Below, piece after piece: positions 1 through 64,000 of a DNA stretch of 64,000 nucleotides. The notes below the pieces were generated by a model that had not been told where the DNA came from, did no database searches, and saw nothing but the letters and a program-made list of their open reading frames with translations. Each line of letters opens with the position of its first letter. Positions within the stretch are counted from its first letter, which is position 1. Source of the DNA: an uncultured Verrucomicrobiae bacterium (lineage in GTDB: Bacteria > Verrucomicrobiota > Verrucomicrobiia > Chthoniobacterales > JAFAMB01). The DNA lies in assembly GCA_963748055.1 (NCBI GenBank), contig CAVVII010000011.1, positions 368,915-432,914 of the forward strand, given 5' to 3'. The position numbers and the translations under genes are program-made.

Positions 1-255
1 TTCCCGCTGGGATCGCGTCGGTCTCAACTTCCAATGCTTTAGGCCAATTTACCCGCCCTTGACTAATTGGACAAATTGGCGCGGTGTAGCGGGCGCCGCC
101 CCGGAAAGGACTACAAAGGAGTGAAGGAACAGAAATGAGAATAGGAGAAAAGACATGGTTAAAGGTAGGAGTTGCCCGCATCATCTTTACCCTGAAATGA
201 GCGGATACTCGTTACGAGCCAGAATGCTATTGTGTAGCCGCACAAAGGAGAATTT

Positions 256-795
256 ATGACGTACGCCTATGACTTGGAAAATGGACAAAGGCTCATCGTA
301 GAGAATGACGGCGACGATACGCTCGTTGCATTGAGCACTCATGATCAAGGACAACAACAAAGTCAGTGCACAGGCTTTGTGACCGGAAAATGGTCGAAGC
401 CGCCAGAGCTTTTTCGCGCCAATGGAAAATATGTACTGCGTTTCGAAAGTAAAAGGGGCGTGGAGTACATCCGAGTTCGCGGCAATCAAATCCAGTCGAT
501 GCGAAGCGAGCCAGAGCTGGAAAATGCGGAAAGGCTAAAGCTTAAGAAATCGGAGGAGAGCGTTGCTTTAAAACCGATGGAGCCAATGGCCCCAATGAAA
601 CCAATGGAGCCGATGAAGCCGATGGGGCGTATGCGGCCAATGGAATTGCGGATGGGCGGCATGCACATGAGCATGGGGTCGGCCGAAAGAGAGTCTGAGC
701 CAGCAAAGCGGTTCTGCACCCAGTGCGGCAAGCCGGCTCGGGATGAAGACCGCTTTTGCGGAAGCTGCGGACATGCCCTTTCGGCGCAGAAGTGA
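256..795 (+). CDS. hypothetical protein, Met/Pro-rich repeat plus C-terminal zinc ribbon
   Basis: 179-aa ORF with AAGGAG 5 nt upstream of the ATG. It has an internal KPMEPMAPMKPMEPMKPMGRMRPME repeat. The C-terminal CxxC-x10-CxxC (FCTQCG..FCGSCG) resembles zinc-ribbon domains. No enzymatic motif recognised. Confidence 0.6.
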   Translation: MTYAYDLENGQRLIVENDGDDTLVALSTHDQGQQQSQCTGFVTGKWSKPPELFRANGKYVLRFESKRGVEYIRVRGNQIQSMRSEPELENAERLKLKKSEESVALKPMEPMAPMKPMEPMKPMGRMRPMELRMGGMHMSMGSAERESEPAKRFCTQCGKPARDEDRFCGSCGHALSAQK

Positions 796-1550
796 TTCAG
801 GTTCGCGGCCAAAAAACCGACCGCGTCCCGGACCGGCGGGAGTCCTCTTCTTGTAAGGTGCCGGCCTATCCTGCGATGAGTTGAAGGGAAAGAATCGGAG
901 CCATTCCCAGTTTTATAAAAAATCTCATAAGCGGGGATCTTTTGAAAAAACATTGCAGTTCGCCAAGTCAATGGAAGAAAAACCCGGTGGTTTGGCCAGC
1001 ATAAAGTCTTCAGTCACGTTTCAGGACGATGATTCGCTCAAGCCATCTAACAATAAAGAGTTGCTGAAGCCGGGTGCCGTCCAAGAAGCAGTTCAGTGTG
1101 GACCGAGTTGCTCTCAGGGTCCAAAGCCCCGGTCGTTTCGATGAGCGGCTGCGACGGAACCTGAATGAGTATCGGATCCACTTCTGACGCTGGATCTTTA
1201 GTTCCATTTACGATGATCAGCAGATGATCTATGGGTTGGGCGACATTCGCAAAACATGAAGACCACGTAGTTGCTCGCAGAACTGGCGCACTGGTAACAC
1301 CAAACATTTCTCTGTCATGAAAATCTGGTTTGAAGACTTTCTCCAAAACGCCGCATTTCCGGCCGTTGTGTTGGCCTTTGCTTGCGCTCCTTTGAATGAT
1401 CCGAGTTCAGAAGATAGGCCAGCACCCGTGTTACCAGATACTTACGATTTTGCTACCCTGGAGAATCCTGCGTTTCATAACAGAACGCAGGATTTTGGCT
1501 GGATAACTTATCCGGAACCCCGGTGATTCCCGTTTTCCTCTCGTCTGCCG

Positions 1551-1795
1551 CTAGCCTGCATCGCTCACAAATCCTTAGAGATTTGTGAGCGATGCAGGCT
1601 CAGGCAGCAGAATTCCCCGGCTACGCCGGAAAATTCGACTGCTTTTTAGATTTAGAGAGAATAGTTATGCAACAGTTTGTCTCAATTCATTTATCTAAAA
1701 CAGGCTCTTAAACAGACGCGCAGCGTCTGTTTAAGAGCTTCCTAGCCCGCAATGAGCTCATCGCTTCGACCTTTGCGTGATTTTTGCGGGCTAGG
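1551..1795 (+). mobile_element. MITE-like ~245-bp multi-hairpin repeat, copy A
   Basis: A near-identical inverted copy lies at 12655-12894. Termini CTAGCCTGCA / TGCGGGCTAG form 9/10 terminal inverted repeats. Perfect hairpins at 1554-1599 (20-bp stem), 1704-1738 (16-bp stem) and 1742-1794 (11-bp stem). No ORF of its own. Confidence 0.75.
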
Positions 1796-1992
1796 CGCGG
1801 CGGTTAGAAGCGGACCTTCTGCAATGGACATACCAGAATTTGACTCCGCCTGGAAGAGCTCATCGAAGAAGCCTTTGACCAGGCATGGAAATACTTGCGG
1901 CTGCTTGCGGTGTCTCAATCGAGGATGAGGAATGACACCGATGGGTGTCACGGGTGATTCAGACGGAAGAATGAAAAGGATCGGCTCAGGGT

Positions 1993-2628
1993 CTATGCCC
2001 GAGCCGCCGGCGAACTAAGTACTTCCAGAGCGCGCAAGCCGGCTGCCGTTCGGGTTTCGACGCCCAGCGTGTCGAATATCTCGAGGACATGCTTTTTTAC
2101 TGTGGATTCGGTGTTGCCGAGAATGGTGGCTATCTCGCCGTTGGTTTTGCCTTGGGCAAGCCAGAGCAAAGTTTCCGCGACCCGCGGAGTTAGGCCGAGC
2201 ACTGCTTCCAGGGGTTTTGCAGATTGGAAGTTAGGTTTGAACTCCGGTACTGTTTGTTGAACGGCACGCTCGAGACGCGAGCGGATGGCGGCCAGCAGGT
2301 CTGATTTTGCGACCGGCTTGGTTAGGTAATCATCCGCTCCGAGATTCATTCCGGCGCGTATGTCCGGCTTCTCGCCCCTGGCGGTCAGAAAGATAAACGG
2401 GATAGTGACTGTCTCGGCGTCGGCGCGGAGGGCGGCGATGACGCCGTATCCGTCCAGTCCCGGCATCATCACATCGCAAAGAATGAGGTCGGGCCTTTCC
2501 CTTTTCGCCAGCTCAAGGCCGACGCGACCGTTTTCGGCGGGAAGTGGGTGAAACTTCTCTAATCGGAGAATGGTCGTCAGATTGCGTCGCATCTCCGGCT
2601 CGTCTTCAATGACCAAAATTTTCTTCAT
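1993..2628 (-). CDS. response regulator, REC domain plus LuxR/FixJ-type HTH
   Basis: Most likely start is MKKILVIEDEPEM, whose ATG overlaps the upstream kinase stop as ATGA. The receiver has LILCDVMMPGLDG and a C-terminal GKTNGEIA..STVKKHV HTH. About four-fifths of residues match the paralog at 45776-46411 by manual alignment. Confidence 0.9.
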   Translation of the reverse strand: MKKILVIEDEPEMRRNLTTILRLEKFHPLPAENGRVGLELAKRERPDLILCDVMMPGLDGYGVIAALRADAETVTIPFIFLTARGEKPDIRAGMNLGADDYLTKPVAKSDLLAAIRSRLERAVQQTVPEFKPNFQSAKPLEAVLGLTPRVAETLLWLAQGKTNGEIATILGNTESTVKKHVLEIFDTLGVETRTAAGLRALEVLSSPAARA

Positions 2629-5600
2629 AAATGTATCTCTTCCGCCGCGGATTCTGGGTTCAATATTGGCAGCCATACAGTCACTGACGTACCTTCGCCC
2701 GGTTTGCTATCCACTTTGATCTTGCCGCCGTGCAGATCGACGCATCGCTTTACAATGACGAGTCCAAGACCCGTACCCGGACGTTCACCGACATTACGCC
2801 CCCGATGGAAGGCGTGAAAGAGCCACTCCCGGTCGGCTTCTGGAATTCCAATGCCCTGGTCACGGATGGTACATACAATGTCTGCCTTGGCGAAAACGAT
2901 TTCAAACTGCACTACCCGTCCGGCGTCAGAATATTTCACCGCATTGGTTAACAAATTCGTGAAAATATGCCGCAGCAAGCGCTCGTCGGCCAATATCCTG
3001 TCGGGCATTTCTTCAAGCAAGCATTCGATCGGACATCGCCGATCGGTTGCCGAAAGGACTTCGTCGATAAGTCTTCGCGCGAAAGTTCGCAACTCCAGCG
3101 GCTCGGGCTTGAATTCGATCCTGCCCGCGTCGAAGCTTCCGATGAGCAGGGTTTCTTCCATCAGAGAGGCCATCCGTCGCGTGTTGTTGCGGATAGATTG
3201 GAGATGATCCTTTCGCTCGGCAGGTTCCAACTGGTCGAGGTAGTCATCCAGGATTTCTGCCGAAGACTGGATGATGGCCAATGGCGTGCGGAACTCGTGT
3301 GATACCATTGACACGAATTTGCTTCGCAATTGTCCCAATTCCTTCTCTCTCGCCAACGTGCGAAGCAGCTCAGCCTCCGCCTGTTTGCGCTGTGTGATAT
3401 CAACGGCAAAGACGAGCATATGCGCCTCGCGGTTGATTTCGATCAGGTCGGCCGAGAGCAGCATTGTGTGGACGGTGCCGCGCCGGCTGCGTAGCTGGCA
3501 CTCGACCTCGATCAGCGACCCGTAGCGGTGAAGATCTGTCAGGAACTTCGTGCGATCTTCAAGATTCATCCAGATGCCCAGTTCGCCGGAATCGTGACCG
3601 ACAATTTCGTCATGATTTAATCCAATCCACCGTACGAATGCGTCGTTCGCCTCGATGAACCTTGCGTCGCTCAGTCGCGAAATTGTGATAAGCACAGGGC
3701 TGGCGCGAAATGCCGTGCTGAAGCGCGCCTCACTCTCTCGCAGGCGCGCCTCGCTCTTCCGCAATTCCTCTTCGGCCCGCTTGCGCACCGTGATGTCGTT
3801 GCAAACGGCCTGAAAAAGCTGACGGCTGCCGAGCTGGATGGGCGTAAGGAACACTTCAATCGGCATTTCGGTGCCGTCACGGCGCACTACTACCCATTCG
3901 AAACGAGCGCCGCCAGCGGTCAGCGCGCTGGTAATGTGCTTTTTTGCCAGGACGTCGGCGCTCTCGCCGCCGGGCTGAATTGGTGCGGAGACTTCCGCGG
4001 GATGTTTGCCTTTGACATCGTCCACGCTCGAATAGCCCATATACTTTAACCAGCTTGGGTTCGCCTCCTGGATCCCGTTTTCATCATGCAAAACGGCCGG
4101 CTGGCTGGTGCCTTCGAAGAGCGCGCGGAACTTTTCCTCGGACTTGCGCAACAGGTGTTCCGAAAGCCCGCGATGAGATTCTTCCAACGCCAGGGAAACC
4201 ATTGCCGCCAGCGCTGACGCGAAGTCAATTTCCTCCGCCGACCAATCACGAGCCGGGCCGACGTGCTCGTGACAAAGCACGCCTACGACCTCTCCACGCA
4301 CCCAGACCGGCGCGTCGAGCATCGACGTAATGCCGAGCGGCGCGAGGTAATTGTCCGCCAGTCCGCTCGTGGCCGGGTGCGCCAACGCATTGCCGGCAAT
4401 GACAGGCCGTTCGGCGGCCAACGCCTCAAAATACGCAGGACAATCGGAGGCACCCAGGCGGGAACCTTTGAACTTCTCGTCAATGCTGTTCGTATTGCGC
4501 AGATGTAGGAGTTCACAGGTTATGGCGGAACCGTTTTCCTGCAGCGACCAGTAGCTGACGCGCGCCACATCAAGCGTTGCGGCCGATAGCGAACAAATTT
4601 TTTGGAGTGCTTTGTCTAGATCGGATTTGTCAGACTGCGCAATTTCAAGAAGTACGTCCCTATGTTTCTGCACCTGTTCATTGCGTTTGCGCAAATATTC
4701 TTCCGCTTGCCTGAGCTGTTCGTTCGACCGCAAGAGTTCGTTAGTGCGCGCGGCGACTCGTCTTTCAAGGGAAGCGTTGAGCTGCCGGATTTCTTTCGCT
4801 GCCTGCTTGTGTCCGGAAATGTCGCGCGACACGACAAAAAGCAGGGTCCGTTCACCGAAGGGGACCGCGGTCATCACGATGTCGAGGGGCAACTCGCTTC
4901 CATCGTAGCGGCGGGTCAGCCATTCGAAGCGATGACTGCCCTGGATCAGCGCGAGTTTCACCATCTCCTTGACCTTCTCGCTTGAAAGCCGGCCGTCGGG
5001 TTGGCGCTCCGGCGAGATCTCCGCCGGCGAAGAGTTGCCCAGGGCTTCCCTGTTAGGAGCTCCCGTTTGCCGCACCACCGCATCGTTCGACTCGATGAAC
5101 CGGCCGCTCTGGGGGTCAAAGAGGGACATCGCGTCAGCGCTCCGCTCAAAGAGCGAACGGAATCGTGCCTCGCTCTGGAGCAACGCGGCTTCAGCCTCTT
5201 TTCGCTCCGTGATGTCGCGTGAGACCAATACAAATACAGGGCTGCCGTTGCGCTCGATCGCCGTAGCGTTTACTTCCAGTGGGACTTCCGTGCCGTCAAA
5301 TCGCCGTGCAGTCCATTCGAACCGGCTGTTACCACTTTTCAGCGTTTCCTCGATGCGTCGCGCGACCGATTCCACAGTGGGCGAACCGTCCGGCTGTACC
5401 GGCGCCGAGAGATCTGCTGCACCCTTTCCGACCAGGTCGGCTCTACTCCTGCAACGCATTAGTGCCACCGCTGCCTCATTGCAATCCGCTATGATCGCAG
5501 TGCGTGGGTCGAACAACCAGACAGCATCCGCAGTGCGTTCAAAGAGAAGGTCAAACATCGACTCGGTCTCGTCCAATCTACGGCCATTATTGTTGCACCT

Positions 5601-5642
5601 TGCTTCCATTTCTGGTTCGCGAAGTTTGACGCGTTTTCCCAT
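2625..5642 (-). CDS. soluble multi-PAS/GAF sensor histidine kinase
   Basis: 1005-aa ORF with no obvious TM segment. Several PAS-like modules end in ..DIT(E/V/Q)RK. GAF-like block LDVARVSYWSL..VGVLCHEH. H-box SHEFRTPL. ATPase boxes NLLTNAVKYS, DQGIGI, GTGLGL. The C-terminal ~560 aa are highly similar to 42444-45767. Confidence 0.9.
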   Translation of the reverse strand: MGKRVKLREPEMEARCNNNGRRLDETESMFDLLFERTADAVWLFDPRTAIIADCNEAAVALMRCRSRADLVGKGAADLSAPVQPDGSPTVESVARRIEETLKSGNSRFEWTARRFDGTEVPLEVNATAIERNGSPVFVLVSRDITERKEAEAALLQSEARFRSLFERSADAMSLFDPQSGRFIESNDAVVRQTGAPNREALGNSSPAEISPERQPDGRLSSEKVKEMVKLALIQGSHRFEWLTRRYDGSELPLDIVMTAVPFGERTLLFVVSRDISGHKQAAKEIRQLNASLERRVAARTNELLRSNEQLRQAEEYLRKRNEQVQKHRDVLLEIAQSDKSDLDKALQKICSLSAATLDVARVSYWSLQENGSAITCELLHLRNTNSIDEKFKGSRLGASDCPAYFEALAAERPVIAGNALAHPATSGLADNYLAPLGITSMLDAPVWVRGEVVGVLCHEHVGPARDWSAEEIDFASALAAMVSLALEESHRGLSEHLLRKSEEKFRALFEGTSQPAVLHDENGIQEANPSWLKYMGYSSVDDVKGKHPAEVSAPIQPGGESADVLAKKHITSALTAGGARFEWVVVRRDGTEMPIEVFLTPIQLGSRQLFQAVCNDITVRKRAEEELRKSEARLRESEARFSTAFRASPVLITISRLSDARFIEANDAFVRWIGLNHDEIVGHDSGELGIWMNLEDRTKFLTDLHRYGSLIEVECQLRSRRGTVHTMLLSADLIEINREAHMLVFAVDITQRKQAEAELLRTLAREKELGQLRSKFVSMVSHEFRTPLAIIQSSAEILDDYLDQLEPAERKDHLQSIRNNTRRMASLMEETLLIGSFDAGRIEFKPEPLELRTFARRLIDEVLSATDRRCPIECLLEEMPDRILADERLLRHIFTNLLTNAVKYSDAGRVVQFEIVFAKADIVCTIRDQGIGIPEADREWLFHAFHRGRNVGERPGTGLGLVIVKRCVDLHGGKIKVDSKPGEGTSVTVWLPILNPESAAEEIHL

Positions 5643-5921
5643 CCAAAATCAAACCCGACCGCCAATCTCTACACCGAGCTATGCATAGTTGACAATCGGG
5701 GAGCTGGAGAGTTCGCAACTTCAGGTTGCAACCGAATTCGGCTCAGGCGGAGCTCGACCGGGGCAACGCTCCTTAAGCGACGTCCGTTCGTACGGGCGGC
5801 CAATTTTGGGTCGTCATTGGAAAATGAGTGATGCACGGTGGCTTTACCGATTGTGACTGAGCCGCCCGCTGTTGAATTTCCTTTCTCGCATGACACCTAA
5901 CCTATGAGTCGGCTTGTCTCG

Positions 5922-5990
5922 CGTAAATGGAACGAAAGGTCTAATCGGCTCCCGCGGAGTCCGGTCGATACACCTTTCGTTCCATTTACG
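5922..5990. repeat. perfect 19-bp inverted repeat (CGTAAATGGAACGAAAGGT / ACCTTTCGTTCCATTTACG) with a 31-nt spacer
   Basis: Arms at 5922-5940 and 5972-5990 are exact reverse complements. The 18-nt core CTTTCGTTCCATTTACGA recurs exactly at 41521-41538, upstream of hcp. Confidence 0.7.
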
Positions 5991-6326
5991 ATCGATTACC
6001 GCGCTGCTATTCACAGAGCCGTGAACGCGGTAACCATCCGTGCACACCAATCATGGCACCATTTAATGAATCCTCGTTACATATCCTCGTTAAATTCTGA
6101 AAGCGGTTTCTGGCAACGCTCCCAACGATGTTCGATTCCTCGCGCGGCACGATACCGCTCGCATTCGCAGCGTCTGCTGTCCTTTCCACTTCGCTCGCCG
6201 GGCGACCAGCTTCACATCGTCGCGCTTCCGCTCGGAAGGTGGACGGTTCGTCTGGCCTCCAGAGCTTCACCAGGACGTTGTCTCTGTTAACAGGAAACGC
6301 CCTACCTCAGAAAGGTTTGCTCAGAA

Positions 6327-6713
6327 ATGAAAACACCAAGACATCTCGACAAATTATCAACTGGCGCAGGACTGCTAGTCTTAGCGATAGGATTCGTCTC
6401 TCTAGGGTGCCTATCTTTTATGAACAGGCATCCGGAAGAGGCTGCAAACGGCTTCTTCGTTGAGGATGCATATTCCATCGTCGGGAGTCTGATCAGCATC
6501 TTTGTTGGGGCAATATTCCTTATGATCGCCGTCCTTTTTACCGCGACGCTGCACGGGAGAAATCGATCCATTTGGCGGAAATCGCGAGGTTGGAACAACA
6601 GGTCGCATGCTGCTTTGGAGGCGGAAAAGCCGTTCAAAAGGGCGGAGATTTCCGTTGACGTAACCCGGGTTGACGATGTGCTCGTTCAAGCTGACTTCGG
6701 AGCTTACATCTGA
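6327..6713 (+). CDS. hypothetical membrane protein
   Basis: 128-aa ORF with two hydrophobic segments (GAGLLVLAIGFVSLGCL; IVGSLISIFVGAIFLMIAVLF). No homology recognised. Confidence 0.4.
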   Translation: MKTPRHLDKLSTGAGLLVLAIGFVSLGCLSFMNRHPEEAANGFFVEDAYSIVGSLISIFVGAIFLMIAVLFTATLHGRNRSIWRKSRGWNNRSHAALEAEKPFKRAEISVDVTRVDDVLVQADFGAYI

Positions 6714-6939
6714 TGGTCGGCGATTGGACGCGTTCTCAATGGCGGCTCGATTAAGGAAACGGCGGGTCGAGGGAACAATCCCGCGGGTTCGGCGTTCCGT
6801 GTCTTCGACGCTTCCTTCCGCCGCCTGCACGCTCAGGATAACTGCGCGCTCTTGCCGCAACCGCGCATACGCCGGCAACCCGTCCGGGATTTTCGAGGGC
6901 CTTCTGGGTGGCCTCGCCGATTCGTGGCATAATGTTCCC

Positions 6940-7308
6940 ATGAAACGAGAGGCCTGGATTCGAAAGCTATGTTTGGGTTCCTGCGTGAACGCGAAAGAAC
7001 TAGATAACATCGATGGTTTGAGAATCGGTACCGAGGCGTTAAGTTCCCGCGCCACGATCGCAGAAGCGGTCGGAGGCAGTGCGACCGGTGCCGTAGCGAT
7101 CGGTGCGTTAGCGATTGGCGGTTTCGCTATTGGCTGTTTAGTAATAGGCCGCCTGCTGATCCGGCAGTTGCTGATCCAGCGAGTTCACCTTCGCTATCTA
7201 AAGATCGATCAACTTGAGGTGGAAAACCTGCGCGTCAGCAAGCTAACGGTCCTCGAGGAGCAGCACCCGCCCGGCGGACAAGACAATCCGTCTGATCGGC
7301 AAGCATAG
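6940..7308 (+). CDS. hypothetical protein with Gly/Ala/Ile-rich membrane segment
   Basis: Internal ATG (MKREAW) of the 212-aa ORF. Segment GAVAIGALAIGGFAIGCLVIGRLLI is followed by LKIDQLEVENLRVSKL. The upstream part of the ORF looks non-coding. Confidence 0.4.
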   Translation: MKREAWIRKLCLGSCVNAKELDNIDGLRIGTEALSSRATIAEAVGGSATGAVAIGALAIGGFAIGCLVIGRLLIRQLLIQRVHLRYLKIDQLEVENLRVSKLTVLEEQHPPGGQDNPSDRQA

Positions 7309-7521
7309 TCGCCGCTGCCAGATCGTGCGTCCTTGGGCGATTGCCGTCTTGTCCGCTAATGCGACAATCTGTCCTTCGAAAGGACGGTTCTTCTAGCGAG
7401 CCTAGTCATCCAACCTCGGCTTCTCTGGGAGGAATGAATCTGCCCGGCCTGTGTCACCCCGAAACGAAACCAGAGGAAGGAAATGCGTCAATTTCGACCG
7501 AGCCGCTCGGAATCCCGCGTC

Positions 7522-7776
7522 CTACGATCTCTTTCTGAGCAATCGGTAAATGACGAGGAGGACAATCGCGCCCACGGTGGCGATAAATATGCCCCCGAGG
7601 TCAAAAGATTCGACCTTCCCGAGACCGATGAAGCTGCCAAGAAAACCGCCGACGATCCCCCCTGCGATGCCGATCAGGATCGTGACAAAGATGCCGCCGG
7701 GATCTTTCCCGGGCATGATGAATTTAGCGAGAGCCCCGGCAATGAGGCCCAGAAGGATCCAGGAGAAAATGCCCAT
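7522..7776 (-). CDS. GlsB/YeaQ/YmgE family (transglycosylase-associated) membrane protein
   Basis: 84 aa. MGIFSWILLGLIAGALAKFIMPG..GGIVGGFLG is typical of this family. Confidence 0.85.
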   Translation of the reverse strand: MGIFSWILLGLIAGALAKFIMPGKDPGGIFVTILIGIAGGIVGGFLGSFIGLGKVESFDLGGIFIATVGAIVLLVIYRLLRKRS

Positions 7777-7946
7777 TCCCTGTTTTAGGACGAATTCGCC
7801 GTACAGGAAAGGATTAATTTTGCGGACTTCGTGGCGCGCGACTTTTGGCTGGCTGCTGGGCCACGGGCAGCGTCAAAGTCTCGCCGGAGGGGATCCTGTC
7901 TTTGAGAGCCGAAGTATCCGCAGCACCAGCCCGAGGGATCGTTCAA

Positions 7947-8452
7947 CTACTTGACTCGCTCCCAGACTAACTCAGCGGTTCCTGTGCCGCCCGACGAGGC
8001 CAAATTCGTCCACTTCAGTTTGTCGCCGGTAACGGTGAATTGACGTTTCTGATCAGTTCCGGTCCATTTCGGAACGGTGCTGCCCTCGATGTGAGCCTTG
8101 ATCGTATGGTTTGCGTCGCTGATCAAGTAGGTTCCGAAGCAGGCTACGCTCTTTTGTAAGGTGGCTTTGTCGTCCTTGAGGGCTCCCGTCGAGCCAGAAT
8201 CGGATGCGATTTTTGGAAAGGCCGGAACGGCGTGATAACTATCAAAAAGTGGTCTTGGCTATCAAATATCAGGAAGCCCTGCAGGCGAGGAGCGCTCAAA
8301 CGAACCTCTTTGCCGCCTCGCTCGACTTTGCCTGAGATCAGCCTCCAGGATGATCCCCTGAACTGGTCATTGGCAGTCTGAGCGACCGCGCTATCCTGAG
8401 GAAGAAGTCCGAGCAATAACGCAGCTGTCGTAAGCAAGATAAGTTGCTTCAT
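7947..8452 (-). pseudogene. secreted lipocalin-like domain protein, frameshifted (or sequencing error)
   Basis: The N-terminal part (signal peptide MKQLILLTTAALLLGLL.. to ..FDSQDHF) is in the 8144-8452 ORF. The conserved remainder (DSYHAVPAF..CFGTYLISD..GDKLKWTN..VWERVK*) continues in another frame to a stop at 7947-7949. The junction is at the A5 run 8244-8248. Confidence 0.65.
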
Positions 8453-8535
8453 TCTAATAGGCCTTCATCGCGACAAGTTTTGCCGGACAAGCGTTTGCAG
8501 GACCGGCGACTAGGGATTATTAATTCGCAAACCAA

Positions 8536-8745
8536 ATGCGCAATCTTTTTTCGATGGCTATGGGAGGGATTCTGCTTTTTGTCGCGGCAGGCTTCTCTTC
8601 CTGTGCAAGCGAGAACGGAGGCGTTGCAGGCAACAACCAGCGCCCGGTCAACGGGGGAGGTGTGACGATTGGCCCGGCCACTGTCGAAGTCGGTACGGCG
8701 GAATACGAATCACCTTGGCCCTTCGGTCCGTTGGGCATGGATTAA
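8536..8745 (+). CDS. small putative lipoprotein
   Basis: 69 aa. The N-terminus MRNLFSMAMGGILLFVAAGFSSC resembles a lipoprotein signal. No homology recognised. Confidence 0.35.
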   Translation: MRNLFSMAMGGILLFVAAGFSSCASENGGVAGNNQRPVNGGGVTIGPATVEVGTAEYESPWPFGPLGMD

Positions 8746-8750
8746 AATCA

Positions 8751-9311
8751 ATGGCTGCCATTATAGGATTGAGTGGAAGTCTCAGGCGCGAATCTTTCAA
8801 TTCGATGCTGCTTCGTGCCGCGTCGCAATTGGCGCCGGCTGGTACCACCATTGAAATCGCGTCCATACGCGGGATTCCCTTGTACGACGGTGACGTCGAA
8901 GCGGCCGAAGGCATTCCGGCGGCGGTACAGGAACTGAAGACGAGGATCACTGCATCGGATGGTCTCTTGATCGCCACTCCCGAATACAACAATTCGATTC
9001 CTGGTGTTTTGAAGAACGCGATTGATTGGCTGTCCAGACCTTCCGAAGACATTCAGAACGTGTTCGGCGGCCGCCCCGTGGCTATCATCGGCACAACTCC
9101 GGGACAGGTGGGCACCTCGCTGGCACAGACTGCATGGCTTCCGGTTTTGCGGACGCTTGGTACGGCACCTTGGTTCGGGGGTCGGCTGATGTTATCGAAT
9201 GCCGCAAGAGTTTTCGACGGCCAGGGACAATTGATCGACGAGAAGACCCGAGAGCGCCTCGCGACCTTCATGAACGGTTTTGCTGCTTTTGTGTCCGATC
9301 GCCGCCGGTAA
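8751..9311 (+). CDS. NAD(P)H-dependent FMN reductase (ChrR/YieF-like)
   Basis: Start MAAIIGLSGSLR. Motif ATPEYNNSIPGVLKNAIDWLSRP is typical of the FMN_red family. Confidence 0.85.
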   Translation: MAAIIGLSGSLRRESFNSMLLRAASQLAPAGTTIEIASIRGIPLYDGDVEAAEGIPAAVQELKTRITASDGLLIATPEYNNSIPGVLKNAIDWLSRPSEDIQNVFGGRPVAIIGTTPGQVGTSLAQTAWLPVLRTLGTAPWFGGRLMLSNAARVFDGQGQLIDEKTRERLATFMNGFAAFVSDRRR

Positions 9312-9481
9312 ACCGGGCTTGGCCCGCGGGGAACCTGACGCGTGGATGTCTGCGATCCACGCGAGACTGATCCGTCAACGCGCTGAACGATTGCGCCTCG
9401 GAAGGAACCGGCTATCATCGGGAGATTAAACTTCGATCTGTATCGGCGCCTCTCGCCTAAGCCATGGAACGTTGTAATCCT

Positions 9482-18271: not shown

Positions 18272-20446
18272 ATCAGAAGCTGCGGGTGATTGGGCAACCC
18301 TCGACCGATCCGTTTCCATCCCGATATAGTCAGCGAGGATGCGTTGCGCTTCGTTCATGATCACGTCTCGATCGGATAGGGAAGGGCCGTCTTCGTCCTC
18401 ATTTTCTGACGCGTTGGCTTTCGGCGCCTGCGGTGTCTGCGGCGAAGGCAAACCGGCTGTGTCCGAGTTCTTGAGAGTGATTTCGTAAGTGCGCGGCGTC
18501 TGTCCGGCGAGCAGCGCCAGTTCCTGTTCGCGTGCTTTCTTCCGCGCCTTGAGCTGTTCTTTCTCGGCCCGGCGTTCGGTTTCATTCAAGGAAACCGATT
18601 TTGTCGCGTGGTTTTTTTCGCGCATTGCAATTTCGTCCCGGATCCACGCGAAGTCGTGCTCAGTCGCCACTCGTTGCGCCGACTTTGTCCGCAGGGCTTC
18701 AACAACGGGTTGCACGCGGTCTTCCTTTGCAAAACGCGCGCTCGGTACCGTGTCCCATGGCAGCGGATCCTTCATGGCCGACTCTCCAATTTCGCTCAGG
18801 TCGCTCGTGGAAGGTAACACGATGTCAGCCCTAACACCCCGGAGCTGTGTCGAGGCGCCGCTTGGGCGATAGAATTTGCGAATTGTCACTTTTAAAGCGC
18901 CGGCGTTGTCGGCCGAGTCCAAGCCGTTCTGCTTCAGGATCGGCGCCAGCGGTAGGATCGTTTGTACCGTGCCTTTGCCGAAGGTAGAAGAGTCGCCCAC
19001 GATCAGGGCCCGACCGTAATCCTGAAGCGCGCCTGCGAGAATCTCGGACGCGGAAGCGCTAAGCCGGCTCGTGAGCAGTATCAACGGGCCGTTGTAAAGC
19101 TCCGACGGGTCGTTGTCGTTGCCAACCTCAATGTCGCCCGCCGGACCGCGCGTTTGCACTACGGGTCCGCGGCGGATGAAGAGACCGGTCAAATGAATAG
19201 CCTCTTCCAGCGAGCCGCCGCCGTTGCGCCGCAGATCGAGTACAATGCCGCGCACGCCTTCGGCCTTTAGCTTCACTATCAGGCGGGCAACGTCTGCCGT
19301 CGCGCTACGGTGCGCGCTGTCGGTTCCCTCGTAAAAGGATGGTAAGTCGATGACGCCGAGCCGGGTTGCCTGTCCATCCGCGCCCGGGAGATCAACGATC
19401 CGCGCCTTGGCCTGTTGTTGCTCCAGTTTAACCTCGTCGCGCACGATTCGTACAGTTTTTCGTGTAGATTCATGGCCCGGACCGGCAGGGATGATCGTTA
19501 GCTCGACGGCCGTGCCTTTGACTCCGCGAATCAGCTCGATCGCGCGGGTGAGCGGCATACTCACAATATCTACGGGTTCTTTTCCATCCTGCGCGACGGC
19601 CACGATCTGGTCGCCGGGCTGGAGCTTGCCACTCCGCTCAGCGGGTCCGCCGGTGACGAGTTCGCGAATCTTGCAGCCGTTGTCGGTGGCTTCGAGCGTG
19701 GCGCCGATGCCCACCAGCGACAAATTCATGGAGATTGAGAAGTTCTTCGCCTCCTCAGGTCCGAAATAATCTGAGTGCGGGTCGTATACGTGAGCCAATG
19801 CGTTCAGGTAGACTTCCGATACTTCTCCCTCGTCGAAGCTCTTCATCATCTGCACCATGCGTGCCTGCCGCGCGGTCAGAGTCTTCACGATTTCGGCCGG
19901 GCCCTTACCGTTGATCTTTTCGACAAGGTATTCGGCCCGGAGTTGTTGCCGCCAGAGCGAATGCGCGGATTCGAGGTCTTTGGGCCGCGAGGCATCTGTG
20001 CGGTCGTATCCGTAGCGCTCATGATCGCCGAAATCAAAGGTCTGGGTTTGCAGTTCTGCGGTCAGGAACGCGGCGCGTTGATCGAGTCGCTGAAGGTAGC
20101 GTTGAAAGATGGCCCGGGCCGGACTCAGGTCGCCGTCCAGTCGAGTGCTCTCCGCGAGCGAGTGTCGGAGAATCGCGAACTCATCCAGGTCGGACTGGAG
20201 GAAGAGAGTGCGCGAGCTGTCGAGAGCGTCAAGATAGCGATCGAGAAACTTGGCCGCCAGTTCGTCGTCGAGCCGGTGATGTGCGAATTGGGAGCGTTCC
20301 AGCATCGCCGTGGTCAAACGCACGACATTGCCTGATGCGGACTCGGTCTCGCCGGAAAGCGGGGCAGCGGGTCGCGTAGTCGCAATGCCGGCGACCGTGA
20401 TAATAAGTGAGCCGGCGATGACGAGGAAACGGGTGCGCAGTTTCAT
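18260..20446 (-). CDS. prc: tail-specific / C-terminal processing peptidase (S41 family)
   Basis: 728 aa with a signal peptide and a PDZ-like segment (GDQIVAV). S41 core GIVLDLRRNGGGSLEEA and SASASEILAGALQDYGRALIVGDSSTFGKGTVQ. Confidence 0.9.
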   Translation of the reverse strand: MKLRTRFLVIAGSLIITVAGIATTRPAAPLSGETESASGNVVRLTTAMLERSQFAHHRLDDELAAKFLDRYLDALDSSRTLFLQSDLDEFAILRHSLAESTRLDGDLSPARAIFQRYLQRLDQRAAFLTAELQTQTFDFGDHERYGYDRTDASRPKDLESAHSLWRQQLRAEYLVEKINGKGPAEIVKTLTARQARMVQMMKSFDEGEVSEVYLNALAHVYDPHSDYFGPEEAKNFSISMNLSLVGIGATLEATDNGCKIRELVTGGPAERSGKLQPGDQIVAVAQDGKEPVDIVSMPLTRAIELIRGVKGTAVELTIIPAGPGHESTRKTVRIVRDEVKLEQQQAKARIVDLPGADGQATRLGVIDLPSFYEGTDSAHRSATADVARLIVKLKAEGVRGIVLDLRRNGGGSLEEAIHLTGLFIRRGPVVQTRGPAGDIEVGNDNDPSELYNGPLILLTSRLSASASEILAGALQDYGRALIVGDSSTFGKGTVQTILPLAPILKQNGLDSADNAGALKVTIRKFYRPSGASTQLRGVRADIVLPSTSDLSEIGESAMKDPLPWDTVPSARFAKEDRVQPVVEALRTKSAQRVATEHDFAWIRDEIAMREKNHATKSVSLNETERRAEKEQLKARKKAREQELALLAGQTPRTYEITLKNSDTAGLPSPQTPQAPKANASENEDEDGPSLSDRDVIMNEAQRILADYIGMETDRSRVAQSPAASDSIR

Positions 20447-20529
20447 GATCGAATTGAGTATTTAGTGATGATTGGGTTGCCGAAGCCGTCCGGCGGATCT
20501 ACCTGCTGGACGGCTCCTGGGCAGGGAGG

Positions 20530-21222
20530 TCAGCTCTTAATGCCGACGAGTTCGACTTCAAAGATCAGCGTCGAATTCGGACCAATGGCGCGACCCGCGC
20601 CGTGTTCGCCATAGGCCAGATCCGCGGGCACGAAAAGCTCCCATTTCGCGCCGGTTTTCATGAGCGGCAGGGCTTCGGACCAGGCTTTGATCACACCGTT
20701 CACCGGGAAGGTAACCGGCTCGCCGCGCTTATAGGAGCTGTCGAATTCCGTACCGTCCAGCAGTGTGCCGCGATAGTTTACGGTGATCTGATCGGTCGGC
20801 TTCGGCTGCGCGCCGTTGCCTTCGGCGAGCACCTTATATTGGAGGCCGCTCGGCAGAGTCTTCACGCCTTCCTTCGTTTTGTTGGCGGCGAGAAAATCCG
20901 CGCCTTCCTTCTTATTCTTTTCAGCGAGTTCCTTTAGTCGCTCGGTCTCTTTCTTCATTAGGTCTTGTTCGAACGCCGTGAGAGTCTCTGCGCGTTCCTT
21001 GTCGCCCATCTGCGGTTTCGCGCCGGAGAGACCGTCTTCCAGCCCTGCCACGAGCGCCTCGTTATTCAAGTCAAGGGCGTTGGCTTTCATGCCGCTGCCG
21101 ATATTGACACCAATGCTGTAGCTGGCTTTGTCGCGTTGGTCTTTCAAGACAGTTGGGTGCTCCGCGAGAGCCGGCGCAACGAGAGCAAGCGCGGCGAGCG
21201 GGGTGAGGTATTTCAATTTCAT
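20530..21222 (-). CDS. fkpA: periplasmic FKBP-type peptidyl-prolyl isomerase (FkpA/Mip-like)
   Basis: Signal peptide MKLKYLTPLAALALVAPALA, an N-terminal helical dimerisation region, and a C-terminal FKBP domain (VNYRGTLLDGTEFDSS..FPVNGVIKAWSEAL..LIFEVELV). Confidence 0.85.
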   Translation of the reverse strand: MKLKYLTPLAALALVAPALAEHPTVLKDQRDKASYSIGVNIGSGMKANALDLNNEALVAGLEDGLSGAKPQMGDKERAETLTAFEQDLMKKETERLKELAEKNKKEGADFLAANKTKEGVKTLPSGLQYKVLAEGNGAQPKPTDQITVNYRGTLLDGTEFDSSYKRGEPVTFPVNGVIKAWSEALPLMKTGAKWELFVPADLAYGEHGAGRAIGPNSTLIFEVELVGIKS

Positions 21223-21609
21223 TTGGAGTGGATCTGGATGTTATTTGTTTTGGCCCACGGTCGCCGGAAGGCTGCCGCGGATATCTGACTCCGGCACCAT
21301 GGCGTGTGCGAGTTGCCCGTCCCTTTCGCGAACATTACAGAAAATCCATGCACGTCCTCCGCGTCGAATCACGATCTGCCGCAGCGCGTTCCTGTTCAGG
21401 GTGAGCCGGAAACTTCAGACCCTCACTCAGGTTCAAATCTTAAGACCCAGGTCTCCGGAGTTCCGGTACTGAAGAGCCCGGAGCTGAACCTTTCGTACGT
21501 GTAATGAGAGCGAAAGGTCGGTGCCACCCAGAGAGGTCAAGATAGTGGCGTCAAGAAAAGCATCCCCGCGGTGCCAGGAATATTGACTAGACCAAAAAAG
21601 CCAAATCAC

Positions 21610-22779
21610 ATGCAGACTTCCGATTTACATCCAACCAACCCGGCAACTGCTGACAAGTCCTCGGCAGCCGTTCACCCCAATCTCACCGACGCTCAATTCG
21701 ACGCCGTGAAATACACCCCTGCGCCGATTGTGCGCAGCCCCTTTGGCCGCAGAGCGCCGACGACCGCGCCCATGCCAATGGCGGGCAATCCGAACGCCGG
21801 CATTCAGGCCATCAACGACGCTGTCTGTCAAAATTCCACGTGGGTGCAGCCACTCCGCCAGGAAATTGGTAGCGTCATTGTAGGGCAACAGCATCTCGTC
21901 GATCGCCTCATTGTCGGCTTAATTAGCAACGGCCATATCCTTCTTGAAGGCGTGCCCGGCCTCGCCAAAACCCTAGCCCTGAAAACTCTCGCCGGCACCG
22001 TGGGCTTAAGCTTCAGCCGCCTCCAGTTCACGCCGGACATGCTGCCCGCGGACATCGTCGGCACGATGATCTATAGCCCGCGCGACGGCTCCTTCAGCAC
22101 AAAGCATGGCCCCGTTTTCGCGAATCTGGTGCTCGCGGATGAAATAAACCGCGCGCCTGCCAAGGTCCAGAGTGCCTTGCTTGAAGCCATGCAGGAGCGC
22201 CAAGTCACGCTTGGTGACGAGAGCCATCGCCTGCCAGACCCCTTCCTCGTCCTGGCAACGCAAAACCCTCTTGAGCAGGAAGGCACCTACGCACTGCCCG
22301 AAGCGCAAGTTGATCGCTTCATGCTGAAAGTCCTGGTCAAATATCCGAATCGCAGCGAAGAGCGCGCGATTCTCGATACCATGGCCGTCGCCGAGCGCTC
22401 GTTCGATGTGCAGCGGGTAGTTAGCGCGGAAGACATCCTGCAGGCGCGCCAAGTCGTCAGCAGCATCTATGTCGATGAAAAGGTGAAGGATTACATCGTG
22501 GACATTGTCCTCGCGACGCGCGATCCGCAGCCCTACGGAATCGACCTCAACGGGTACGTTCAATGCGGGGCGTCCCCACGCGCCACGATCGGCCTTACGC
22601 TCGCAGGCCGGGCTATCGCGTTCCTTCAGGGGCGCGGTTACGTCACCCCGCAGGATGTGAAGGATGTCGCCTATGATGTATTGCGCCACCGGATTATCGT
22701 TAGCTACGAGGCCGAGGCGGAGAACATCACGTCGGAGAACATCATCGCCGGAATCCTGGAAGGAATGCCGGTTCCCTAA
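21610..22779 (+). CDS. MoxR-like AAA+ ATPase
   Basis: Walker A LLEGVPGLAKT, Walker B LADEINRA, and the PEAQVDRF and RATI motifs. Start uncertain: the ORF opens with GTG at 21571, the first ATG is 21610, and the N-terminal extension is long. Confidence 0.9.
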   Translation: MQTSDLHPTNPATADKSSAAVHPNLTDAQFDAVKYTPAPIVRSPFGRRAPTTAPMPMAGNPNAGIQAINDAVCQNSTWVQPLRQEIGSVIVGQQHLVDRLIVGLISNGHILLEGVPGLAKTLALKTLAGTVGLSFSRLQFTPDMLPADIVGTMIYSPRDGSFSTKHGPVFANLVLADEINRAPAKVQSALLEAMQERQVTLGDESHRLPDPFLVLATQNPLEQEGTYALPEAQVDRFMLKVLVKYPNRSEERAILDTMAVAERSFDVQRVVSAEDILQARQVVSSIYVDEKVKDYIVDIVLATRDPQPYGIDLNGYVQCGASPRATIGLTLAGRAIAFLQGRGYVTPQDVKDVAYDVLRHRIIVSYEAEAENITSENIIAGILEGMPVP

Positions 22780-22810
22780 TCGCGCGGCATGCGCACCCAG
22801 ACTCAATGGT

Positions 22811-23722
22811 ATGACTTCCGAACAAACAAGAGAAATTCTGCGCAAAGTGCGGCAGATCGAGATCCGCACTAACCGGCTCGTGACCGACACGCTGGCGGGC
22901 CAATACCACAGCGTTTTCAAAGGGCGGGGTATGAACTTCGACGCCGTGCGCGAATATGCCGCTGGCGACGAAGTACGAACGATCGACTGGAACGTGACCG
23001 CACGTGCCGGCCGTCCGTTCGTGAAAAAATTCGTCGAGGAACGCGAGCTTACTTTGATGCTGATGGTCGATGTGAGTGCTTCGGGTGATTTCGGTTCGGG
23101 CGGGCAGAGCAAGCGCGAACTTGCCGCGGAGATCGCCAGCGTCCTGGCATTCTCCGCGGTGCACAATAGCGACAAGGTCGGGTTAATTCTCTTTAGCGAT
23201 CAGATCGAACTCTACGTGCCGCCGCGCAAAGGGCGCCGACACGTCCTGAGATTGGTGCGCGAAGTCCTTGGGTTCGAACCCTACCGCCGCGGCACGAATC
23301 TCGTCCGCGCGCTCGATTTCGTGAACGACGTCATCAGTCGGCGCGCGATCGTGTTCCTGTTGTCTGACTTCCAGACCGGCCAGCAAAGCCCGCAGTCGGT
23401 CGCTGATCTCCGGCGCGCTCTTCGCCAGACGAACCGGCGCCACGACCTTGTAGCGATGCCGATCGAGGACCCACGTGAGCAGGTGCTTCCCGATGTCGGG
23501 ATTGTTGCCTTGGAGGACTCAGAGACCGGCGAACTTATCGAGCTGAACACGAGCTTGCCCAGGGTGCGGCAGCGTTTCGCAGAAATTGCGATCGATCGTG
23601 CCAGGCAACTCCAGCGCACGTTGAACGCTGAAGCCGTCGATGCGCTCCGGCTCTCCACGGACCAGCCCTACGTCGCCTCGCTCATGGCCTTTTTCAAAAA
23701 TCGTTCCCGCAAACATCGATGA
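22811..23722 (+). CDS. DUF58 domain protein (MoxR-associated, VWA-like)
   Basis: Start MTSEQTREILRKVRQIEIRT. Motifs GQYHSVFKGRGMNFDAVREY..GDEVRTIDWNVTAR and LMLMVDVSASG are typical of DUF58. Confidence 0.85.
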   Translation: MTSEQTREILRKVRQIEIRTNRLVTDTLAGQYHSVFKGRGMNFDAVREYAAGDEVRTIDWNVTARAGRPFVKKFVEERELTLMLMVDVSASGDFGSGGQSKRELAAEIASVLAFSAVHNSDKVGLILFSDQIELYVPPRKGRRHVLRLVREVLGFEPYRRGTNLVRALDFVNDVISRRAIVFLLSDFQTGQQSPQSVADLRRALRQTNRRHDLVAMPIEDPREQVLPDVGIVALEDSETGELIELNTSLPRVRQRFAEIAIDRARQLQRTLNAEAVDALRLSTDQPYVASLMAFFKNRSRKHR

Positions 23723-24423
23723 AAACTCTCTTCTCTATTCTCTCTTCTCGTCGACCTCTTGCAGCGGCAGTCCTGTCGCTCTGTTTCTTGAGTCTGAGCG
23801 CTCGGGCGGCGTCCATTGCCGCTCCGCCGGCTTCTGCTGGTGTTGCCGGCGCGCCGGCGGGGAAAATGCTTCCATCCGTTGCGCCGGAGGAAGACATCTT
23901 CGATATCCGGCCGCCATTTCACATCGCCGAGGAAGTCTTCTGGGCTGGTTGGGGCGCTGGGGCGCTTGCTATCGCGGCACTCGGTTATGTTGGGTGGAGG
24001 TTTCTCCGCGGCAAATTGTGCACCAAGCTGCCTTATGAAATCGCGCTCGAGAGATTGCTGGCCGCACGTCAGTTCCTCAGTCCTGAGCATGCTCAGACCT
24101 TTTCGGGCCTGGTCTCCGAGGTCGTTCGCTCCTTCATCGAGCAAACGTTCCCGGTACGCGCCGCGCATCGAACCACTGAGGAGTTTCTTTACGACCTTGT
24201 CGTCACTGCGGACGGTCCGCTCGCGGGGCATCGTGACACGCTCGGCGAATTCCTCGGTCACTGCGATCTCGCGAAATTCGCGAAGTGGCAGCTCAGTGTA
24301 CCGCAAATGGAGGCGATGTTGCAAAGCGCCCGCGCTTTCATCCTCGCTACCGGACGGCCCCTGAAAGCACGGCGTCCTCAAAATACCTCTCTCGGGTCTC
24401 AGCCGGCAGTCACCCAAGCTTAA
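23719..24423 (+). CDS. DUF4381-like membrane protein of the Bat operon
   Basis: ATGA overlap with DUF58. It has a signal-like N-terminus, one TM (FWAGWGAGALAIAALGYVGW) and a C-terminal ..TTEEFL..CDLAKFA.. pattern. It occupies the usual position between DUF58 and BatA. Confidence 0.6.
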   Translation: MKTLFSILSSRRPLAAAVLSLCFLSLSARAASIAAPPASAGVAGAPAGKMLPSVAPEEDIFDIRPPFHIAEEVFWAGWGAGALAIAALGYVGWRFLRGKLCTKLPYEIALERLLAARQFLSPEHAQTFSGLVSEVVRSFIEQTFPVRAAHRTTEEFLYDLVVTADGPLAGHRDTLGEFLGHCDLAKFAKWQLSVPQMEAMLQSARAFILATGRPLKARRPQNTSLGSQPAVTQA

Positions 24424-24435
24424 CCCTTATCCATT

Positions 24436-25434
24436 ATGATCCGTTTCCTTTATCCTCAACTTCTCTGGCTGCTCGCTCTGCTTCCTCTCCTTGCGCTATT
24501 GCGCGGGAAGCGCGGAGCGGTGGCTGCCGTGAAATATTCCAGCGCCGACATCGCCCGGCAGGTGGCACGGGAGACGCGCAGTCGGGCGGGTCGCTGGATC
24601 AGTACCCTGAGTCTCCTTGCGCTCAGCTTTGTCATTATCGGTCTGGCTCGACCACAATTCGGTCGCAGCACCTCGACGGTCGAAGCGAGCGGCGTCGACA
24701 TGATCCTTGCCCTGGATTGCTCGGGCTCAATGGAGGCGCTTGACTTTAAACTTGACGGGCAGCCTACGAACCGTCTCGATGTGGTTAAGTCAGTCGTCTC
24801 AAAGTTCATCGATGCGCGCCCGAACGACCGCATCGGACTGGTCGGATTCGCCGGCGCGCCGTATCTCGTGAGTCCGCTGACGCTTGATCACGGCTGGCTG
24901 CAGCAAAATCTCGAACGAGTCCAGATTGGTGCGGTGGAAGATGGCACTGCCATTGGATCCGCACTTGCCACGAGCGTGAACCGTTTGCGCGATCAGCCTA
25001 GCAAATCGAAGGTCGTCGTGCTGCTCACCGACGGTGAAAACAACATGGGCAAGATTGCGCCTGACACCGCCGCGCAGGCAGCGAAGGCGCTCGGTGTGAA
25101 GGTTTATACCATCGCCGCAGGTATCAGGGGCGAAGCTCCGGTGCCCGTGACCGATGCCTTTGGCAACAAGCGCCTCGCGATGGCCAAGGTCGATGTCGAT
25201 GAGGAGACGCTGAAGAAGATCGCAGACACCACTGGCGGAAAGTTCTTTCGCGCGACGGATTCCGACTCGCTCAAGAACATTTATACCGAGATCGACCGGC
25301 TGGAGAAGACCACCCACCAGATCAAGAAATTCGAACATCACTCCGAGCTCTTTGCCTGGGCCGTGGTGCCTGCTCTCGCGCTGATGGGCGTCTGCTTTGG
25401 CCTCCAACAGACGCGTTTCCGTCGCCTGCCGTGA
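24436..25434 (+). CDS. batA: VWA domain membrane protein BatA
   Basis: N-terminal TMs, a VWA MIDAS motif (LALDCSGSM), ..VVLLTDGENN.. and a C-terminal TM. Confidence 0.85.
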   Translation: MIRFLYPQLLWLLALLPLLALLRGKRGAVAAVKYSSADIARQVARETRSRAGRWISTLSLLALSFVIIGLARPQFGRSTSTVEASGVDMILALDCSGSMEALDFKLDGQPTNRLDVVKSVVSKFIDARPNDRIGLVGFAGAPYLVSPLTLDHGWLQQNLERVQIGAVEDGTAIGSALATSVNRLRDQPSKSKVVVLLTDGENNMGKIAPDTAAQAAKALGVKVYTIAAGIRGEAPVPVTDAFGNKRLAMAKVDVDEETLKKIADTTGGKFFRATDSDSLKNIYTEIDRLEKTTHQIKKFEHHSELFAWAVVPALALMGVCFGLQQTRFRRLP

Positions 25435-25466
25435 CTTCTCACTGAACCTTTCAACCTATCCATACG

Positions 25467-27770
25467 ATGCAATTCGCTCAACCTCTCTGGCTTCTCGCGG
25501 GCTTGGCCGCATGCGCCTTCCTGCTCTGGCGAAATCGCCAATTCCAAACCCAGCAACGTGCGACACTCGCGCGGTTCGCCGCCGCGCGTCTGCTGGACAG
25601 GCTCACCGTATCTGTCTCTCCAGCTCGCCGGAAGGCAAAGCAGACTCTCTTCATCCTGGGAGTTGGCTGCCTGTTTGTCGCTCTCGCGCGACCACAGGCC
25701 GGCTACGAGTGGCAGGAAACGCACCGCAAAGGTCTGGAACTCCTTTTCGCCGTTGACACCTCGAAAAGCATGCTCGCCCAGGACGTGAAGCCGGACCGGC
25801 TCTCCCGCGCAAAGCTCGCCGTGCATGATCTCGTGGACAAACTGAATGGCGACGGCGTGGGTCTTGTGGCCTTTGCCGGCAACGCCTTTCTGCAATGTCC
25901 TGTGACCCTCGATTACGACGCCTTTCGCGAATCTCTCGACGCCCTCGATACGAAAGTGATCCCGCGCGGCGGCACGGATATCGCCGCGGCTATCCGCGAA
26001 GCCGAGGCTGTCTTCAAAACGCGCACAGCGGCGGAGAAAATTCTCGTACTCATCACCGACGGTGAAGACCTTGGCGGCGAAGGCATCGCCGCTGCGAGAG
26101 AGGCGGCCAGTAACGGTGTGAAAATATTCACTGTCGGCGTTGGAAGCACTACCGGCGAACTCGTGCCCGTGCCGAGTGAAAATGGCGAAGCCGGATTCGC
26201 CAAAGATGCCTCCGGCCAGCTCGTGAAGTCCCACCTCGATGAGGCCACCCTCAAGCAAATCGCCGAGGTCAGCGGCGGCATGTACCAGCCGCTTGGCCAG
26301 CACGGCGAAGGGCTGAACGAGATCTACGACCATGGACTCGGGGCGTTCACTCGCCACGACCTGAGTTCCCGGCAGGCGAAGGTATATCTCGAGCAGTTCC
26401 AGTGGGCCCTGCTTGCCGCGCTCGGGTGCTTCATCGCTGAGATGCTCGTCGGCACGCGACGAAAGGTGCGCGAAGTCAAAATCGCTCAGGCGCCGGTGAA
26501 GCCGAAACCCGCGTGGGCTCATCCGCCCGCGACCGGCATGACGGTCGCCCTCGGTCTTGCCTTACTTTGCGTGACCGCCACGTCTTATGCTGCTTTGCCG
26601 CAGACAGCCGAGCAGGCCTATCAACGGGGAGATTACACGAAGTCTCTGGAAGAGTATGCCGCGGCGGCAGCGAAGCAGCCGGCGAAGACAGAACTTCAAT
26701 TCAATGCGGGGTCGGCGGCTTACAAAGCCGGCGACCTGCAACGGGCAGCAACGGCTTTCCAAAACAGTCTTCATACCGAGGAGGTGCCGGTGCAGCAGCG
26801 CGCGTATTTTAACCTCGGCAATACGCAGTTTCGCCTCGGGCAGAAGACAGAGAAGAGCAACCCGAAGGAGACGATCGAGACCTGGGGCAAAGCCGTACGG
26901 TCTTACGATGCTGCGCTGCAAATCGAGCCGGGAGACAGTCAGGCGAAACACAATCGAGATCTGGTGAAGCGTAAGATCGAGCAATTGAAGAAGGAAGAAC
27001 AAAAGAATCAGCAACAGCAACAGCAGGATCAGAAGAACGATTCCAAAGACCAGAAGAATGATCCCAAGAACCAGCAGGGCGGTCAGAATGGTCAGGAACC
27101 GAAGGATCAACAGCAGAAACAGGATCAGAAGAACGATTCCAAGGACCAGAAGAGTGATCCCAGGAACCAGCAGGGTGGTCAGAATGGTCAGGAACCGAGA
27201 AATCAACAGCAGCAACAGGATCAGAAGAAGGATACCAAGGATCAGAAGGGTGATTCCAAGAACCAGCAACCCGGTCAGAATGGTCAGGAACCAAAGGATC
27301 AGCAACAGGCTCGGAAGGACGATCCGAAAGACCAGCCGGCCGGACAGAACAGCCGGGATCCGAAGGATCAGAAGCAGCAACAACAGGCTCAGAAGAGCGA
27401 TTCCAGAGATCAGAAGAGCGACTCTAAGGATCAGCAAGCCGCCCAGAATGCTGGGGACCCCAAGGATCAGAAGAAGCAGGATCAGGCGCAGAACGCTCGC
27501 CCGGATGCAACCGGTCCCGAGCCGCTGAACCCCACTGGCAAGAAGCCTTCCAAAGGACAGCCGCAAGCGGCGAACGGTCAGCGCCCTGAGCCGAACGAGT
27601 CCGCTAGCGCGGGCGGGGACCGCCGGGAACCCGGCCAGATGACGAAAGAGGAAGCGCAGCAGCTCCTCGACGCACTCAAGAACGACGAGCGCAAGGTGCC
27701 TTCCATGTCGATGCAAGGCCGCGCCGCGGGTCAGTCCAACGACTCACAGCAACCGCTCAAAGACTGGTAA
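25467..27770 (+). CDS. batB: VWA plus TPR protein (BatB/BatC-like fusion) with long Q/K/D-rich low-complexity tail
   Basis: VWA (FAVDTSKSM, LITDGEDLGG), TMs, a TPR-like block (AEQAYQRGDYTKSLEEY..FNLGNTQFRLG..), then ~230 aa of Q/D/K/N/G repeats. Confidence 0.8.
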   Translation: MQFAQPLWLLAGLAACAFLLWRNRQFQTQQRATLARFAAARLLDRLTVSVSPARRKAKQTLFILGVGCLFVALARPQAGYEWQETHRKGLELLFAVDTSKSMLAQDVKPDRLSRAKLAVHDLVDKLNGDGVGLVAFAGNAFLQCPVTLDYDAFRESLDALDTKVIPRGGTDIAAAIREAEAVFKTRTAAEKILVLITDGEDLGGEGIAAAREAASNGVKIFTVGVGSTTGELVPVPSENGEAGFAKDASGQLVKSHLDEATLKQIAEVSGGMYQPLGQHGEGLNEIYDHGLGAFTRHDLSSRQAKVYLEQFQWALLAALGCFIAEMLVGTRRKVREVKIAQAPVKPKPAWAHPPATGMTVALGLALLCVTATSYAALPQTAEQAYQRGDYTKSLEEYAAAAAKQPAKTELQFNAGSAAYKAGDLQRAATAFQNSLHTEEVPVQQRAYFNLGNTQFRLGQKTEKSNPKETIETWGKAVRSYDAALQIEPGDSQAKHNRDLVKRKIEQLKKEEQKNQQQQQQDQKNDSKDQKNDPKNQQGGQNGQEPKDQQQKQDQKNDSKDQKSDPRNQQGGQNGQEPRNQQQQQDQKKDTKDQKGDSKNQQPGQNGQEPKDQQQARKDDPKDQPAGQNSRDPKDQKQQQQAQKSDSRDQKSDSKDQQAAQNAGDPKDQKKQDQAQNARPDATGPEPLNPTGKKPSKGQPQAANGQRPEPNESASAGGDRREPGQMTKEEAQQLLDALKNDERKVPSMSMQGRAAGQSNDSQQPLKDW
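27024..27311 (+). repeat. 3 x 96-nt in-frame tandem repeat inside the BatB/C-like gene
   Basis: Units 27024-27119, 27120-27215 and 27216-27311 each encode QDQK(N/K)D(S/T)KDQK.D.(K/R)NQQ.GQNGQEP(K/R).QQQ.. Degenerate copies continue to about 27490. Confidence 0.85.
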
Positions 27771-27775
27771 AATCT

Positions 27776-29629
27776 ATGAACACACTCACCTCATTCCAGC
27801 GTTATATCCTCGGCGGCGTCTTCGCCGCCTCAGTACTGGTGACTCCTGCCTGGGCGGCGCCGGACCAGGTCACTGCACAGCTCGATAGGCTCGGCCTGTC
27901 GCTTGGGGAGTCCGCACAACTCGCGGTAACCGTTAAGGGCTCGCAACCTGTGGAACCAAGTGTCCCAGCAGTGGACGGTCTCGAGATAACGCCCGTCGGA
28001 CAGCAAAGCTCGATGCGAATCATTAACGGTGCCGCTTCGGCAGAAGTCAGGTACTTGTATCAGGTCACACCGAACCGGTCAGGTAATTTCACCATCCCCG
28101 CAATCGAGGTTCCCGGCGGTGGCAGGACCCAGCCTGTCGCGTTCCGCGTCGATAAGAATCCGAACGGACAGAACTCGCAATCTCCGCAGTCAGGCAGCTC
28201 AGGTCTGTCTGCGCCGGGCGGTTCGCGGCGGGATGAGGATGCCCCTGCGGATGCTAAAGGCCAACAACCCTTCCTTCGCATAGTTCTGCCCAAACAGGAA
28301 CTCACGGTTGGCGAACTGGTGCCAGTGGAACTGAAGGCGTGCTTCCCGGCCGGCATGTCAGCTTCCTTGAATGGCCTGCCCATGCTGACCGGCGGCGCCT
28401 TCGCACTGAACAAGCTGGGCGACAATCCGGAACAGACCCGCGAGGTAATCGATGGTCAAGCATACAACGTGCTTACGTGGTCGTCTGCCCTATGTGCGGT
28501 TCAGGCCGGCGACTACCCGCTCAATGTGGAACTGCCCGTAATGGTACGCGTGCAGGAGAAGGGGAAGCGCGGTAGCGGACGCAATCCGTTCAAAGATTTC
28601 TTCGGCGAGTCCTCGCCATTCGATGACTCGGTCTTCGACGATTTCTTCGGCCAGGTGACGGAGAAACCTCTTACTTTGCACAGCGACGGCACTCCCCTGC
28701 GAATCCAGGCGTTGCCCGTGCAAGGCCGCCCGGCGGATTTCTCCGGGGCGGTCGGGAAGTTCGACGTGATTGCCGAGGCGTCTGCGACCAAAGTCGTGAC
28801 CGGCGATCCGATCACCTTAAACATGAAGATTACCGGTCAAGGCAATTTCGACCGGGTGACCACAAACGGTCTGGCCTCCGGTTCGGCCTGGAAAAGCTAC
28901 AAGCCGAAAGGGCGGTTCGAGCCGGCGGATCGCGAAGGCCTGGCCGGCACAAAGACCTTCGAGCAGGCGATCATGCCTAACGTTGCCGGACCTTCGGAAA
29001 TCCCGGCGCTGAGCTTCAGTTACTTCGATCCCGATACCCGGAACTACGTCACGAAAACGACGAACCCGATTCCGATCGATATCGCACCCGGCACCGCCAC
29101 TCCTTCCACGCTCGTTCCCGCCAAAACTCCCGCAACCGCGCGGGCTACCGACGGCCTCGTACCTGGTCGTCCGGAAAACGGCCGCCTATCAAGCTTGCGC
29201 CCCGTGGTGCTCGCTCCGTGGTTTCTGATCGGCAACGGCCTGATGGCGTTTGCGGCCGCTTTCGGCTTGCTCATAGGTCGTTGGTGGGAACGGCTGGCGA
29301 ACGATCCTGAGCGAATGCGCGCCGCCGCGGCGTCTGCCGCCGTCCGGGAAGCGCTCTCCGCGATGGACGAGGCAATCAAGAACCGCAATGGTGTCGGGTT
29401 CTTCCATGCCGCGCAGAAAGCTGTGGCGGAGCGCTTCGCCGAACGGTGGAACGTGCCTGCCAGCCGGGTTACGCCCGCCGAAATCACGGCGCGCCTCAAT
29501 GGCAAGGGAGAAAACATCTGTGCTCTTTTCAAACGCGGCGACGAAGTGGCCTACAGCCATGAAAAGGTCACTGCCGGCGAACTTGCCCAATGGCGCGCCG
29601 ACATCGCGCAACAACTTGCTCATCTCTAA
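27776..29629 (+). CDS. batD: BatD-like protein (oxygen-tolerance family)
   Basis: 617 aa with a signal peptide, beta-rich repeats (..SGNFTIPAIEV..) and a C-terminal TM (WFLIGNGLMAFAAAFGLLIG). It sits after the VWA/TPR genes as in Bat operons. Confidence 0.75.
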   Translation: MNTLTSFQRYILGGVFAASVLVTPAWAAPDQVTAQLDRLGLSLGESAQLAVTVKGSQPVEPSVPAVDGLEITPVGQQSSMRIINGAASAEVRYLYQVTPNRSGNFTIPAIEVPGGGRTQPVAFRVDKNPNGQNSQSPQSGSSGLSAPGGSRRDEDAPADAKGQQPFLRIVLPKQELTVGELVPVELKACFPAGMSASLNGLPMLTGGAFALNKLGDNPEQTREVIDGQAYNVLTWSSALCAVQAGDYPLNVELPVMVRVQEKGKRGSGRNPFKDFFGESSPFDDSVFDDFFGQVTEKPLTLHSDGTPLRIQALPVQGRPADFSGAVGKFDVIAEASATKVVTGDPITLNMKITGQGNFDRVTTNGLASGSAWKSYKPKGRFEPADREGLAGTKTFEQAIMPNVAGPSEIPALSFSYFDPDTRNYVTKTTNPIPIDIAPGTATPSTLVPAKTPATARATDGLVPGRPENGRLSSLRPVVLAPWFLIGNGLMAFAAAFGLLIGRWWERLANDPERMRAAAASAAVREALSAMDEAIKNRNGVGFFHAAQKAVAERFAERWNVPASRVTPAEITARLNGKGENICALFKRGDEVAYSHEKVTAGELAQWRADIAQQLAHL

Positions 29630-29633
29630 TCCT

Positions 29634-30455
29634 ATGATTTCCTATTCATCCCCGAATCAGCAACCTGCACCTCATATTGTTTCGCCAGTGGAAGGAATGA
29701 ATTTCTTACCTCTGCGACATGGCATCGACCTCCCGCACGATGTGAATCGGGTCGCTCAAATCAAAAAAATAGCGGGAGGAAAACTGCTATTTGCGGCGCT
29801 TGTCGGCGGGTTGATGCTCGGCAGTTCGTTCTCCGCAGAAGCCGCTGCGCCGTTGCAGGGATCTGCACCTGCGCTTTTCAACCGCGGCAATGCGTTTGTG
29901 CGTGAGGGCAAGCCCGGTCCGGCAATTCTCGCCTACGAACGCGCGCTACAACTTGCTCCGCGCGATCCTGCCATCGCGCTTAACCTCAAGGCGGTCCGCG
30001 ACACCGCGGGCCTCGCCGCGTCAACACCTGCTTGGTGGCAATCTTCCGCCCGCGTGCTGACGATGGACGAATGGGCTTGGAGCGGCTCACTGGCGCTCGC
30101 GTTCGTCTGCGGAGTGGCCCTTTTTGGACGACTCCTCCCGATGCGCTTGGGTCAACCGGCTAAAATCCTGGGGGTCACGTGCGCGGTGACCGTGCTGATT
30201 TCAACCGCCGCGCTTTGGTTTCGTTGGCCCGAACTCAGTCGAGTCGTCGTGGTGAGTTCCCATGTCAACGCACTCGTCGCACCGGCAGATGCCGCCGGAC
30301 AGGTTTTCCCCTTGGCCGAGGGTGAAATCGTCACTGCGAAAAAAGAGCTAGGTAATTTCGTACTCGTGCACACAGCCGATGGTCGCTCGGGTTGGGTGGC
30401 GCGGGCACAAATTGAACGTGTCATCCCCGCGTCGCTTCCGGACCGTGCGGGCTGA
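29634..30455 (+). CDS. batE: BatE-like protein (TPR plus C-terminal SH3-like domain)
   Basis: Internal ATG 4 nt after the BatD stop. TM/signal, TPR-like FNRGNAFVREGKPGPAILAYERALQLAP, a second TM, and a C-terminal GEIVTAKKELGNFVLVHTADGRSGWV (SH3b-like). Confidence 0.65.
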   Translation: MISYSSPNQQPAPHIVSPVEGMNFLPLRHGIDLPHDVNRVAQIKKIAGGKLLFAALVGGLMLGSSFSAEAAAPLQGSAPALFNRGNAFVREGKPGPAILAYERALQLAPRDPAIALNLKAVRDTAGLAASTPAWWQSSARVLTMDEWAWSGSLALAFVCGVALFGRLLPMRLGQPAKILGVTCAVTVLISTAALWFRWPELSRVVVVSSHVNALVAPADAAGQVFPLAEGEIVTAKKELGNFVLVHTADGRSGWVARAQIERVIPASLPDRAG

Positions 30456-31869
30456 CCGGCTGCGCCGCCTGGGGCGGCATGGGTAAATGTATGATGAAGG
30501 TTGACCCCTGACCCGGTGTGCTCTGCACCTCAGCCCTCCCACCGTGCGCGTTAATGAAGGCGCGCACGAGGCTGAGCCCGAGTCCGAGCCCCCGCTGCGA
30601 CCTGCTCTTGTCTGCACGATAGAGCCGATCCCAGATCCTGGGCACGTCCTCTGTGAAAATGCCGATGCCGGAATCCCGGCAAACGATCGCCACGCCGTCG
30701 ACCTCTGCATGCGCGGATATTTCTACGTTTCCTCCGGGGGGCGTGTACTTGAGCGCGTTGTCGAGCAGGTTCGCCAGCACCTGCCGGAGTCGGTTCCGAT
30801 CCCCAAAACAAACCAGCTCCGCCGGCACTTCGGTCCTCTGGGTGATCTCCTTATCCTCGGCCACCAATTCGAACAACTCCACAATCTCCGCCACGAGCGG
30901 AGCCAACAGGAAGCGCTGACGGTCGAGATGCATCAAGCCCGTCTCCGCTTCGGAGATGTCCATCAGCGTGTTCAACATTGTCAGCAGGCGCTCGGATTCC
31001 TCCATTGAATCGAGCAGCGCATCCCGATAGACTGCGACATCTTCCGGCGCCTCCAACGCTGTCTCTGCCGTCGAGCGGAATCGTGCGAGCGGCGTGCGCA
31101 AGTCGTGTGCGACATTGTCGAGCGCCTCGCGCATCCCGGTAATGAGCGCGTTGTTCTTTTCGAGCATTAGGTTGAAAAGGCGCGTTAACTCACTCAACTC
31201 ATCATGCGCTTTCGCCTCGGGCATTCGCTCGTCCATGTGCCCGGTGGCGATGACCTGCCTGACTGCGTCGATCAGTTTCCGAATCGGCGCCAGCGTCCGT
31301 CGGGTCAGCCATGCGCCGCCGGCGATCCCGAGTGCGAGCGCCACCAGCATCACCCAGAGTGAGACGTCGCGGAACTGTACGAACAAAGCGCCTTGGGCGT
31401 CCATCGTCTTGCCTACTTGCAACCAATCACCGTCCGGCAGCCTTTCCGTCGCCACCAGCCACCAGCCGCTGTGACTTCGTGACGGCACCGTCAGCCAACC
31501 CAACGCCTCATTTGGAGTCATCCGCTCGAGTTCCTCTACATCGAAGACATCGAAGCGCGGTGGGAAGCTGACAAACAAGCCGGTCCGTTGCGGACCGACC
31601 ACTCGGACAAAAAAAAGCTCCCGTCCGCTGTAGTGGCGTTCGGAAAACTGACGAATCAGCGCGGGAAGCCCGCCCTCCTGATACCATGCTCGATAGACAT
31701 CGAATTGCGCACTCACCACCTGGCGGTCGCGCTCCTGCACGGCTCGAAAGAGGAACCAGTAAGCCGCTGCAAAGAGCGCCGCCGTCAACCCAATCAGCAC
31801 CAGCGCGAACCAGACATGGACCCGAAAACCGAACGTGCGCCGCTCGCCTTTAAGCCAGCTTGAGGGCAT
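30421..31869 (-). CDS. membrane sensor histidine kinase (HAMP-HisKA-HATPase; CusS/heavy-metal-sensor-like)
   Basis: Start MPSSWLKGERR overlaps the regulator's stop by 20 nt. Two TMs, HAMP, H-box VAHDLRTPL, and ATPase boxes NLLDNALKYT, DSGIGI, GLGLGLSLV. Confidence 0.85.
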   Translation of the reverse strand: MPSSWLKGERRTFGFRVHVWFALVLIGLTAALFAAAYWFLFRAVQERDRQVVSAQFDVYRAWYQEGGLPALIRQFSERHYSGRELFFVRVVGPQRTGLFVSFPPRFDVFDVEELERMTPNEALGWLTVPSRSHSGWWLVATERLPDGDWLQVGKTMDAQGALFVQFRDVSLWVMLVALALGIAGGAWLTRRTLAPIRKLIDAVRQVIATGHMDERMPEAKAHDELSELTRLFNLMLEKNNALITGMREALDNVAHDLRTPLARFRSTAETALEAPEDVAVYRDALLDSMEESERLLTMLNTLMDISEAETGLMHLDRQRFLLAPLVAEIVELFELVAEDKEITQRTEVPAELVCFGDRNRLRQVLANLLDNALKYTPPGGNVEISAHAEVDGVAIVCRDSGIGIFTEDVPRIWDRLYRADKSRSQRGLGLGLSLVRAFINAHGGRAEVQSTPGQGSTFIIHLPMPPQAAQPVSPHGPEATRG

Positions 31870-32524
31870 AGCCGAAACCACGCAGCGTATGGATGAGCTT
31901 GGGATCCAGGTTACGCTCAATCTTGTTCCGTAGTCGGCACACGAGCACGTCGACGACATTGGTTTTTGGATCGAACGCGTAGTCCCAGACGTGCTCCAGA
32001 ATCATCGTCTTCGAGAGCACGCGTCCCGGATTGCGCAACATGTATTCGAGCAATGAGAATTCCCGGGCCTGCAGCTCAATTTTCCTGGCGCCACGCGTCA
32101 CCTCGCGGGTGAGCAGGTTCATGGACAGATCGGCAAAATTCAACACCGTCGGCTCGGAGGTATGGGTTGATCGGCGAATCAGGGCCTGGACTCGCGCGAG
32201 TAATTCCGAAAATGCGAAAGGCTTCGTGAGATAATCGTCGCCGCCAGACTGTAGTCCGCGCACGCGATCATCCACGGAGTGTTTTGCGCTTAGGATAATG
32301 ACTGGGGTTGCGATCCTCGTCTTTCGCCACTGCTCGATGACGCTGAGGCCGTCACAGCCCGGTAGCATGATGTCGATGACCGCCGCGTCGTAAGCGTTGT
32401 TTAGCCCAAAGTGCAAGCCCTCCTCACCATCACCTATCACATCGACTGCATATCCCGCCTGTTTGAGCCCATTTCCCACGAAGTCCGCGATTTTCTTGTC
32501 GTCTTCGAGAATAAGGATTCGCAT
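31850..32524 (-). CDS. OmpR-family response regulator (CusR/CopR-like)
   Basis: MRILILEDDKKI..VIDIMLPGCDG receiver and a winged-helix C-terminus (..LEYMLRNPGRVLSKTMILEHVWD..IHTLRGFGYAL). Confidence 0.9.
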   Translation of the reverse strand: MRILILEDDKKIADFVGNGLKQAGYAVDVIGDGEEGLHFGLNNAYDAAVIDIMLPGCDGLSVIEQWRKTRIATPVIILSAKHSVDDRVRGLQSGGDDYLTKPFAFSELLARVQALIRRSTHTSEPTVLNFADLSMNLLTREVTRGARKIELQAREFSLLEYMLRNPGRVLSKTMILEHVWDYAFDPKTNVVDVLVCRLRNKIERNLDPKLIHTLRGFGYALKLA

Positions 32525-32587
32525 AAACGGTGGCCGGCAAGGAGTATGGTTTATTGCGTACGCGACTTAAAGAGCATTTTTAGACAC

Positions 32588-32712
32588 GCGTGATGCGGTT
32601 GGGGTCGCGTGATGCGGTTGGGGTCGTATCTAAAAATATAAATATCGCGATGCCGACATGACCGACAAGGTCATCAAAGGGCGTTTAATTATTATATTTT
32701 TAGATACGATCC
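32588..32712 (+). mobile_element. ~94-bp foldback (MITE-like) element, copy 1, with duplicated left flank
   Basis: Element 32620-32712: GGGGTCGTATCTAAAAATATAA..TTATATTTTTAGATACGATCC with inner hairpin ATGACC-GACAA-GGTCAT. Preceded by an exact 19-bp tandem duplication (32588-32606 = 32607-32625, GCGTGATGCGGTTGGGGTC). A right-end-like fragment ATTTTTAGACACG lies at 32576-32588. Confidence 0.8.
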
Positions 32713-33128
32713 TTACGACTAGGCGTTTACGTTGGTGGCACTAGCCAAGCAGGTGGAGACTTCCGAAAGTTCATCCACTATAACAACAGAATAAAGATAT
32801 GTGAGGAGCAACGAAAGGGCTCGTCGGACCTCAGTGGTCGTTCGCACTCAAACTCGCCGGCGGCAACCCCTGCGTATTCCCTCTAACCCTAGCTTTGACG
32901 GCACTAGCGGTCATCCGCCCGATAGCAGGGATCTTTTGCAATTCCAGATCGTACATCGACCACAAAAATAACCTGCTCGAAAATTATTTTTTTGTCGCCT
33001 CATTTCAGAACGATCGTTAGCGTGAGGTTCGAATTAGTTCGACAGACAGCGTTGATCAAACCTGGTCCGAGGCACGCCGGTTTTCAGCGCGATTAGGACA
33101 CAGACCCCTCCAGGAATCCTATAAGAAA

Positions 33129-33320
33129 ATGAAACAAAACTCGGGCGAGATGAAGGTTTGGGCGATCATCTTTGGATTGACAATTTTGGTCGCAGCGATA
33201 CTTGTGGTCTTGGCGCTGATGGAAGAGCAGGGAACTAAGCGCGCAGCGATCGAACGTAGTGCAGAATGGATAGTTGACCGCGAGAAACTAAGTTTCCTTG
33301 TTCAAGGGTTGGTCGTGTAA
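33129..33320 (+). CDS. small hypothetical membrane protein
   Basis: 63 aa with one TM (VWAIIFGLTILVAAILVVLAL). It is the only ORF in a 1.1-kb gene-poor stretch. No homology recognised. Confidence 0.3.
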   Translation: MKQNSGEMKVWAIIFGLTILVAAILVVLALMEEQGTKRAAIERSAEWIVDREKLSFLVQGLVV

Positions 33321-33586
33321 GTTAGTAACAGCTGCCTCTCAAAGGTCACACTCTAATCCCCCTCGGAACGCCCTCGACTTCGGCGCCTGCAATATTCATT
33401 CGCCCTTCTCTCCACGCCTATAGAAGAATTACCAAGGCTCGGCAGGACGCTTCGGGGAGTCCGCGAATTAAGTCCAAAACCGGAGAAAACTAAACTCCCC
33501 TCGATTCTCTCGTCTCGACCGGTCCTGCGCGACAGGCAACGAGGTCGCGCCCGCCGGTGCCGCGACTCTCCCGAGACGGCTTCGTT

Positions 33587-33680
33587 GGGGTCGTATCTAA
33601 AAAAATAAATATTGCGCCGCTCGCATGACCGGAAGGGTCATGATACGGTTTTCAATTATTATATTTTTAGATACGACCCC
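33587..33680 (+). mobile_element. ~94-bp foldback element, copy 2
   Basis: GGGGTCGTATCTAAAAAAATAAATA..ATTATTATATTTTTAGATACGACCCC with inner hairpin CATGACC-GGAAG-GGTCATG. It ends 8 nt from the stop codon of the xylA remnant. Confidence 0.8.
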
Positions 33681-33688
33681 TCAGGCGT

Positions 33689-34100
33689 TTAGATGAAGTC
33701 GTTGATGATATTTTCGAAAAGTTCCTGGCGGCCGCTGGTGTATTGGATGGGGTCGGGTTGGCTCAGAGCGTGTTTTTCAAGGGAGGTGAAATCCTCTTTG
33801 TCCGCTTCGATGGCCGCGCCAATGCCGCTGTCCCAGGACACGCAACGGTTCTTTACCAGGGCGGCGAGGCGACCGTCGGCGCGAATCGCCGCTGCGATCT
33901 TTAGGCCGCGTGCAAAGGCGTCCATACAGCCGATGTGCGGTCGGTCCTTGGGTTTCGGTTCGAGGTAGAAGGCTCCCTTGAATCCGATCTGTTTCTTGTA
34001 ATCGACGGCCATGTGCAGGAACTAGGCAAGGTGCTCCACCTCGCGCTTCAGGTCGGTGTTCCAGAGGCTGGATCTACCCTCATTTTCCGCCGGAGCGGCG
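33689..34100 (-). pseudogene. xylA: xylose isomerase remnant (N-terminal truncation, in-frame stop, ~175-aa internal deletion)
   Basis: The minus-strand translation reads ..[40 protein letters not shown]. It then jumps directly to HIGCMDAFARGLKIAAAI..SGRQELFENIINDFI. These match the conserved XylA blocks LLNTD..FL.MAV.Y.K.IGF.G.FLIEPKPKEP and the C-terminus. TAG stop at 34022-34024. The catalytic middle and the first ~190 aa are absent. Confidence 0.85.
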
Positions 34101-34167
34101 CATTACCCTTGCCTCCCAGGATTGAGCTTTGCTGCGCTGGGCGGCCCTGTTTTAATTTTAAGCGAAA

Positions 34168-34665
34168 TTACCCGCCGGAGTTTGAAGGCAGAAGAGCTTC
34201 TTGGGCGGCTTCGATTCGATGGGATTCGATGCGCCCGCGCTGTTCTTCGGCACGTTGATATAATCTGGCTAGATCGACTTTGCGCAAACCAGGTATTTCC
34301 TCGGCTACGGTGAGAAGAGCGCGCCAAAGTGCTCGCTTGCCTTCAATTCCCAGGGCAAGCGCTTCCAGTTTCTCGAGTCGCGCGAGTTGACCGCCTGCGG
34401 GATCTTCGAGCAGAAGTTTGATTCGGGCGAGCTTCTCGCTCAGAAACGCTGTCGTGTTGCGTATCGCACCGCCACCGGCATCCAGATCGTGCAACAATTC
34501 CTGCAGGATTTCCTGATCCTCGCCAACCTCCTCTCGCAATCGGACAAAAAATTGTTCGTGGGTCTTCCCGCGGTGAGAGGAAACCAGATGATCGAGCAGC
34601 TCCACGGCGGCGACCGAACCGGCGAAATGGTCCTTCATGTAGTTCGTAAGATGCTTTGAATTCAT
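34168..34665 (-). CDS. hypothetical helical protein
   Basis: 165-aa ORF (MNSKHLTNYMKDHFAGSVAAVELLDHL..), predicted all-helical. No family recognised. Confidence 0.45.
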   Translation of the reverse strand: MNSKHLTNYMKDHFAGSVAAVELLDHLVSSHRGKTHEQFFVRLREEVGEDQEILQELLHDLDAGGGAIRNTTAFLSEKLARIKLLLEDPAGGQLARLEKLEALALGIEGKRALWRALLTVAEEIPGLRKVDLARLYQRAEEQRGRIESHRIEAAQEALLPSNSGG

Positions 34666-35165
34666 AAAGCATGTTCGCTTTTCCGCAGATTTTGGCTGGA
34701 CTGTGCTGACCGCCTTTCCGGAAAAATCAGGCGTGTGTCGACTGCGACGTTAGAATGAACGCGTTTGTGCGCGGGACGTACAAGGGACATCGAACGGTTG
34801 CGAAATTTGGAACGTGCCCGGCGCAGCCATTGGCGAGTGCGTCATCGTTTGACGCAATCGGGTCGGTGCACTACTGGTGCTGGTTCGGTCGGGGCGTTGG
34901 CGCGAGGGTCGTACGCGGAATTTGCAGATGCCTGATGATGCACGGTGAAAGTGCCGAGGGTTAGAGCTTGCCTAATGAACCGAGAAATTCGGACAGTGGC
35001 TCGATGAGGCGTCGACCCGCTTCTATTGACGATGGCGATATTCTCGAGTTATTGGCGAGGATTAAGACGAAGGCATCGAGCGACTGCGAAATGCCTAGCC
35101 ACGTTGACAGCTAGCATGATCGGGGCGTTCGCAATGCGCCACGAACCGAACAAGAAAGCAAACAA

Positions 35166-35900
35166 ATGACAGCAAAACTTACTGGAAAAGTTGCCTTAGT
35201 CACTGGAGCGAGTGCAGGCATTGGGCAGGCTTGCGCGCGGCTCCTGGCGCAAGAAGGAGCGAGGCTCGTCCTGACCGCGCGACGTCAAGAGCGGCTCGAT
35301 CAACTCGCGCAGGAGGCGGAGAAACTCGGCACCAAGGCTATCGGCGTCATCGGCGACGCCCGGGAGGAGGCCACGGCGATAAAAACGGTCGCGGCTGCGA
35401 TCCAATCCTTCGGTCAGATCGACATCCTGATCAACAACACGGGCGTGGGTAACTACAAGAACCTTGTCGACACGAGCGCCGAAGAATACGACGACATGAT
35501 GGACACCAACGTGCGCTCCACGTTCCTGTTTACCCGGCATGCCGTTCCGGTCATGCTCAAACAGAAAGAGGGCATCATCCTCATGATCTCGTCTATGGCT
35601 GGTATCTATGGGTTTGGAGGCGAAGCGGTCTATTGCGCAACTAAATTCGCCCAGGTCGGCTTTGCACAGGCACTGGATAAGGAGTTGCGTACCCAGGGAA
35701 TCAAGGTTGGCGTGATCTGTCCCGGCGGAGTCAAGACCGAGTTCGCACTCGGCCGCGGACGAACTGAGGAGAGCGTGAGTCAGTCGAATATGCTCGACCC
35801 GGAAGATGTTGCCGGCGCTGTCCTGCTGGCCTGTACCCAGTCGCCTGGATCACGGATCATCGAGATCCAAATGCGGACGATGGCTGAATCGCTGGCGTGA
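35166..35900 (+). CDS. short-chain dehydrogenase/reductase (SDR)
   Basis: TGASAGIG cofactor motif, NNTG, and catalytic S..YCATK. Confidence 0.9.
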   Translation: MTAKLTGKVALVTGASAGIGQACARLLAQEGARLVLTARRQERLDQLAQEAEKLGTKAIGVIGDAREEATAIKTVAAAIQSFGQIDILINNTGVGNYKNLVDTSAEEYDDMMDTNVRSTFLFTRHAVPVMLKQKEGIILMISSMAGIYGFGGEAVYCATKFAQVGFAQALDKELRTQGIKVGVICPGGVKTEFALGRGRTEESVSQSNMLDPEDVAGAVLLACTQSPGSRIIEIQMRTMAESLA

Positions 35901-36234
35901 TAATGGCGGTTTCGTTTTCGGGGTTGGCAGGCAAAAATCGTGCCGGTCCCTCAAGGGACAAAAGGAACGCAAGGGCCGGCCAAATCCCCAGCGCCTCTTC
36001 CGCTAGCCGAACAACCTCGACATGTTGATTTAGATCGGCGCTCAGCGCGTGCGCGGTCCGACCCTCGTTTTGCGCCGCCCGCAGGACCGCGTCGAGGTCG
36101 TCATGGTTGCGAGACGTCACAATCAGATCGACCCCCTGCTTTGCGAGTTCGACAGCAATCGTGTACCCGATACCTCTGCTCGCTCCGGTTACGAGGGCCT
36201 TTTTTCCGGACAGGTCAAACAATGCATTGGCCAT
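35857..36234 (-). pseudogene. truncated SDR fragment (N-terminal ~85 aa only)
   Basis: MANALFDLSGKKALVTGASRGIGYTIAVELAKQG..RLAEEALG is a normal SDR N-terminus. After about 35985 the reading frame turns to non-homologous sequence and overlaps the 3' end of the convergent SDR gene. NNAG and the catalytic YxxxK are missing. Confidence 0.65.
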
Positions 36235-36491
36235 AATTCAAAGAAGGTTCGCGGAACCGATTCCTGCCCTTCAACGCCTCGCGAAGTTGCGCCCTGACGC
36301 GATCGGGCGGCCGCCAAAGGGCCTGGAGCCATGAAACAGGGTAGGAATCGCTTCTTCCAGCAACATTGGGTGCCGATCGCAAGAAGTCAAGAAGCCGGGA
36401 AACGGCGAAATGCAGTCGCCGAGAATCGGCACCTGGGCGAGCGATCTAAACTTAAACAAGACCGGATTGAAGCCGTAACAAGAGCCTCGAA

Positions 36492-37898
36492 TCAATGTCC
36501 CGGGCGAGCAGCCGATGGACTCGTCCCGTCCTCTTGTCCAAAATTGAGTGCCGGCTGAGTCAAAGCCATCGTCTGCGGCGGCAACGTTTGGACGCTTACG
36601 CGCGTTCTGACCAAGTGAGTTGGATGTTTTTGCTGCACGTAGGTGATGAGAGCCTCACGAACATCGCACCGCAGGGTCCAGAGCTTGTCTGGATCGGCGG
36701 CACTGACCAAGGCACGGATCTGTATCGAAGTTTCTTTGGCGTCCGTGATTACCAGTGATTTTGTCCGTCTATCCCACGCAGGATGCGATTCAACACATCG
36801 AAAAAACTCCTCCCTGAGCTCGTTCACAGGCAAATGATAGTCGAAATAAAGGAATACTGTTCCGAGAAGTTCGGACGAGCGGCGCGTCCAGTTTTCGAAC
36901 GGTTTCTCCAGAAAATAGTTGATTGGAACGACAAGACGTCGCTGGTCCCACAAATGGACGACAACGTAGGCCAGCGTGATTTCCTCCACCCTGCCTAACT
37001 CACCCTCTATAGCCACCAGGTCATCCAACAGGATCGGTTGCGTTAACGCCAATTGAAACCCGGCGAAGAGATGGCCAAGCGAGCGCTGCACCACGACCCC
37101 GGCCAGCACGGTGATGAGGCCTGCCGATGCTAACAGGCTCGTGCCAAGGTGGCGCAAAGGCGCACAAAAGATCATTGCGGTCGCAACGGTGAGGAAAGCC
37201 AGAACAAACAGAATCGCCTTGCGCAGCGCCGAAACCTCCGTATAGAGCGCCCGGGATCGAACATCGACTCCTCCGCGAACCCGATGTGATTGAATGATCT
37301 TGTCTGCAGCCAAGCTCACCTGGCGGCACGCGAGGTAACCGGTTGCCAGGATCACCACCGCGTTGATGATGTCCCGCGAGTTGGCCGTGACAAAAGAGGG
37401 GAAACCGACTCGACTGAGCGCGAAAACCGTAGCGACCAGCGGGATTCCGACCTGTAGCGAGTCTGCGCATAGGACGGCGACGACGCTTTCCCAATGGGAA
37501 GAGTCGCCGGCCGCAAGTGCCCGCAGGCGCCGATTGGTGACGTAAATCAACCTTGCGACCAAGGAACTGAGCGCCAGGACAGTGATAACCTGCAGCGCTG
37601 ATGCCTGTCGAGCAGGTGTTGCCCAATGTGGTCCGAGGACTGGGGAGACTAGTGCATTGAAGTGCCAGGCCAGGAGGGTGTATAAGCCACATCCCCATAC
37701 CCAAAGGTCAAACCGGGTCAGCAACGAACGGATCACGGCAGTTTTCATTCTCCTGTCATTGACCAGCGAAAGACGATCGATGCGTAGTTTTTTTGCGAGC
37801 CGATTGACTCCAAACTGGAAAACTAGCAGGACTGAGAGGTGCAGGAGGCCGGCTGCAAACTGGCCTAGATTCAGTCCGCTAATGATCTCGGTTCGCAT
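36492..37898 (-). CDS. mechanosensitive ion channel family protein (MscS-like)
   Basis: 468 aa with multiple TMs, then the MscS core (..VVVQRSLGHLFAGFQLALTQPILLDDLVAIEGELGRVEEITL..LVVPINYF). Confidence 0.8.
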   Translation of the reverse strand: MRTEIISGLNLGQFAAGLLHLSVLLVFQFGVNRLAKKLRIDRLSLVNDRRMKTAVIRSLLTRFDLWVWGCGLYTLLAWHFNALVSPVLGPHWATPARQASALQVITVLALSSLVARLIYVTNRRLRALAAGDSSHWESVVAVLCADSLQVGIPLVATVFALSRVGFPSFVTANSRDIINAVVILATGYLACRQVSLAADKIIQSHRVRGGVDVRSRALYTEVSALRKAILFVLAFLTVATAMIFCAPLRHLGTSLLASAGLITVLAGVVVQRSLGHLFAGFQLALTQPILLDDLVAIEGELGRVEEITLAYVVVHLWDQRRLVVPINYFLEKPFENWTRRSSELLGTVFLYFDYHLPVNELREEFFRCVESHPAWDRRTKSLVITDAKETSIQIRALVSAADPDKLWTLRCDVREALITYVQQKHPTHLVRTRVSVQTLPPQTMALTQPALNFGQEDGTSPSAARPGH

Positions 37899-38063
37899 TG
37901 CTGCGAGTATATAGCCCGGTCAAGAAGCAAGCTCAACCCAATCACCCGCGCCGAAACCTGCGTCGGGCAGGAACATCAGGAGATTCGCCAATCTCGCGGT
38001 AGGCTATCCGCGCCGCCGCCATTTACGCTTGGTTTGCCTAACCGCTTGCCCTATCTCTGCTGG

Positions 38064-38621
38064 ATGATCAGGCAAGCAGTTTGTGGGGACGCTGTAAAAG
38101 CCGTCCCGTTGATCCTGCAGGCGATTGGTCACATCGCATTTGTTCTATCCGGAACAAGCGACGGCGAAGAAACGGCCTCGATATTATGCGACTTTTTTGG
38201 AAAGGATGAAAACCGCATCAGCTATCAAAACGCCCTGGTAATGGGAGAAGGAAGAGAGCTGTTTGGGGTCGTCATCCTTTATGATGGTGCCAAAGCGCGA
38301 GAACTGGATCTACCGCTCGAGAGCGCGGCGGCCAAGAAGTCGGGAGACTCCAACTACTGCATCCCCACCGAGGCTGAAGAGTCAGAGTTTTACCTGGACA
38401 CACTGAGCGTGAGTCCGGGCTGCCAGGGGAAAGGCTACGGCCGCAAATTGATCGAAGCTGGGTGTGACCGGGCCCGCAAGCTAGGACACATCCGGATGGC
38501 GCTTCTTGTCGAGGTGGACAATGCCGCGGCCAAACGGTTGTATGAACGAGCAGGTTTTTGTTCCGACTACACCAGGTGGATCGCGGGAAAAGAATACTTT
38601 CACATGATCCGGAATTTGTGA
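38064..38621 (+). CDS. GNAT family N-acetyltransferase
   Basis: Acetyl-CoA motif LSVSPGCQGKGYGRKLIE and ..AAKRLYERAGF. The ORF opens with TTG at 38034; the first ATG is 38064. Confidence 0.8.
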   Translation: MIRQAVCGDAVKAVPLILQAIGHIAFVLSGTSDGEETASILCDFFGKDENRISYQNALVMGEGRELFGVVILYDGAKARELDLPLESAAAKKSGDSNYCIPTEAEESEFYLDTLSVSPGCQGKGYGRKLIEAGCDRARKLGHIRMALLVEVDNAAAKRLYERAGFCSDYTRWIAGKEYFHMIRNL

Positions 38622-38713
38622 GTGTACAATCGACGGCCTTTAAGGGAAAAATTGGATAGGCGGATTAGCGACCTTTACGCAATGGCTTTCGTGCAAACTT
38701 TTTGTTTTACAGT

Positions 38714-39817
38714 ATGAAGGCGTTGCTAAAGCCCTCGCTCAATTGGCTGCTGGGCTTTGTCCCAATTGCTGTTGTACTGCGGGTCTGGCCGCAGTTCGGG
38801 AACGAGACCGCCTTGTTTATCTGCTCCTGTTTCGCGATCATTCCGCTCGCAGGCTGGATGGGCCGCGCAACCGAGGAACTCGCCGAACATCTGGGTCACG
38901 GAATTGGTGGATTGCTGAATGCGACTTTTGGTAACGCCGCTGAATTGATCATCGCTTTGATGGCGCTCTCGAAAGGGCTGACCGGCGTGGTAAAGGCATC
39001 CATCACAGGCTCGATAATCGGCAACGTCCTGCTCGTCATGGGGGCTTCGATTCTTGCCGGCGGCATGAGATTTCGAGAGCAACGCTTCAATAAAACCGCT
39101 GCGCGCACTTCGACGACTACGCTGACGCTCGCGGCGGTTGCACTGGCCATTCCCACATTGTTCCATGTCACGGCTGCCGGCGGGTGGAGCCAGACGACCG
39201 AGCATAAGCTTTCCTTTGCCATAGCAATCGTTCTTTTCGTGACTTACGCTTGCACGCTCGGCTTCGAGTTGATCACTCACAAACAACTTTACGCCGGAGA
39301 CTTGGAGGACGGTGGTGAAGATACGAAGGGAGCCCATGGCTGGTCGATCTCCAAATCGCTTCTGGTCCTGATCGTTGCTACTTCTCTGGTTGCCTTGATG
39401 TCCGAGTTTCTGGTTGGGGCGGTGGAAGCCGCTCGAACGACGCTGGGACTCACCGAAGTTTTTGTCGGTGTCATCGTGATCGCAGTGATCGGCAACGCGG
39501 CTGAGCACTCGACGGCGGTCTTGATGGCGATGAAAAACAAGATGGGCCTCAGTCTCGGCATCGCCGTGGGATCGAGTTTGCAGATCGCCCTCTTTGTCGC
39601 GCCTGTGCTCGTCTTTTTCTCGCATCTTTTCGGACGGCCGATGGATCTGGAGTTTACATTGCCCGAGGTCGTGGCCGTAATTGTCGCCGTGCATTTGATT
39701 TTTCAAATCAACGGCGACGGCGAAACGAATTGGCTTGAGGGCGTGCAGCTGTTGTCTGTCTATCTGATTCTCGGCATTCTGTTTTTCTACCTGCCGGAAA
39801 AACCGAACGAGGGCTGA
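38714..39817 (+). CDS. cax: Ca2+/H+ antiporter (CaCA/CAX family)
   Basis: Two alpha-repeat signatures [13 protein letters not shown] and [13 protein letters not shown], about 11 TMs, and an acidic central loop. Confidence 0.85.
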
Positions 39818-39893
39818 GCGCCAGCACTAGCGTCCAAGAAGCGTTCCAAAGGAGAGCTGACGCTGTTCGTCACGCGCGTCCCGAACATTGAAC

Positions 39894-40748
39894 CTAACCG
39901 AACCGGCCTGAGATATAGTCGTCCGTCTGTTTTTGACCTGGGTTACCGAATATTTTCTCCGTTCGATCTATCTCGATCAACTTGCCTAGATAAAAGAACG
40001 CCGTAAAGTCGGAGCAACGGGTCGCCTGCTGCATATTGTGGGTCACAATGACGATCGTAAATCGGGTCTTAAGTGAAACAACAAGCTCTTCGATTTTTGC
40101 CGTCGCGATCGGGTCAAGCGCAGAGCAAGTCTCGTCCATCAAGATGATTTCGGGCTCCCCTGCGATAGTGCGGGCGATACATAGACGTTGTTGTTGACCT
40201 CCAGAAAGGCCGAGCGCGCTCTTGTGCAGCCGATCTTTGACTTCGTCCCAGAGCGCCGCTGCTGTCAGGCTGGCTTCTACGGCTTCATCAATGGTGCGCT
40301 TGTCACGAACCCCTGCGATCCGAAGTCCGTAAGCGATGTTCTCGTAAATCGATTTCGGAAATGGATTCGATTTTTGGAAAACCATTCCGACTCGTTTACG
40401 CAACTCGGTCACATCCACGTCCGGCGAGTTTATATTCACGCCATCAATCCGGATCTCGCCCGCCGTAACTTTCGCGTGGTCGACCAAGTCGTTCATTCGA
40501 TTAAAGCAACGCAGCAGCGTCGACTTTCCACAGCCGGAAGGTCCTATGAACGCTGTTACCTTCTTTTCCGGGATCTGGAGGTTAATGCTGTGTAATGCCC
40601 TGGAGGCACGATAGTAAAAGTCAACTCGGTCGACCTCCACGATAGTCCGTACATTCCCGACCGATGGGTCCGAGGTTTCGCTTGCGCGTGAACGTTTGGA
40701 GAAAAAGCTTTTAGTCGTGAAGCTTCGGGCAATTCTGGTTTCTCCCAT
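39894..40748 (-). CDS. pstB: phosphate ABC transporter ATP-binding protein PstB
   Basis: FYY..ALHSINL.I....[38 protein letters not shown], and C-terminal DYISGRFG are all PstB-typical. No pstS, pstC or intact pstA is adjacent. Confidence 0.9.
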
Positions 40749-41072
40749 AGCATCAATCGGGGGTTGCGCCGCCGGTGTCGACTTCCCGGAGAACTGCGAC
40801 CCGGGTCACTGGTCCAATGGAAACAAGAAAACACCTGATGAGCAGGATCGCTAAAGCGTAAATGTTACAATATTGAAACAATCCAGCAATACCAGCACCT
40901 ACCATTGCATTGAATCTTCTATGGACGTGCCACGCCAGACGCGCCGGAACGCATATACGACCAGCGGCGCTGCACCTGTGTACGAGCAACGAGTTCAACG
41001 AAAAAATCGACGATGGGGTGACCCGTCGGCAAGCGACTTATCGTCTGGGTCGACCACGGAGGAAGCTCATGT

Positions 41073-41408
41073 TTAATCGGGATCGAGACGGGTCCCACGT
41101 TGCTTAGGCGTCGACAACAGAGAGACGAATGGGGAATTCTGGCGGAGGCGGACCGATTGTTCACTGGAATCCTCTAGTAGTCTAATCACTTGCAGAGGGG
41201 ACCACAGAGTGAGGATAATATACCATTCCCATTCATCGGCGCCCACTGCGGATCTTGCTGTGGCCAGCTTCGATCTCAGTTGCTCAGCCAGGCCGCGGAC
41301 GAGTCCTGGTTCCTTCCTGAGAACTAAGGCGATCCTTCGATGCAGATCCACCCTGTAAGAATTGACGTTCTCGTGATTCATAAAATTCTCCTGTGGTCCG
41401 ACAATCAT
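41073..41408 (-). CDS. hypothetical protein (..EWEWYIIL..SVRLRQNSPF.. motif)
   Basis: 111-aa ORF. The EW..IL..S..RLRQ.SPF pattern weakly recalls small conserved proteins of unknown function. No partner gene nearby. Confidence 0.35.
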   Translation of the reverse strand: MIVGPQENFMNHENVNSYRVDLHRRIALVLRKEPGLVRGLAEQLRSKLATARSAVGADEWEWYIILTLWSPLQVIRLLEDSSEQSVRLRQNSPFVSLLSTPKQRGTRLDPD

Positions 41409-41520
41409 CTTCCCGCCGGCTAATCGAAAGTTACAATTCCGCCATACTTGTTAGAAGAGCCAGGCGCGCTGTCATGGGATGAAACTCCCTTGGGCCGCTT
41501 TATCGGCGAAACCGGTGGAA

Positions 41521-41538
41521 CTTTCGTTCCATTTACGA
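41521..41538. repeat. 18-nt exact copy of CTTTCGTTCCATTTACGA
   Basis: Identical to 5974-5991, one arm of the 5922-5990 inverted repeat. It lies 154 nt upstream of hcp. Confidence 0.7.
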
Positions 41539-41691
41539 CCATCGATGAATCATCTACGGGTACGGCCGTGCAAATGAATCTAGGTTCGTAAATAGGGTTG
41601 GCACGCAGCGCGTATCGGTACGGAGGGATCGCCCGTCGCTGCCGCCGCTCCTGAGCGGCCCTGAAACAAACCGAAAGGATAAAAAAATATT

Positions 41692-42171
41692 ATGGCAGTA
41701 GACATGTTTATTAAGATCGACACGGTCGATGGCGAGGCACAGGATTCCAAACACAAAAAAGAGATTGATGTCCTCTCTTGGACGTGGGGTATGAGTAACA
41801 GTGGTTCGGCTCATGTCGGCAGTGGCGCCGGAGCCGGGAAGGTCAATGTTCAGGATCTCACTTTCACCAAATGGGTGGATAGCTCGACGCCGAAGTTGGC
41901 CTTGGCATGCTGCTCTGGCAAGCATTTCAAGGACGCGGTTTTGGTGGTGCGGAAAGCCGGCGAAAAGCCGGTTGAGTACCTGAAGATTAAATTGGACGAA
42001 GTTCTGGTCGCTTCCGTTTCAACGGGAGGCTCTGGTGGCGAGGATCGACTAACAGAAAATGTGACACTCAACTTTTCCAAGGTAAGTCTGGACTACGTTC
42101 CGCAAGACGACAAAGGCGCACCCGGGACGGCGATACCGATGACCTGGGACATCGCCGCGAATGCTAACTAA
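41692..42171 (+). CDS. hcp: type VI secretion tube protein Hcp (TssD), orphan
   Basis: 159 aa. MAVDMFIKIDTVDGEAQDSKHKKEIDVLSWTWGMSNSGS..GKVNVQDLTFTKWVDSSTPKLALACCSGKHF..VRKAGEKPVEYLKIKL..GGSGGEDRLTENVTLNF are classic Hcp1-family blocks. No other T6SS core gene is in the window. Confidence 0.9.
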   Translation: MAVDMFIKIDTVDGEAQDSKHKKEIDVLSWTWGMSNSGSAHVGSGAGAGKVNVQDLTFTKWVDSSTPKLALACCSGKHFKDAVLVVRKAGEKPVEYLKIKLDEVLVASVSTGGSGGEDRLTENVTLNFSKVSLDYVPQDDKGAPGTAIPMTWDIAANAN

Positions 42172-42427
42172 TAGTAGTTTGCGGGCCGATCCGTTAGTCG
42201 ATCTAGAAAAGTCCTTAATCACTCCAACTGAGACGGATCTGCGGAACGCGATTCAGAGCAGAACGAGCGGCGATGCTGGCCCTGGGCAGCCGCTCAGGGA
42301 AGTTAATGTGTTTGGCCCTGAAGGGGGCGAGAGAATCTCATATGCGATTTATTCGCGCCTTTACGAAGCGCGCGAAATATCCAAACTGCGGGTTGCAAGC
42401 TTTTTGACTCGGAGCAGGAGGGCTTGA
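42161..42427 (+). CDS. small ORF overlapping the hcp stop (doubtful)
   Basis: 88 aa with an 11-nt overlap with hcp. No homology or motif recognised. It may simply be the hcp-kinase intergenic region. Confidence 0.25.
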   Translation: MLTNSSLRADPLVDLEKSLITPTETDLRNAIQSRTSGDAGPGQPLREVNVFGPEGGERISYAIYSRLYEAREISKLRVASFLTRSRRA

Positions 42428-42443
42428 CTGGATCGCTGTTAAT

Positions 42444-45400
42444 GTGTCTAAGGTCGGCCGTAGTGTTTGGACATTACGTAGACAATATTCCCAGTTGCCA
42501 AGAGTGAAAAAGCGCGGCGCAGACATTCAAAAGAAAAGGGACGCGCTAATCGCTGAGACGAGCGAACGCGAACGGGCAGAAGAGGCGCTTCGCGCGAGCG
42601 AACAGCGATTGCAAGATATTCTGGATAACACGACGGCCGTCGTGTTCGTGAAGGATCTTGAGCTTCGTTACATTTTAGTGAACCGCGAATATGAACGGCG
42701 CCATCAGGTGCAGCGTGACGAAATCCGGGGCAAAACCGACTTTGACATTCTTCCTCATGACGTAGCAGAAACAGTGCGGGCGAACGACCGCCACGTGATC
42801 GAAGCGGATGTGCCCATCCAATTTGAGGAAACCGTACCGACGGAGGGTGGCGAGCGACAATTCGTCGTCGTAAAGTTTTTGCTGCGGGACCGCGCGGTGA
42901 AGCCGTATGCGGTTTGCGGCATCGCGACGGACATCACGGAATTAAAACGGGCTGAAGAACTACAGGCCAGGCGAGCGCGTCAAGCGGCGCTGCGCGCGGA
43001 TATTCATGCCGCGTTCTCCGTTCGGTCCGAAAATGCTTTGCAAACAATCCTCCAGTGCAGCGCTGAGGCCGTGGTGCGTCACCTCGACGGGACTTTTGCA
43101 CGTATCTGGACGCTGAACGACCGACAGAACATATTGGAGTTGCAAGCCAGCGCAGGCCTGTACACCCGCTTGGATGGCGAACATGCCCGGGTGCCCGTTG
43201 GGAAACTCAAAATTGGCCTCATCGCAGAGCAGCGCAAACCTCACCTGACAAACGATGTACCAAACGATGCTCAAATAAGTCATCCCGAATGGGCTAGAGA
43301 GGAGCGAATAACCTCTTTTGTCGGTTACCCGCTTCTGGTCGAGGGACGTCTGGTCGGTGTTTTGGCGATGTTTGCACGTAAGTTTCTGGGGCAGGACACT
43401 CTCGAGGCCCTCGAGGTGGTGGCTGACGGAATCGCGCAAGGTATCGAGCGGAAGCGGGCGGAAGACAAACTCGCCCGACTGAACCGCACGCTTCAGACTC
43501 TCTACCAGTGCAACCAGGCCCTGGTCCGTGCGACTGAGGAGTACGAGTTGTTGCAGTCTGTGTGCCGAATCCTGGTCGAGGTTGGCGGTCTTCGGATGGC
43601 ATGGGTCGGCTACCGCGAATTCGACGAAGACAAAACGGTTAAGCCGGTTGCCCAGGCTGGCTACGAGGCCGGGTATCTGAGACAAATCAGCATTACCTGG
43701 GGTGATACCGACAGCGGTCGCGGACCCATGGGCACAGCCATCCGGACCGGTACCACGCGCTGGAACAGGGACATCCTGACTGACCCAAATATGATTCCTT
43801 GGCGGGCCGAAGCGCTAAGGCGCCGCTACGCGTCCTTAATTTCCCTTCCCCTGATATCTCATGGCGAAGCTTTCGGCGCGCTTGCCCTCTACGCCGAAGA
43901 GCCCGATGCCTTCACGGAAAGTGCGATCGAGCAGTATTCGGATTTGGCGAATAACCTGGCCTATGGAGTGACCGCTCTCCGGACGCGCGAGGAGCGCAAG
44001 CGGGCCGAGAGCGAAATTCGTCAGCTCAACGCTTCGCTCGAGAAACGAGTGGCCGAGCGCACAATCGAACTCGTGCGGTCGAACGACCAGCTGAAACGCG
44101 CCGAAGAACAATTGCGCAAGCACGGCGAGCAGGTGGAGATACACCGTGACGTGCTCCTTGAATTGGCCCGCTCCGACAAATCGGACCTCGAGAAAGCAGT
44201 TCGGAAGATTTGTTCTCGATCGGCCGCAACGCTGGACGTAGCGCGCGTTAGCTACTGGTCTTTGCAGGAAAATAATTCTGCCATTGTTTGCGAAGTCCTC
44301 TATCTCCGCGATGAGGAAAGCTGTGATGAGCACTTCAAAGGCGCCTGCCTAAGCTTTTCTGATTGTCCCGCTTATTTCGGTGCATTGGCCACCAAGCGGC
44401 CGATCGTTGCGAGCCGCGTATTGGTGCATCCCGCCTCGTGCGGGCTGGCGGAGAATTACCTCGAGCCGTTCGGCATTACCTCCATGCTCGACGCGCCCGT
44501 TTGGGTCTCCGGCAAGGTCGTAGGCGTTCTTTGCCACGAGCATACCGGCCCGGCTCGTGACTGGTCAGCGGAGGAAATCGACTTTGTTTCAGCGCTCGCG
44601 TCGATGGTTTCTCTGGCATTGGAAGAATCAAGTCGTGCCCATTCGGAACACTTGCTGCGAGAGAGTGAAGAACGCTTCAGTAAGGCGTTTCGCGCCAGCC
44701 CGGTGAACATTACGATCTTGCGGTTGAGTGATAAAAAGTTCATCGAGGCGAACGATGCTTTTGTCCGGTGGTTCGGCCTGCGCGGTGACGAGATTCCCGG
44801 GCGCGACTCGAAGGAGTTGGGCATTTGGGTGAATCTCGATGACCGCGCGAAGTTTCTATCGGATCTCGAGCGCAACGGATCACTGCGAGAGGTCGAGTGC
44901 CAGCTTCGAACCCGGCGAGGTACCGTTCACACGATCGTGCAATCGGCCGACGTTATCGAAATCAATCGAGAGCCGCACATGCTGGTTATCGGTCTCGACA
45001 TTACGGAGCGCAAGCGGGCCGAGACCGAGTTGCTAAGAACGCTTGCCCGCGAGAAGGAACTTGGGCAGTTGCGAAGCAATTTCGTGTCGATGGTATCGCA
45101 CGAATTTCGTACGCCGCTGGGCATCATCCAGTCATCCGCCGAAATTCTGGAGGACTACCTCGACCGGTTGGAGCCCGGAGAGCGCAAAGAGCATCTCCAA
45201 TCCATCCGGAAAAACACGCGACGCATGGCCCGGTTGATGGAGGAGGCGTTGCTTATCGGAAGTCTCGATGCCGGCAAGATGGAATTTAAGGTAGCGTCGT
45301 TAGAACTGGGGGCATTCGTCCGCGGTCTCGTGGATGAAGTGCTGTCGGCAACGGGCCGGCGATGTCCGATTGAAATGTCATTTGCCGAAATTCCTCTCGA

Positions 45401-45767
45401 GATTCAGGCCGATAAGCGACTGTTGCGGCACATCTTCACCAATTTGCTAACGAACGCTGTGAAGTATTCGGACCTCGGCCGGGCGGTCCGTTTCGAAATG
45501 AGGTGCGAGGCAGCAGAGATTGTTTGCGCGATTCGCGACGAAGGGATCGGAATTCCAGAAGCCGATCGAAAGTGGCTCTTTAACGCCTTCCATCGCGGAC
45601 ATAACGTCAGTGACCGTCCGGGAACGGGGCTCGGTCTGGTAATTGTAAAGCGCTGTCTCGATTTGCACGGCGGCAGCATTGAGGTGGAGAGCAAATTGGG
45701 TGAAGGCACCGCGGTGACTGTCAGACTGCCAACGCTCAATCCTCCGTTCTCGTCTGAACGTCTTTGA
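42444..45767 (+). CDS. soluble PAS/GAF multi-domain sensor histidine kinase (paralog of 2625-5642)
   Basis: 1107 aa with no TM. PAS (..CGIATDITELK), GAF-like blocks (..VGVLAMFARKF.., ..FGALALYAEE.., ..VGVLCHEH..), PAS (..GLDITERK), H-box SHEFRTPL, and NLLTNAVKYS/DEGIGI/GTGLGL. Confidence 0.9.
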   Translation: MSKVGRSVWTLRRQYSQLPRVKKRGADIQKKRDALIAETSERERAEEALRASEQRLQDILDNTTAVVFVKDLELRYILVNREYERRHQVQRDEIRGKTDFDILPHDVAETVRANDRHVIEADVPIQFEETVPTEGGERQFVVVKFLLRDRAVKPYAVCGIATDITELKRAEELQARRARQAALRADIHAAFSVRSENALQTILQCSAEAVVRHLDGTFARIWTLNDRQNILELQASAGLYTRLDGEHARVPVGKLKIGLIAEQRKPHLTNDVPNDAQISHPEWAREERITSFVGYPLLVEGRLVGVLAMFARKFLGQDTLEALEVVADGIAQGIERKRAEDKLARLNRTLQTLYQCNQALVRATEEYELLQSVCRILVEVGGLRMAWVGYREFDEDKTVKPVAQAGYEAGYLRQISITWGDTDSGRGPMGTAIRTGTTRWNRDILTDPNMIPWRAEALRRRYASLISLPLISHGEAFGALALYAEEPDAFTESAIEQYSDLANNLAYGVTALRTREERKRAESEIRQLNASLEKRVAERTIELVRSNDQLKRAEEQLRKHGEQVEIHRDVLLELARSDKSDLEKAVRKICSRSAATLDVARVSYWSLQENNSAIVCEVLYLRDEESCDEHFKGACLSFSDCPAYFGALATKRPIVASRVLVHPASCGLAENYLEPFGITSMLDAPVWVSGKVVGVLCHEHTGPARDWSAEEIDFVSALASMVSLALEESSRAHSEHLLRESEERFSKAFRASPVNITILRLSDKKFIEANDAFVRWFGLRGDEIPGRDSKELGIWVNLDDRAKFLSDLERNGSLREVECQLRTRRGTVHTIVQSADVIEINREPHMLVIGLDITERKRAETELLRTLAREKELGQLRSNFVSMVSHEFRTPLGIIQSSAEILEDYLDRLEPGERKEHLQSIRKNTRRMARLMEEALLIGSLDAGKMEFKVASLELGAFVRGLVDEVLSATGRRCPIEMSFAEIPLEIQADKRLLRHIFTNLLTNAVKYSDLGRAVRFEMRCEAAEIVCAIRDEGIGIPEADRKWLFNAFHRGHNVSDRPGTGLGLVIVKRCLDLHGGSIEVESKLGEGTAVTVRLPTLNPPFSSERL

Positions 45768-45775
45768 ACGAGTTT

Positions 45776-46411
45776 ATGAAAAAAATCTTGGTTATCGAAG
45801 ACGAACCGGAGATGCGTCGCAACCTGGTGACCGTCCTTCGGTTGGAGAATTTTCACCCGCTGCCCGCCGAAAACGGACGGATCGGAGTGGACTTGGCGAA
45901 GAAGGAAAAGCCTAACCTCATTCTTTGCGACGTGATGATGCCCGAACTGGACGGTTACGGCGTGATCGCTTCGCTTCGCGCCGACGCAGAGACCGCCGCC
46001 ATCCCGTTCATCTTTCTCACGGCCAAAAGCGAAACTCGCGACGTTCGTGCCGGAATGAACCTTGGTGCGGATGATTACCTTATCAAACCGGTTGCCAAGC
46101 CTGAATTGTTGGCCGCGATCCATTCGCGTCTCGAACGTTCTCTCCAGCAGACAGTACCGGAATTCAAACCTAACTTCCATTCTGCAAAACCGTTGGAGGA
46201 AGTCCTTGGCTTAACCCCGCGTGCTGCCGAAACGCTGCTCTGGCTTGCTCAAGGTAAAACAAACGGTGAGATCGCAGCCATTCTCCGCAACAGTGAATCC
46301 ACAGTAAAAAAATACGTCCTCGAGATTTTTGGCAAGCTCGAGGTCGAAACCCGAACCGCAGCCTCTGTGCGCGCGCTGGCAGTGCTCAGTTCGCCCGCAG
46401 CATACGAATAG
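45776..46411 (+). CDS. response regulator, REC plus LuxR-type HTH (paralog of 1993-2628)
   Basis: MKKILVIEDEPEMRRNL.. The same architecture and linker (QQTVPEFKPNF.SAKPLE) as the left-hand copy. Confidence 0.9.
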   Translation: MKKILVIEDEPEMRRNLVTVLRLENFHPLPAENGRIGVDLAKKEKPNLILCDVMMPELDGYGVIASLRADAETAAIPFIFLTAKSETRDVRAGMNLGADDYLIKPVAKPELLAAIHSRLERSLQQTVPEFKPNFHSAKPLEEVLGLTPRAAETLLWLAQGKTNGEIAAILRNSESTVKKYVLEIFGKLEVETRTAASVRALAVLSSPAAYE

Positions 46412-46538
46412 CCTCTCACACCAGCGGGCCGGGACCGAATGTCCCGGCAAGAAATGCACTCAGTGGCGGTCGGGGCACCCATGTGGCGGTCCATTTCGAG
46501 GTTGCGCCAACCCGGGAAATCACTCATAAGACGGGCAA

Positions 46539-46835
46539 ATGTTTTCGCACGTTGTGATTTTTTGGACGGACCCGGCCAATCCGAGCGCTACCGATGAAGT
46601 GGTCGCTAACGCAAAAAAATACCTCCCCTCGATTCCCGGCATTCTGAACTTCCACGTGGGCAAAATGGTGCGTAGCCATCGCAGTGTCGTCGATCAAAGT
46701 TACCAGGTTGGACTGAACATCCATTTTGATACGAAGCGGGCGCAGGACGATTATCAAGATCATCCCCAGCATTTGGAATTCGTTGAAAAGAGCAAGGCGC
46801 TTTGGACGAAGGTAGTTGTGTACGATTTCGAGTGA
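46539..46835 (+). CDS. Dabb (stress-responsive alpha/beta barrel) family protein
   Basis: 98 aa. FSHVVIFW..IPGILNFHVGK..Y..HP.HLEFV is the typical Dabb pattern. Confidence 0.75.
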   Translation: MFSHVVIFWTDPANPSATDEVVANAKKYLPSIPGILNFHVGKMVRSHRSVVDQSYQVGLNIHFDTKRAQDDYQDHPQHLEFVEKSKALWTKVVVYDFE

Positions 46836-47035
46836 TTTAGGAACGATTGCCCGGAACGAGACTGAATTGGCGGACAGGGCGCGATGATAGCGTCTCCCTT
46901 CGATCGGACCGTGCGCCCTCGGTACGCCTTTACGTCGACACGTTTCCGCGGCGCTGGGTCTTTAGTCCCATTGCCCGTTTGCCACGCCGTGCGAATCTCC
47001 TGCGCCTGATCAAGAAGCACCCAGGAGCCTCGATT

Positions 47036-47170
47036 ATGTGCGGAATTACAGCATTTTTCTCAAGCGGCAAACGCATTTCAGCGGAGAGGTTGAAGCGTGC
47101 GACGAACACCCTCCACCACCGCGGTCCGGACGGCCACGGCGTGTGGCTATCCTACGATGCCCAGGTTTAA
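47036..47170 (+). pseudogene. asnB: asparagine synthase (glutamine-hydrolysing) N-terminal fragment
   Basis: MCGITAFFS..LHHRGPDGHGVW is the Ntn-amidotransferase N-terminus of AsnB. It stops after 44 aa and nothing downstream continues it. Confidence 0.7.
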
Positions 47171-47319
47171 CCCGGGAAGTCCATCCACCGACGGAACCGC
47201 CCTTCTCACAAGGAAGAAAACCTGCATTTACGATTGGTTCCCGCCAACGCCTTCCTGTCTTCTGACTTCTGTCTGTCTACGGTACGTCTCGACTCCTCGA
47301 TTGCGTTCCTAACCAACCA

Positions 47320-47724
47320 TTGGAGGATTTGAGCTTATTAGCAATACTACTTTTTGTTGGCACAATGGCATTGTCGATGTGGGCAAGGCTGCGAGTTCGG
47401 TCGGCGTACAAGTACAGCCGGTTGAGTGCGACTTCGGGAGTATCCGGGGCTGAGACCGTGGCGACGATCCTTCGACGGGAGGGCATTTACGATGTCGAGA
47501 TCCTGGAGCACGATCAGGTACTGGAGATCACTATGACCCGATCAATAAGGGGCTCGTGCTGTCCCATGACAATTTTCACGGGTACTAGCAGCGCGAAATC
47601 AAATCCTGCCCTTGCCGGCCACTGCATTGCGGTGGCGGCTTCCCGACGAGCTGAGAGCGTGGGTGGATGGTCAAACAACTTCGGTAAATCCTCCACTGAT
47701 TTGCGAGCGAGTCGACCGTGTTGA
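47320..47724 (+). pseudogene. YugP-like zinc metallopeptidase remnant (frameshifts, lost HExxH, truncated)
   Basis: The N-terminus ..LAILLFVGTMALSMWARLRVRSAYKYSRLSATSGVSGAE..GIYDV matches the family. The conserved GDHYDPINKGLVLSHDNFHG is in another frame (~47520-47590). The expected AHEAGHAIQ reads ALAGHCIAV. The ORF then ends early. Confidence 0.65.
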
Positions 47725-47799
47725 CTTCCAAGCCTCGCATTGGAGGTAAATTGCGAGACGTAGCAATTCGAACATATCAAGCGTGCGGTGTTGCTCCCA

Positions 47800-47969
47800 G
47801 GCTGTTTCCGGACCAGGGAAAGCTCGCTCGGAGCTCTCGAAGTCCGCCCTTTTCGCAAAGACCTTCGATCCTGGAACAAAAGGGCCTCTTAAAGCGAACG
47901 CACGGCGGCGCTGTCAGCCTCGGACCGCCCATTGCTGGCTTTGTGAATTATCGAAGATATCGTAAGTAA
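47800..47969 (+). pseudogene. DeoR-family regulator fragment (HTH region only, frameshifted)
   Basis: ..SELSKSALFAKTF.. in one frame and ..ILEQKGLLKRTHGGAV.. in another together resemble the DeoR N-terminal HTH. The C-terminal sugar-phosphate-binding domain is absent, and the next gene starts 11 nt later. Confidence 0.5.
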
Positions 47970-47979
47970 AGGAAAATAA

Positions 47980-48567
47980 ATGAAAGAAATGAATTCTCCT
48001 TTGCCTTGCAGCGTCTCGTTTGAGGCCAATACCGGCATGGTTCCGCAGGCCACGGCCCATTACGAGAAACGCCTTTCTGAATTGCGCGGATTTTATCTGG
48101 ATCCTGATGCCCTGGACCTGCGCATTCGGGAAGAAAACGACCCGGTCTGCTACGAGAATTACGCCTTTAACCAGAGCCAGGCCGAGGGCGATATCTTTTT
48201 TGGCACAACCATTATTTATCCCGGCAAGGTAGGCTCCGAGTATCACCTGACCCGCGGTCATTTTCACCGCAAGCGGAATCACGCGGAGACCTATCAAGCC
48301 CTTTCTGGACGTGGTCTTGTTCTATTCGAACGGGGGGATGGAACAACTTGCGTTGCTGAGCTCGCGCCGGGCAAAGTAACCTATGTCCCTCCGTTCTGGG
48401 CGCACCGCTCGGTCAACACCGGCGATGTGCCCTTGGTCTTTCTTTGGACTTGCTCGGTGGAGGCTGGCCACGACTACGAAGGGCTGGGTGGACGCGGACT
48501 GCGTCAGGTGGTAATGGAACGCGACGGTGCGCCGGTCGTCGAAGACCGTCCTCGGGACCAAGCCTAG
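47980..48567 (+). CDS. cupin-type glucose-6-phosphate isomerase
   Basis: 195 aa. TRGHFHRKRNHAETY and YVPPFWAHRSVNTG match the cupin PGI signature (T.GH.H......E.Y / PP...HR..N). Confidence 0.75.
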   Translation: MKEMNSPLPCSVSFEANTGMVPQATAHYEKRLSELRGFYLDPDALDLRIREENDPVCYENYAFNQSQAEGDIFFGTTIIYPGKVGSEYHLTRGHFHRKRNHAETYQALSGRGLVLFERGDGTTCVAELAPGKVTYVPPFWAHRSVNTGDVPLVFLWTCSVEAGHDYEGLGGRGLRQVVMERDGAPVVEDRPRDQA

Positions 48568-48624
48568 GAATCGAAAGGCCTATTTTGGCAAGACGGATTG
48601 CTTTCTGACCGATTTTTAAACTCG

Positions 48625-49194
48625 ATGGCCCCCACGATGCACGCAGTATTCGGCAAACGCATAGCCCTTGATATGGATGAAGTCATGGCGGATACGCTCA
48701 CAGCGTGGCTTGATCGTTGCAATCAGGATTTTGGCACCCGCATCACCAAGGCAGATTTGCTTGGCAAAAGAATTTATGACTTGGTCGGAACGGTCCAGGC
48801 GGAAGCTGCCCGCGCTTATCTGGACCATCCGGATTTCTTCCTGGAACTGCCCTTGATGGAGGGGAGCCAAATGATTGTCAAACGTCTTACGGAAAAGTAC
48901 GAGGTCTTTGTCACGTCGGCCGCGATGGATCACCCGAATTCCTTTCCGGCAAAGTACGTCTGGCTCAAGAAGCATTTTCCTTGCATACCGGACAAGAACA
49001 TCGTGTTCTGCGGGGACAAAAGTATCATCCGGGCAGACTTTATGGTCGATGACAGTGTCCCGAACTTACGGGCCTTCGACGGCGAGGGAATCGTCTTCAC
49101 GGCGCCTCACAATGTCCTGAACACCGATTTTCCCCGAGTGAACGACTGGCCGGATGTCGCTAGCTACTTTGGAGTCACGGAAAACGGCACCTGA
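48625..49194 (+). CDS. HAD-family 5'(3')-deoxyribonucleotidase
   Basis: IALDMDEVMAD (DxDxV motif I) and overall NT5C-like layout. Start ambiguous (TTG 48598, ATG 48625 or 48637). Confidence 0.7.
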   Translation: MAPTMHAVFGKRIALDMDEVMADTLTAWLDRCNQDFGTRITKADLLGKRIYDLVGTVQAEAARAYLDHPDFFLELPLMEGSQMIVKRLTEKYEVFVTSAAMDHPNSFPAKYVWLKKHFPCIPDKNIVFCGDKSIIRADFMVDDSVPNLRAFDGEGIVFTAPHNVLNTDFPRVNDWPDVASYFGVTENGT

Positions 49195-49312
49195 TCGCCG
49201 CGAGAGCGGACGAGTGACGGCAGCCAATCGCTATTGCATGGCGGGCTGGACGCAAGTGTGGTCTGGCTCTTACTTTAGACCTTTCAGAAACCCTCAAATA
49301 AAACTCTTTCAA

Positions 49313-50353
49313 ATGACACCCATTGCCCAGCGTTTCCTGCCCACGACGGCACATTGGTTGCCGCCGACCTACAATGCAGTAACGACCCGCTACGACAATA
49401 TGCCCTTTCGGCGCGCGGGACGGAGCGGTTTGTTGTTACCCTCAATATCCCTCGGTCTCTGGCAGAACTTCGGCGACGCAGACCCAATAGCCAACTGCTA
49501 CGCGGTTCTCCGGCGCTCCTTCGACCTGGGCATCACCCATTTTGACCTGGCAAACAATTACGGGCCGCCGCAGGGCGCCGCTGAGCGTACCTTCGGCCGG
49601 ATTTTCCACGGCGATTTCCGAGCCTATCGCGACGAAATGGTTATCGCGACCAAAGCAGGCTTCGACATGTGGCCCGGTCCGTACGGCGAATGGGGTTCTC
49701 GGAAATATCTGATTGCCAGTCTCGACCAGAGCTTGAGCCGGATGGGCCTCGACTACGTGGACGTGTTTTATTCGCACCGTCCCGACGCAGAGACACCTCT
49801 TGAGGAGACGATGGGAGCGCTCGACCACATCGTGCGTAGCGGGAAAGCTCTTTATGTCGGCATCTCGAACTACTCGCCGGAGCAAACTCGCGAATCGTCA
49901 CGCATCCTGCGTGCCATGGGCACGCCGTGTCTCCTGCATCAACCGCGATACAATATGTTTGATCGGCACATCGAGGGCGGTCTTCTCGATGTGCTCAAAG
50001 AGGAAGGCATTGGGTGCATCGTTTTCTCACCGCTGGCACAGGGTCTTCTTACGGAGCGTTATTTAGATGGAATTCCGGCCGATTCACGAGCTGGCAAAGC
50101 GGGTCGGTTTCTTAAACCGGAAAACGTCAGCGAAGAGGTGCTTGGACGCGCCCGGCAATTGGCAGCTTTGTCCCGGCGTCGAGGTCAGAGTTTGGCCCAA
50201 CTAGCGGTGACCTGGATCTTGCGGCACCCACAGATCACCTCGGTCCTGATCGGCGCCAGTCGCCCGACGCAGATCGAGGAACTTCATGCCGGCCTTTCCC
50301 ATCCGTCATTGACAGACAGCGAACTGGCGGAAATCGAAAATATTCTCAAATAG
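49313..50353 (+). CDS. aldo/keto reductase (YghZ/glyceraldehyde-3-phosphate-reductase-like)
   Basis: Start MTPIAQRF. ..RRAGRSGLLLPSISLGLWQNFG..ITHFDLANNYGPP..YVDVFYSHRPD..GISNYS.. are AKR hallmarks. The upstream part of the ORF overlaps the previous gene. Confidence 0.85.
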   Translation: MTPIAQRFLPTTAHWLPPTYNAVTTRYDNMPFRRAGRSGLLLPSISLGLWQNFGDADPIANCYAVLRRSFDLGITHFDLANNYGPPQGAAERTFGRIFHGDFRAYRDEMVIATKAGFDMWPGPYGEWGSRKYLIASLDQSLSRMGLDYVDVFYSHRPDAETPLEETMGALDHIVRSGKALYVGISNYSPEQTRESSRILRAMGTPCLLHQPRYNMFDRHIEGGLLDVLKEEGIGCIVFSPLAQGLLTERYLDGIPADSRAGKAGRFLKPENVSEEVLGRARQLAALSRRRGQSLAQLAVTWILRHPQITSVLIGASRPTQIEELHAGLSHPSLTDSELAEIENILK

Positions 50354-50360
50354 CTCGATG

Positions 50361-50488
50361 AGCCGCCGGAGGAGCCGTGACCTGGGGTCGGGAGCCGTGA
50401 CTTGGGGTCGTATCTAGAAATATAAATATCGCAACCTCCGCAGGATCGGCAAAGGTTCATGATTGGATTTTAATTATTATGTTTTTAG
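50361..50488 (+). mobile_element. ~94-bp foldback element, copy 3, with duplicated left flank
   Basis: Element 50394-50488: GGGGTCGTATCTAGAAATATAAATA..TTATTATGTTTTTAGATACGACCCC. Preceded by a 20-bp tandem duplication (50361-50380 vs 50381-50400, GGAGCCGTGAC(C/T)TGGGGTCG, one mismatch). Confidence 0.8.
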
Positions 50489-50757
50489 ATACGACCCCTA
50501 TTACCGCCTCTCTAATTCTCATCTTCAGAAGACTTCAGATTTGGACAGGTTGTTCATGGGACTCCAAGTGTCCCGCAAACGGGATTTGACTGTTCGATAT
50601 TCGGGACGGAAACCGTCTCAAGGCCTGCCCTTTTCCCATTTGTTTTCGGTTAAGGTGTTCAGATCCAGGCACTTATCTTGAGTAAAGCTATTGGCATGCG
50701 TGATGCTTCAGGACTCGTCTGCAACCACCTCCAGTCGCTACAGGGAAACCCAACCAA

Positions 50758-52854
50758 ATGCCAAAGCTCAATCGCCGACCACTTTCGCCCACCGAGGATC
50801 TCACTGCGAAGCAAACTTTTACAGGAACGGACACGAAAACCGCGAATAGCAATATCGCTGCGAAAAGAGAAGCGCGTAACAGCTTACTTACCGAAGTGGC
50901 CAAGAGTTCGCGTAGGCAGCCGACGGGAGCACCAGTAGGGCAAGGGGTCAATGCGCTCCAAAAGAACCATCCGGAGAAGTCTTCCGTGCCGGCGGTTGGC
51001 ATTCCTGGCCAGTTGACACCAGGGAAGCTATTTGCGTGTTTTGAACTGCAGCGCGAACTGGAAAATAGGAGCACGGGATCGGTCTGGCTGGCTCAGGATT
51101 ACAGCCCGAAACGCCACTTCGAACAAGTAGCACTAAAGTTTCTGCCTGATTTCATCGTCAGCGGAAAGATCTCCATTGAGGAGCTGAAGGCCGAAATCCG
51201 CCGGAGAATCGCGCTCAAGCATCCCAATATTTTAAGTGTCTATGACCTGGTGGAAAACAAAGGGAGAATCGCCATCCAGATGGAATACCTGGAAGGCCAT
51301 AGTTTGTCGCATTTGCGTATGATAAAGCCGAATCAGATATTCGAAGTCCGGGACCTGGAGAAATGGATGAAGGACTTGTGTGAGGCATTGGAGTATGCCC
51401 ACAAAAGTGCAGGGCTTATCGCGGGCGACATTTTGCCGGAGAACTTGATCGTAGATCCCGGTGGGAATCTGAAGCTGAAGGACTTTGGAATCGCAAATTG
51501 CATCACCGATTCGATGAGACGGTTGATGGCAATTCATGACACGAGCGAGACTCTGCCGTACGGGAGCCCGCAGCGGATAGCGGGGGAAAAGCCGGCGATC
51601 ACTGACGATCTATATTCGCTCGGAGCCAACATCTATGAATTACTGACCGGCAAACCGCCCTTTTATGCGGGGGATATTCGTGACCAGGTGAACGGGAAGC
51701 CCCCCCCTTCAATGAGCGAGAGGAGAACCGAACTTGGAATAAAAGGCGATGCTATTCCGAAATATTGGGAGGAAACGGTGGCGGCCTGTTTAGCGAAAGA
51801 TCCGGTTCAACGCCCCCAGAGCGCGTCCGAAGTAGGGAATCGACTGAAAAACGCTACCCCTCCATCAAGCATTCCCTCTGCCTCTACGGCTAACTCCGAG
51901 CCTAAGCCTGTTTCAAAACCCCGAGTTCCGGTGCGAAATCCGCTCACCTGGAAGAGGCGGTTGGGGATCTTAGGCGTCATCTTCTTCCTGGCGTTGTTCG
52001 CGGCGACTGCTTTCTTTTTGTTTCACCAGCGATCTGATCGTTTCGTTCCAGTGCAAGGGCCTTCCCCCACGCCTGCGGTCCCGCCATCTCCGTCAGGGAC
52101 GATCGGAAAGGACGGCTCTCCATGGGTGACTACACCCCCTCCAGAGGGCAGCCCGGCACCTGCTCCGGAGGCGAGTCCGGCACCCGCCCCGGAGGGCAGC
52201 CCGGCACCTGATCCAGAGGCGAGCGCGGCACCTGCTCCAGAGGCCGTTCTAACACCAACTTCTGATTCGGTTACAGGCCCTTCCCCTGAGGCGATTCCAA
52301 CATCCTCTTCTGAATTGAGCCGAACTCTTTCTCCACAAGAGGCTACCATCCTAAATGCAAAGCAGTCCACAGAGCCTTCTCCGACTCCGTTAAGTCTGGA
52401 TGAGATCGATGCGACGAAGGAAGAGGTGGTCAAACGGATCAACGCTCTTCCTGGAGTCAGTGCCCAGAGAAAGGCGACTCTGATCGGGAAAATGCATAAA
52501 GCTCGTTCAATGGAACGCCTGACGGTTGTTCCCTTCGATGTCGGTCAGACAATTCTGCGCAGAGCCGCTACGGATGAACTGCTGAAAGCGTTCAGCCGGC
52601 CCGAAACGCGGGACAAACTGAGTGACCCGACGACAATCCTGGTGGTGGCCGGCTATGCCGATACCGTTGGCCGCGCGGACAAGAATCTCCGCGTCTCACA
52701 GGAGCGAGCGGAGAATGTGAGCAAGGTTCTCAGAGAACAGGCAAACTTACTCAATGCTATGCAGACAATAGGAATGGGAGGAACTGAACTTCTCGATAGC
52801 AAGCGACCAGATCAGAATCGAGTTGTTGAGGTTTGGGTAGTTGTGCCCCTGTAG
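50758..52854 (+). CDS. Ser/Thr kinase-like domain - TM - Pro/Ala-rich linker - OmpA-like domain fusion protein
   Basis: Kinase fold: VALKFL (beta3 Lys), DFG (LKDFGIA), ..DLYSLGANIYELLTGKPPF. The catalytic loop reads AGDILPEN instead of HRDxKPxN and the Gly loop is degenerate. TM LGILGVIFFLALFAATAFFLF. C-terminal OmpA-like VVAGYADTVGRADKNLRVSQERAENV. Confidence 0.8.
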   Translation: MPKLNRRPLSPTEDLTAKQTFTGTDTKTANSNIAAKREARNSLLTEVAKSSRRQPTGAPVGQGVNALQKNHPEKSSVPAVGIPGQLTPGKLFACFELQRELENRSTGSVWLAQDYSPKRHFEQVALKFLPDFIVSGKISIEELKAEIRRRIALKHPNILSVYDLVENKGRIAIQMEYLEGHSLSHLRMIKPNQIFEVRDLEKWMKDLCEALEYAHKSAGLIAGDILPENLIVDPGGNLKLKDFGIANCITDSMRRLMAIHDTSETLPYGSPQRIAGEKPAITDDLYSLGANIYELLTGKPPFYAGDIRDQVNGKPPPSMSERRTELGIKGDAIPKYWEETVAACLAKDPVQRPQSASEVGNRLKNATPPSSIPSASTANSEPKPVSKPRVPVRNPLTWKRRLGILGVIFFLALFAATAFFLFHQRSDRFVPVQGPSPTPAVPPSPSGTIGKDGSPWVTTPPPEGSPAPAPEASPAPAPEGSPAPDPEASAAPAPEAVLTPTSDSVTGPSPEAIPTSSSELSRTLSPQEATILNAKQSTEPSPTPLSLDEIDATKEEVVKRINALPGVSAQRKATLIGKMHKARSMERLTVVPFDVGQTILRRAATDELLKAFSRPETRDKLSDPTTILVVAGYADTVGRADKNLRVSQERAENVSKVLREQANLLNAMQTIGMGGTELLDSKRPDQNRVVEVWVVVPL
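52141..52245 (+). repeat. 4.4 x 24-nt in-frame tandem repeat (PE(G/A)SPAPA)
   Basis: CCAGAGGGCAGCCCGGCACCTGCT and three close variants follow head to tail inside the extracytoplasmic linker of the kinase-OmpA protein. Confidence 0.85.
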
Positions 52855-53374
52855 GCGAGGAGCGACGATCTAACCATTGTTCGCAAAGGATGTCTAACGT
52901 CAACTACCCCCCAGGATCTAACCGCTCGGCGATTATATTGGCCGAATCGGAATACCGAGTCCCCGATGGTCGCCGAATCGGTCTTCGCCTGCCCCGACTC
53001 GAAATGCGTTTGGAATACCGCTAGGGGGAGTTCTCAGGGGTTCGCTCATAAAAGACCTGTCTTTCTCTGTGCGGAACTTGAATGCGATGCTTGCTGGCCC
53101 GAGAAAGGGATCTGCCCCTTGAAAAATACGCCACGTACATTGAAGAATTCACGCAAAATATCGTGCTGGTCGCGTGAAATGCTCGGGAATCCGCAATGGA
53201 TCGGAACGGTTTAATTTCTTAAAATTGCGGATGGCTCCTGCCGACCGCAGCGGACGATGTGATCGAAGACCTCCGGTCGCCGTTGCACTTTAAGTGGGAA
53301 TCCGTAAGCTGAGGGCTGAAGACCGCCGCCCGCTCCATCCGTAACCGCATTGTTTAACCGCTCACTGCTTGCTT

Positions 53375-54868
53375 ATGCTTCCCATCCTGATCGCCAAAGG
53401 CGCTGCCGATCTTTTACTTCTTCCCCAAATGGCAAACCGGCATGGACTCATTGCCGGCGCCACAGGAACGGGGAAAACGGTGACACTGCAAGTTCTGGCG
53501 GAAAATTTCAGTGCCATGGGCGTACCGGTTTTCATGGCGGATATCAAAGGCGACCTAACGGGAATCAGCCAACCAGGTGGGCAAAATCCGAAAGTCGCGG
53601 CGCGTATCCAGGACCTAAAACTGGATGCCTATGAATTTCGGGGCTGTGCGGTCACGCTCTGGGACGTATTCGGAGAACAGGGCCATCCCGTTCGCGCGAC
53701 GGTATCGGAAATGGGGCCGCTTCTCTTTTCGCGCCTGCTGCAATTGAATGAGGTCCAAAGCGGCGTGCTCGCCTTGGTCTTCAAGATTGCAGACGAAGCA
53801 GGTCTCCTGTTGCTTGATCTCAAGGATTTGCGGGCCACCGTTCAGCACGTGGGAGATCATGCTTCCGACTACACAACCCAATACGGAAATGTTTCGACTG
53901 CTAGCATCGGGGCGATCCAACGTGGCTTGCTTACCTTGGAAACGCAAGGAGGCGAAAAATTTTTTGGCGAACCCGCGCTGAATTTGGACGACTTGATCCA
54001 GACCGACGGAAATGGCCAGGGGGTAGTTAACATCCTCGCCGCCGACAAGCTTATGGGCGCACCGAAGGTTTACGCGACCCTCTTATTGTGGCTTCTGTCC
54101 GAGCTTTACGAACGTTTGCCTGAAGTCGGCGATTTGCCGAAGCCGAAGTTCGTTCTGTTTTTCGACGAGGCTCACCTTCTTTTCAGTGATATTCCGCGGG
54201 CGCTGTTGGAAAAGGTTGAACAGGTGGTTCGCCTGGTCAGGTCGAAGGGTGTCGGCGTTTATTTCGTAACGCAGAATCCGCGTGACATCCCGGATAACGT
54301 GCTCGGCCAACTGGGGAACAGAATCCAACATGCTTTGCGCGCATTTACCCCACGTGACCAATCGTCAGTTAAGGCGGCGGCTGAAACATTCCGGGCGAAT
54401 CCCAAAATAGATACAGCAACGGTGCTGACTGAGCTTGGTGTAGGAGAAGCTTTGGTATCTCTTCTCGATGAAAGGGGTCAACCCTCCGTCGTCGATCGGG
54501 CATTTATTGTGCCGCCGCGCAGCCAGATTGGGCCAATCTCTCCTCAGCAACGACAAGAATTAATCCAGCACTCCATTGTCACTGGTGTCTACGAACAATC
54601 CATTGACCGGGAATCCGCTTACGAGCGTCTCGTGGCCGCAACAAGAAACTCGCCGGGCCAACGAAATGCCGCACCCGTTTCAGGGGAAGGAATTCTTGGA
54701 CAGATTGTCAGCGGAGCGGTCGGCGGCATCACCGGGGCAAGAGCGCGGCAGAGCGATACGGTAGTGGAAGCGCTTTCTAAGAATTTTACGCGAACGATTG
54801 CCAATACAGCAGGCCGCGAAATCGTACGGGGTCTCATGGGATCGCTCTTCGGCGGCACGAGACGTTAG
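53375..54868 (+). CDS. DUF853 / HerA-like P-loop NTPase (YjgR family)
   Basis: About 497 aa. ..[19 protein letters not shown] (Walker A), [12 protein letters not shown] (Walker B), [10 protein letters not shown]. Size and layout as E. coli YjgR. Confidence 0.8.
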
Positions 54869-54901
54869 GGGACATGTGTCGGCGGTTCGGCGTGTCGGCG
54901 T

Positions 54902-54921
54902 TTCGGAGGTGAGCCTCCAAT
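54902..54921. repeat. REP-like hairpin TTCGGAGG-TGAG-CCTCCAA with GTCGGCG-rich flank
   Basis: Preceded by GTGTCGGCGGTTCGGCGTGTCGGCGT and followed by GGTAAGGAACGCGGTTGGCGT and GTAGGGT-containing palindromes. Same family as 11949-11968. Confidence 0.65.
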
Positions 54922-55163
54922 GGTAAGGAACGCGGTTGGCGTCACACGTTAGGTAGGGTTCACCGCGAATTGCGCGGTAGGGTCAAGCTCCCGCTTGACC
55001 GGCGTGGCACGTCTTAGGAACGTGTCAGACTGCCGCCCGAAGAGTCACTGGGTGATCGGGAGTAAGTAATGCGTCTCGCTTTGCCTTTTCTGTATGTATC
55101 GCGGGTCCCTGGTTCCAGTGCTTCAGTATGAAGCGGGACGAAGAGGTAAGGCGAGAAGCAGCT

Positions 55164-56529
55164 TCACTCGCGTGCTAAGAGTAGCGCTGGTTTTAGCCAG
55201 AACGGTGGTAGACAGAGCGGCGTGGAGGAAATCGGCAGGATATCGTCGCTGATATTGACGCCGAGGATATTCCGCATAAAGGCCTGCCGCGCCTCGATGC
55301 GCCGCCAGGTTGCCGGATGATCTGCGCGTATTTCTGCCCGCAGGGATTCTTCAGCAAAGATGACGGCATCTTCGCAGTTAAGAGCCCAACCGTTTCGTAG
55401 CGGCACCGGGATGACGTCGACTTGAAATGGCATGCCGGAACGAATGCGATCGGTAGATCCAGGTCGGACCGGGCTGTGGATCCATTCGTCGTGACCGGTG
55501 AGGTGGCCGGGATTGAGTGCCGATTTCAATCTGGCGCGTGCAAGCGTATCGGTGACCGCACGCGAACACAACTTCGCCCGCTACACCGATCGCAGAGGTT
55601 TCGTACCAAGTGATTAAGCCCGCGAAATAAGATGACGCTACCTTCAGGAAATCGTCGTCAGAGTTGGTGATCAAGCCGGCACGAGAGGCGAGGCCGCCCG
55701 AAAATCCGATTGCCGCGGTGACGCCGTCGCCTCGCCGCAGACGCCTGCTCGACGGACTTCGAAGGCCGACGACCGGAACGCTGTGATCTCCGGAGGCGAA
55801 CATCATATGGACGTTGAATGGATCGCCCTGGTAATCCATCCGAGCCGCTGCCTCGAATTCGCTTTCACCCTCTTGAATACCGGCAACGATTCGCCAGAGC
55901 ATCTGCGAAGACCGGGCGGCTGCCCATTCGAAGGCTGCGATTTGATTGGCATCGATGACGGACCGAAGGCCCGTCTCGGGGTGCATTAGACAGGCCGTCG
56001 CGTCGATGATCGTGCCTTCCGGTTGGATGGCTCTGCGCAGGACATCGATGAAGAAAGAGGGTACGAAGAATCCGGGAGCATCGCTGTCCCACTCCTCGCT
56101 TTCGAGATATTTCCAGCCCGCAAGGGCGATGCTGTCGCCCGAGCCAATCCCAGCCTCTTGCAGCACGGCCAGCAACCTTGGTCGGCGGGAACGGTCTTGT
56201 CCCATCAGGCTCATGGTCTGGGAAAGCTGGACATCGAGTCCCGGCAACCCGGCGAGCAACGCATAGCTTTCACACTCGTTGCCTGTGATCAAGATTCGAC
56301 GACCGTTCGGACCCAGCAAGAGCAGCGCCTCCTCGAAGCGCGGTTCGAAGCCACAAAGAAACGCCATATTGGCGGAGTGCTCGCGGTCGGCATAAACAAC
56401 GAACCAATTGCAGCCTGCACGCCGGTAGGCTTCGCCACAGCGTGCTTCGTAAGTGCCTCCTGGTATTCCCGGTTGTTCACCGAAGTCGACGGCTGTGGGC
56501 GGCTCGATCGGACGGATCACGATGGACAT
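55164..56529 (-). pseudogene. M24-like (creatinase/prolidase-fold) protein, frameshifted (or sequencing error)
   Basis: The N-terminal ~320 aa (MSIVIRPIEPP.. to ..AIGVAGEVVF) are in the 55378-56775 ORF. The C-terminal 135 aa (..AVTDTLARA..NPGHLTGHDEWIHSP..PFQVDVIP..) are in the 55164-55571 ORF. The frames meet at about 55560-55575. Family assignment is tentative. Confidence 0.5.
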
Positions 56530-56656
56530 GACGCCAAATCTTAGCAGTCTGGCCATGGCCAAAGCGAACATGAAATGCCTGCTTTTCCTTGTCTTTGGCG
56601 ATCGAGTGGTCAGGCCCACGACTCGAACTGGATTCGCGAGGCACAAATGGTAACGG

Positions 56657-57415
56657 CTACTGCGCCGTCCATCCACCGTCCATGAGGATATCCGTGCCCG
56701 TGATAAAGCCCGCATCCGCGGAGCACAGGTAGAGAGCGAGCTGGCCGATTTCTTCCACGCGTCCCCAGCGGCCAAGCGGGATTTTGGAAAGAAATTGCTG
56801 ATTCAGCTCCGGGTTTTGTATCAACGCGGTATTCATCTCCGTGGCGAAGGGCCCGGGACTGATGGCGTTAACGGTGATACCCTCGTCTGCGAGTTCCAGC
56901 GCCAATGCGCGCGTCAGGCCGAGCAATGCCGTTTTGCTTGCTGAGTAGGCCGAGCGCCCTGGCAGCGAAACCCGACTCATAGAAGATGCCATATTAATAA
57001 CGCGGCCGTATCCTGTGCCCTTCATGTGCGGCACAAACGATCGGCACATCAGGAACACGCTTGTCAGGTTTGTATCCAGGACTCGGCGCCATTCTTCCAG
57101 CGTGAATTCGACCAGTGGTTTTCGAAGATTGATGCCGGCGTTGTTGATCAGGATGTGGACGCCGTTAAAAGCGTCCATGACATTCTGTTCGAGTGCGCGG
57201 ATCTGCTTCTCATCCGATACATCGACCGGAAAAACTTGCGCCTTGCCGTCTAACTTCTCTACCGCTTGTTTTACTCCGTTCAACTGCTCAACGTCGCGTG
57301 AAACGAGCGCGATGTTCGCGCCCGCAGCACCCAGCGCCAAGGCCATTGCCTTTCCCAGTCCTTTGCTGGCTCCTGTGATGACTGCCACCTTACCATTTAG
57401 CTTGTGTTCGCTCAT
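56657..57415 (-). CDS. SDR family oxidoreductase (gluconate-5-dehydrogenase-like)
   Basis: Start MSEHKLNGKVAVITGASKGLG. Motifs NNAG, S..YSASK and a PG motif. The upstream ORF extension only reads through a TGGAGT-type repeat. Confidence 0.9.
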   Translation of the reverse strand: MSEHKLNGKVAVITGASKGLGKAMALALGAAGANIALVSRDVEQLNGVKQAVEKLDGKAQVFPVDVSDEKQIRALEQNVMDAFNGVHILINNAGINLRKPLVEFTLEEWRRVLDTNLTSVFLMCRSFVPHMKGTGYGRVINMASSMSRVSLPGRSAYSASKTALLGLTRALALELADEGITVNAISPGPFATEMNTALIQNPELNQQFLSKIPLGRWGRVEEIGQLALYLCSADAGFITGTDILMDGGWTAQ

Positions 57416-57477
57416 TTCGCACGCTTTCAACCTGTCAGAATCATATGGAGAACGAGGCCGGCCGTCACGGATTGATT

Positions 57478-57540
57478 GTGGAGCGGAGTGGTGGAGTGAG
57501 GAGCAATGGAGTGGTGGAGTGTGGAGTGGTGGAGTGGTGG
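57478..57540. repeat. (G/A)TGGAGT-rich low-complexity repeat
   Basis: GTGGAGCGGAGTGGTGGAGTGAGGAGCAATGGAGTGGTGGAGTGTGGAGTGGTGGAGTGGTGG. A related block lies at 60124-60225. Confidence 0.75.
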
Positions 57541-57562
57541 AAGGCCGGAGGCACTCCAACCA

Positions 57563-57580
57563 TCGGAGGTTAGCCTCCGA
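57563..57580. repeat. REP-like hairpin TCGGAGG-TTAG-CCTCCGA (inverted orientation)
   Basis: Followed by GCATGCCGCCCGTCGGTCCGCCGACGCG, the reverse complement of the GTCGGCG-type flank. Confidence 0.65.
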
Positions 57581-57621
57581 GCATGCCGCCCGTCGGTCCG
57601 CCGACGCGTTGCTCACCGTTG

Positions 57622-58431
57622 TCACTCCTGCTGAACGGCCTTCTGATAAACCTCAAGTGCAGCAGGCATCAGTTGCTCAAGTTGATTGATCCGCGTTTCG
57701 TCTGCCGGATGTGTCGACATCAATTCCGGGGGCTTCGAACCCTGGCTTGCCGCCATCATCCTTTTCCAGAAAGACACTGACTCACGCGGATCGTAGCCGG
57801 CCCGGGCCATGTACGTAAGCCCGATCTGGTCTGCCTCCAGCTCATGCTTCCGGCTGAACGGCAAAAGGACGCCGTATTGCGCGCCGGCGCCAAGCATTCC
57901 AAGCAGTTGTCGCTGCGCCTGAGGGTCCAGGTCGGACATCGATCCCTGGATTCCCATCATCGCTATCTGTAGGGCATTTTGTTGAAAAACTCGCTGGGCG
58001 CCATGTCTCGAGGTCGCGTGTGCGATTTCGTGGCCGAGAACGGTGGCAAGACCTGCCTCGTTCCGTGTGATTGGCAAAATACCGGTGTAGACCACAATTT
58101 TTCCGCCGGGGAGGCAAAAGGCGTTCTGTGCAGGATTTTGAACCACTGCGACCTGCCACTGATATCGCTCGGAACCGGTGTCGACAACCCGGACCAATCG
58201 GGAAGCTACTCTGCGAACCAGGTCATATGCGGGACCGGATTGCACGACGCTGGAATGATTGACGACCTCACGAAAGCTCTGAAGTCCCAATTGCTGCTCC
58301 TGCGTGTCCGACAGGCCCACATGGGCTTTGCGACCAGTTTCAGGATTAACAAATGTCTCCGACGTGAGATAAACCCAACCCACGGCGATGACCGCGAAAA
58401 GTATGGGAAGGAACCTTAGCGAACGCCGCAT
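57622..58431 (-). CDS. M48 family zinc metallopeptidase
   Basis: Start MRRSLRFLPILFAVIAVGWVYL (signal/TM). HEIAH zinc motif (LGHEIAHATSRHG) and downstream ..ELEADQIG... Confidence 0.85.
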   Translation of the reverse strand: MRRSLRFLPILFAVIAVGWVYLTSETFVNPETGRKAHVGLSDTQEQQLGLQSFREVVNHSSVVQSGPAYDLVRRVASRLVRVVDTGSERYQWQVAVVQNPAQNAFCLPGGKIVVYTGILPITRNEAGLATVLGHEIAHATSRHGAQRVFQQNALQIAMMGIQGSMSDLDPQAQRQLLGMLGAGAQYGVLLPFSRKHELEADQIGLTYMARAGYDPRESVSFWKRMMAASQGSKPPELMSTHPADETRINQLEQLMPAALEVYQKAVQQE

Positions 58432-58552
58432 ATACCTGAGGGCTAATATCGCGAAGCGCGAAAGAGATTGCAATAGAGGCTCGGTCAAGAAGACCCCAAG
58501 CATTCGAGTTCAATCGGGCGCCGTGGTCCCCTTCCGCCGCCTGGGGCAATTA

Positions 58553-59080
58553 TCATTGTTGCCGCGACAGAACTAGCTCCGCTGGTTTAAACGTCTCGTT
58601 CATGGTGACCGGTTGAGCGCGTTTGACTGTTTTTTCACGTGTAACCGGTCCCGGGCGTCTAGCTTTTGCAGTTTTGACAGACATGTCCGGCTTCGGGACC
58701 GACTCATTGCCGGAGCCAATCAGCCCATCCTTGACCAAGTTCTGAACTTCGACGGCTACGGGCCGCTGTTGGGTGTCCTGGTCTTGCTTCTTCAGGAGTT
58801 CATCTAGAAAAATGTGATCTTCCTTGCTGAAAATTTGGAACGATAGATGGCCAGGATCGCCGGTCGGACTTGGAGCGTCTATTGTGCGGCGGTCAGGGGA
58901 AGCATCGGAAGTATTCTCTTGGCGAGCGATTGTCCCTCGATTTTGAGCAATCAAAGCCGCCAGGGAGAACACGATGATGCAGGTCCCAACCACGCGGACC
59001 GGTCTGATCAATACTTTCAATAGCGCGTACGTCACTGCCCCGATCAAGAGAACGAAGGCTGTGAGCAAGATGTCGCTCAT
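58553..59080 (-). CDS. hypothetical membrane protein
   Basis: 175 aa with two N-terminal TMs, then a charged, low-complexity tail. No homology recognised. Confidence 0.45.
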   Translation of the reverse strand: MSDILLTAFVLLIGAVTYALLKVLIRPVRVVGTCIIVFSLAALIAQNRGTIARQENTSDASPDRRTIDAPSPTGDPGHLSFQIFSKEDHIFLDELLKKQDQDTQQRPVAVEVQNLVKDGLIGSGNESVPKPDMSVKTAKARRPGPVTREKTVKRAQPVTMNETFKPAELVLSRQQ

Positions 59081-59307
59081 ACTGTTCTAAAATGTTCCAT
59101 TGTGGCGTCGCCTTTGTCCTTGGCGCCTTTCCCGGTTGCCCAATGGGCATCGGCACCAAAATATCAGAACATTTTTACATATGGAAGATATAATGAACAG
59201 GTATTCTTATGGAAAATACGTCTGCGGGCGTCAATAACTTGCCGGGCGCAGGCTTGCTTGAAAATGCGAGCAAACGGGACGGGAGTGGCAGGGTGACCGC
59301 TCAGCAA

Positions 59308-60114
59308 ATGAACCTCTATCGGCGGGCCGGAATGGGAAGAAGCTTAAGGCGCATCTGCGCCTCCGCCGTTCTCGGGTCCTTAATGGCGGCTGGTTTCCTT
59401 CCGATCTTGGCACTGGCGGAGGAGGGTGAGGGAGTTCGCGAGGAAATGGAGGCTTTGCAGGCGAAGGTGGCATCCCTGCAGGCGACCGTTTCCACGCTGC
59501 AGGGGCAGGTCTCGTCGCTGCAGAGCCAGTTGGCCGTAGTCCAATCCAATGCCGCACTCGCACTTGGTCCTTTCGTCACCGTCGATCCCGATGCGGAGTT
59601 TGGCGTGGTTGGTCCGCACATCACATTTAAGGGCGCCAATATTCATATCGTCAGCGGCTCGGGCTTTACCAACGACAACGACAATCCCACCGGACTTGGC
59701 AATTTGATTGTTGGCTATAACGAACCATCGGGAGGTCTGAGCAGCAGCGACCGCGGCGGGTCACACAACTTGGTGCTCGGGAGGTACAACAGGTTCACGG
59801 AAGCTGCTTTTGGCGGCCTGGTCGCAGGGGAGCTAAACACGATCAGCGGCAAAGAGGCCTCCGTTGCCGGCGGCGCGAACAACATTGCCAGCGGTTCCGG
59901 ATCCAGCGTTAGCGGCGGAATGAGCAACACCGCTAGCGATAGCCAGGCCAGCGTCAGCGGCGGCGACGGCAATGCCGCCGGCGGAACGCAGTCCAGCGTG
60001 AGCGGGGGCGTAGGCAACACTGTGACCGGGTCGGCGGCGGTAATTATCGGAGGCCAAAATGTTACGGGTAGCGCCGGCGGTTCGATCAGGCCGCAGCCGC
60101 CCTTCAACCCGTGA
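59308..60114 (+). CDS. secreted coiled-coil protein with YadA-head/Hep_Hag-like Gly/Ser/Asn repeats
   Basis: Signal peptide (..ICASAVLGSLMAAGFLPILALA). Heptad coiled coil LQAKVASLQATVSTLQGQVSSLQSQLAVVQ. Then repeated ..SV(A/S)GG..N.ASG.. units (SVAGGANNIASGSGSSVSGGMSNTASDSQASVSGGDGNAAGGTQSSVSGGVGN). No membrane anchor domain. Confidence 0.6.
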   Translation: MNLYRRAGMGRSLRRICASAVLGSLMAAGFLPILALAEEGEGVREEMEALQAKVASLQATVSTLQGQVSSLQSQLAVVQSNAALALGPFVTVDPDAEFGVVGPHITFKGANIHIVSGSGFTNDNDNPTGLGNLIVGYNEPSGGLSSSDRGGSHNLVLGRYNRFTEAAFGGLVAGELNTISGKEASVAGGANNIASGSGSSVSGGMSNTASDSQASVSGGDGNAAGGTQSSVSGGVGNTVTGSAAVIIGGQNVTGSAGGSIRPQPPFNP

Positions 60115-60123
60115 TCGGAGGAA

Positions 60124-60225
60124 TAGGAGGAGCAGGGAGTGGTGGAGTAGGAGGAGCAGGGAGTGATGGAGTAGTGGAGTAGTGGAGTAATGGAGTAGAT
60201 GGAGTAATGGGGAGTGGTGAAATGG
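60124..60225. repeat. TGGAGT-rich tandem/low-complexity repeat
   Basis: AGGAGGAGCAGGGAGTG(G/A)TGGAGT occurs twice, then AGTGGAGT AGTGGAGT AATGGAGT AGATGGAGT AATGGGGAGTGGTG. It shares GGAGTGGTGGAGT with 57478-57540. Confidence 0.75.
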
Positions 60226-60292
60226 AGCGTGAAATCGCAGCGCCGCTCATGAAGCCGAGAACCTCGACGAAGCCAACCGGAGGACCCGGGTT

Positions 60293-60330
60293 GGGGTCAT
60301 ATCTAAAAAAATGTTTTTAGATACGACCCC
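60293..60330. mobile_element. minimal foldback element, copy 4 (termini only)
   Basis: GGGGTCATATCTAAAAAAATGTTTTTAGATACGACCCC. Both termini of the ~94-bp family are joined with almost no internal sequence, followed by GGCGTTT as in copies 1 and 2. Confidence 0.75.
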
Positions 60331-60610
60331 GGCGTTTGCGGTGATCGAAGGTTTCTTTTGATGGATCCCGCGACCCCAAGCGCAGCGGACAACAGCGACA
60401 AAGACCCGCCCTCCGAGACATTTCCTCAAGCCGTCCGCCGACACGGTTTCCGGACGCGTCACGCCGGTCAGGCAGGAGCCTTACCCTACCATCGAAGGAT
60501 AACCTTCGATCACGCTCGAAAGAATCGGTGTGCCATTGAAAGCCGGGAATCTCCAGCGGGACAACAATTGCATTTCTTGCCAAGCTCCGAAAGATGAGCG
60601 TAGTAACCGC

Positions 60611-61808
60611 ATGGCGTTGACAAGCGAAATGAGGCGGTATCTGGTCGAACATCTAGCTGGCCGGCAATCGTTCATCGGCGAGCAGGTCGTTTTCGCGATT
60701 CGCTCCAGCGGCGAGATCTCGGAGCTCGGAACGGCTGACGGATCAGCAGTTGATAGATCATTTTCCCCAGCTCTTTGCGGATCTGGTTGAATATTTCCTC
60801 ACAGAGGCTGATCCCAGGACGCGAAGACGAACGATCGAGGCGGCCTTGAAACACGGAATGACAAGATGGCAACAAGGCTACGAGCTGGTTGAAGTGATTC
60901 GAGAGCTTGGGATCGTACATAGATCGATCCTGGACCACGGGATTGAGAAATTCTTTGAAGAAAACTCTCAATGGGTCAACAGCGTCACCAATGCCCGGAG
61001 AAATCTGGAGCGCCTTTTTTGAGGACTCGGTCGCCGGATCTGTGCAGCAGTACGTCGAAAATTTCACCGATCAGTTGCGAAGCGCAAATGACAAGCTCCT
61101 GAAGGCGAATGAAAGCTTGAATCTGATAGATCGAATCGAGGCTTCGACTTATCCGAACGGTCAGCCACGAACTTGCGAACGTGCTCAATACGATGAATCT
61201 CACCGTAACCTTGCTCACGACCGGCAAAGATGAGGCAATTCGTTCGGAAATGCTTAAAATTTGTCATCGCAACGTACTCGAGATGGGCGAGTTGCTAAAC
61301 GACCTGAAGGATTACTCCGTGCTGATCGCAGGAGCCGCGTCCATTCAAATCGAAGAGATCAACGTCAGGGCGTTGGGAAGCGAGCTCGAAGATTCCTTCC
61401 GTGCCGTCACGCGGGCGGCGGGCATGCGACTGGATTTGCAAATCGATCCGGATCTTGAGGTTGTACGAAGCGATCGAAAAAAGATTCGCCAGATCATTAG
61501 AAATTTGGTCACAAACGCTATCAATTATTGTCGCGAGAAACGAATCCCGATGACCGTGGTGCTCGCCTTCCGATCGTTGGATCAGGGTTCCTGGCAAATC
61601 GCCGTTAAAGATTCCGGCATAGGGATTTCCCCTGAGCACTTGGATTCGATTTTTGACGAGTTTAAGCGGGTCTCTCAGGATATAAAAGGCACCGGTCTTG
61701 GCCTCGCGATCACTAAGCGTTTGGTAGAGGAGTTAAAGGGAACTATCGAGGTTTTTTCGGAGATCGGTCAGCGGAAGTCGATTTGTGGTGACAATACCGG
61801 AGATTTAA
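60611..61808 (+). pseudogene. cytoplasmic sensor histidine kinase split by four single-base frameshifts
   Basis: Four successive ORFs in different frames together give one kinase: MALTSEMRRYL..GEISEL / ERLTDQQLIDHFPQLFADLVEYF..RNLERLF / EDSVAGSVQQYVENFTDQLRSANDKL..IDR / SRLRLIRTVSHELANVLN..NLVTNAINY..DSGIGI..GTGLGLAI..EIG / SGSRFVVTIPEI*. Junctions at GG 60728-29, T6 61015-20, AA 61134-35 and about 61769. Stop at 61806-61808. Confidence 0.75.
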
Positions 61809-61826
61809 TAATTGATAACCTTCCGT

Positions 61827-62471
61827 TCATGCCAGGTACTCAGTCTGATTTGGGGGTTCGACGGTTCCTTCACGTTGCAGCCAGCGGGCGGTTTGGGTAC
61901 ATAACATTGACCATAGAGATCCGATTGCCCATCCAGCAAGGACATCACTCGGGAAATGGACACCCAGATAAACTCTGCTGATACCTACCAATAGCGTCAG
62001 AACAAGCGCAACGGAAAGGAAGTATACCTTGCTAAGCAGACGGCGAGTCTGACGCGAAATAATACCTCCCAGGGTCAAATAGACAAGTGTCGTGCCCATC
62101 GTATGGCCGCTCGGAAAGCTACCGGGATCGAAATGAGTCAGATGTGGGACGACCTTCGGACGCTCCCGAAGGAAGAAACTCTTCAGTAAACGACTCAGCA
62201 TGAGTCCGCTGCCGAGTGACACGATCAAAAATCCGGCAGCGCGAAACCGACGTTGCAGACAAAGGAAGCCCACGGCGATCCCCGCAGCCAAGGTAAGATT
62301 TGAGCCACTGCCCAGGGAGGTTACGTCCTGAGCCGCCTGAGAAAGCCATTCAGGTCCGCGGGGAAGAGCCGGGTCGTGATCGTGTCGTAACACTCGAAGA
62401 ACACGTTCATCCAGTTTCTGGGTCGCTCCGCCTTCGACCTTTTCTACCAGGCGCGAGAAAAATCCAGCCAC
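61827..62471 (-). CDS. PAP2 family phosphatase
   Basis: KSFFLRERP, SFPSGHT and SRVYLGVHFPSDV are the three PAP2 motifs. GTG start. The upstream in-frame sequence encodes a TM-like RRFSIFVSLLVV but has no start codon after a stop, so the N-terminus may be damaged. Confidence 0.8.
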   Translation of the reverse strand: MAGFFSRLVEKVEGGATQKLDERVLRVLRHDHDPALPRGPEWLSQAAQDVTSLGSGSNLTLAAGIAVGFLCLQRRFRAAGFLIVSLGSGLMLSRLLKSFFLRERPKVVPHLTHFDPGSFPSGHTMGTTLVYLTLGGIISRQTRRLLSKVYFLSVALVLTLLVGISRVYLGVHFPSDVLAGWAIGSLWSMLCTQTARWLQREGTVEPPNQTEYLA

Positions 62472-63059
62472 AACCAGCAGCGAGACAAAGATTGAGAAAC
62501 GTCGCGGTTTCCGGGATCAGGTGAACACCCCGCGGTCTTGCTTGTGCTCGGTTGTCGTTCATTGATAGGAATGCTGAATGTTCGCATTTGAAGCAGCGTA
62601 GGGTTTCGTTGTTTCGCTCTTTGGCCGGGACGCGGCGTGACATCCTGATCGCTTGCGGGCCAAAGGCATCTTGCCTCGGATCCAAAACTATCACACAGAA
62701 CCAAAACCGAGCCGACCCGCGAATTCTCTGCGCGTGGAAACCAACGACAAACCATGAATAGTTCTGCCAAGGGAGGGAACGCAGCAGGAAACGGGGTTTC
62801 GGTTTCCAAGACACAGGTTGGCATTTCGGGTGTCGATCCACGGAACGTTCTCTTGAGTCACCCCCTCGCCATGTGGATGAGTCTTGGCGCCATCCTCGTC
62901 TGTGTCATTCGACGGCTGCTGTCTAACCGAAAAATCGGCTACCAGCATGGCGACCCAATGGGTCGCTCTCACTCGGAAAAGCCCATACCAGTCCATACCG
63001 GCGAGAAAAAGGGACCGACAATCTTGTCGATGGGAATGGAACTATGCGTAGCGGTCGGG

Positions 63060-64000
63060 ATGAGTTTGCTGAGGCGTCGGGTCAGGTACTGGAGTTCCGA
63101 AGTGAATGCCAGGAGAAAAGACTTATCGCCGGGGAGGGCTTATTCGGGTGGCAAACCCCGAGCAAGCGAGCCGACCGTCGAGGCCGTGCGAGACGAAGTC
63201 GCGCGGGAAAAGGCGCTCGCGGTCCAGGGAAAAGCGGTCGCGGTGCGAGGCACTCGGAGGGAAGTTGTGTGGTTTCTTTTAAAAACCACTGCGACGCAGT
63301 GGATCAATGACAAGTGCCCACAAATCGGCGCAGCGTTGGCCTATTTTACCGTCTTTTCGCTCGCGCCGCTCGTGCTGATACTCTTGGCCTTTTTCGGCCT
63401 TTTCTTTGGCAGCGAACACGCGCGTGACAAAATTATCGAGCAATTGCAGTACCTGGTCGATCCAAGCGGGATCAAAGTGATCCAGGAGATTGCCGCGAGT
63501 GTATCGAAGCCTCAAAGTGGCATTTTAGCCACCGCGCTCGGTATTGTCGTGGGATTATTCGGTGCCAGCGGTGTGTTCGGCCAACTACAGGAAGCGCTCA
63601 ACACAATCTGGGGTGTAAAAGCAAAACCAGGCGCGAGTATATGGGCTTTCTTCAGGGCGCGCTTTTTATCTTTTGCGATGGTGGCCGGCGTTTGTTTTCT
63701 GCTGTTGGTTTCTCTAACGGTTGAAAGCGTTCTCAGGGGTTTGAGCGCCTATTTTCAAAACCTGCTGCCCGGCGGGCACATTTTGGCCCTCATCCTTTTC
63801 CTTGTCCTGGACGTTGGGGTTGTCATTGTCCTGTTCGCGATGATTTTTCGCTTTCTGCCCGATATAAAGATTGGATGGCGCGATGTTTGGATAGGAGCTT
63901 CACTAACGGCCGCTTTGTTCGTTATCGGGAAGTTTATTCTTGGCCTTTATTTGGGAAGCGGTGCGGCGGGTTCAGCGTACGGCGCCGCCAGTTCGCTGAT
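63060..64000 (+). CDS. YihY/BrkB (virulence factor BrkB) family membrane protein, 3'-partial at window edge
   Basis: Not in the ORF track because no stop occurs before the window end. The frame starting at 63060 reads ..WINDKCPQIGAALAYFTVFSLAPLVLILLAFFG..SGVFGQLQEALNTIWGVKAKPG..FLLLVSLTVESVL.., typical of YihY. ATG 63060 gives a long N-terminal extension; GTG 63243 is an alternative start. Confidence 0.75.
   Translation, partial: MSLLRRRVRYWSSEVNARRKDLSPGRAYSGGKPRASEPTVEAVRDEVAREKALAVQGKAVAVRGTRREVVWFLLKTTATQWINDKCPQIGAALAYFTVFSLAPLVLILLAFFGLFFGSEHARDKIIEQLQYLVDPSGIKVIQEIAASVSKPQSGILATALGIVVGLFGASGVFGQLQEALNTIWGVKAKPGASIWAFFRARFLSFAMVAGVCFLLLVSLTVESVLRGLSAYFQNLLPGGHILALILFLVLDVGVVIVLFAMIFRFLPDIKIGWRDVWIGASLTAALFVIGKFILGLYLGSGAAGSAYGAASSL

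Follow-up and report, generated by a model that had tools for sequence, protein, structure and literature searches.

The window analyzed here is a 64-kb stretch of DNA from an uncultured member of the Chthoniobacterales, and it carries four copies (c1 to c4) of a small foldback repeat. The terminus of this repeat, GGGGTCRTATCTARAAA, has eight matches in the window when up to two mismatches are allowed, and these form four inverted pairs. By chance, 0.02 occurrences of the 17-mer are expected, and none of 100 shuffled sequences reached eight. The four copies, including a minimal version, are those of the original prediction.

All four copies are intergenic, lie on the + strand in one common orientation, and differ in their state of preservation. 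Copy c1 (32620–32713) is a 94-nt foldback with the left arm GGGGTCGTATCTAAAAATATAAATATCG and an inner hairpin at 32658–32674; the terminus of its right arm has decayed to ..TAGATACGATCCT (AGGATC). Copy c2 (33587–33680), also 94 nt with an inner hairpin at 33624–33642, is the best preserved. Copy c3 (50404–50498), a foldback of 95 nt, is degenerate in its interior; its sequence is unchanged in locus L210, which represents the same strain in another sample. Copy c4 (60293–60330) is a minimal 38-nt hairpin that consists of two 17-nt termini and a 4-nt joiner, in agreement with its earlier description as two termini joined. Among the positions first given, those of c3 were 10 nt too far upstream (50394–50488).

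On the + strand, c1 to c3 each have a left arm of the ATAT(C/T)G type followed by a right arm of the TAATT(A/G) type. The arms begin with GGGGTC, and there is no self-complementarity within an arm. A single terminus does not itself form a hairpin, unlike the substrates of characterized Y1 enzymes. As single-stranded DNA, c1 to c3 fold with energies of −18 to −27 kcal/mol (c2, −27.2 kcal/mol) and c4 with −12.4 kcal/mol. Z-scores range from −4.7 to −8.0, and no shuffled sequence matched the native fold. The inner hairpin ATGACC..GGTCAT is intact in c1 and c2, the two copies for which it had been proposed, and degenerate in c3. Arm identity among the copies is 89 to 96%, compared with 79 to 82% for whole elements, so the arms are under constraint. 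No two elements in the window are identical, so recent transposition is unsupported; given this divergence and the lack of a transposase gene in the window, the suggestion that the family is apparently active in this lineage is likewise unsupported.

The copies sit close to genes. Copy c1 precedes a two-component operon and sits in its promoter region, starting 95 nt before the ATG of the response-regulator gene. Copy c2 ends 8 nt short of the stop codon of the open reading frame 33689–34012 (− strand), and c3 starts 50 nt past the stop codon of an aldo/keto reductase gene (50353). The first two distances match those proposed originally, whereas the third had been given as 40 nt. The region around c1 and c2 is rearranged; it contains the decayed remains of a xylose-isomerase-like gene, and an SDR gene in it is inverted. 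In a relative, the orthologous region contains an intact gene for a 382–amino acid AP_endonuc_2 (xylose-isomerase-like) protein of which the window keeps only two fragments, which bears out the earlier reading of a xylA remnant.

A lineage-specific segment (32581–33686) comprising c1, 873 nt of other sequence, and c2 is absent from the orthologous intergenic region of the relatives L211 (90.6% nucleotide identity), L214 (86.6%), and L212/L213 (79 to 80%). The comparison covers the single orthologous site of c1 and c2, at which none of these relatives has a copy; conservation at orthologous positions in distant relatives was what the original prediction had named as the sign of a functional hairpin. 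The terminus has no match in ~85 kb of the relatives' DNA versus eight in the 64-kb window. L211 is an imperfect empty site, as 47 nt of the ancestral promoter are also missing. The filled site, 1.15 kb long, is itself composite and includes the 873 nt besides the copies.

Two features recur in the flanks. One, which did not form part of the original prediction, is a tandem duplication preceding c1 and c3, with units ending in GGGGTC. At c1, a 19-nt unit, GCGTGATGCGGTTGGGGTC, is found at 32588–32606 and again at 32607–32625 (together 32588–32625, + strand), the last 6 nt of the second unit being the first 6 of c1. The near-identical strain L068 has a 16+19-nt version of this duplication. At c3, the 20-nt units AGGAGCCGTGACCTGGGGTC and GGGAGCCGTGACTTGGGGTC occupy 50370–50389 and 50390–50409 (together 50370–50409, + strand), the second again ending in the first 6 nt of the copy. 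Across the family, an 18- to 20-nt tandem duplication ending exactly after GGGGTC was found at 12 ends, compared with 0 of 95 control sites. These duplications, which involve the outermost terminus, always end at the junction between GGGGTC and GTATC.

The other feature is the motif GGCGTTT, which follows three of the copies on the + strand as originally noted: 9 nt past the right end of c1 (32722–32728), 3 nt past c2 (33684–33690), and directly abutting c4 (60331–60337, 0 nt). At c2, the final bases of the motif are shared with the stop codon of the decayed xylose-isomerase-like gene, which runs on the − strand. GGCGTTT occurs 11 times on the + strand, which gives a probability of ~4 × 10^−8 that it follows the right end of at least three of four copies. 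The 8-mer GGCGTTTA of the 3′ motif of c1 is also found inside c1, at 32680.

A search for a transposase gene with the same termini, as proposed with the original prediction, was successful in soil metagenomes. Two independent metagenomic loci (L129/L132 and L190–L199) have a Y1/HUH tyrosine-transposase gene between inverted copies of these termini. In L129, the gene (4895–5932) encodes a 345–amino acid protein (Pfam Y1_Tnp, E = 1e-13) with the HUH motif NHYH and the tyrosine motif YIHLNP. The sequence GGGGTCGTATCTAAAAATATAA lies 64 nt upstream of its ATG, and an inverted copy of the terminus overlaps its stop codon, reading ..CHLLYF-TAG. The cassette termini are at 4831 (+) and 5942 (−) in L129 and at 5937 (+) and 7048 (−) in L190; the inverted terminus is identical over at least 22 nt, and the terminus-to-terminus length is exactly 1112 bp in both. 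A tblastn search of the window and 189 loci with the Y1/HUH transposase gave matches in L129 and L132 only, and none in the window. P0002, a 73%-identical homologue of the L129 protein, has the same cassette layout, and in each of the 21 contigs read its gene is flanked by an RND pump gene on one side and a Usp gene on the other; this single context indicates a single-copy gene. The more distant homologue L200 has the terminus AGGGTCAC.

The same soil metagenomes hold dozens of family members in unrelated contexts, which supplies the additional copies that a mobile repeat leads one to expect. They occur as singles, as 100- to 191-nt dimers, and as clusters. More than 4100 homologues of the transposase, each of ~345 amino acids, were found. 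The TIRYT class, to which we assign this enzyme below, is thus large and common in soil Verrucomicrobia. This abundance is a further addition to the picture of the class from the window and the metagenomic loci.

In the transposase, a Y1/HUH nuclease domain at the N terminus is followed by a C-terminal DNA-binding domain resembling DnaA domain IV. The AlphaFold model (pLDDT 83) has as its top Foldseek match 4ER8, the Escherichia coli RAYT in complex with a REP hairpin; the TnpA proteins of IS608 and ISDra2 rank next. A family profile of the C-terminal domain matches the DnaA domain IV structures 8BTG and 1J1V (E = 7e-7). The single-sequence Pfam match to PF08299 is weak (E = 0.006), and PF08299 is precomputed for several homologues. 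The best-scoring NCBIfam family is REP_Tyr_transpos (NF047646), at 43 to 50 bits against a cutoff of 80, while IS200 (NF033573) scores 17 to 23 bits against a cutoff of 55. The profile match to DnaA domain IV adds to the existing description of TIRYT and TIRtrons.

The copies match the TIR repeats of TIRtrons, a class named by Di Nocera, De Gregorio & Rocco in 2013 (PMC3733652) and placed in TnpA-Y1 subclass 2.1 by Quentin et al. in 2018 (PMC6006769). The kind is therefore already known, although little studied, and the statement in the original prediction that no named element could be recognized is superseded; this particular example is new. TIRYT genes are flanked by long inverted repeats that often share GGGGWSAS and sometimes overlap the 3′ end of the gene, and TIR repeat families are known as singles, dimers, and clusters (PMC3733652, PMC6006769). 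The present family shares with them a single-copy, RAYT-like Y1/HUH gene whose product has a C-terminal helix-turn-helix (Bac_DnaA_C-like), and long terminal inverted repeats around the gene in place of GTAG REP hairpins. Also shared are an upstream repeat whose spacing from the ATG is constant at ~64 nt, a downstream repeat overlapping the 3′ end of the gene, a terminus beginning GGGG(T)(C), and scattered singles, dimers, and clusters. The published GGGGWSAS, which characterizes many but not all TIRs, is matched at six of eight positions by the family terminus GGGGTCGT and at seven of eight by the left arm of c4, GGGGTCAT. The host belongs to a lineage outside those surveys. We found neither the invariable pairing of left-type with right-type arms in dimers nor the recurrent 18- to 20-nt terminal tandem duplications in PMC3733652 or PMC6006769.

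We consider it very probable that c1 to c4 are nonautonomous miniature derivatives of a TIRtron, that is, of a TIRYT gene bracketed by TIRs. The full cassette is 1.1 kb long and has a single-copy TIRYT gene and terminal inverted repeats of ~28 to 37 nt. The ATAT(C/T)G of the left arms in the window corresponds to ATATTG in the repeat upstream of the L190 gene, and the TAATT(A/G) of the right arms resembles TAAATG, which is found in the downstream repeat of each of the two cassettes. Each of the 12 distinct soil dimers pairs one left-type with one right-type arm, as does each copy in the window, and this pairing points to internally deleted miniatures of the cassette. Furthermore, the right arm of c2 (+ strand) spells ..YGFQLLYF-stop in a frame set by eye against L129 and L190, and, judged from sequence, is a remnant of the 3′ end of the transposase gene. 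Each copy would thus retain ~45 nt of the left end of the cassette and ~45 nt of the right end, the latter including the last codons and stop codon of the transposase gene. Their common length of 94 to 95 nt and the junction hairpin argue for descent of c1 to c3 from a single miniature that multiplied. Dispersed repeats that are exact “left end plus right end” miniatures of a cassette would explain where such miniatures come from.

How the miniatures might move can be proposed on the model of IS608 and of TnpA-REP from E. coli, as the literature searched contains no report on the biochemistry of TIRYT or TIRtrons. In DNA that is transiently single-stranded, such as the lagging-strand template, the two arms would base-pair to give one long hairpin. 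This structure and its conserved sequence would be recognized by a TIRYT whose gene lies elsewhere in the genome, and the enzyme most likely would cut and rejoin single strands via a 5′-phosphotyrosine intermediate. The miniature could then spread to new intergenic sites without target duplication. We assume that the host of the window still has an active cognate TIRYT.

The copies would work like REPIN-RAYT systems (Bertels & Rainey 2011, PMC3116915; Nunvar 2010, PMC2817692), but they are not canonical members. Both have two inverted conserved sequences with a less conserved spacer that form a long hairpin, both are nonautonomous, intergenic, and present in many copies, and both have a single-copy Y1 transposase gene flanked by an inverted repeat. 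However, the arms described here are not GTAG-tagged short palindromes, and the enzyme falls below the RayT equivalog cutoff, has ~345 amino acids, and carries the extra DnaA-IV-like domain. With IS200/IS605 elements (IS608 and ISDra2 TnpA), the family has in common its Y1/HUH fold and, presumably, a cut-and-rejoin chemistry on single strands that leaves no target duplication. Those elements are multicopy and autonomous with subterminal hairpins, whereas the present family has inverted termini and a gene in one genomic context in 21 contigs.

The original prediction spoke of a small MITE/foldback family, and in the main this holds. A mobilizing enzyme of the single-strand HUH type, not the DDE type, and the lack of target-site duplication make REPINs and TIR dimers closer analogues than classical MITEs. 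The ~28-nt terminal inverted repeats, the 94-nt size, and the intergenic sites would also suit MITEs moved by a DDE-type insertion sequence with the same GGGGTCGTATCTAAAAA inverted termini, and DDE-mobilized bacterial MITEs (RUP, Correia/NEMIS, Nezha, and ERIC) resemble the family in size, inverted termini, foldback structure, and intergenic position. Nevertheless, no direct repeat of at least 3 nt abuts both termini of any of c1 to c4, and the sole recurring flank feature in this respect is an imperfect GTT/GTTT 3 to 12 nt beyond the right terminus of c1, c2, and c4. The only coding gene found between the termini, with a Y1/HUH protein as the tblastn query, is a tyrosine/HUH transposase. A DDE-type origin is thus extremely improbable. 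We also regard it as very unlikely, if slightly less so, that each copy arose separately, from a full-length TIRtron that inserted at the site and later lost its interior, the miniature itself never having transposed. Such remnants would account for the presence of both cassette ends, and deletions and partial tandem copies of cassette ends are frequent in the family (duplications of 144, 41, and 55 nt in L129, L146, and L133, respectively). Independent deletions would not, however, reproduce the length, breakpoints, and junction hairpin shared by c1 to c3; the TIRYT gene is single-copy wherever examined; and soil dimers of one subfamily with identical interiors recur in different contexts.

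An improbable, though less remote, alternative is that the elements are host-selected hairpins, such as terminators, mRNA 3′ stabilizers, or protein-binding sites, rather than mobile DNA. A scan of 32400–33900 gave no terminator, no T-tract follows the stems, and there is no Rfam match, even though the stems are stable and the arms are more conserved than the interiors. All copies are intergenic, and two of them, c2 and c3, come shortly after the 3′ end of a gene. Copy c1, however, is not at a 3′ end but precedes an operon start, and c1 and c2 are missing at the orthologous site in relatives. Homology of the arms to both ends of the transposase cassette, remnant codons included, also argues for the miniature-TIRtron reading. 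There is precedent for such roles among REP and MITE elements (PMC3733652), and a secondary role may have been acquired here after insertion. For genome annotation, the four hairpins would thus be selfish-repeat insertions rather than regulatory signals of the adjoining genes.

The reproducible 18- to 20-nt terminal duplication provides a testable candidate nick site, and TIRYT possibly cleaves between GGGGTC and G. It is doubtful, but conceivable, that the duplications are traces left in vivo where TIRYT nicked the DNA and transferred a strand, with the DnaA-IV-like module docking on TATCTAAAAATATAA and with decay of the c4 type. This AT-rich part of the terminus matches the DnaA box TTATCCACA at six of nine positions. 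If this were true, the duplications and GGCGTTT would be the first natural readout of where TIRYT cleaves and which targets it prefers. Likewise, c4, which is paralleled by similar collapsed forms in the loci L079 and L170, would illustrate the decay of dimers into REP-sized palindromes.

The window contains four copies of a hairpin-forming repeat, as the original prediction had described: c1 (32620-32713), c2 (33587-33680), c3 (50404-50498, 10 nt away from the position first given) and c4 (60293-60330). A search with the terminus GGGGTCRTATCTARAAA (≤2 mismatches) returned eight matches in the window, which form four inverted pairs, while shuffled sequences averaged 0.02. All four copies are intergenic. 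Folded as single-stranded DNA, c1-c3 are predicted to reach -18 to -27 kcal/mol and c4 -12.4 kcal/mol (Z-scores -4.7 to -8.0). Copies c1-c3 have the same length and a common junction hairpin (ATGACC..GGTCAT), and are 79-82% identical over whole elements versus 89-96% in their 28-nt arms. Furthermore, c1 and c3 each carry a 5' tandem duplication of 19-20 nt that ends in the element's first six bases, a feature absent from the original prediction. Loci of the same strain (L068, L069, and L210; exact-protein matches) carry the same copies as the window. No Rfam match was found in the window, and a terminator scan detected none around c1 and c2. The sequence TTTTTAGACAC (32576-32587) was considered as a fifth, degenerate arm but was ruled out, being ancestral promoter DNA homologous to three relatives (L212, L213, and L214).

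We find that the repeat family is dispersed and lineage-specific. Positions 25427-32533 of the window align to a relative (L211) at 90.6% identity with local gene order kept. In this relative, an intact xylose-isomerase-like gene stops 15 nt short of the response-regulator ATG. At this point the window holds 1153 additional nt (32534-33686), namely 47 nt of ancestral promoter that L212, L213, and L214 share, then c1, 873 nt and c2. The 873-nt spacer has no homologue among the retrieved loci. In L212 and L213 (79-80% identity) and L214 (86.6%), homology to the window ends at 32580 and no element follows. In ~85 kb of relatives' loci there is no terminus at all. Conservation at orthologous positions, which the original prediction had named as the mark of a functional hairpin, is therefore not seen at c1/c2, the sole site compared. 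L211 is an imperfect empty site, because the promoter segment has also been lost there. The host belongs to the Chthoniobacterales. Its aldo/keto reductase shares 89% identity with the one from an NCBI Chthoniobacterales metagenome-assembled genome (MAG), and relatives carrying this gene (91% amino acid identity; L201-L209) lack the element; they were rejected as a clean empty site for c3, since their downstream gene differs. Beside the 90.6%-identical syntenic block, window 33687-36480 is heavily rearranged relative to L211 (1696-4332): two fragments of the xylose-isomerase-like gene are left (33932-34072 and 33687-33939), and a short-chain dehydrogenase/reductase (SDR) gene segment (35065-35936) is inverted.

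A terminus scan of reference genomes, covering species representatives other than the source genome, gave 67 matches, almost all of them chance singles. True family ends were found in one MAG only (JBKPCS01; L035, L053, and L065), which has three. The matches listed from the metagenome scan include at least dozens of true family members, which come from soil samples, mainly Ga0207684, Ga0070706, Ga0209328, and Ga0209526. Among these matches, soil members share ~31 conserved nt (GGGGTCGTATCTAAAAATATAAnWWWTG) followed by variable interiors, and many are inverted dimers of 100-191 nt. In a subfamily found at six loci, sequences cease to be similar ~9-11 nt outside GGGGTC, past a GC-rich clamp, CGCTTC(C)GC. 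The orthologous pair L035 and L113 (98.5% identity) differs by a 311-nt indel (L035 973-1283) that ends within a few nucleotides of a family terminus, on the outer side; it could not be interpreted as a simple insertion and hints at an element-adjacent rearrangement. An apparently unrelated repeat family, mostly from sample Ga0126336, also carries the 17-mer GGGGTCATATCTAAAAA, there inside a longer conserved unit, ..ttcacaatatttaaactttatggGGGGTCATATCTAAAAAACTAGGATGGAGTGGGGGGTCAGTTTGAA (L070, L071, L077, L080, L088, L094, L096, L105, L108, L110, L127, L136, L152, L163, and L171).

The repeats carry termini identical to the ones that flank a single-copy Y1/HUH gene. The search for a transposase gene with the same termini, proposed in the original prediction, succeeded at a soil locus (L129; L132 is the same locus from another sample), where two termini 1112 bp apart bracket one gene of 345 amino acids. 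The encoded protein matches Pfam Y1_Tnp (E 1e-13) and contains NHYH and YIHLNP motifs. The upstream terminus is placed 64 nt ahead of the start codon, and the downstream terminus holds the last codons and the stop (atttgtcatttattatatttTTAGatacgacccc encodes ..ICHLLYF-TAG). A 73%-identical homologue, P0002, has an RND pump gene on one side and a Usp gene on the other in 21/21 contigs, and is thus single-copy; its cassette has two identical-type termini, likewise 1112 bp apart. In a more distant member (L200), AGGGTCAC lies 66 nt upstream of the ATG and the downstream repeat has decayed. A homologue search recovered more than 4,100 proteins of 341-347 amino acids, some labelled RayT by JGI and one from a Chthoniobacterales MAG. 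The C-termini of these homologues abound in AT-rich codons and vary by subfamily (CHLLYF, CKILKL, LHYLNL, and LLVKT), consistent with each subfamily having its 3' end inside its own AT-rich terminus.

The predicted fold of this protein is closest to RAYT. In the AlphaFold model of P0002 (pLDDT 83), the best PDB match is 4ER8, the REP-hairpin complex of E. coli RAYT; IS608 and ISDra2 TnpA come next. The NCBIfam RayT model is also the top match, but at 43-50 bits against a cutoff of 80. Residues 255-342 match DnaA domain IV (8BTG and 1J1V; E 7e-7) with the family profile alone; a single-sequence PDB search gave no match.

Terminus positions 23-28 tell the two cassette ends apart: the upstream end reads ATATTG (L190) or GTTTTG (L129), and the downstream end TAAATG. 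The window copies have left arms with ATAT(C/T)G and right arms with TAATT(A/G). One left-type and one right-type arm were likewise found in all 12 distinct soil dimers among the matches listed. Translated in the frame of the gene, c2's right arm retains ..YGFQLLYF-stop. The pairing of arm types, together with these retained 3' codons, indicates that the window elements are miniature cassettes without the gene. The common breakpoints of c1-c3 imply that they all arose by multiplication of one miniature.

This repeat system matches a class termed TIRtron/TIRYT (PMC3733652; PMC6006769 places it in subclass 2.1), a known but barely studied kind in which a RAYT-like Y1/HUH transposase gene lies between terminal inverted repeats. 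With that class it has in common a RAYT-like gene carrying a helix-turn-helix tail, inverted termini that are long and begin GGGG, a constant terminus-to-ATG distance upstream, a downstream terminus that overlaps the gene's 3' end, and repeat families occurring as dimers and clusters. By analogy, the system would function similarly to REPIN-RAYT systems, although it lacks two of their defining features, GTAG palindromes and RayT equivalog status. The elements had been proposed as a small MITE/foldback family; because there is no target duplication, they are not a DDE-type MITE. GGCGTTT follows three right ends (P ~4e-8) and was rejected as a true target-site duplication, the left flanks (CGGTT, TCGTT, GACTT, and GGGTT) being only loosely similar. 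At c2, sequence comparison with L211 suggests that only the GTTT part was ancestral flank. GGCGTTT may be a preferred target or belong to a longer right end.

Twelve family ends (of 93 distinct terminus-matching sequences) bear tandem duplications, whose period is 18-20 nt except for one of 25 nt. All these duplications stop exactly between GGGGTC and GTATC, versus 0/95 other GGGGTC sites in the same loci, and what is duplicated is the outer end of the terminus. One further match, the thirteenth (L186, 8-nt period), appears to be due to chance. Longer end-anchored duplications (41, 55, and 144 nt) were also seen. The 144-nt duplication (L129 5943-6086) spans the 3' end of the TIRYT gene and its terminus, and its first copy has an additional 19-nt terminal duplication. 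Terminal duplications could arise from a nick between GGGGTC and G followed by strand transfer, or reflect selection for a second binding site. The loci L133 and L172 were rejected as orthologues with and without the duplication: they have unrelated flanks and share no more than the element subfamily.

If the mechanism resembles that of IS608 and E. coli TnpA-REP, the arms would pair on transiently single-stranded DNA, and TIRYT, acting in trans, would cut and rejoin single strands via a phosphotyrosine link. Such strand transfer would leave no target duplication. Part of the double-stranded terminus is probably the binding site of the DnaA-IV-like domain. Within the terminus, GTATCTAAA matches the DnaA box TTATCCACA at 6/9 positions, which is only a lead.

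Other repeats also occur in the window. An element of ~250 nt is present twice (1552-1802 and 12648-12893; 98% identity, inverted, 10.8 kb apart) and consists of three internal palindromes, one of 48 nt (AGCCTGCATCGCTCACAAATC..GATTTGTGAGCGATGCAGGCT), one of 35 nt (GCTCTTAAACAGACGC..GCGTCTGTTTAAGAGC), and CTAGCCCGC..GCGGGCTAG. The two copies could mark the ends of a composite element, or represent a further repeat with more recent activity. A second family is REP-like and GTAG-tagged (GGTAGGG, a short palindrome, and CCGGCGTGGCACGTC), with matches at 54978-55015 (+), 60440-60492 (-), and 40924-40938 (-). Of these, one lies ~110 nt downstream of c4; in a Chthoniobacterales relative there is an inverted pair of related sequence (L204 ~4050-4200). 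Given this presence in both window and relative, a canonical REP/RAYT system may exist in the lineage as well. Another short palindromic repeat, the third, is GCGTGATCGGAGGTTATCCTCCGATG (11944-11969, 12605-12652, and 60490-60515), which occurs both in the 12-kb region and in the intergenic cluster of repeats adjoining c4. Tandem repeats, coding or intergenic, comprise 96-nt units rich in AGGATCAGAAGA (27004-27493), 24-nt units of proline/alanine type (52133-52276), and GGAGTGGTGGAG-type repeats at 57490-57550 and 60117-60219, the latter just upstream of c4. Finally, ~2.8 kb with large sensor-kinase-like open reading frames is paralogous and inverted between 1988-4809 and 43997-46416 (74-79% identity).
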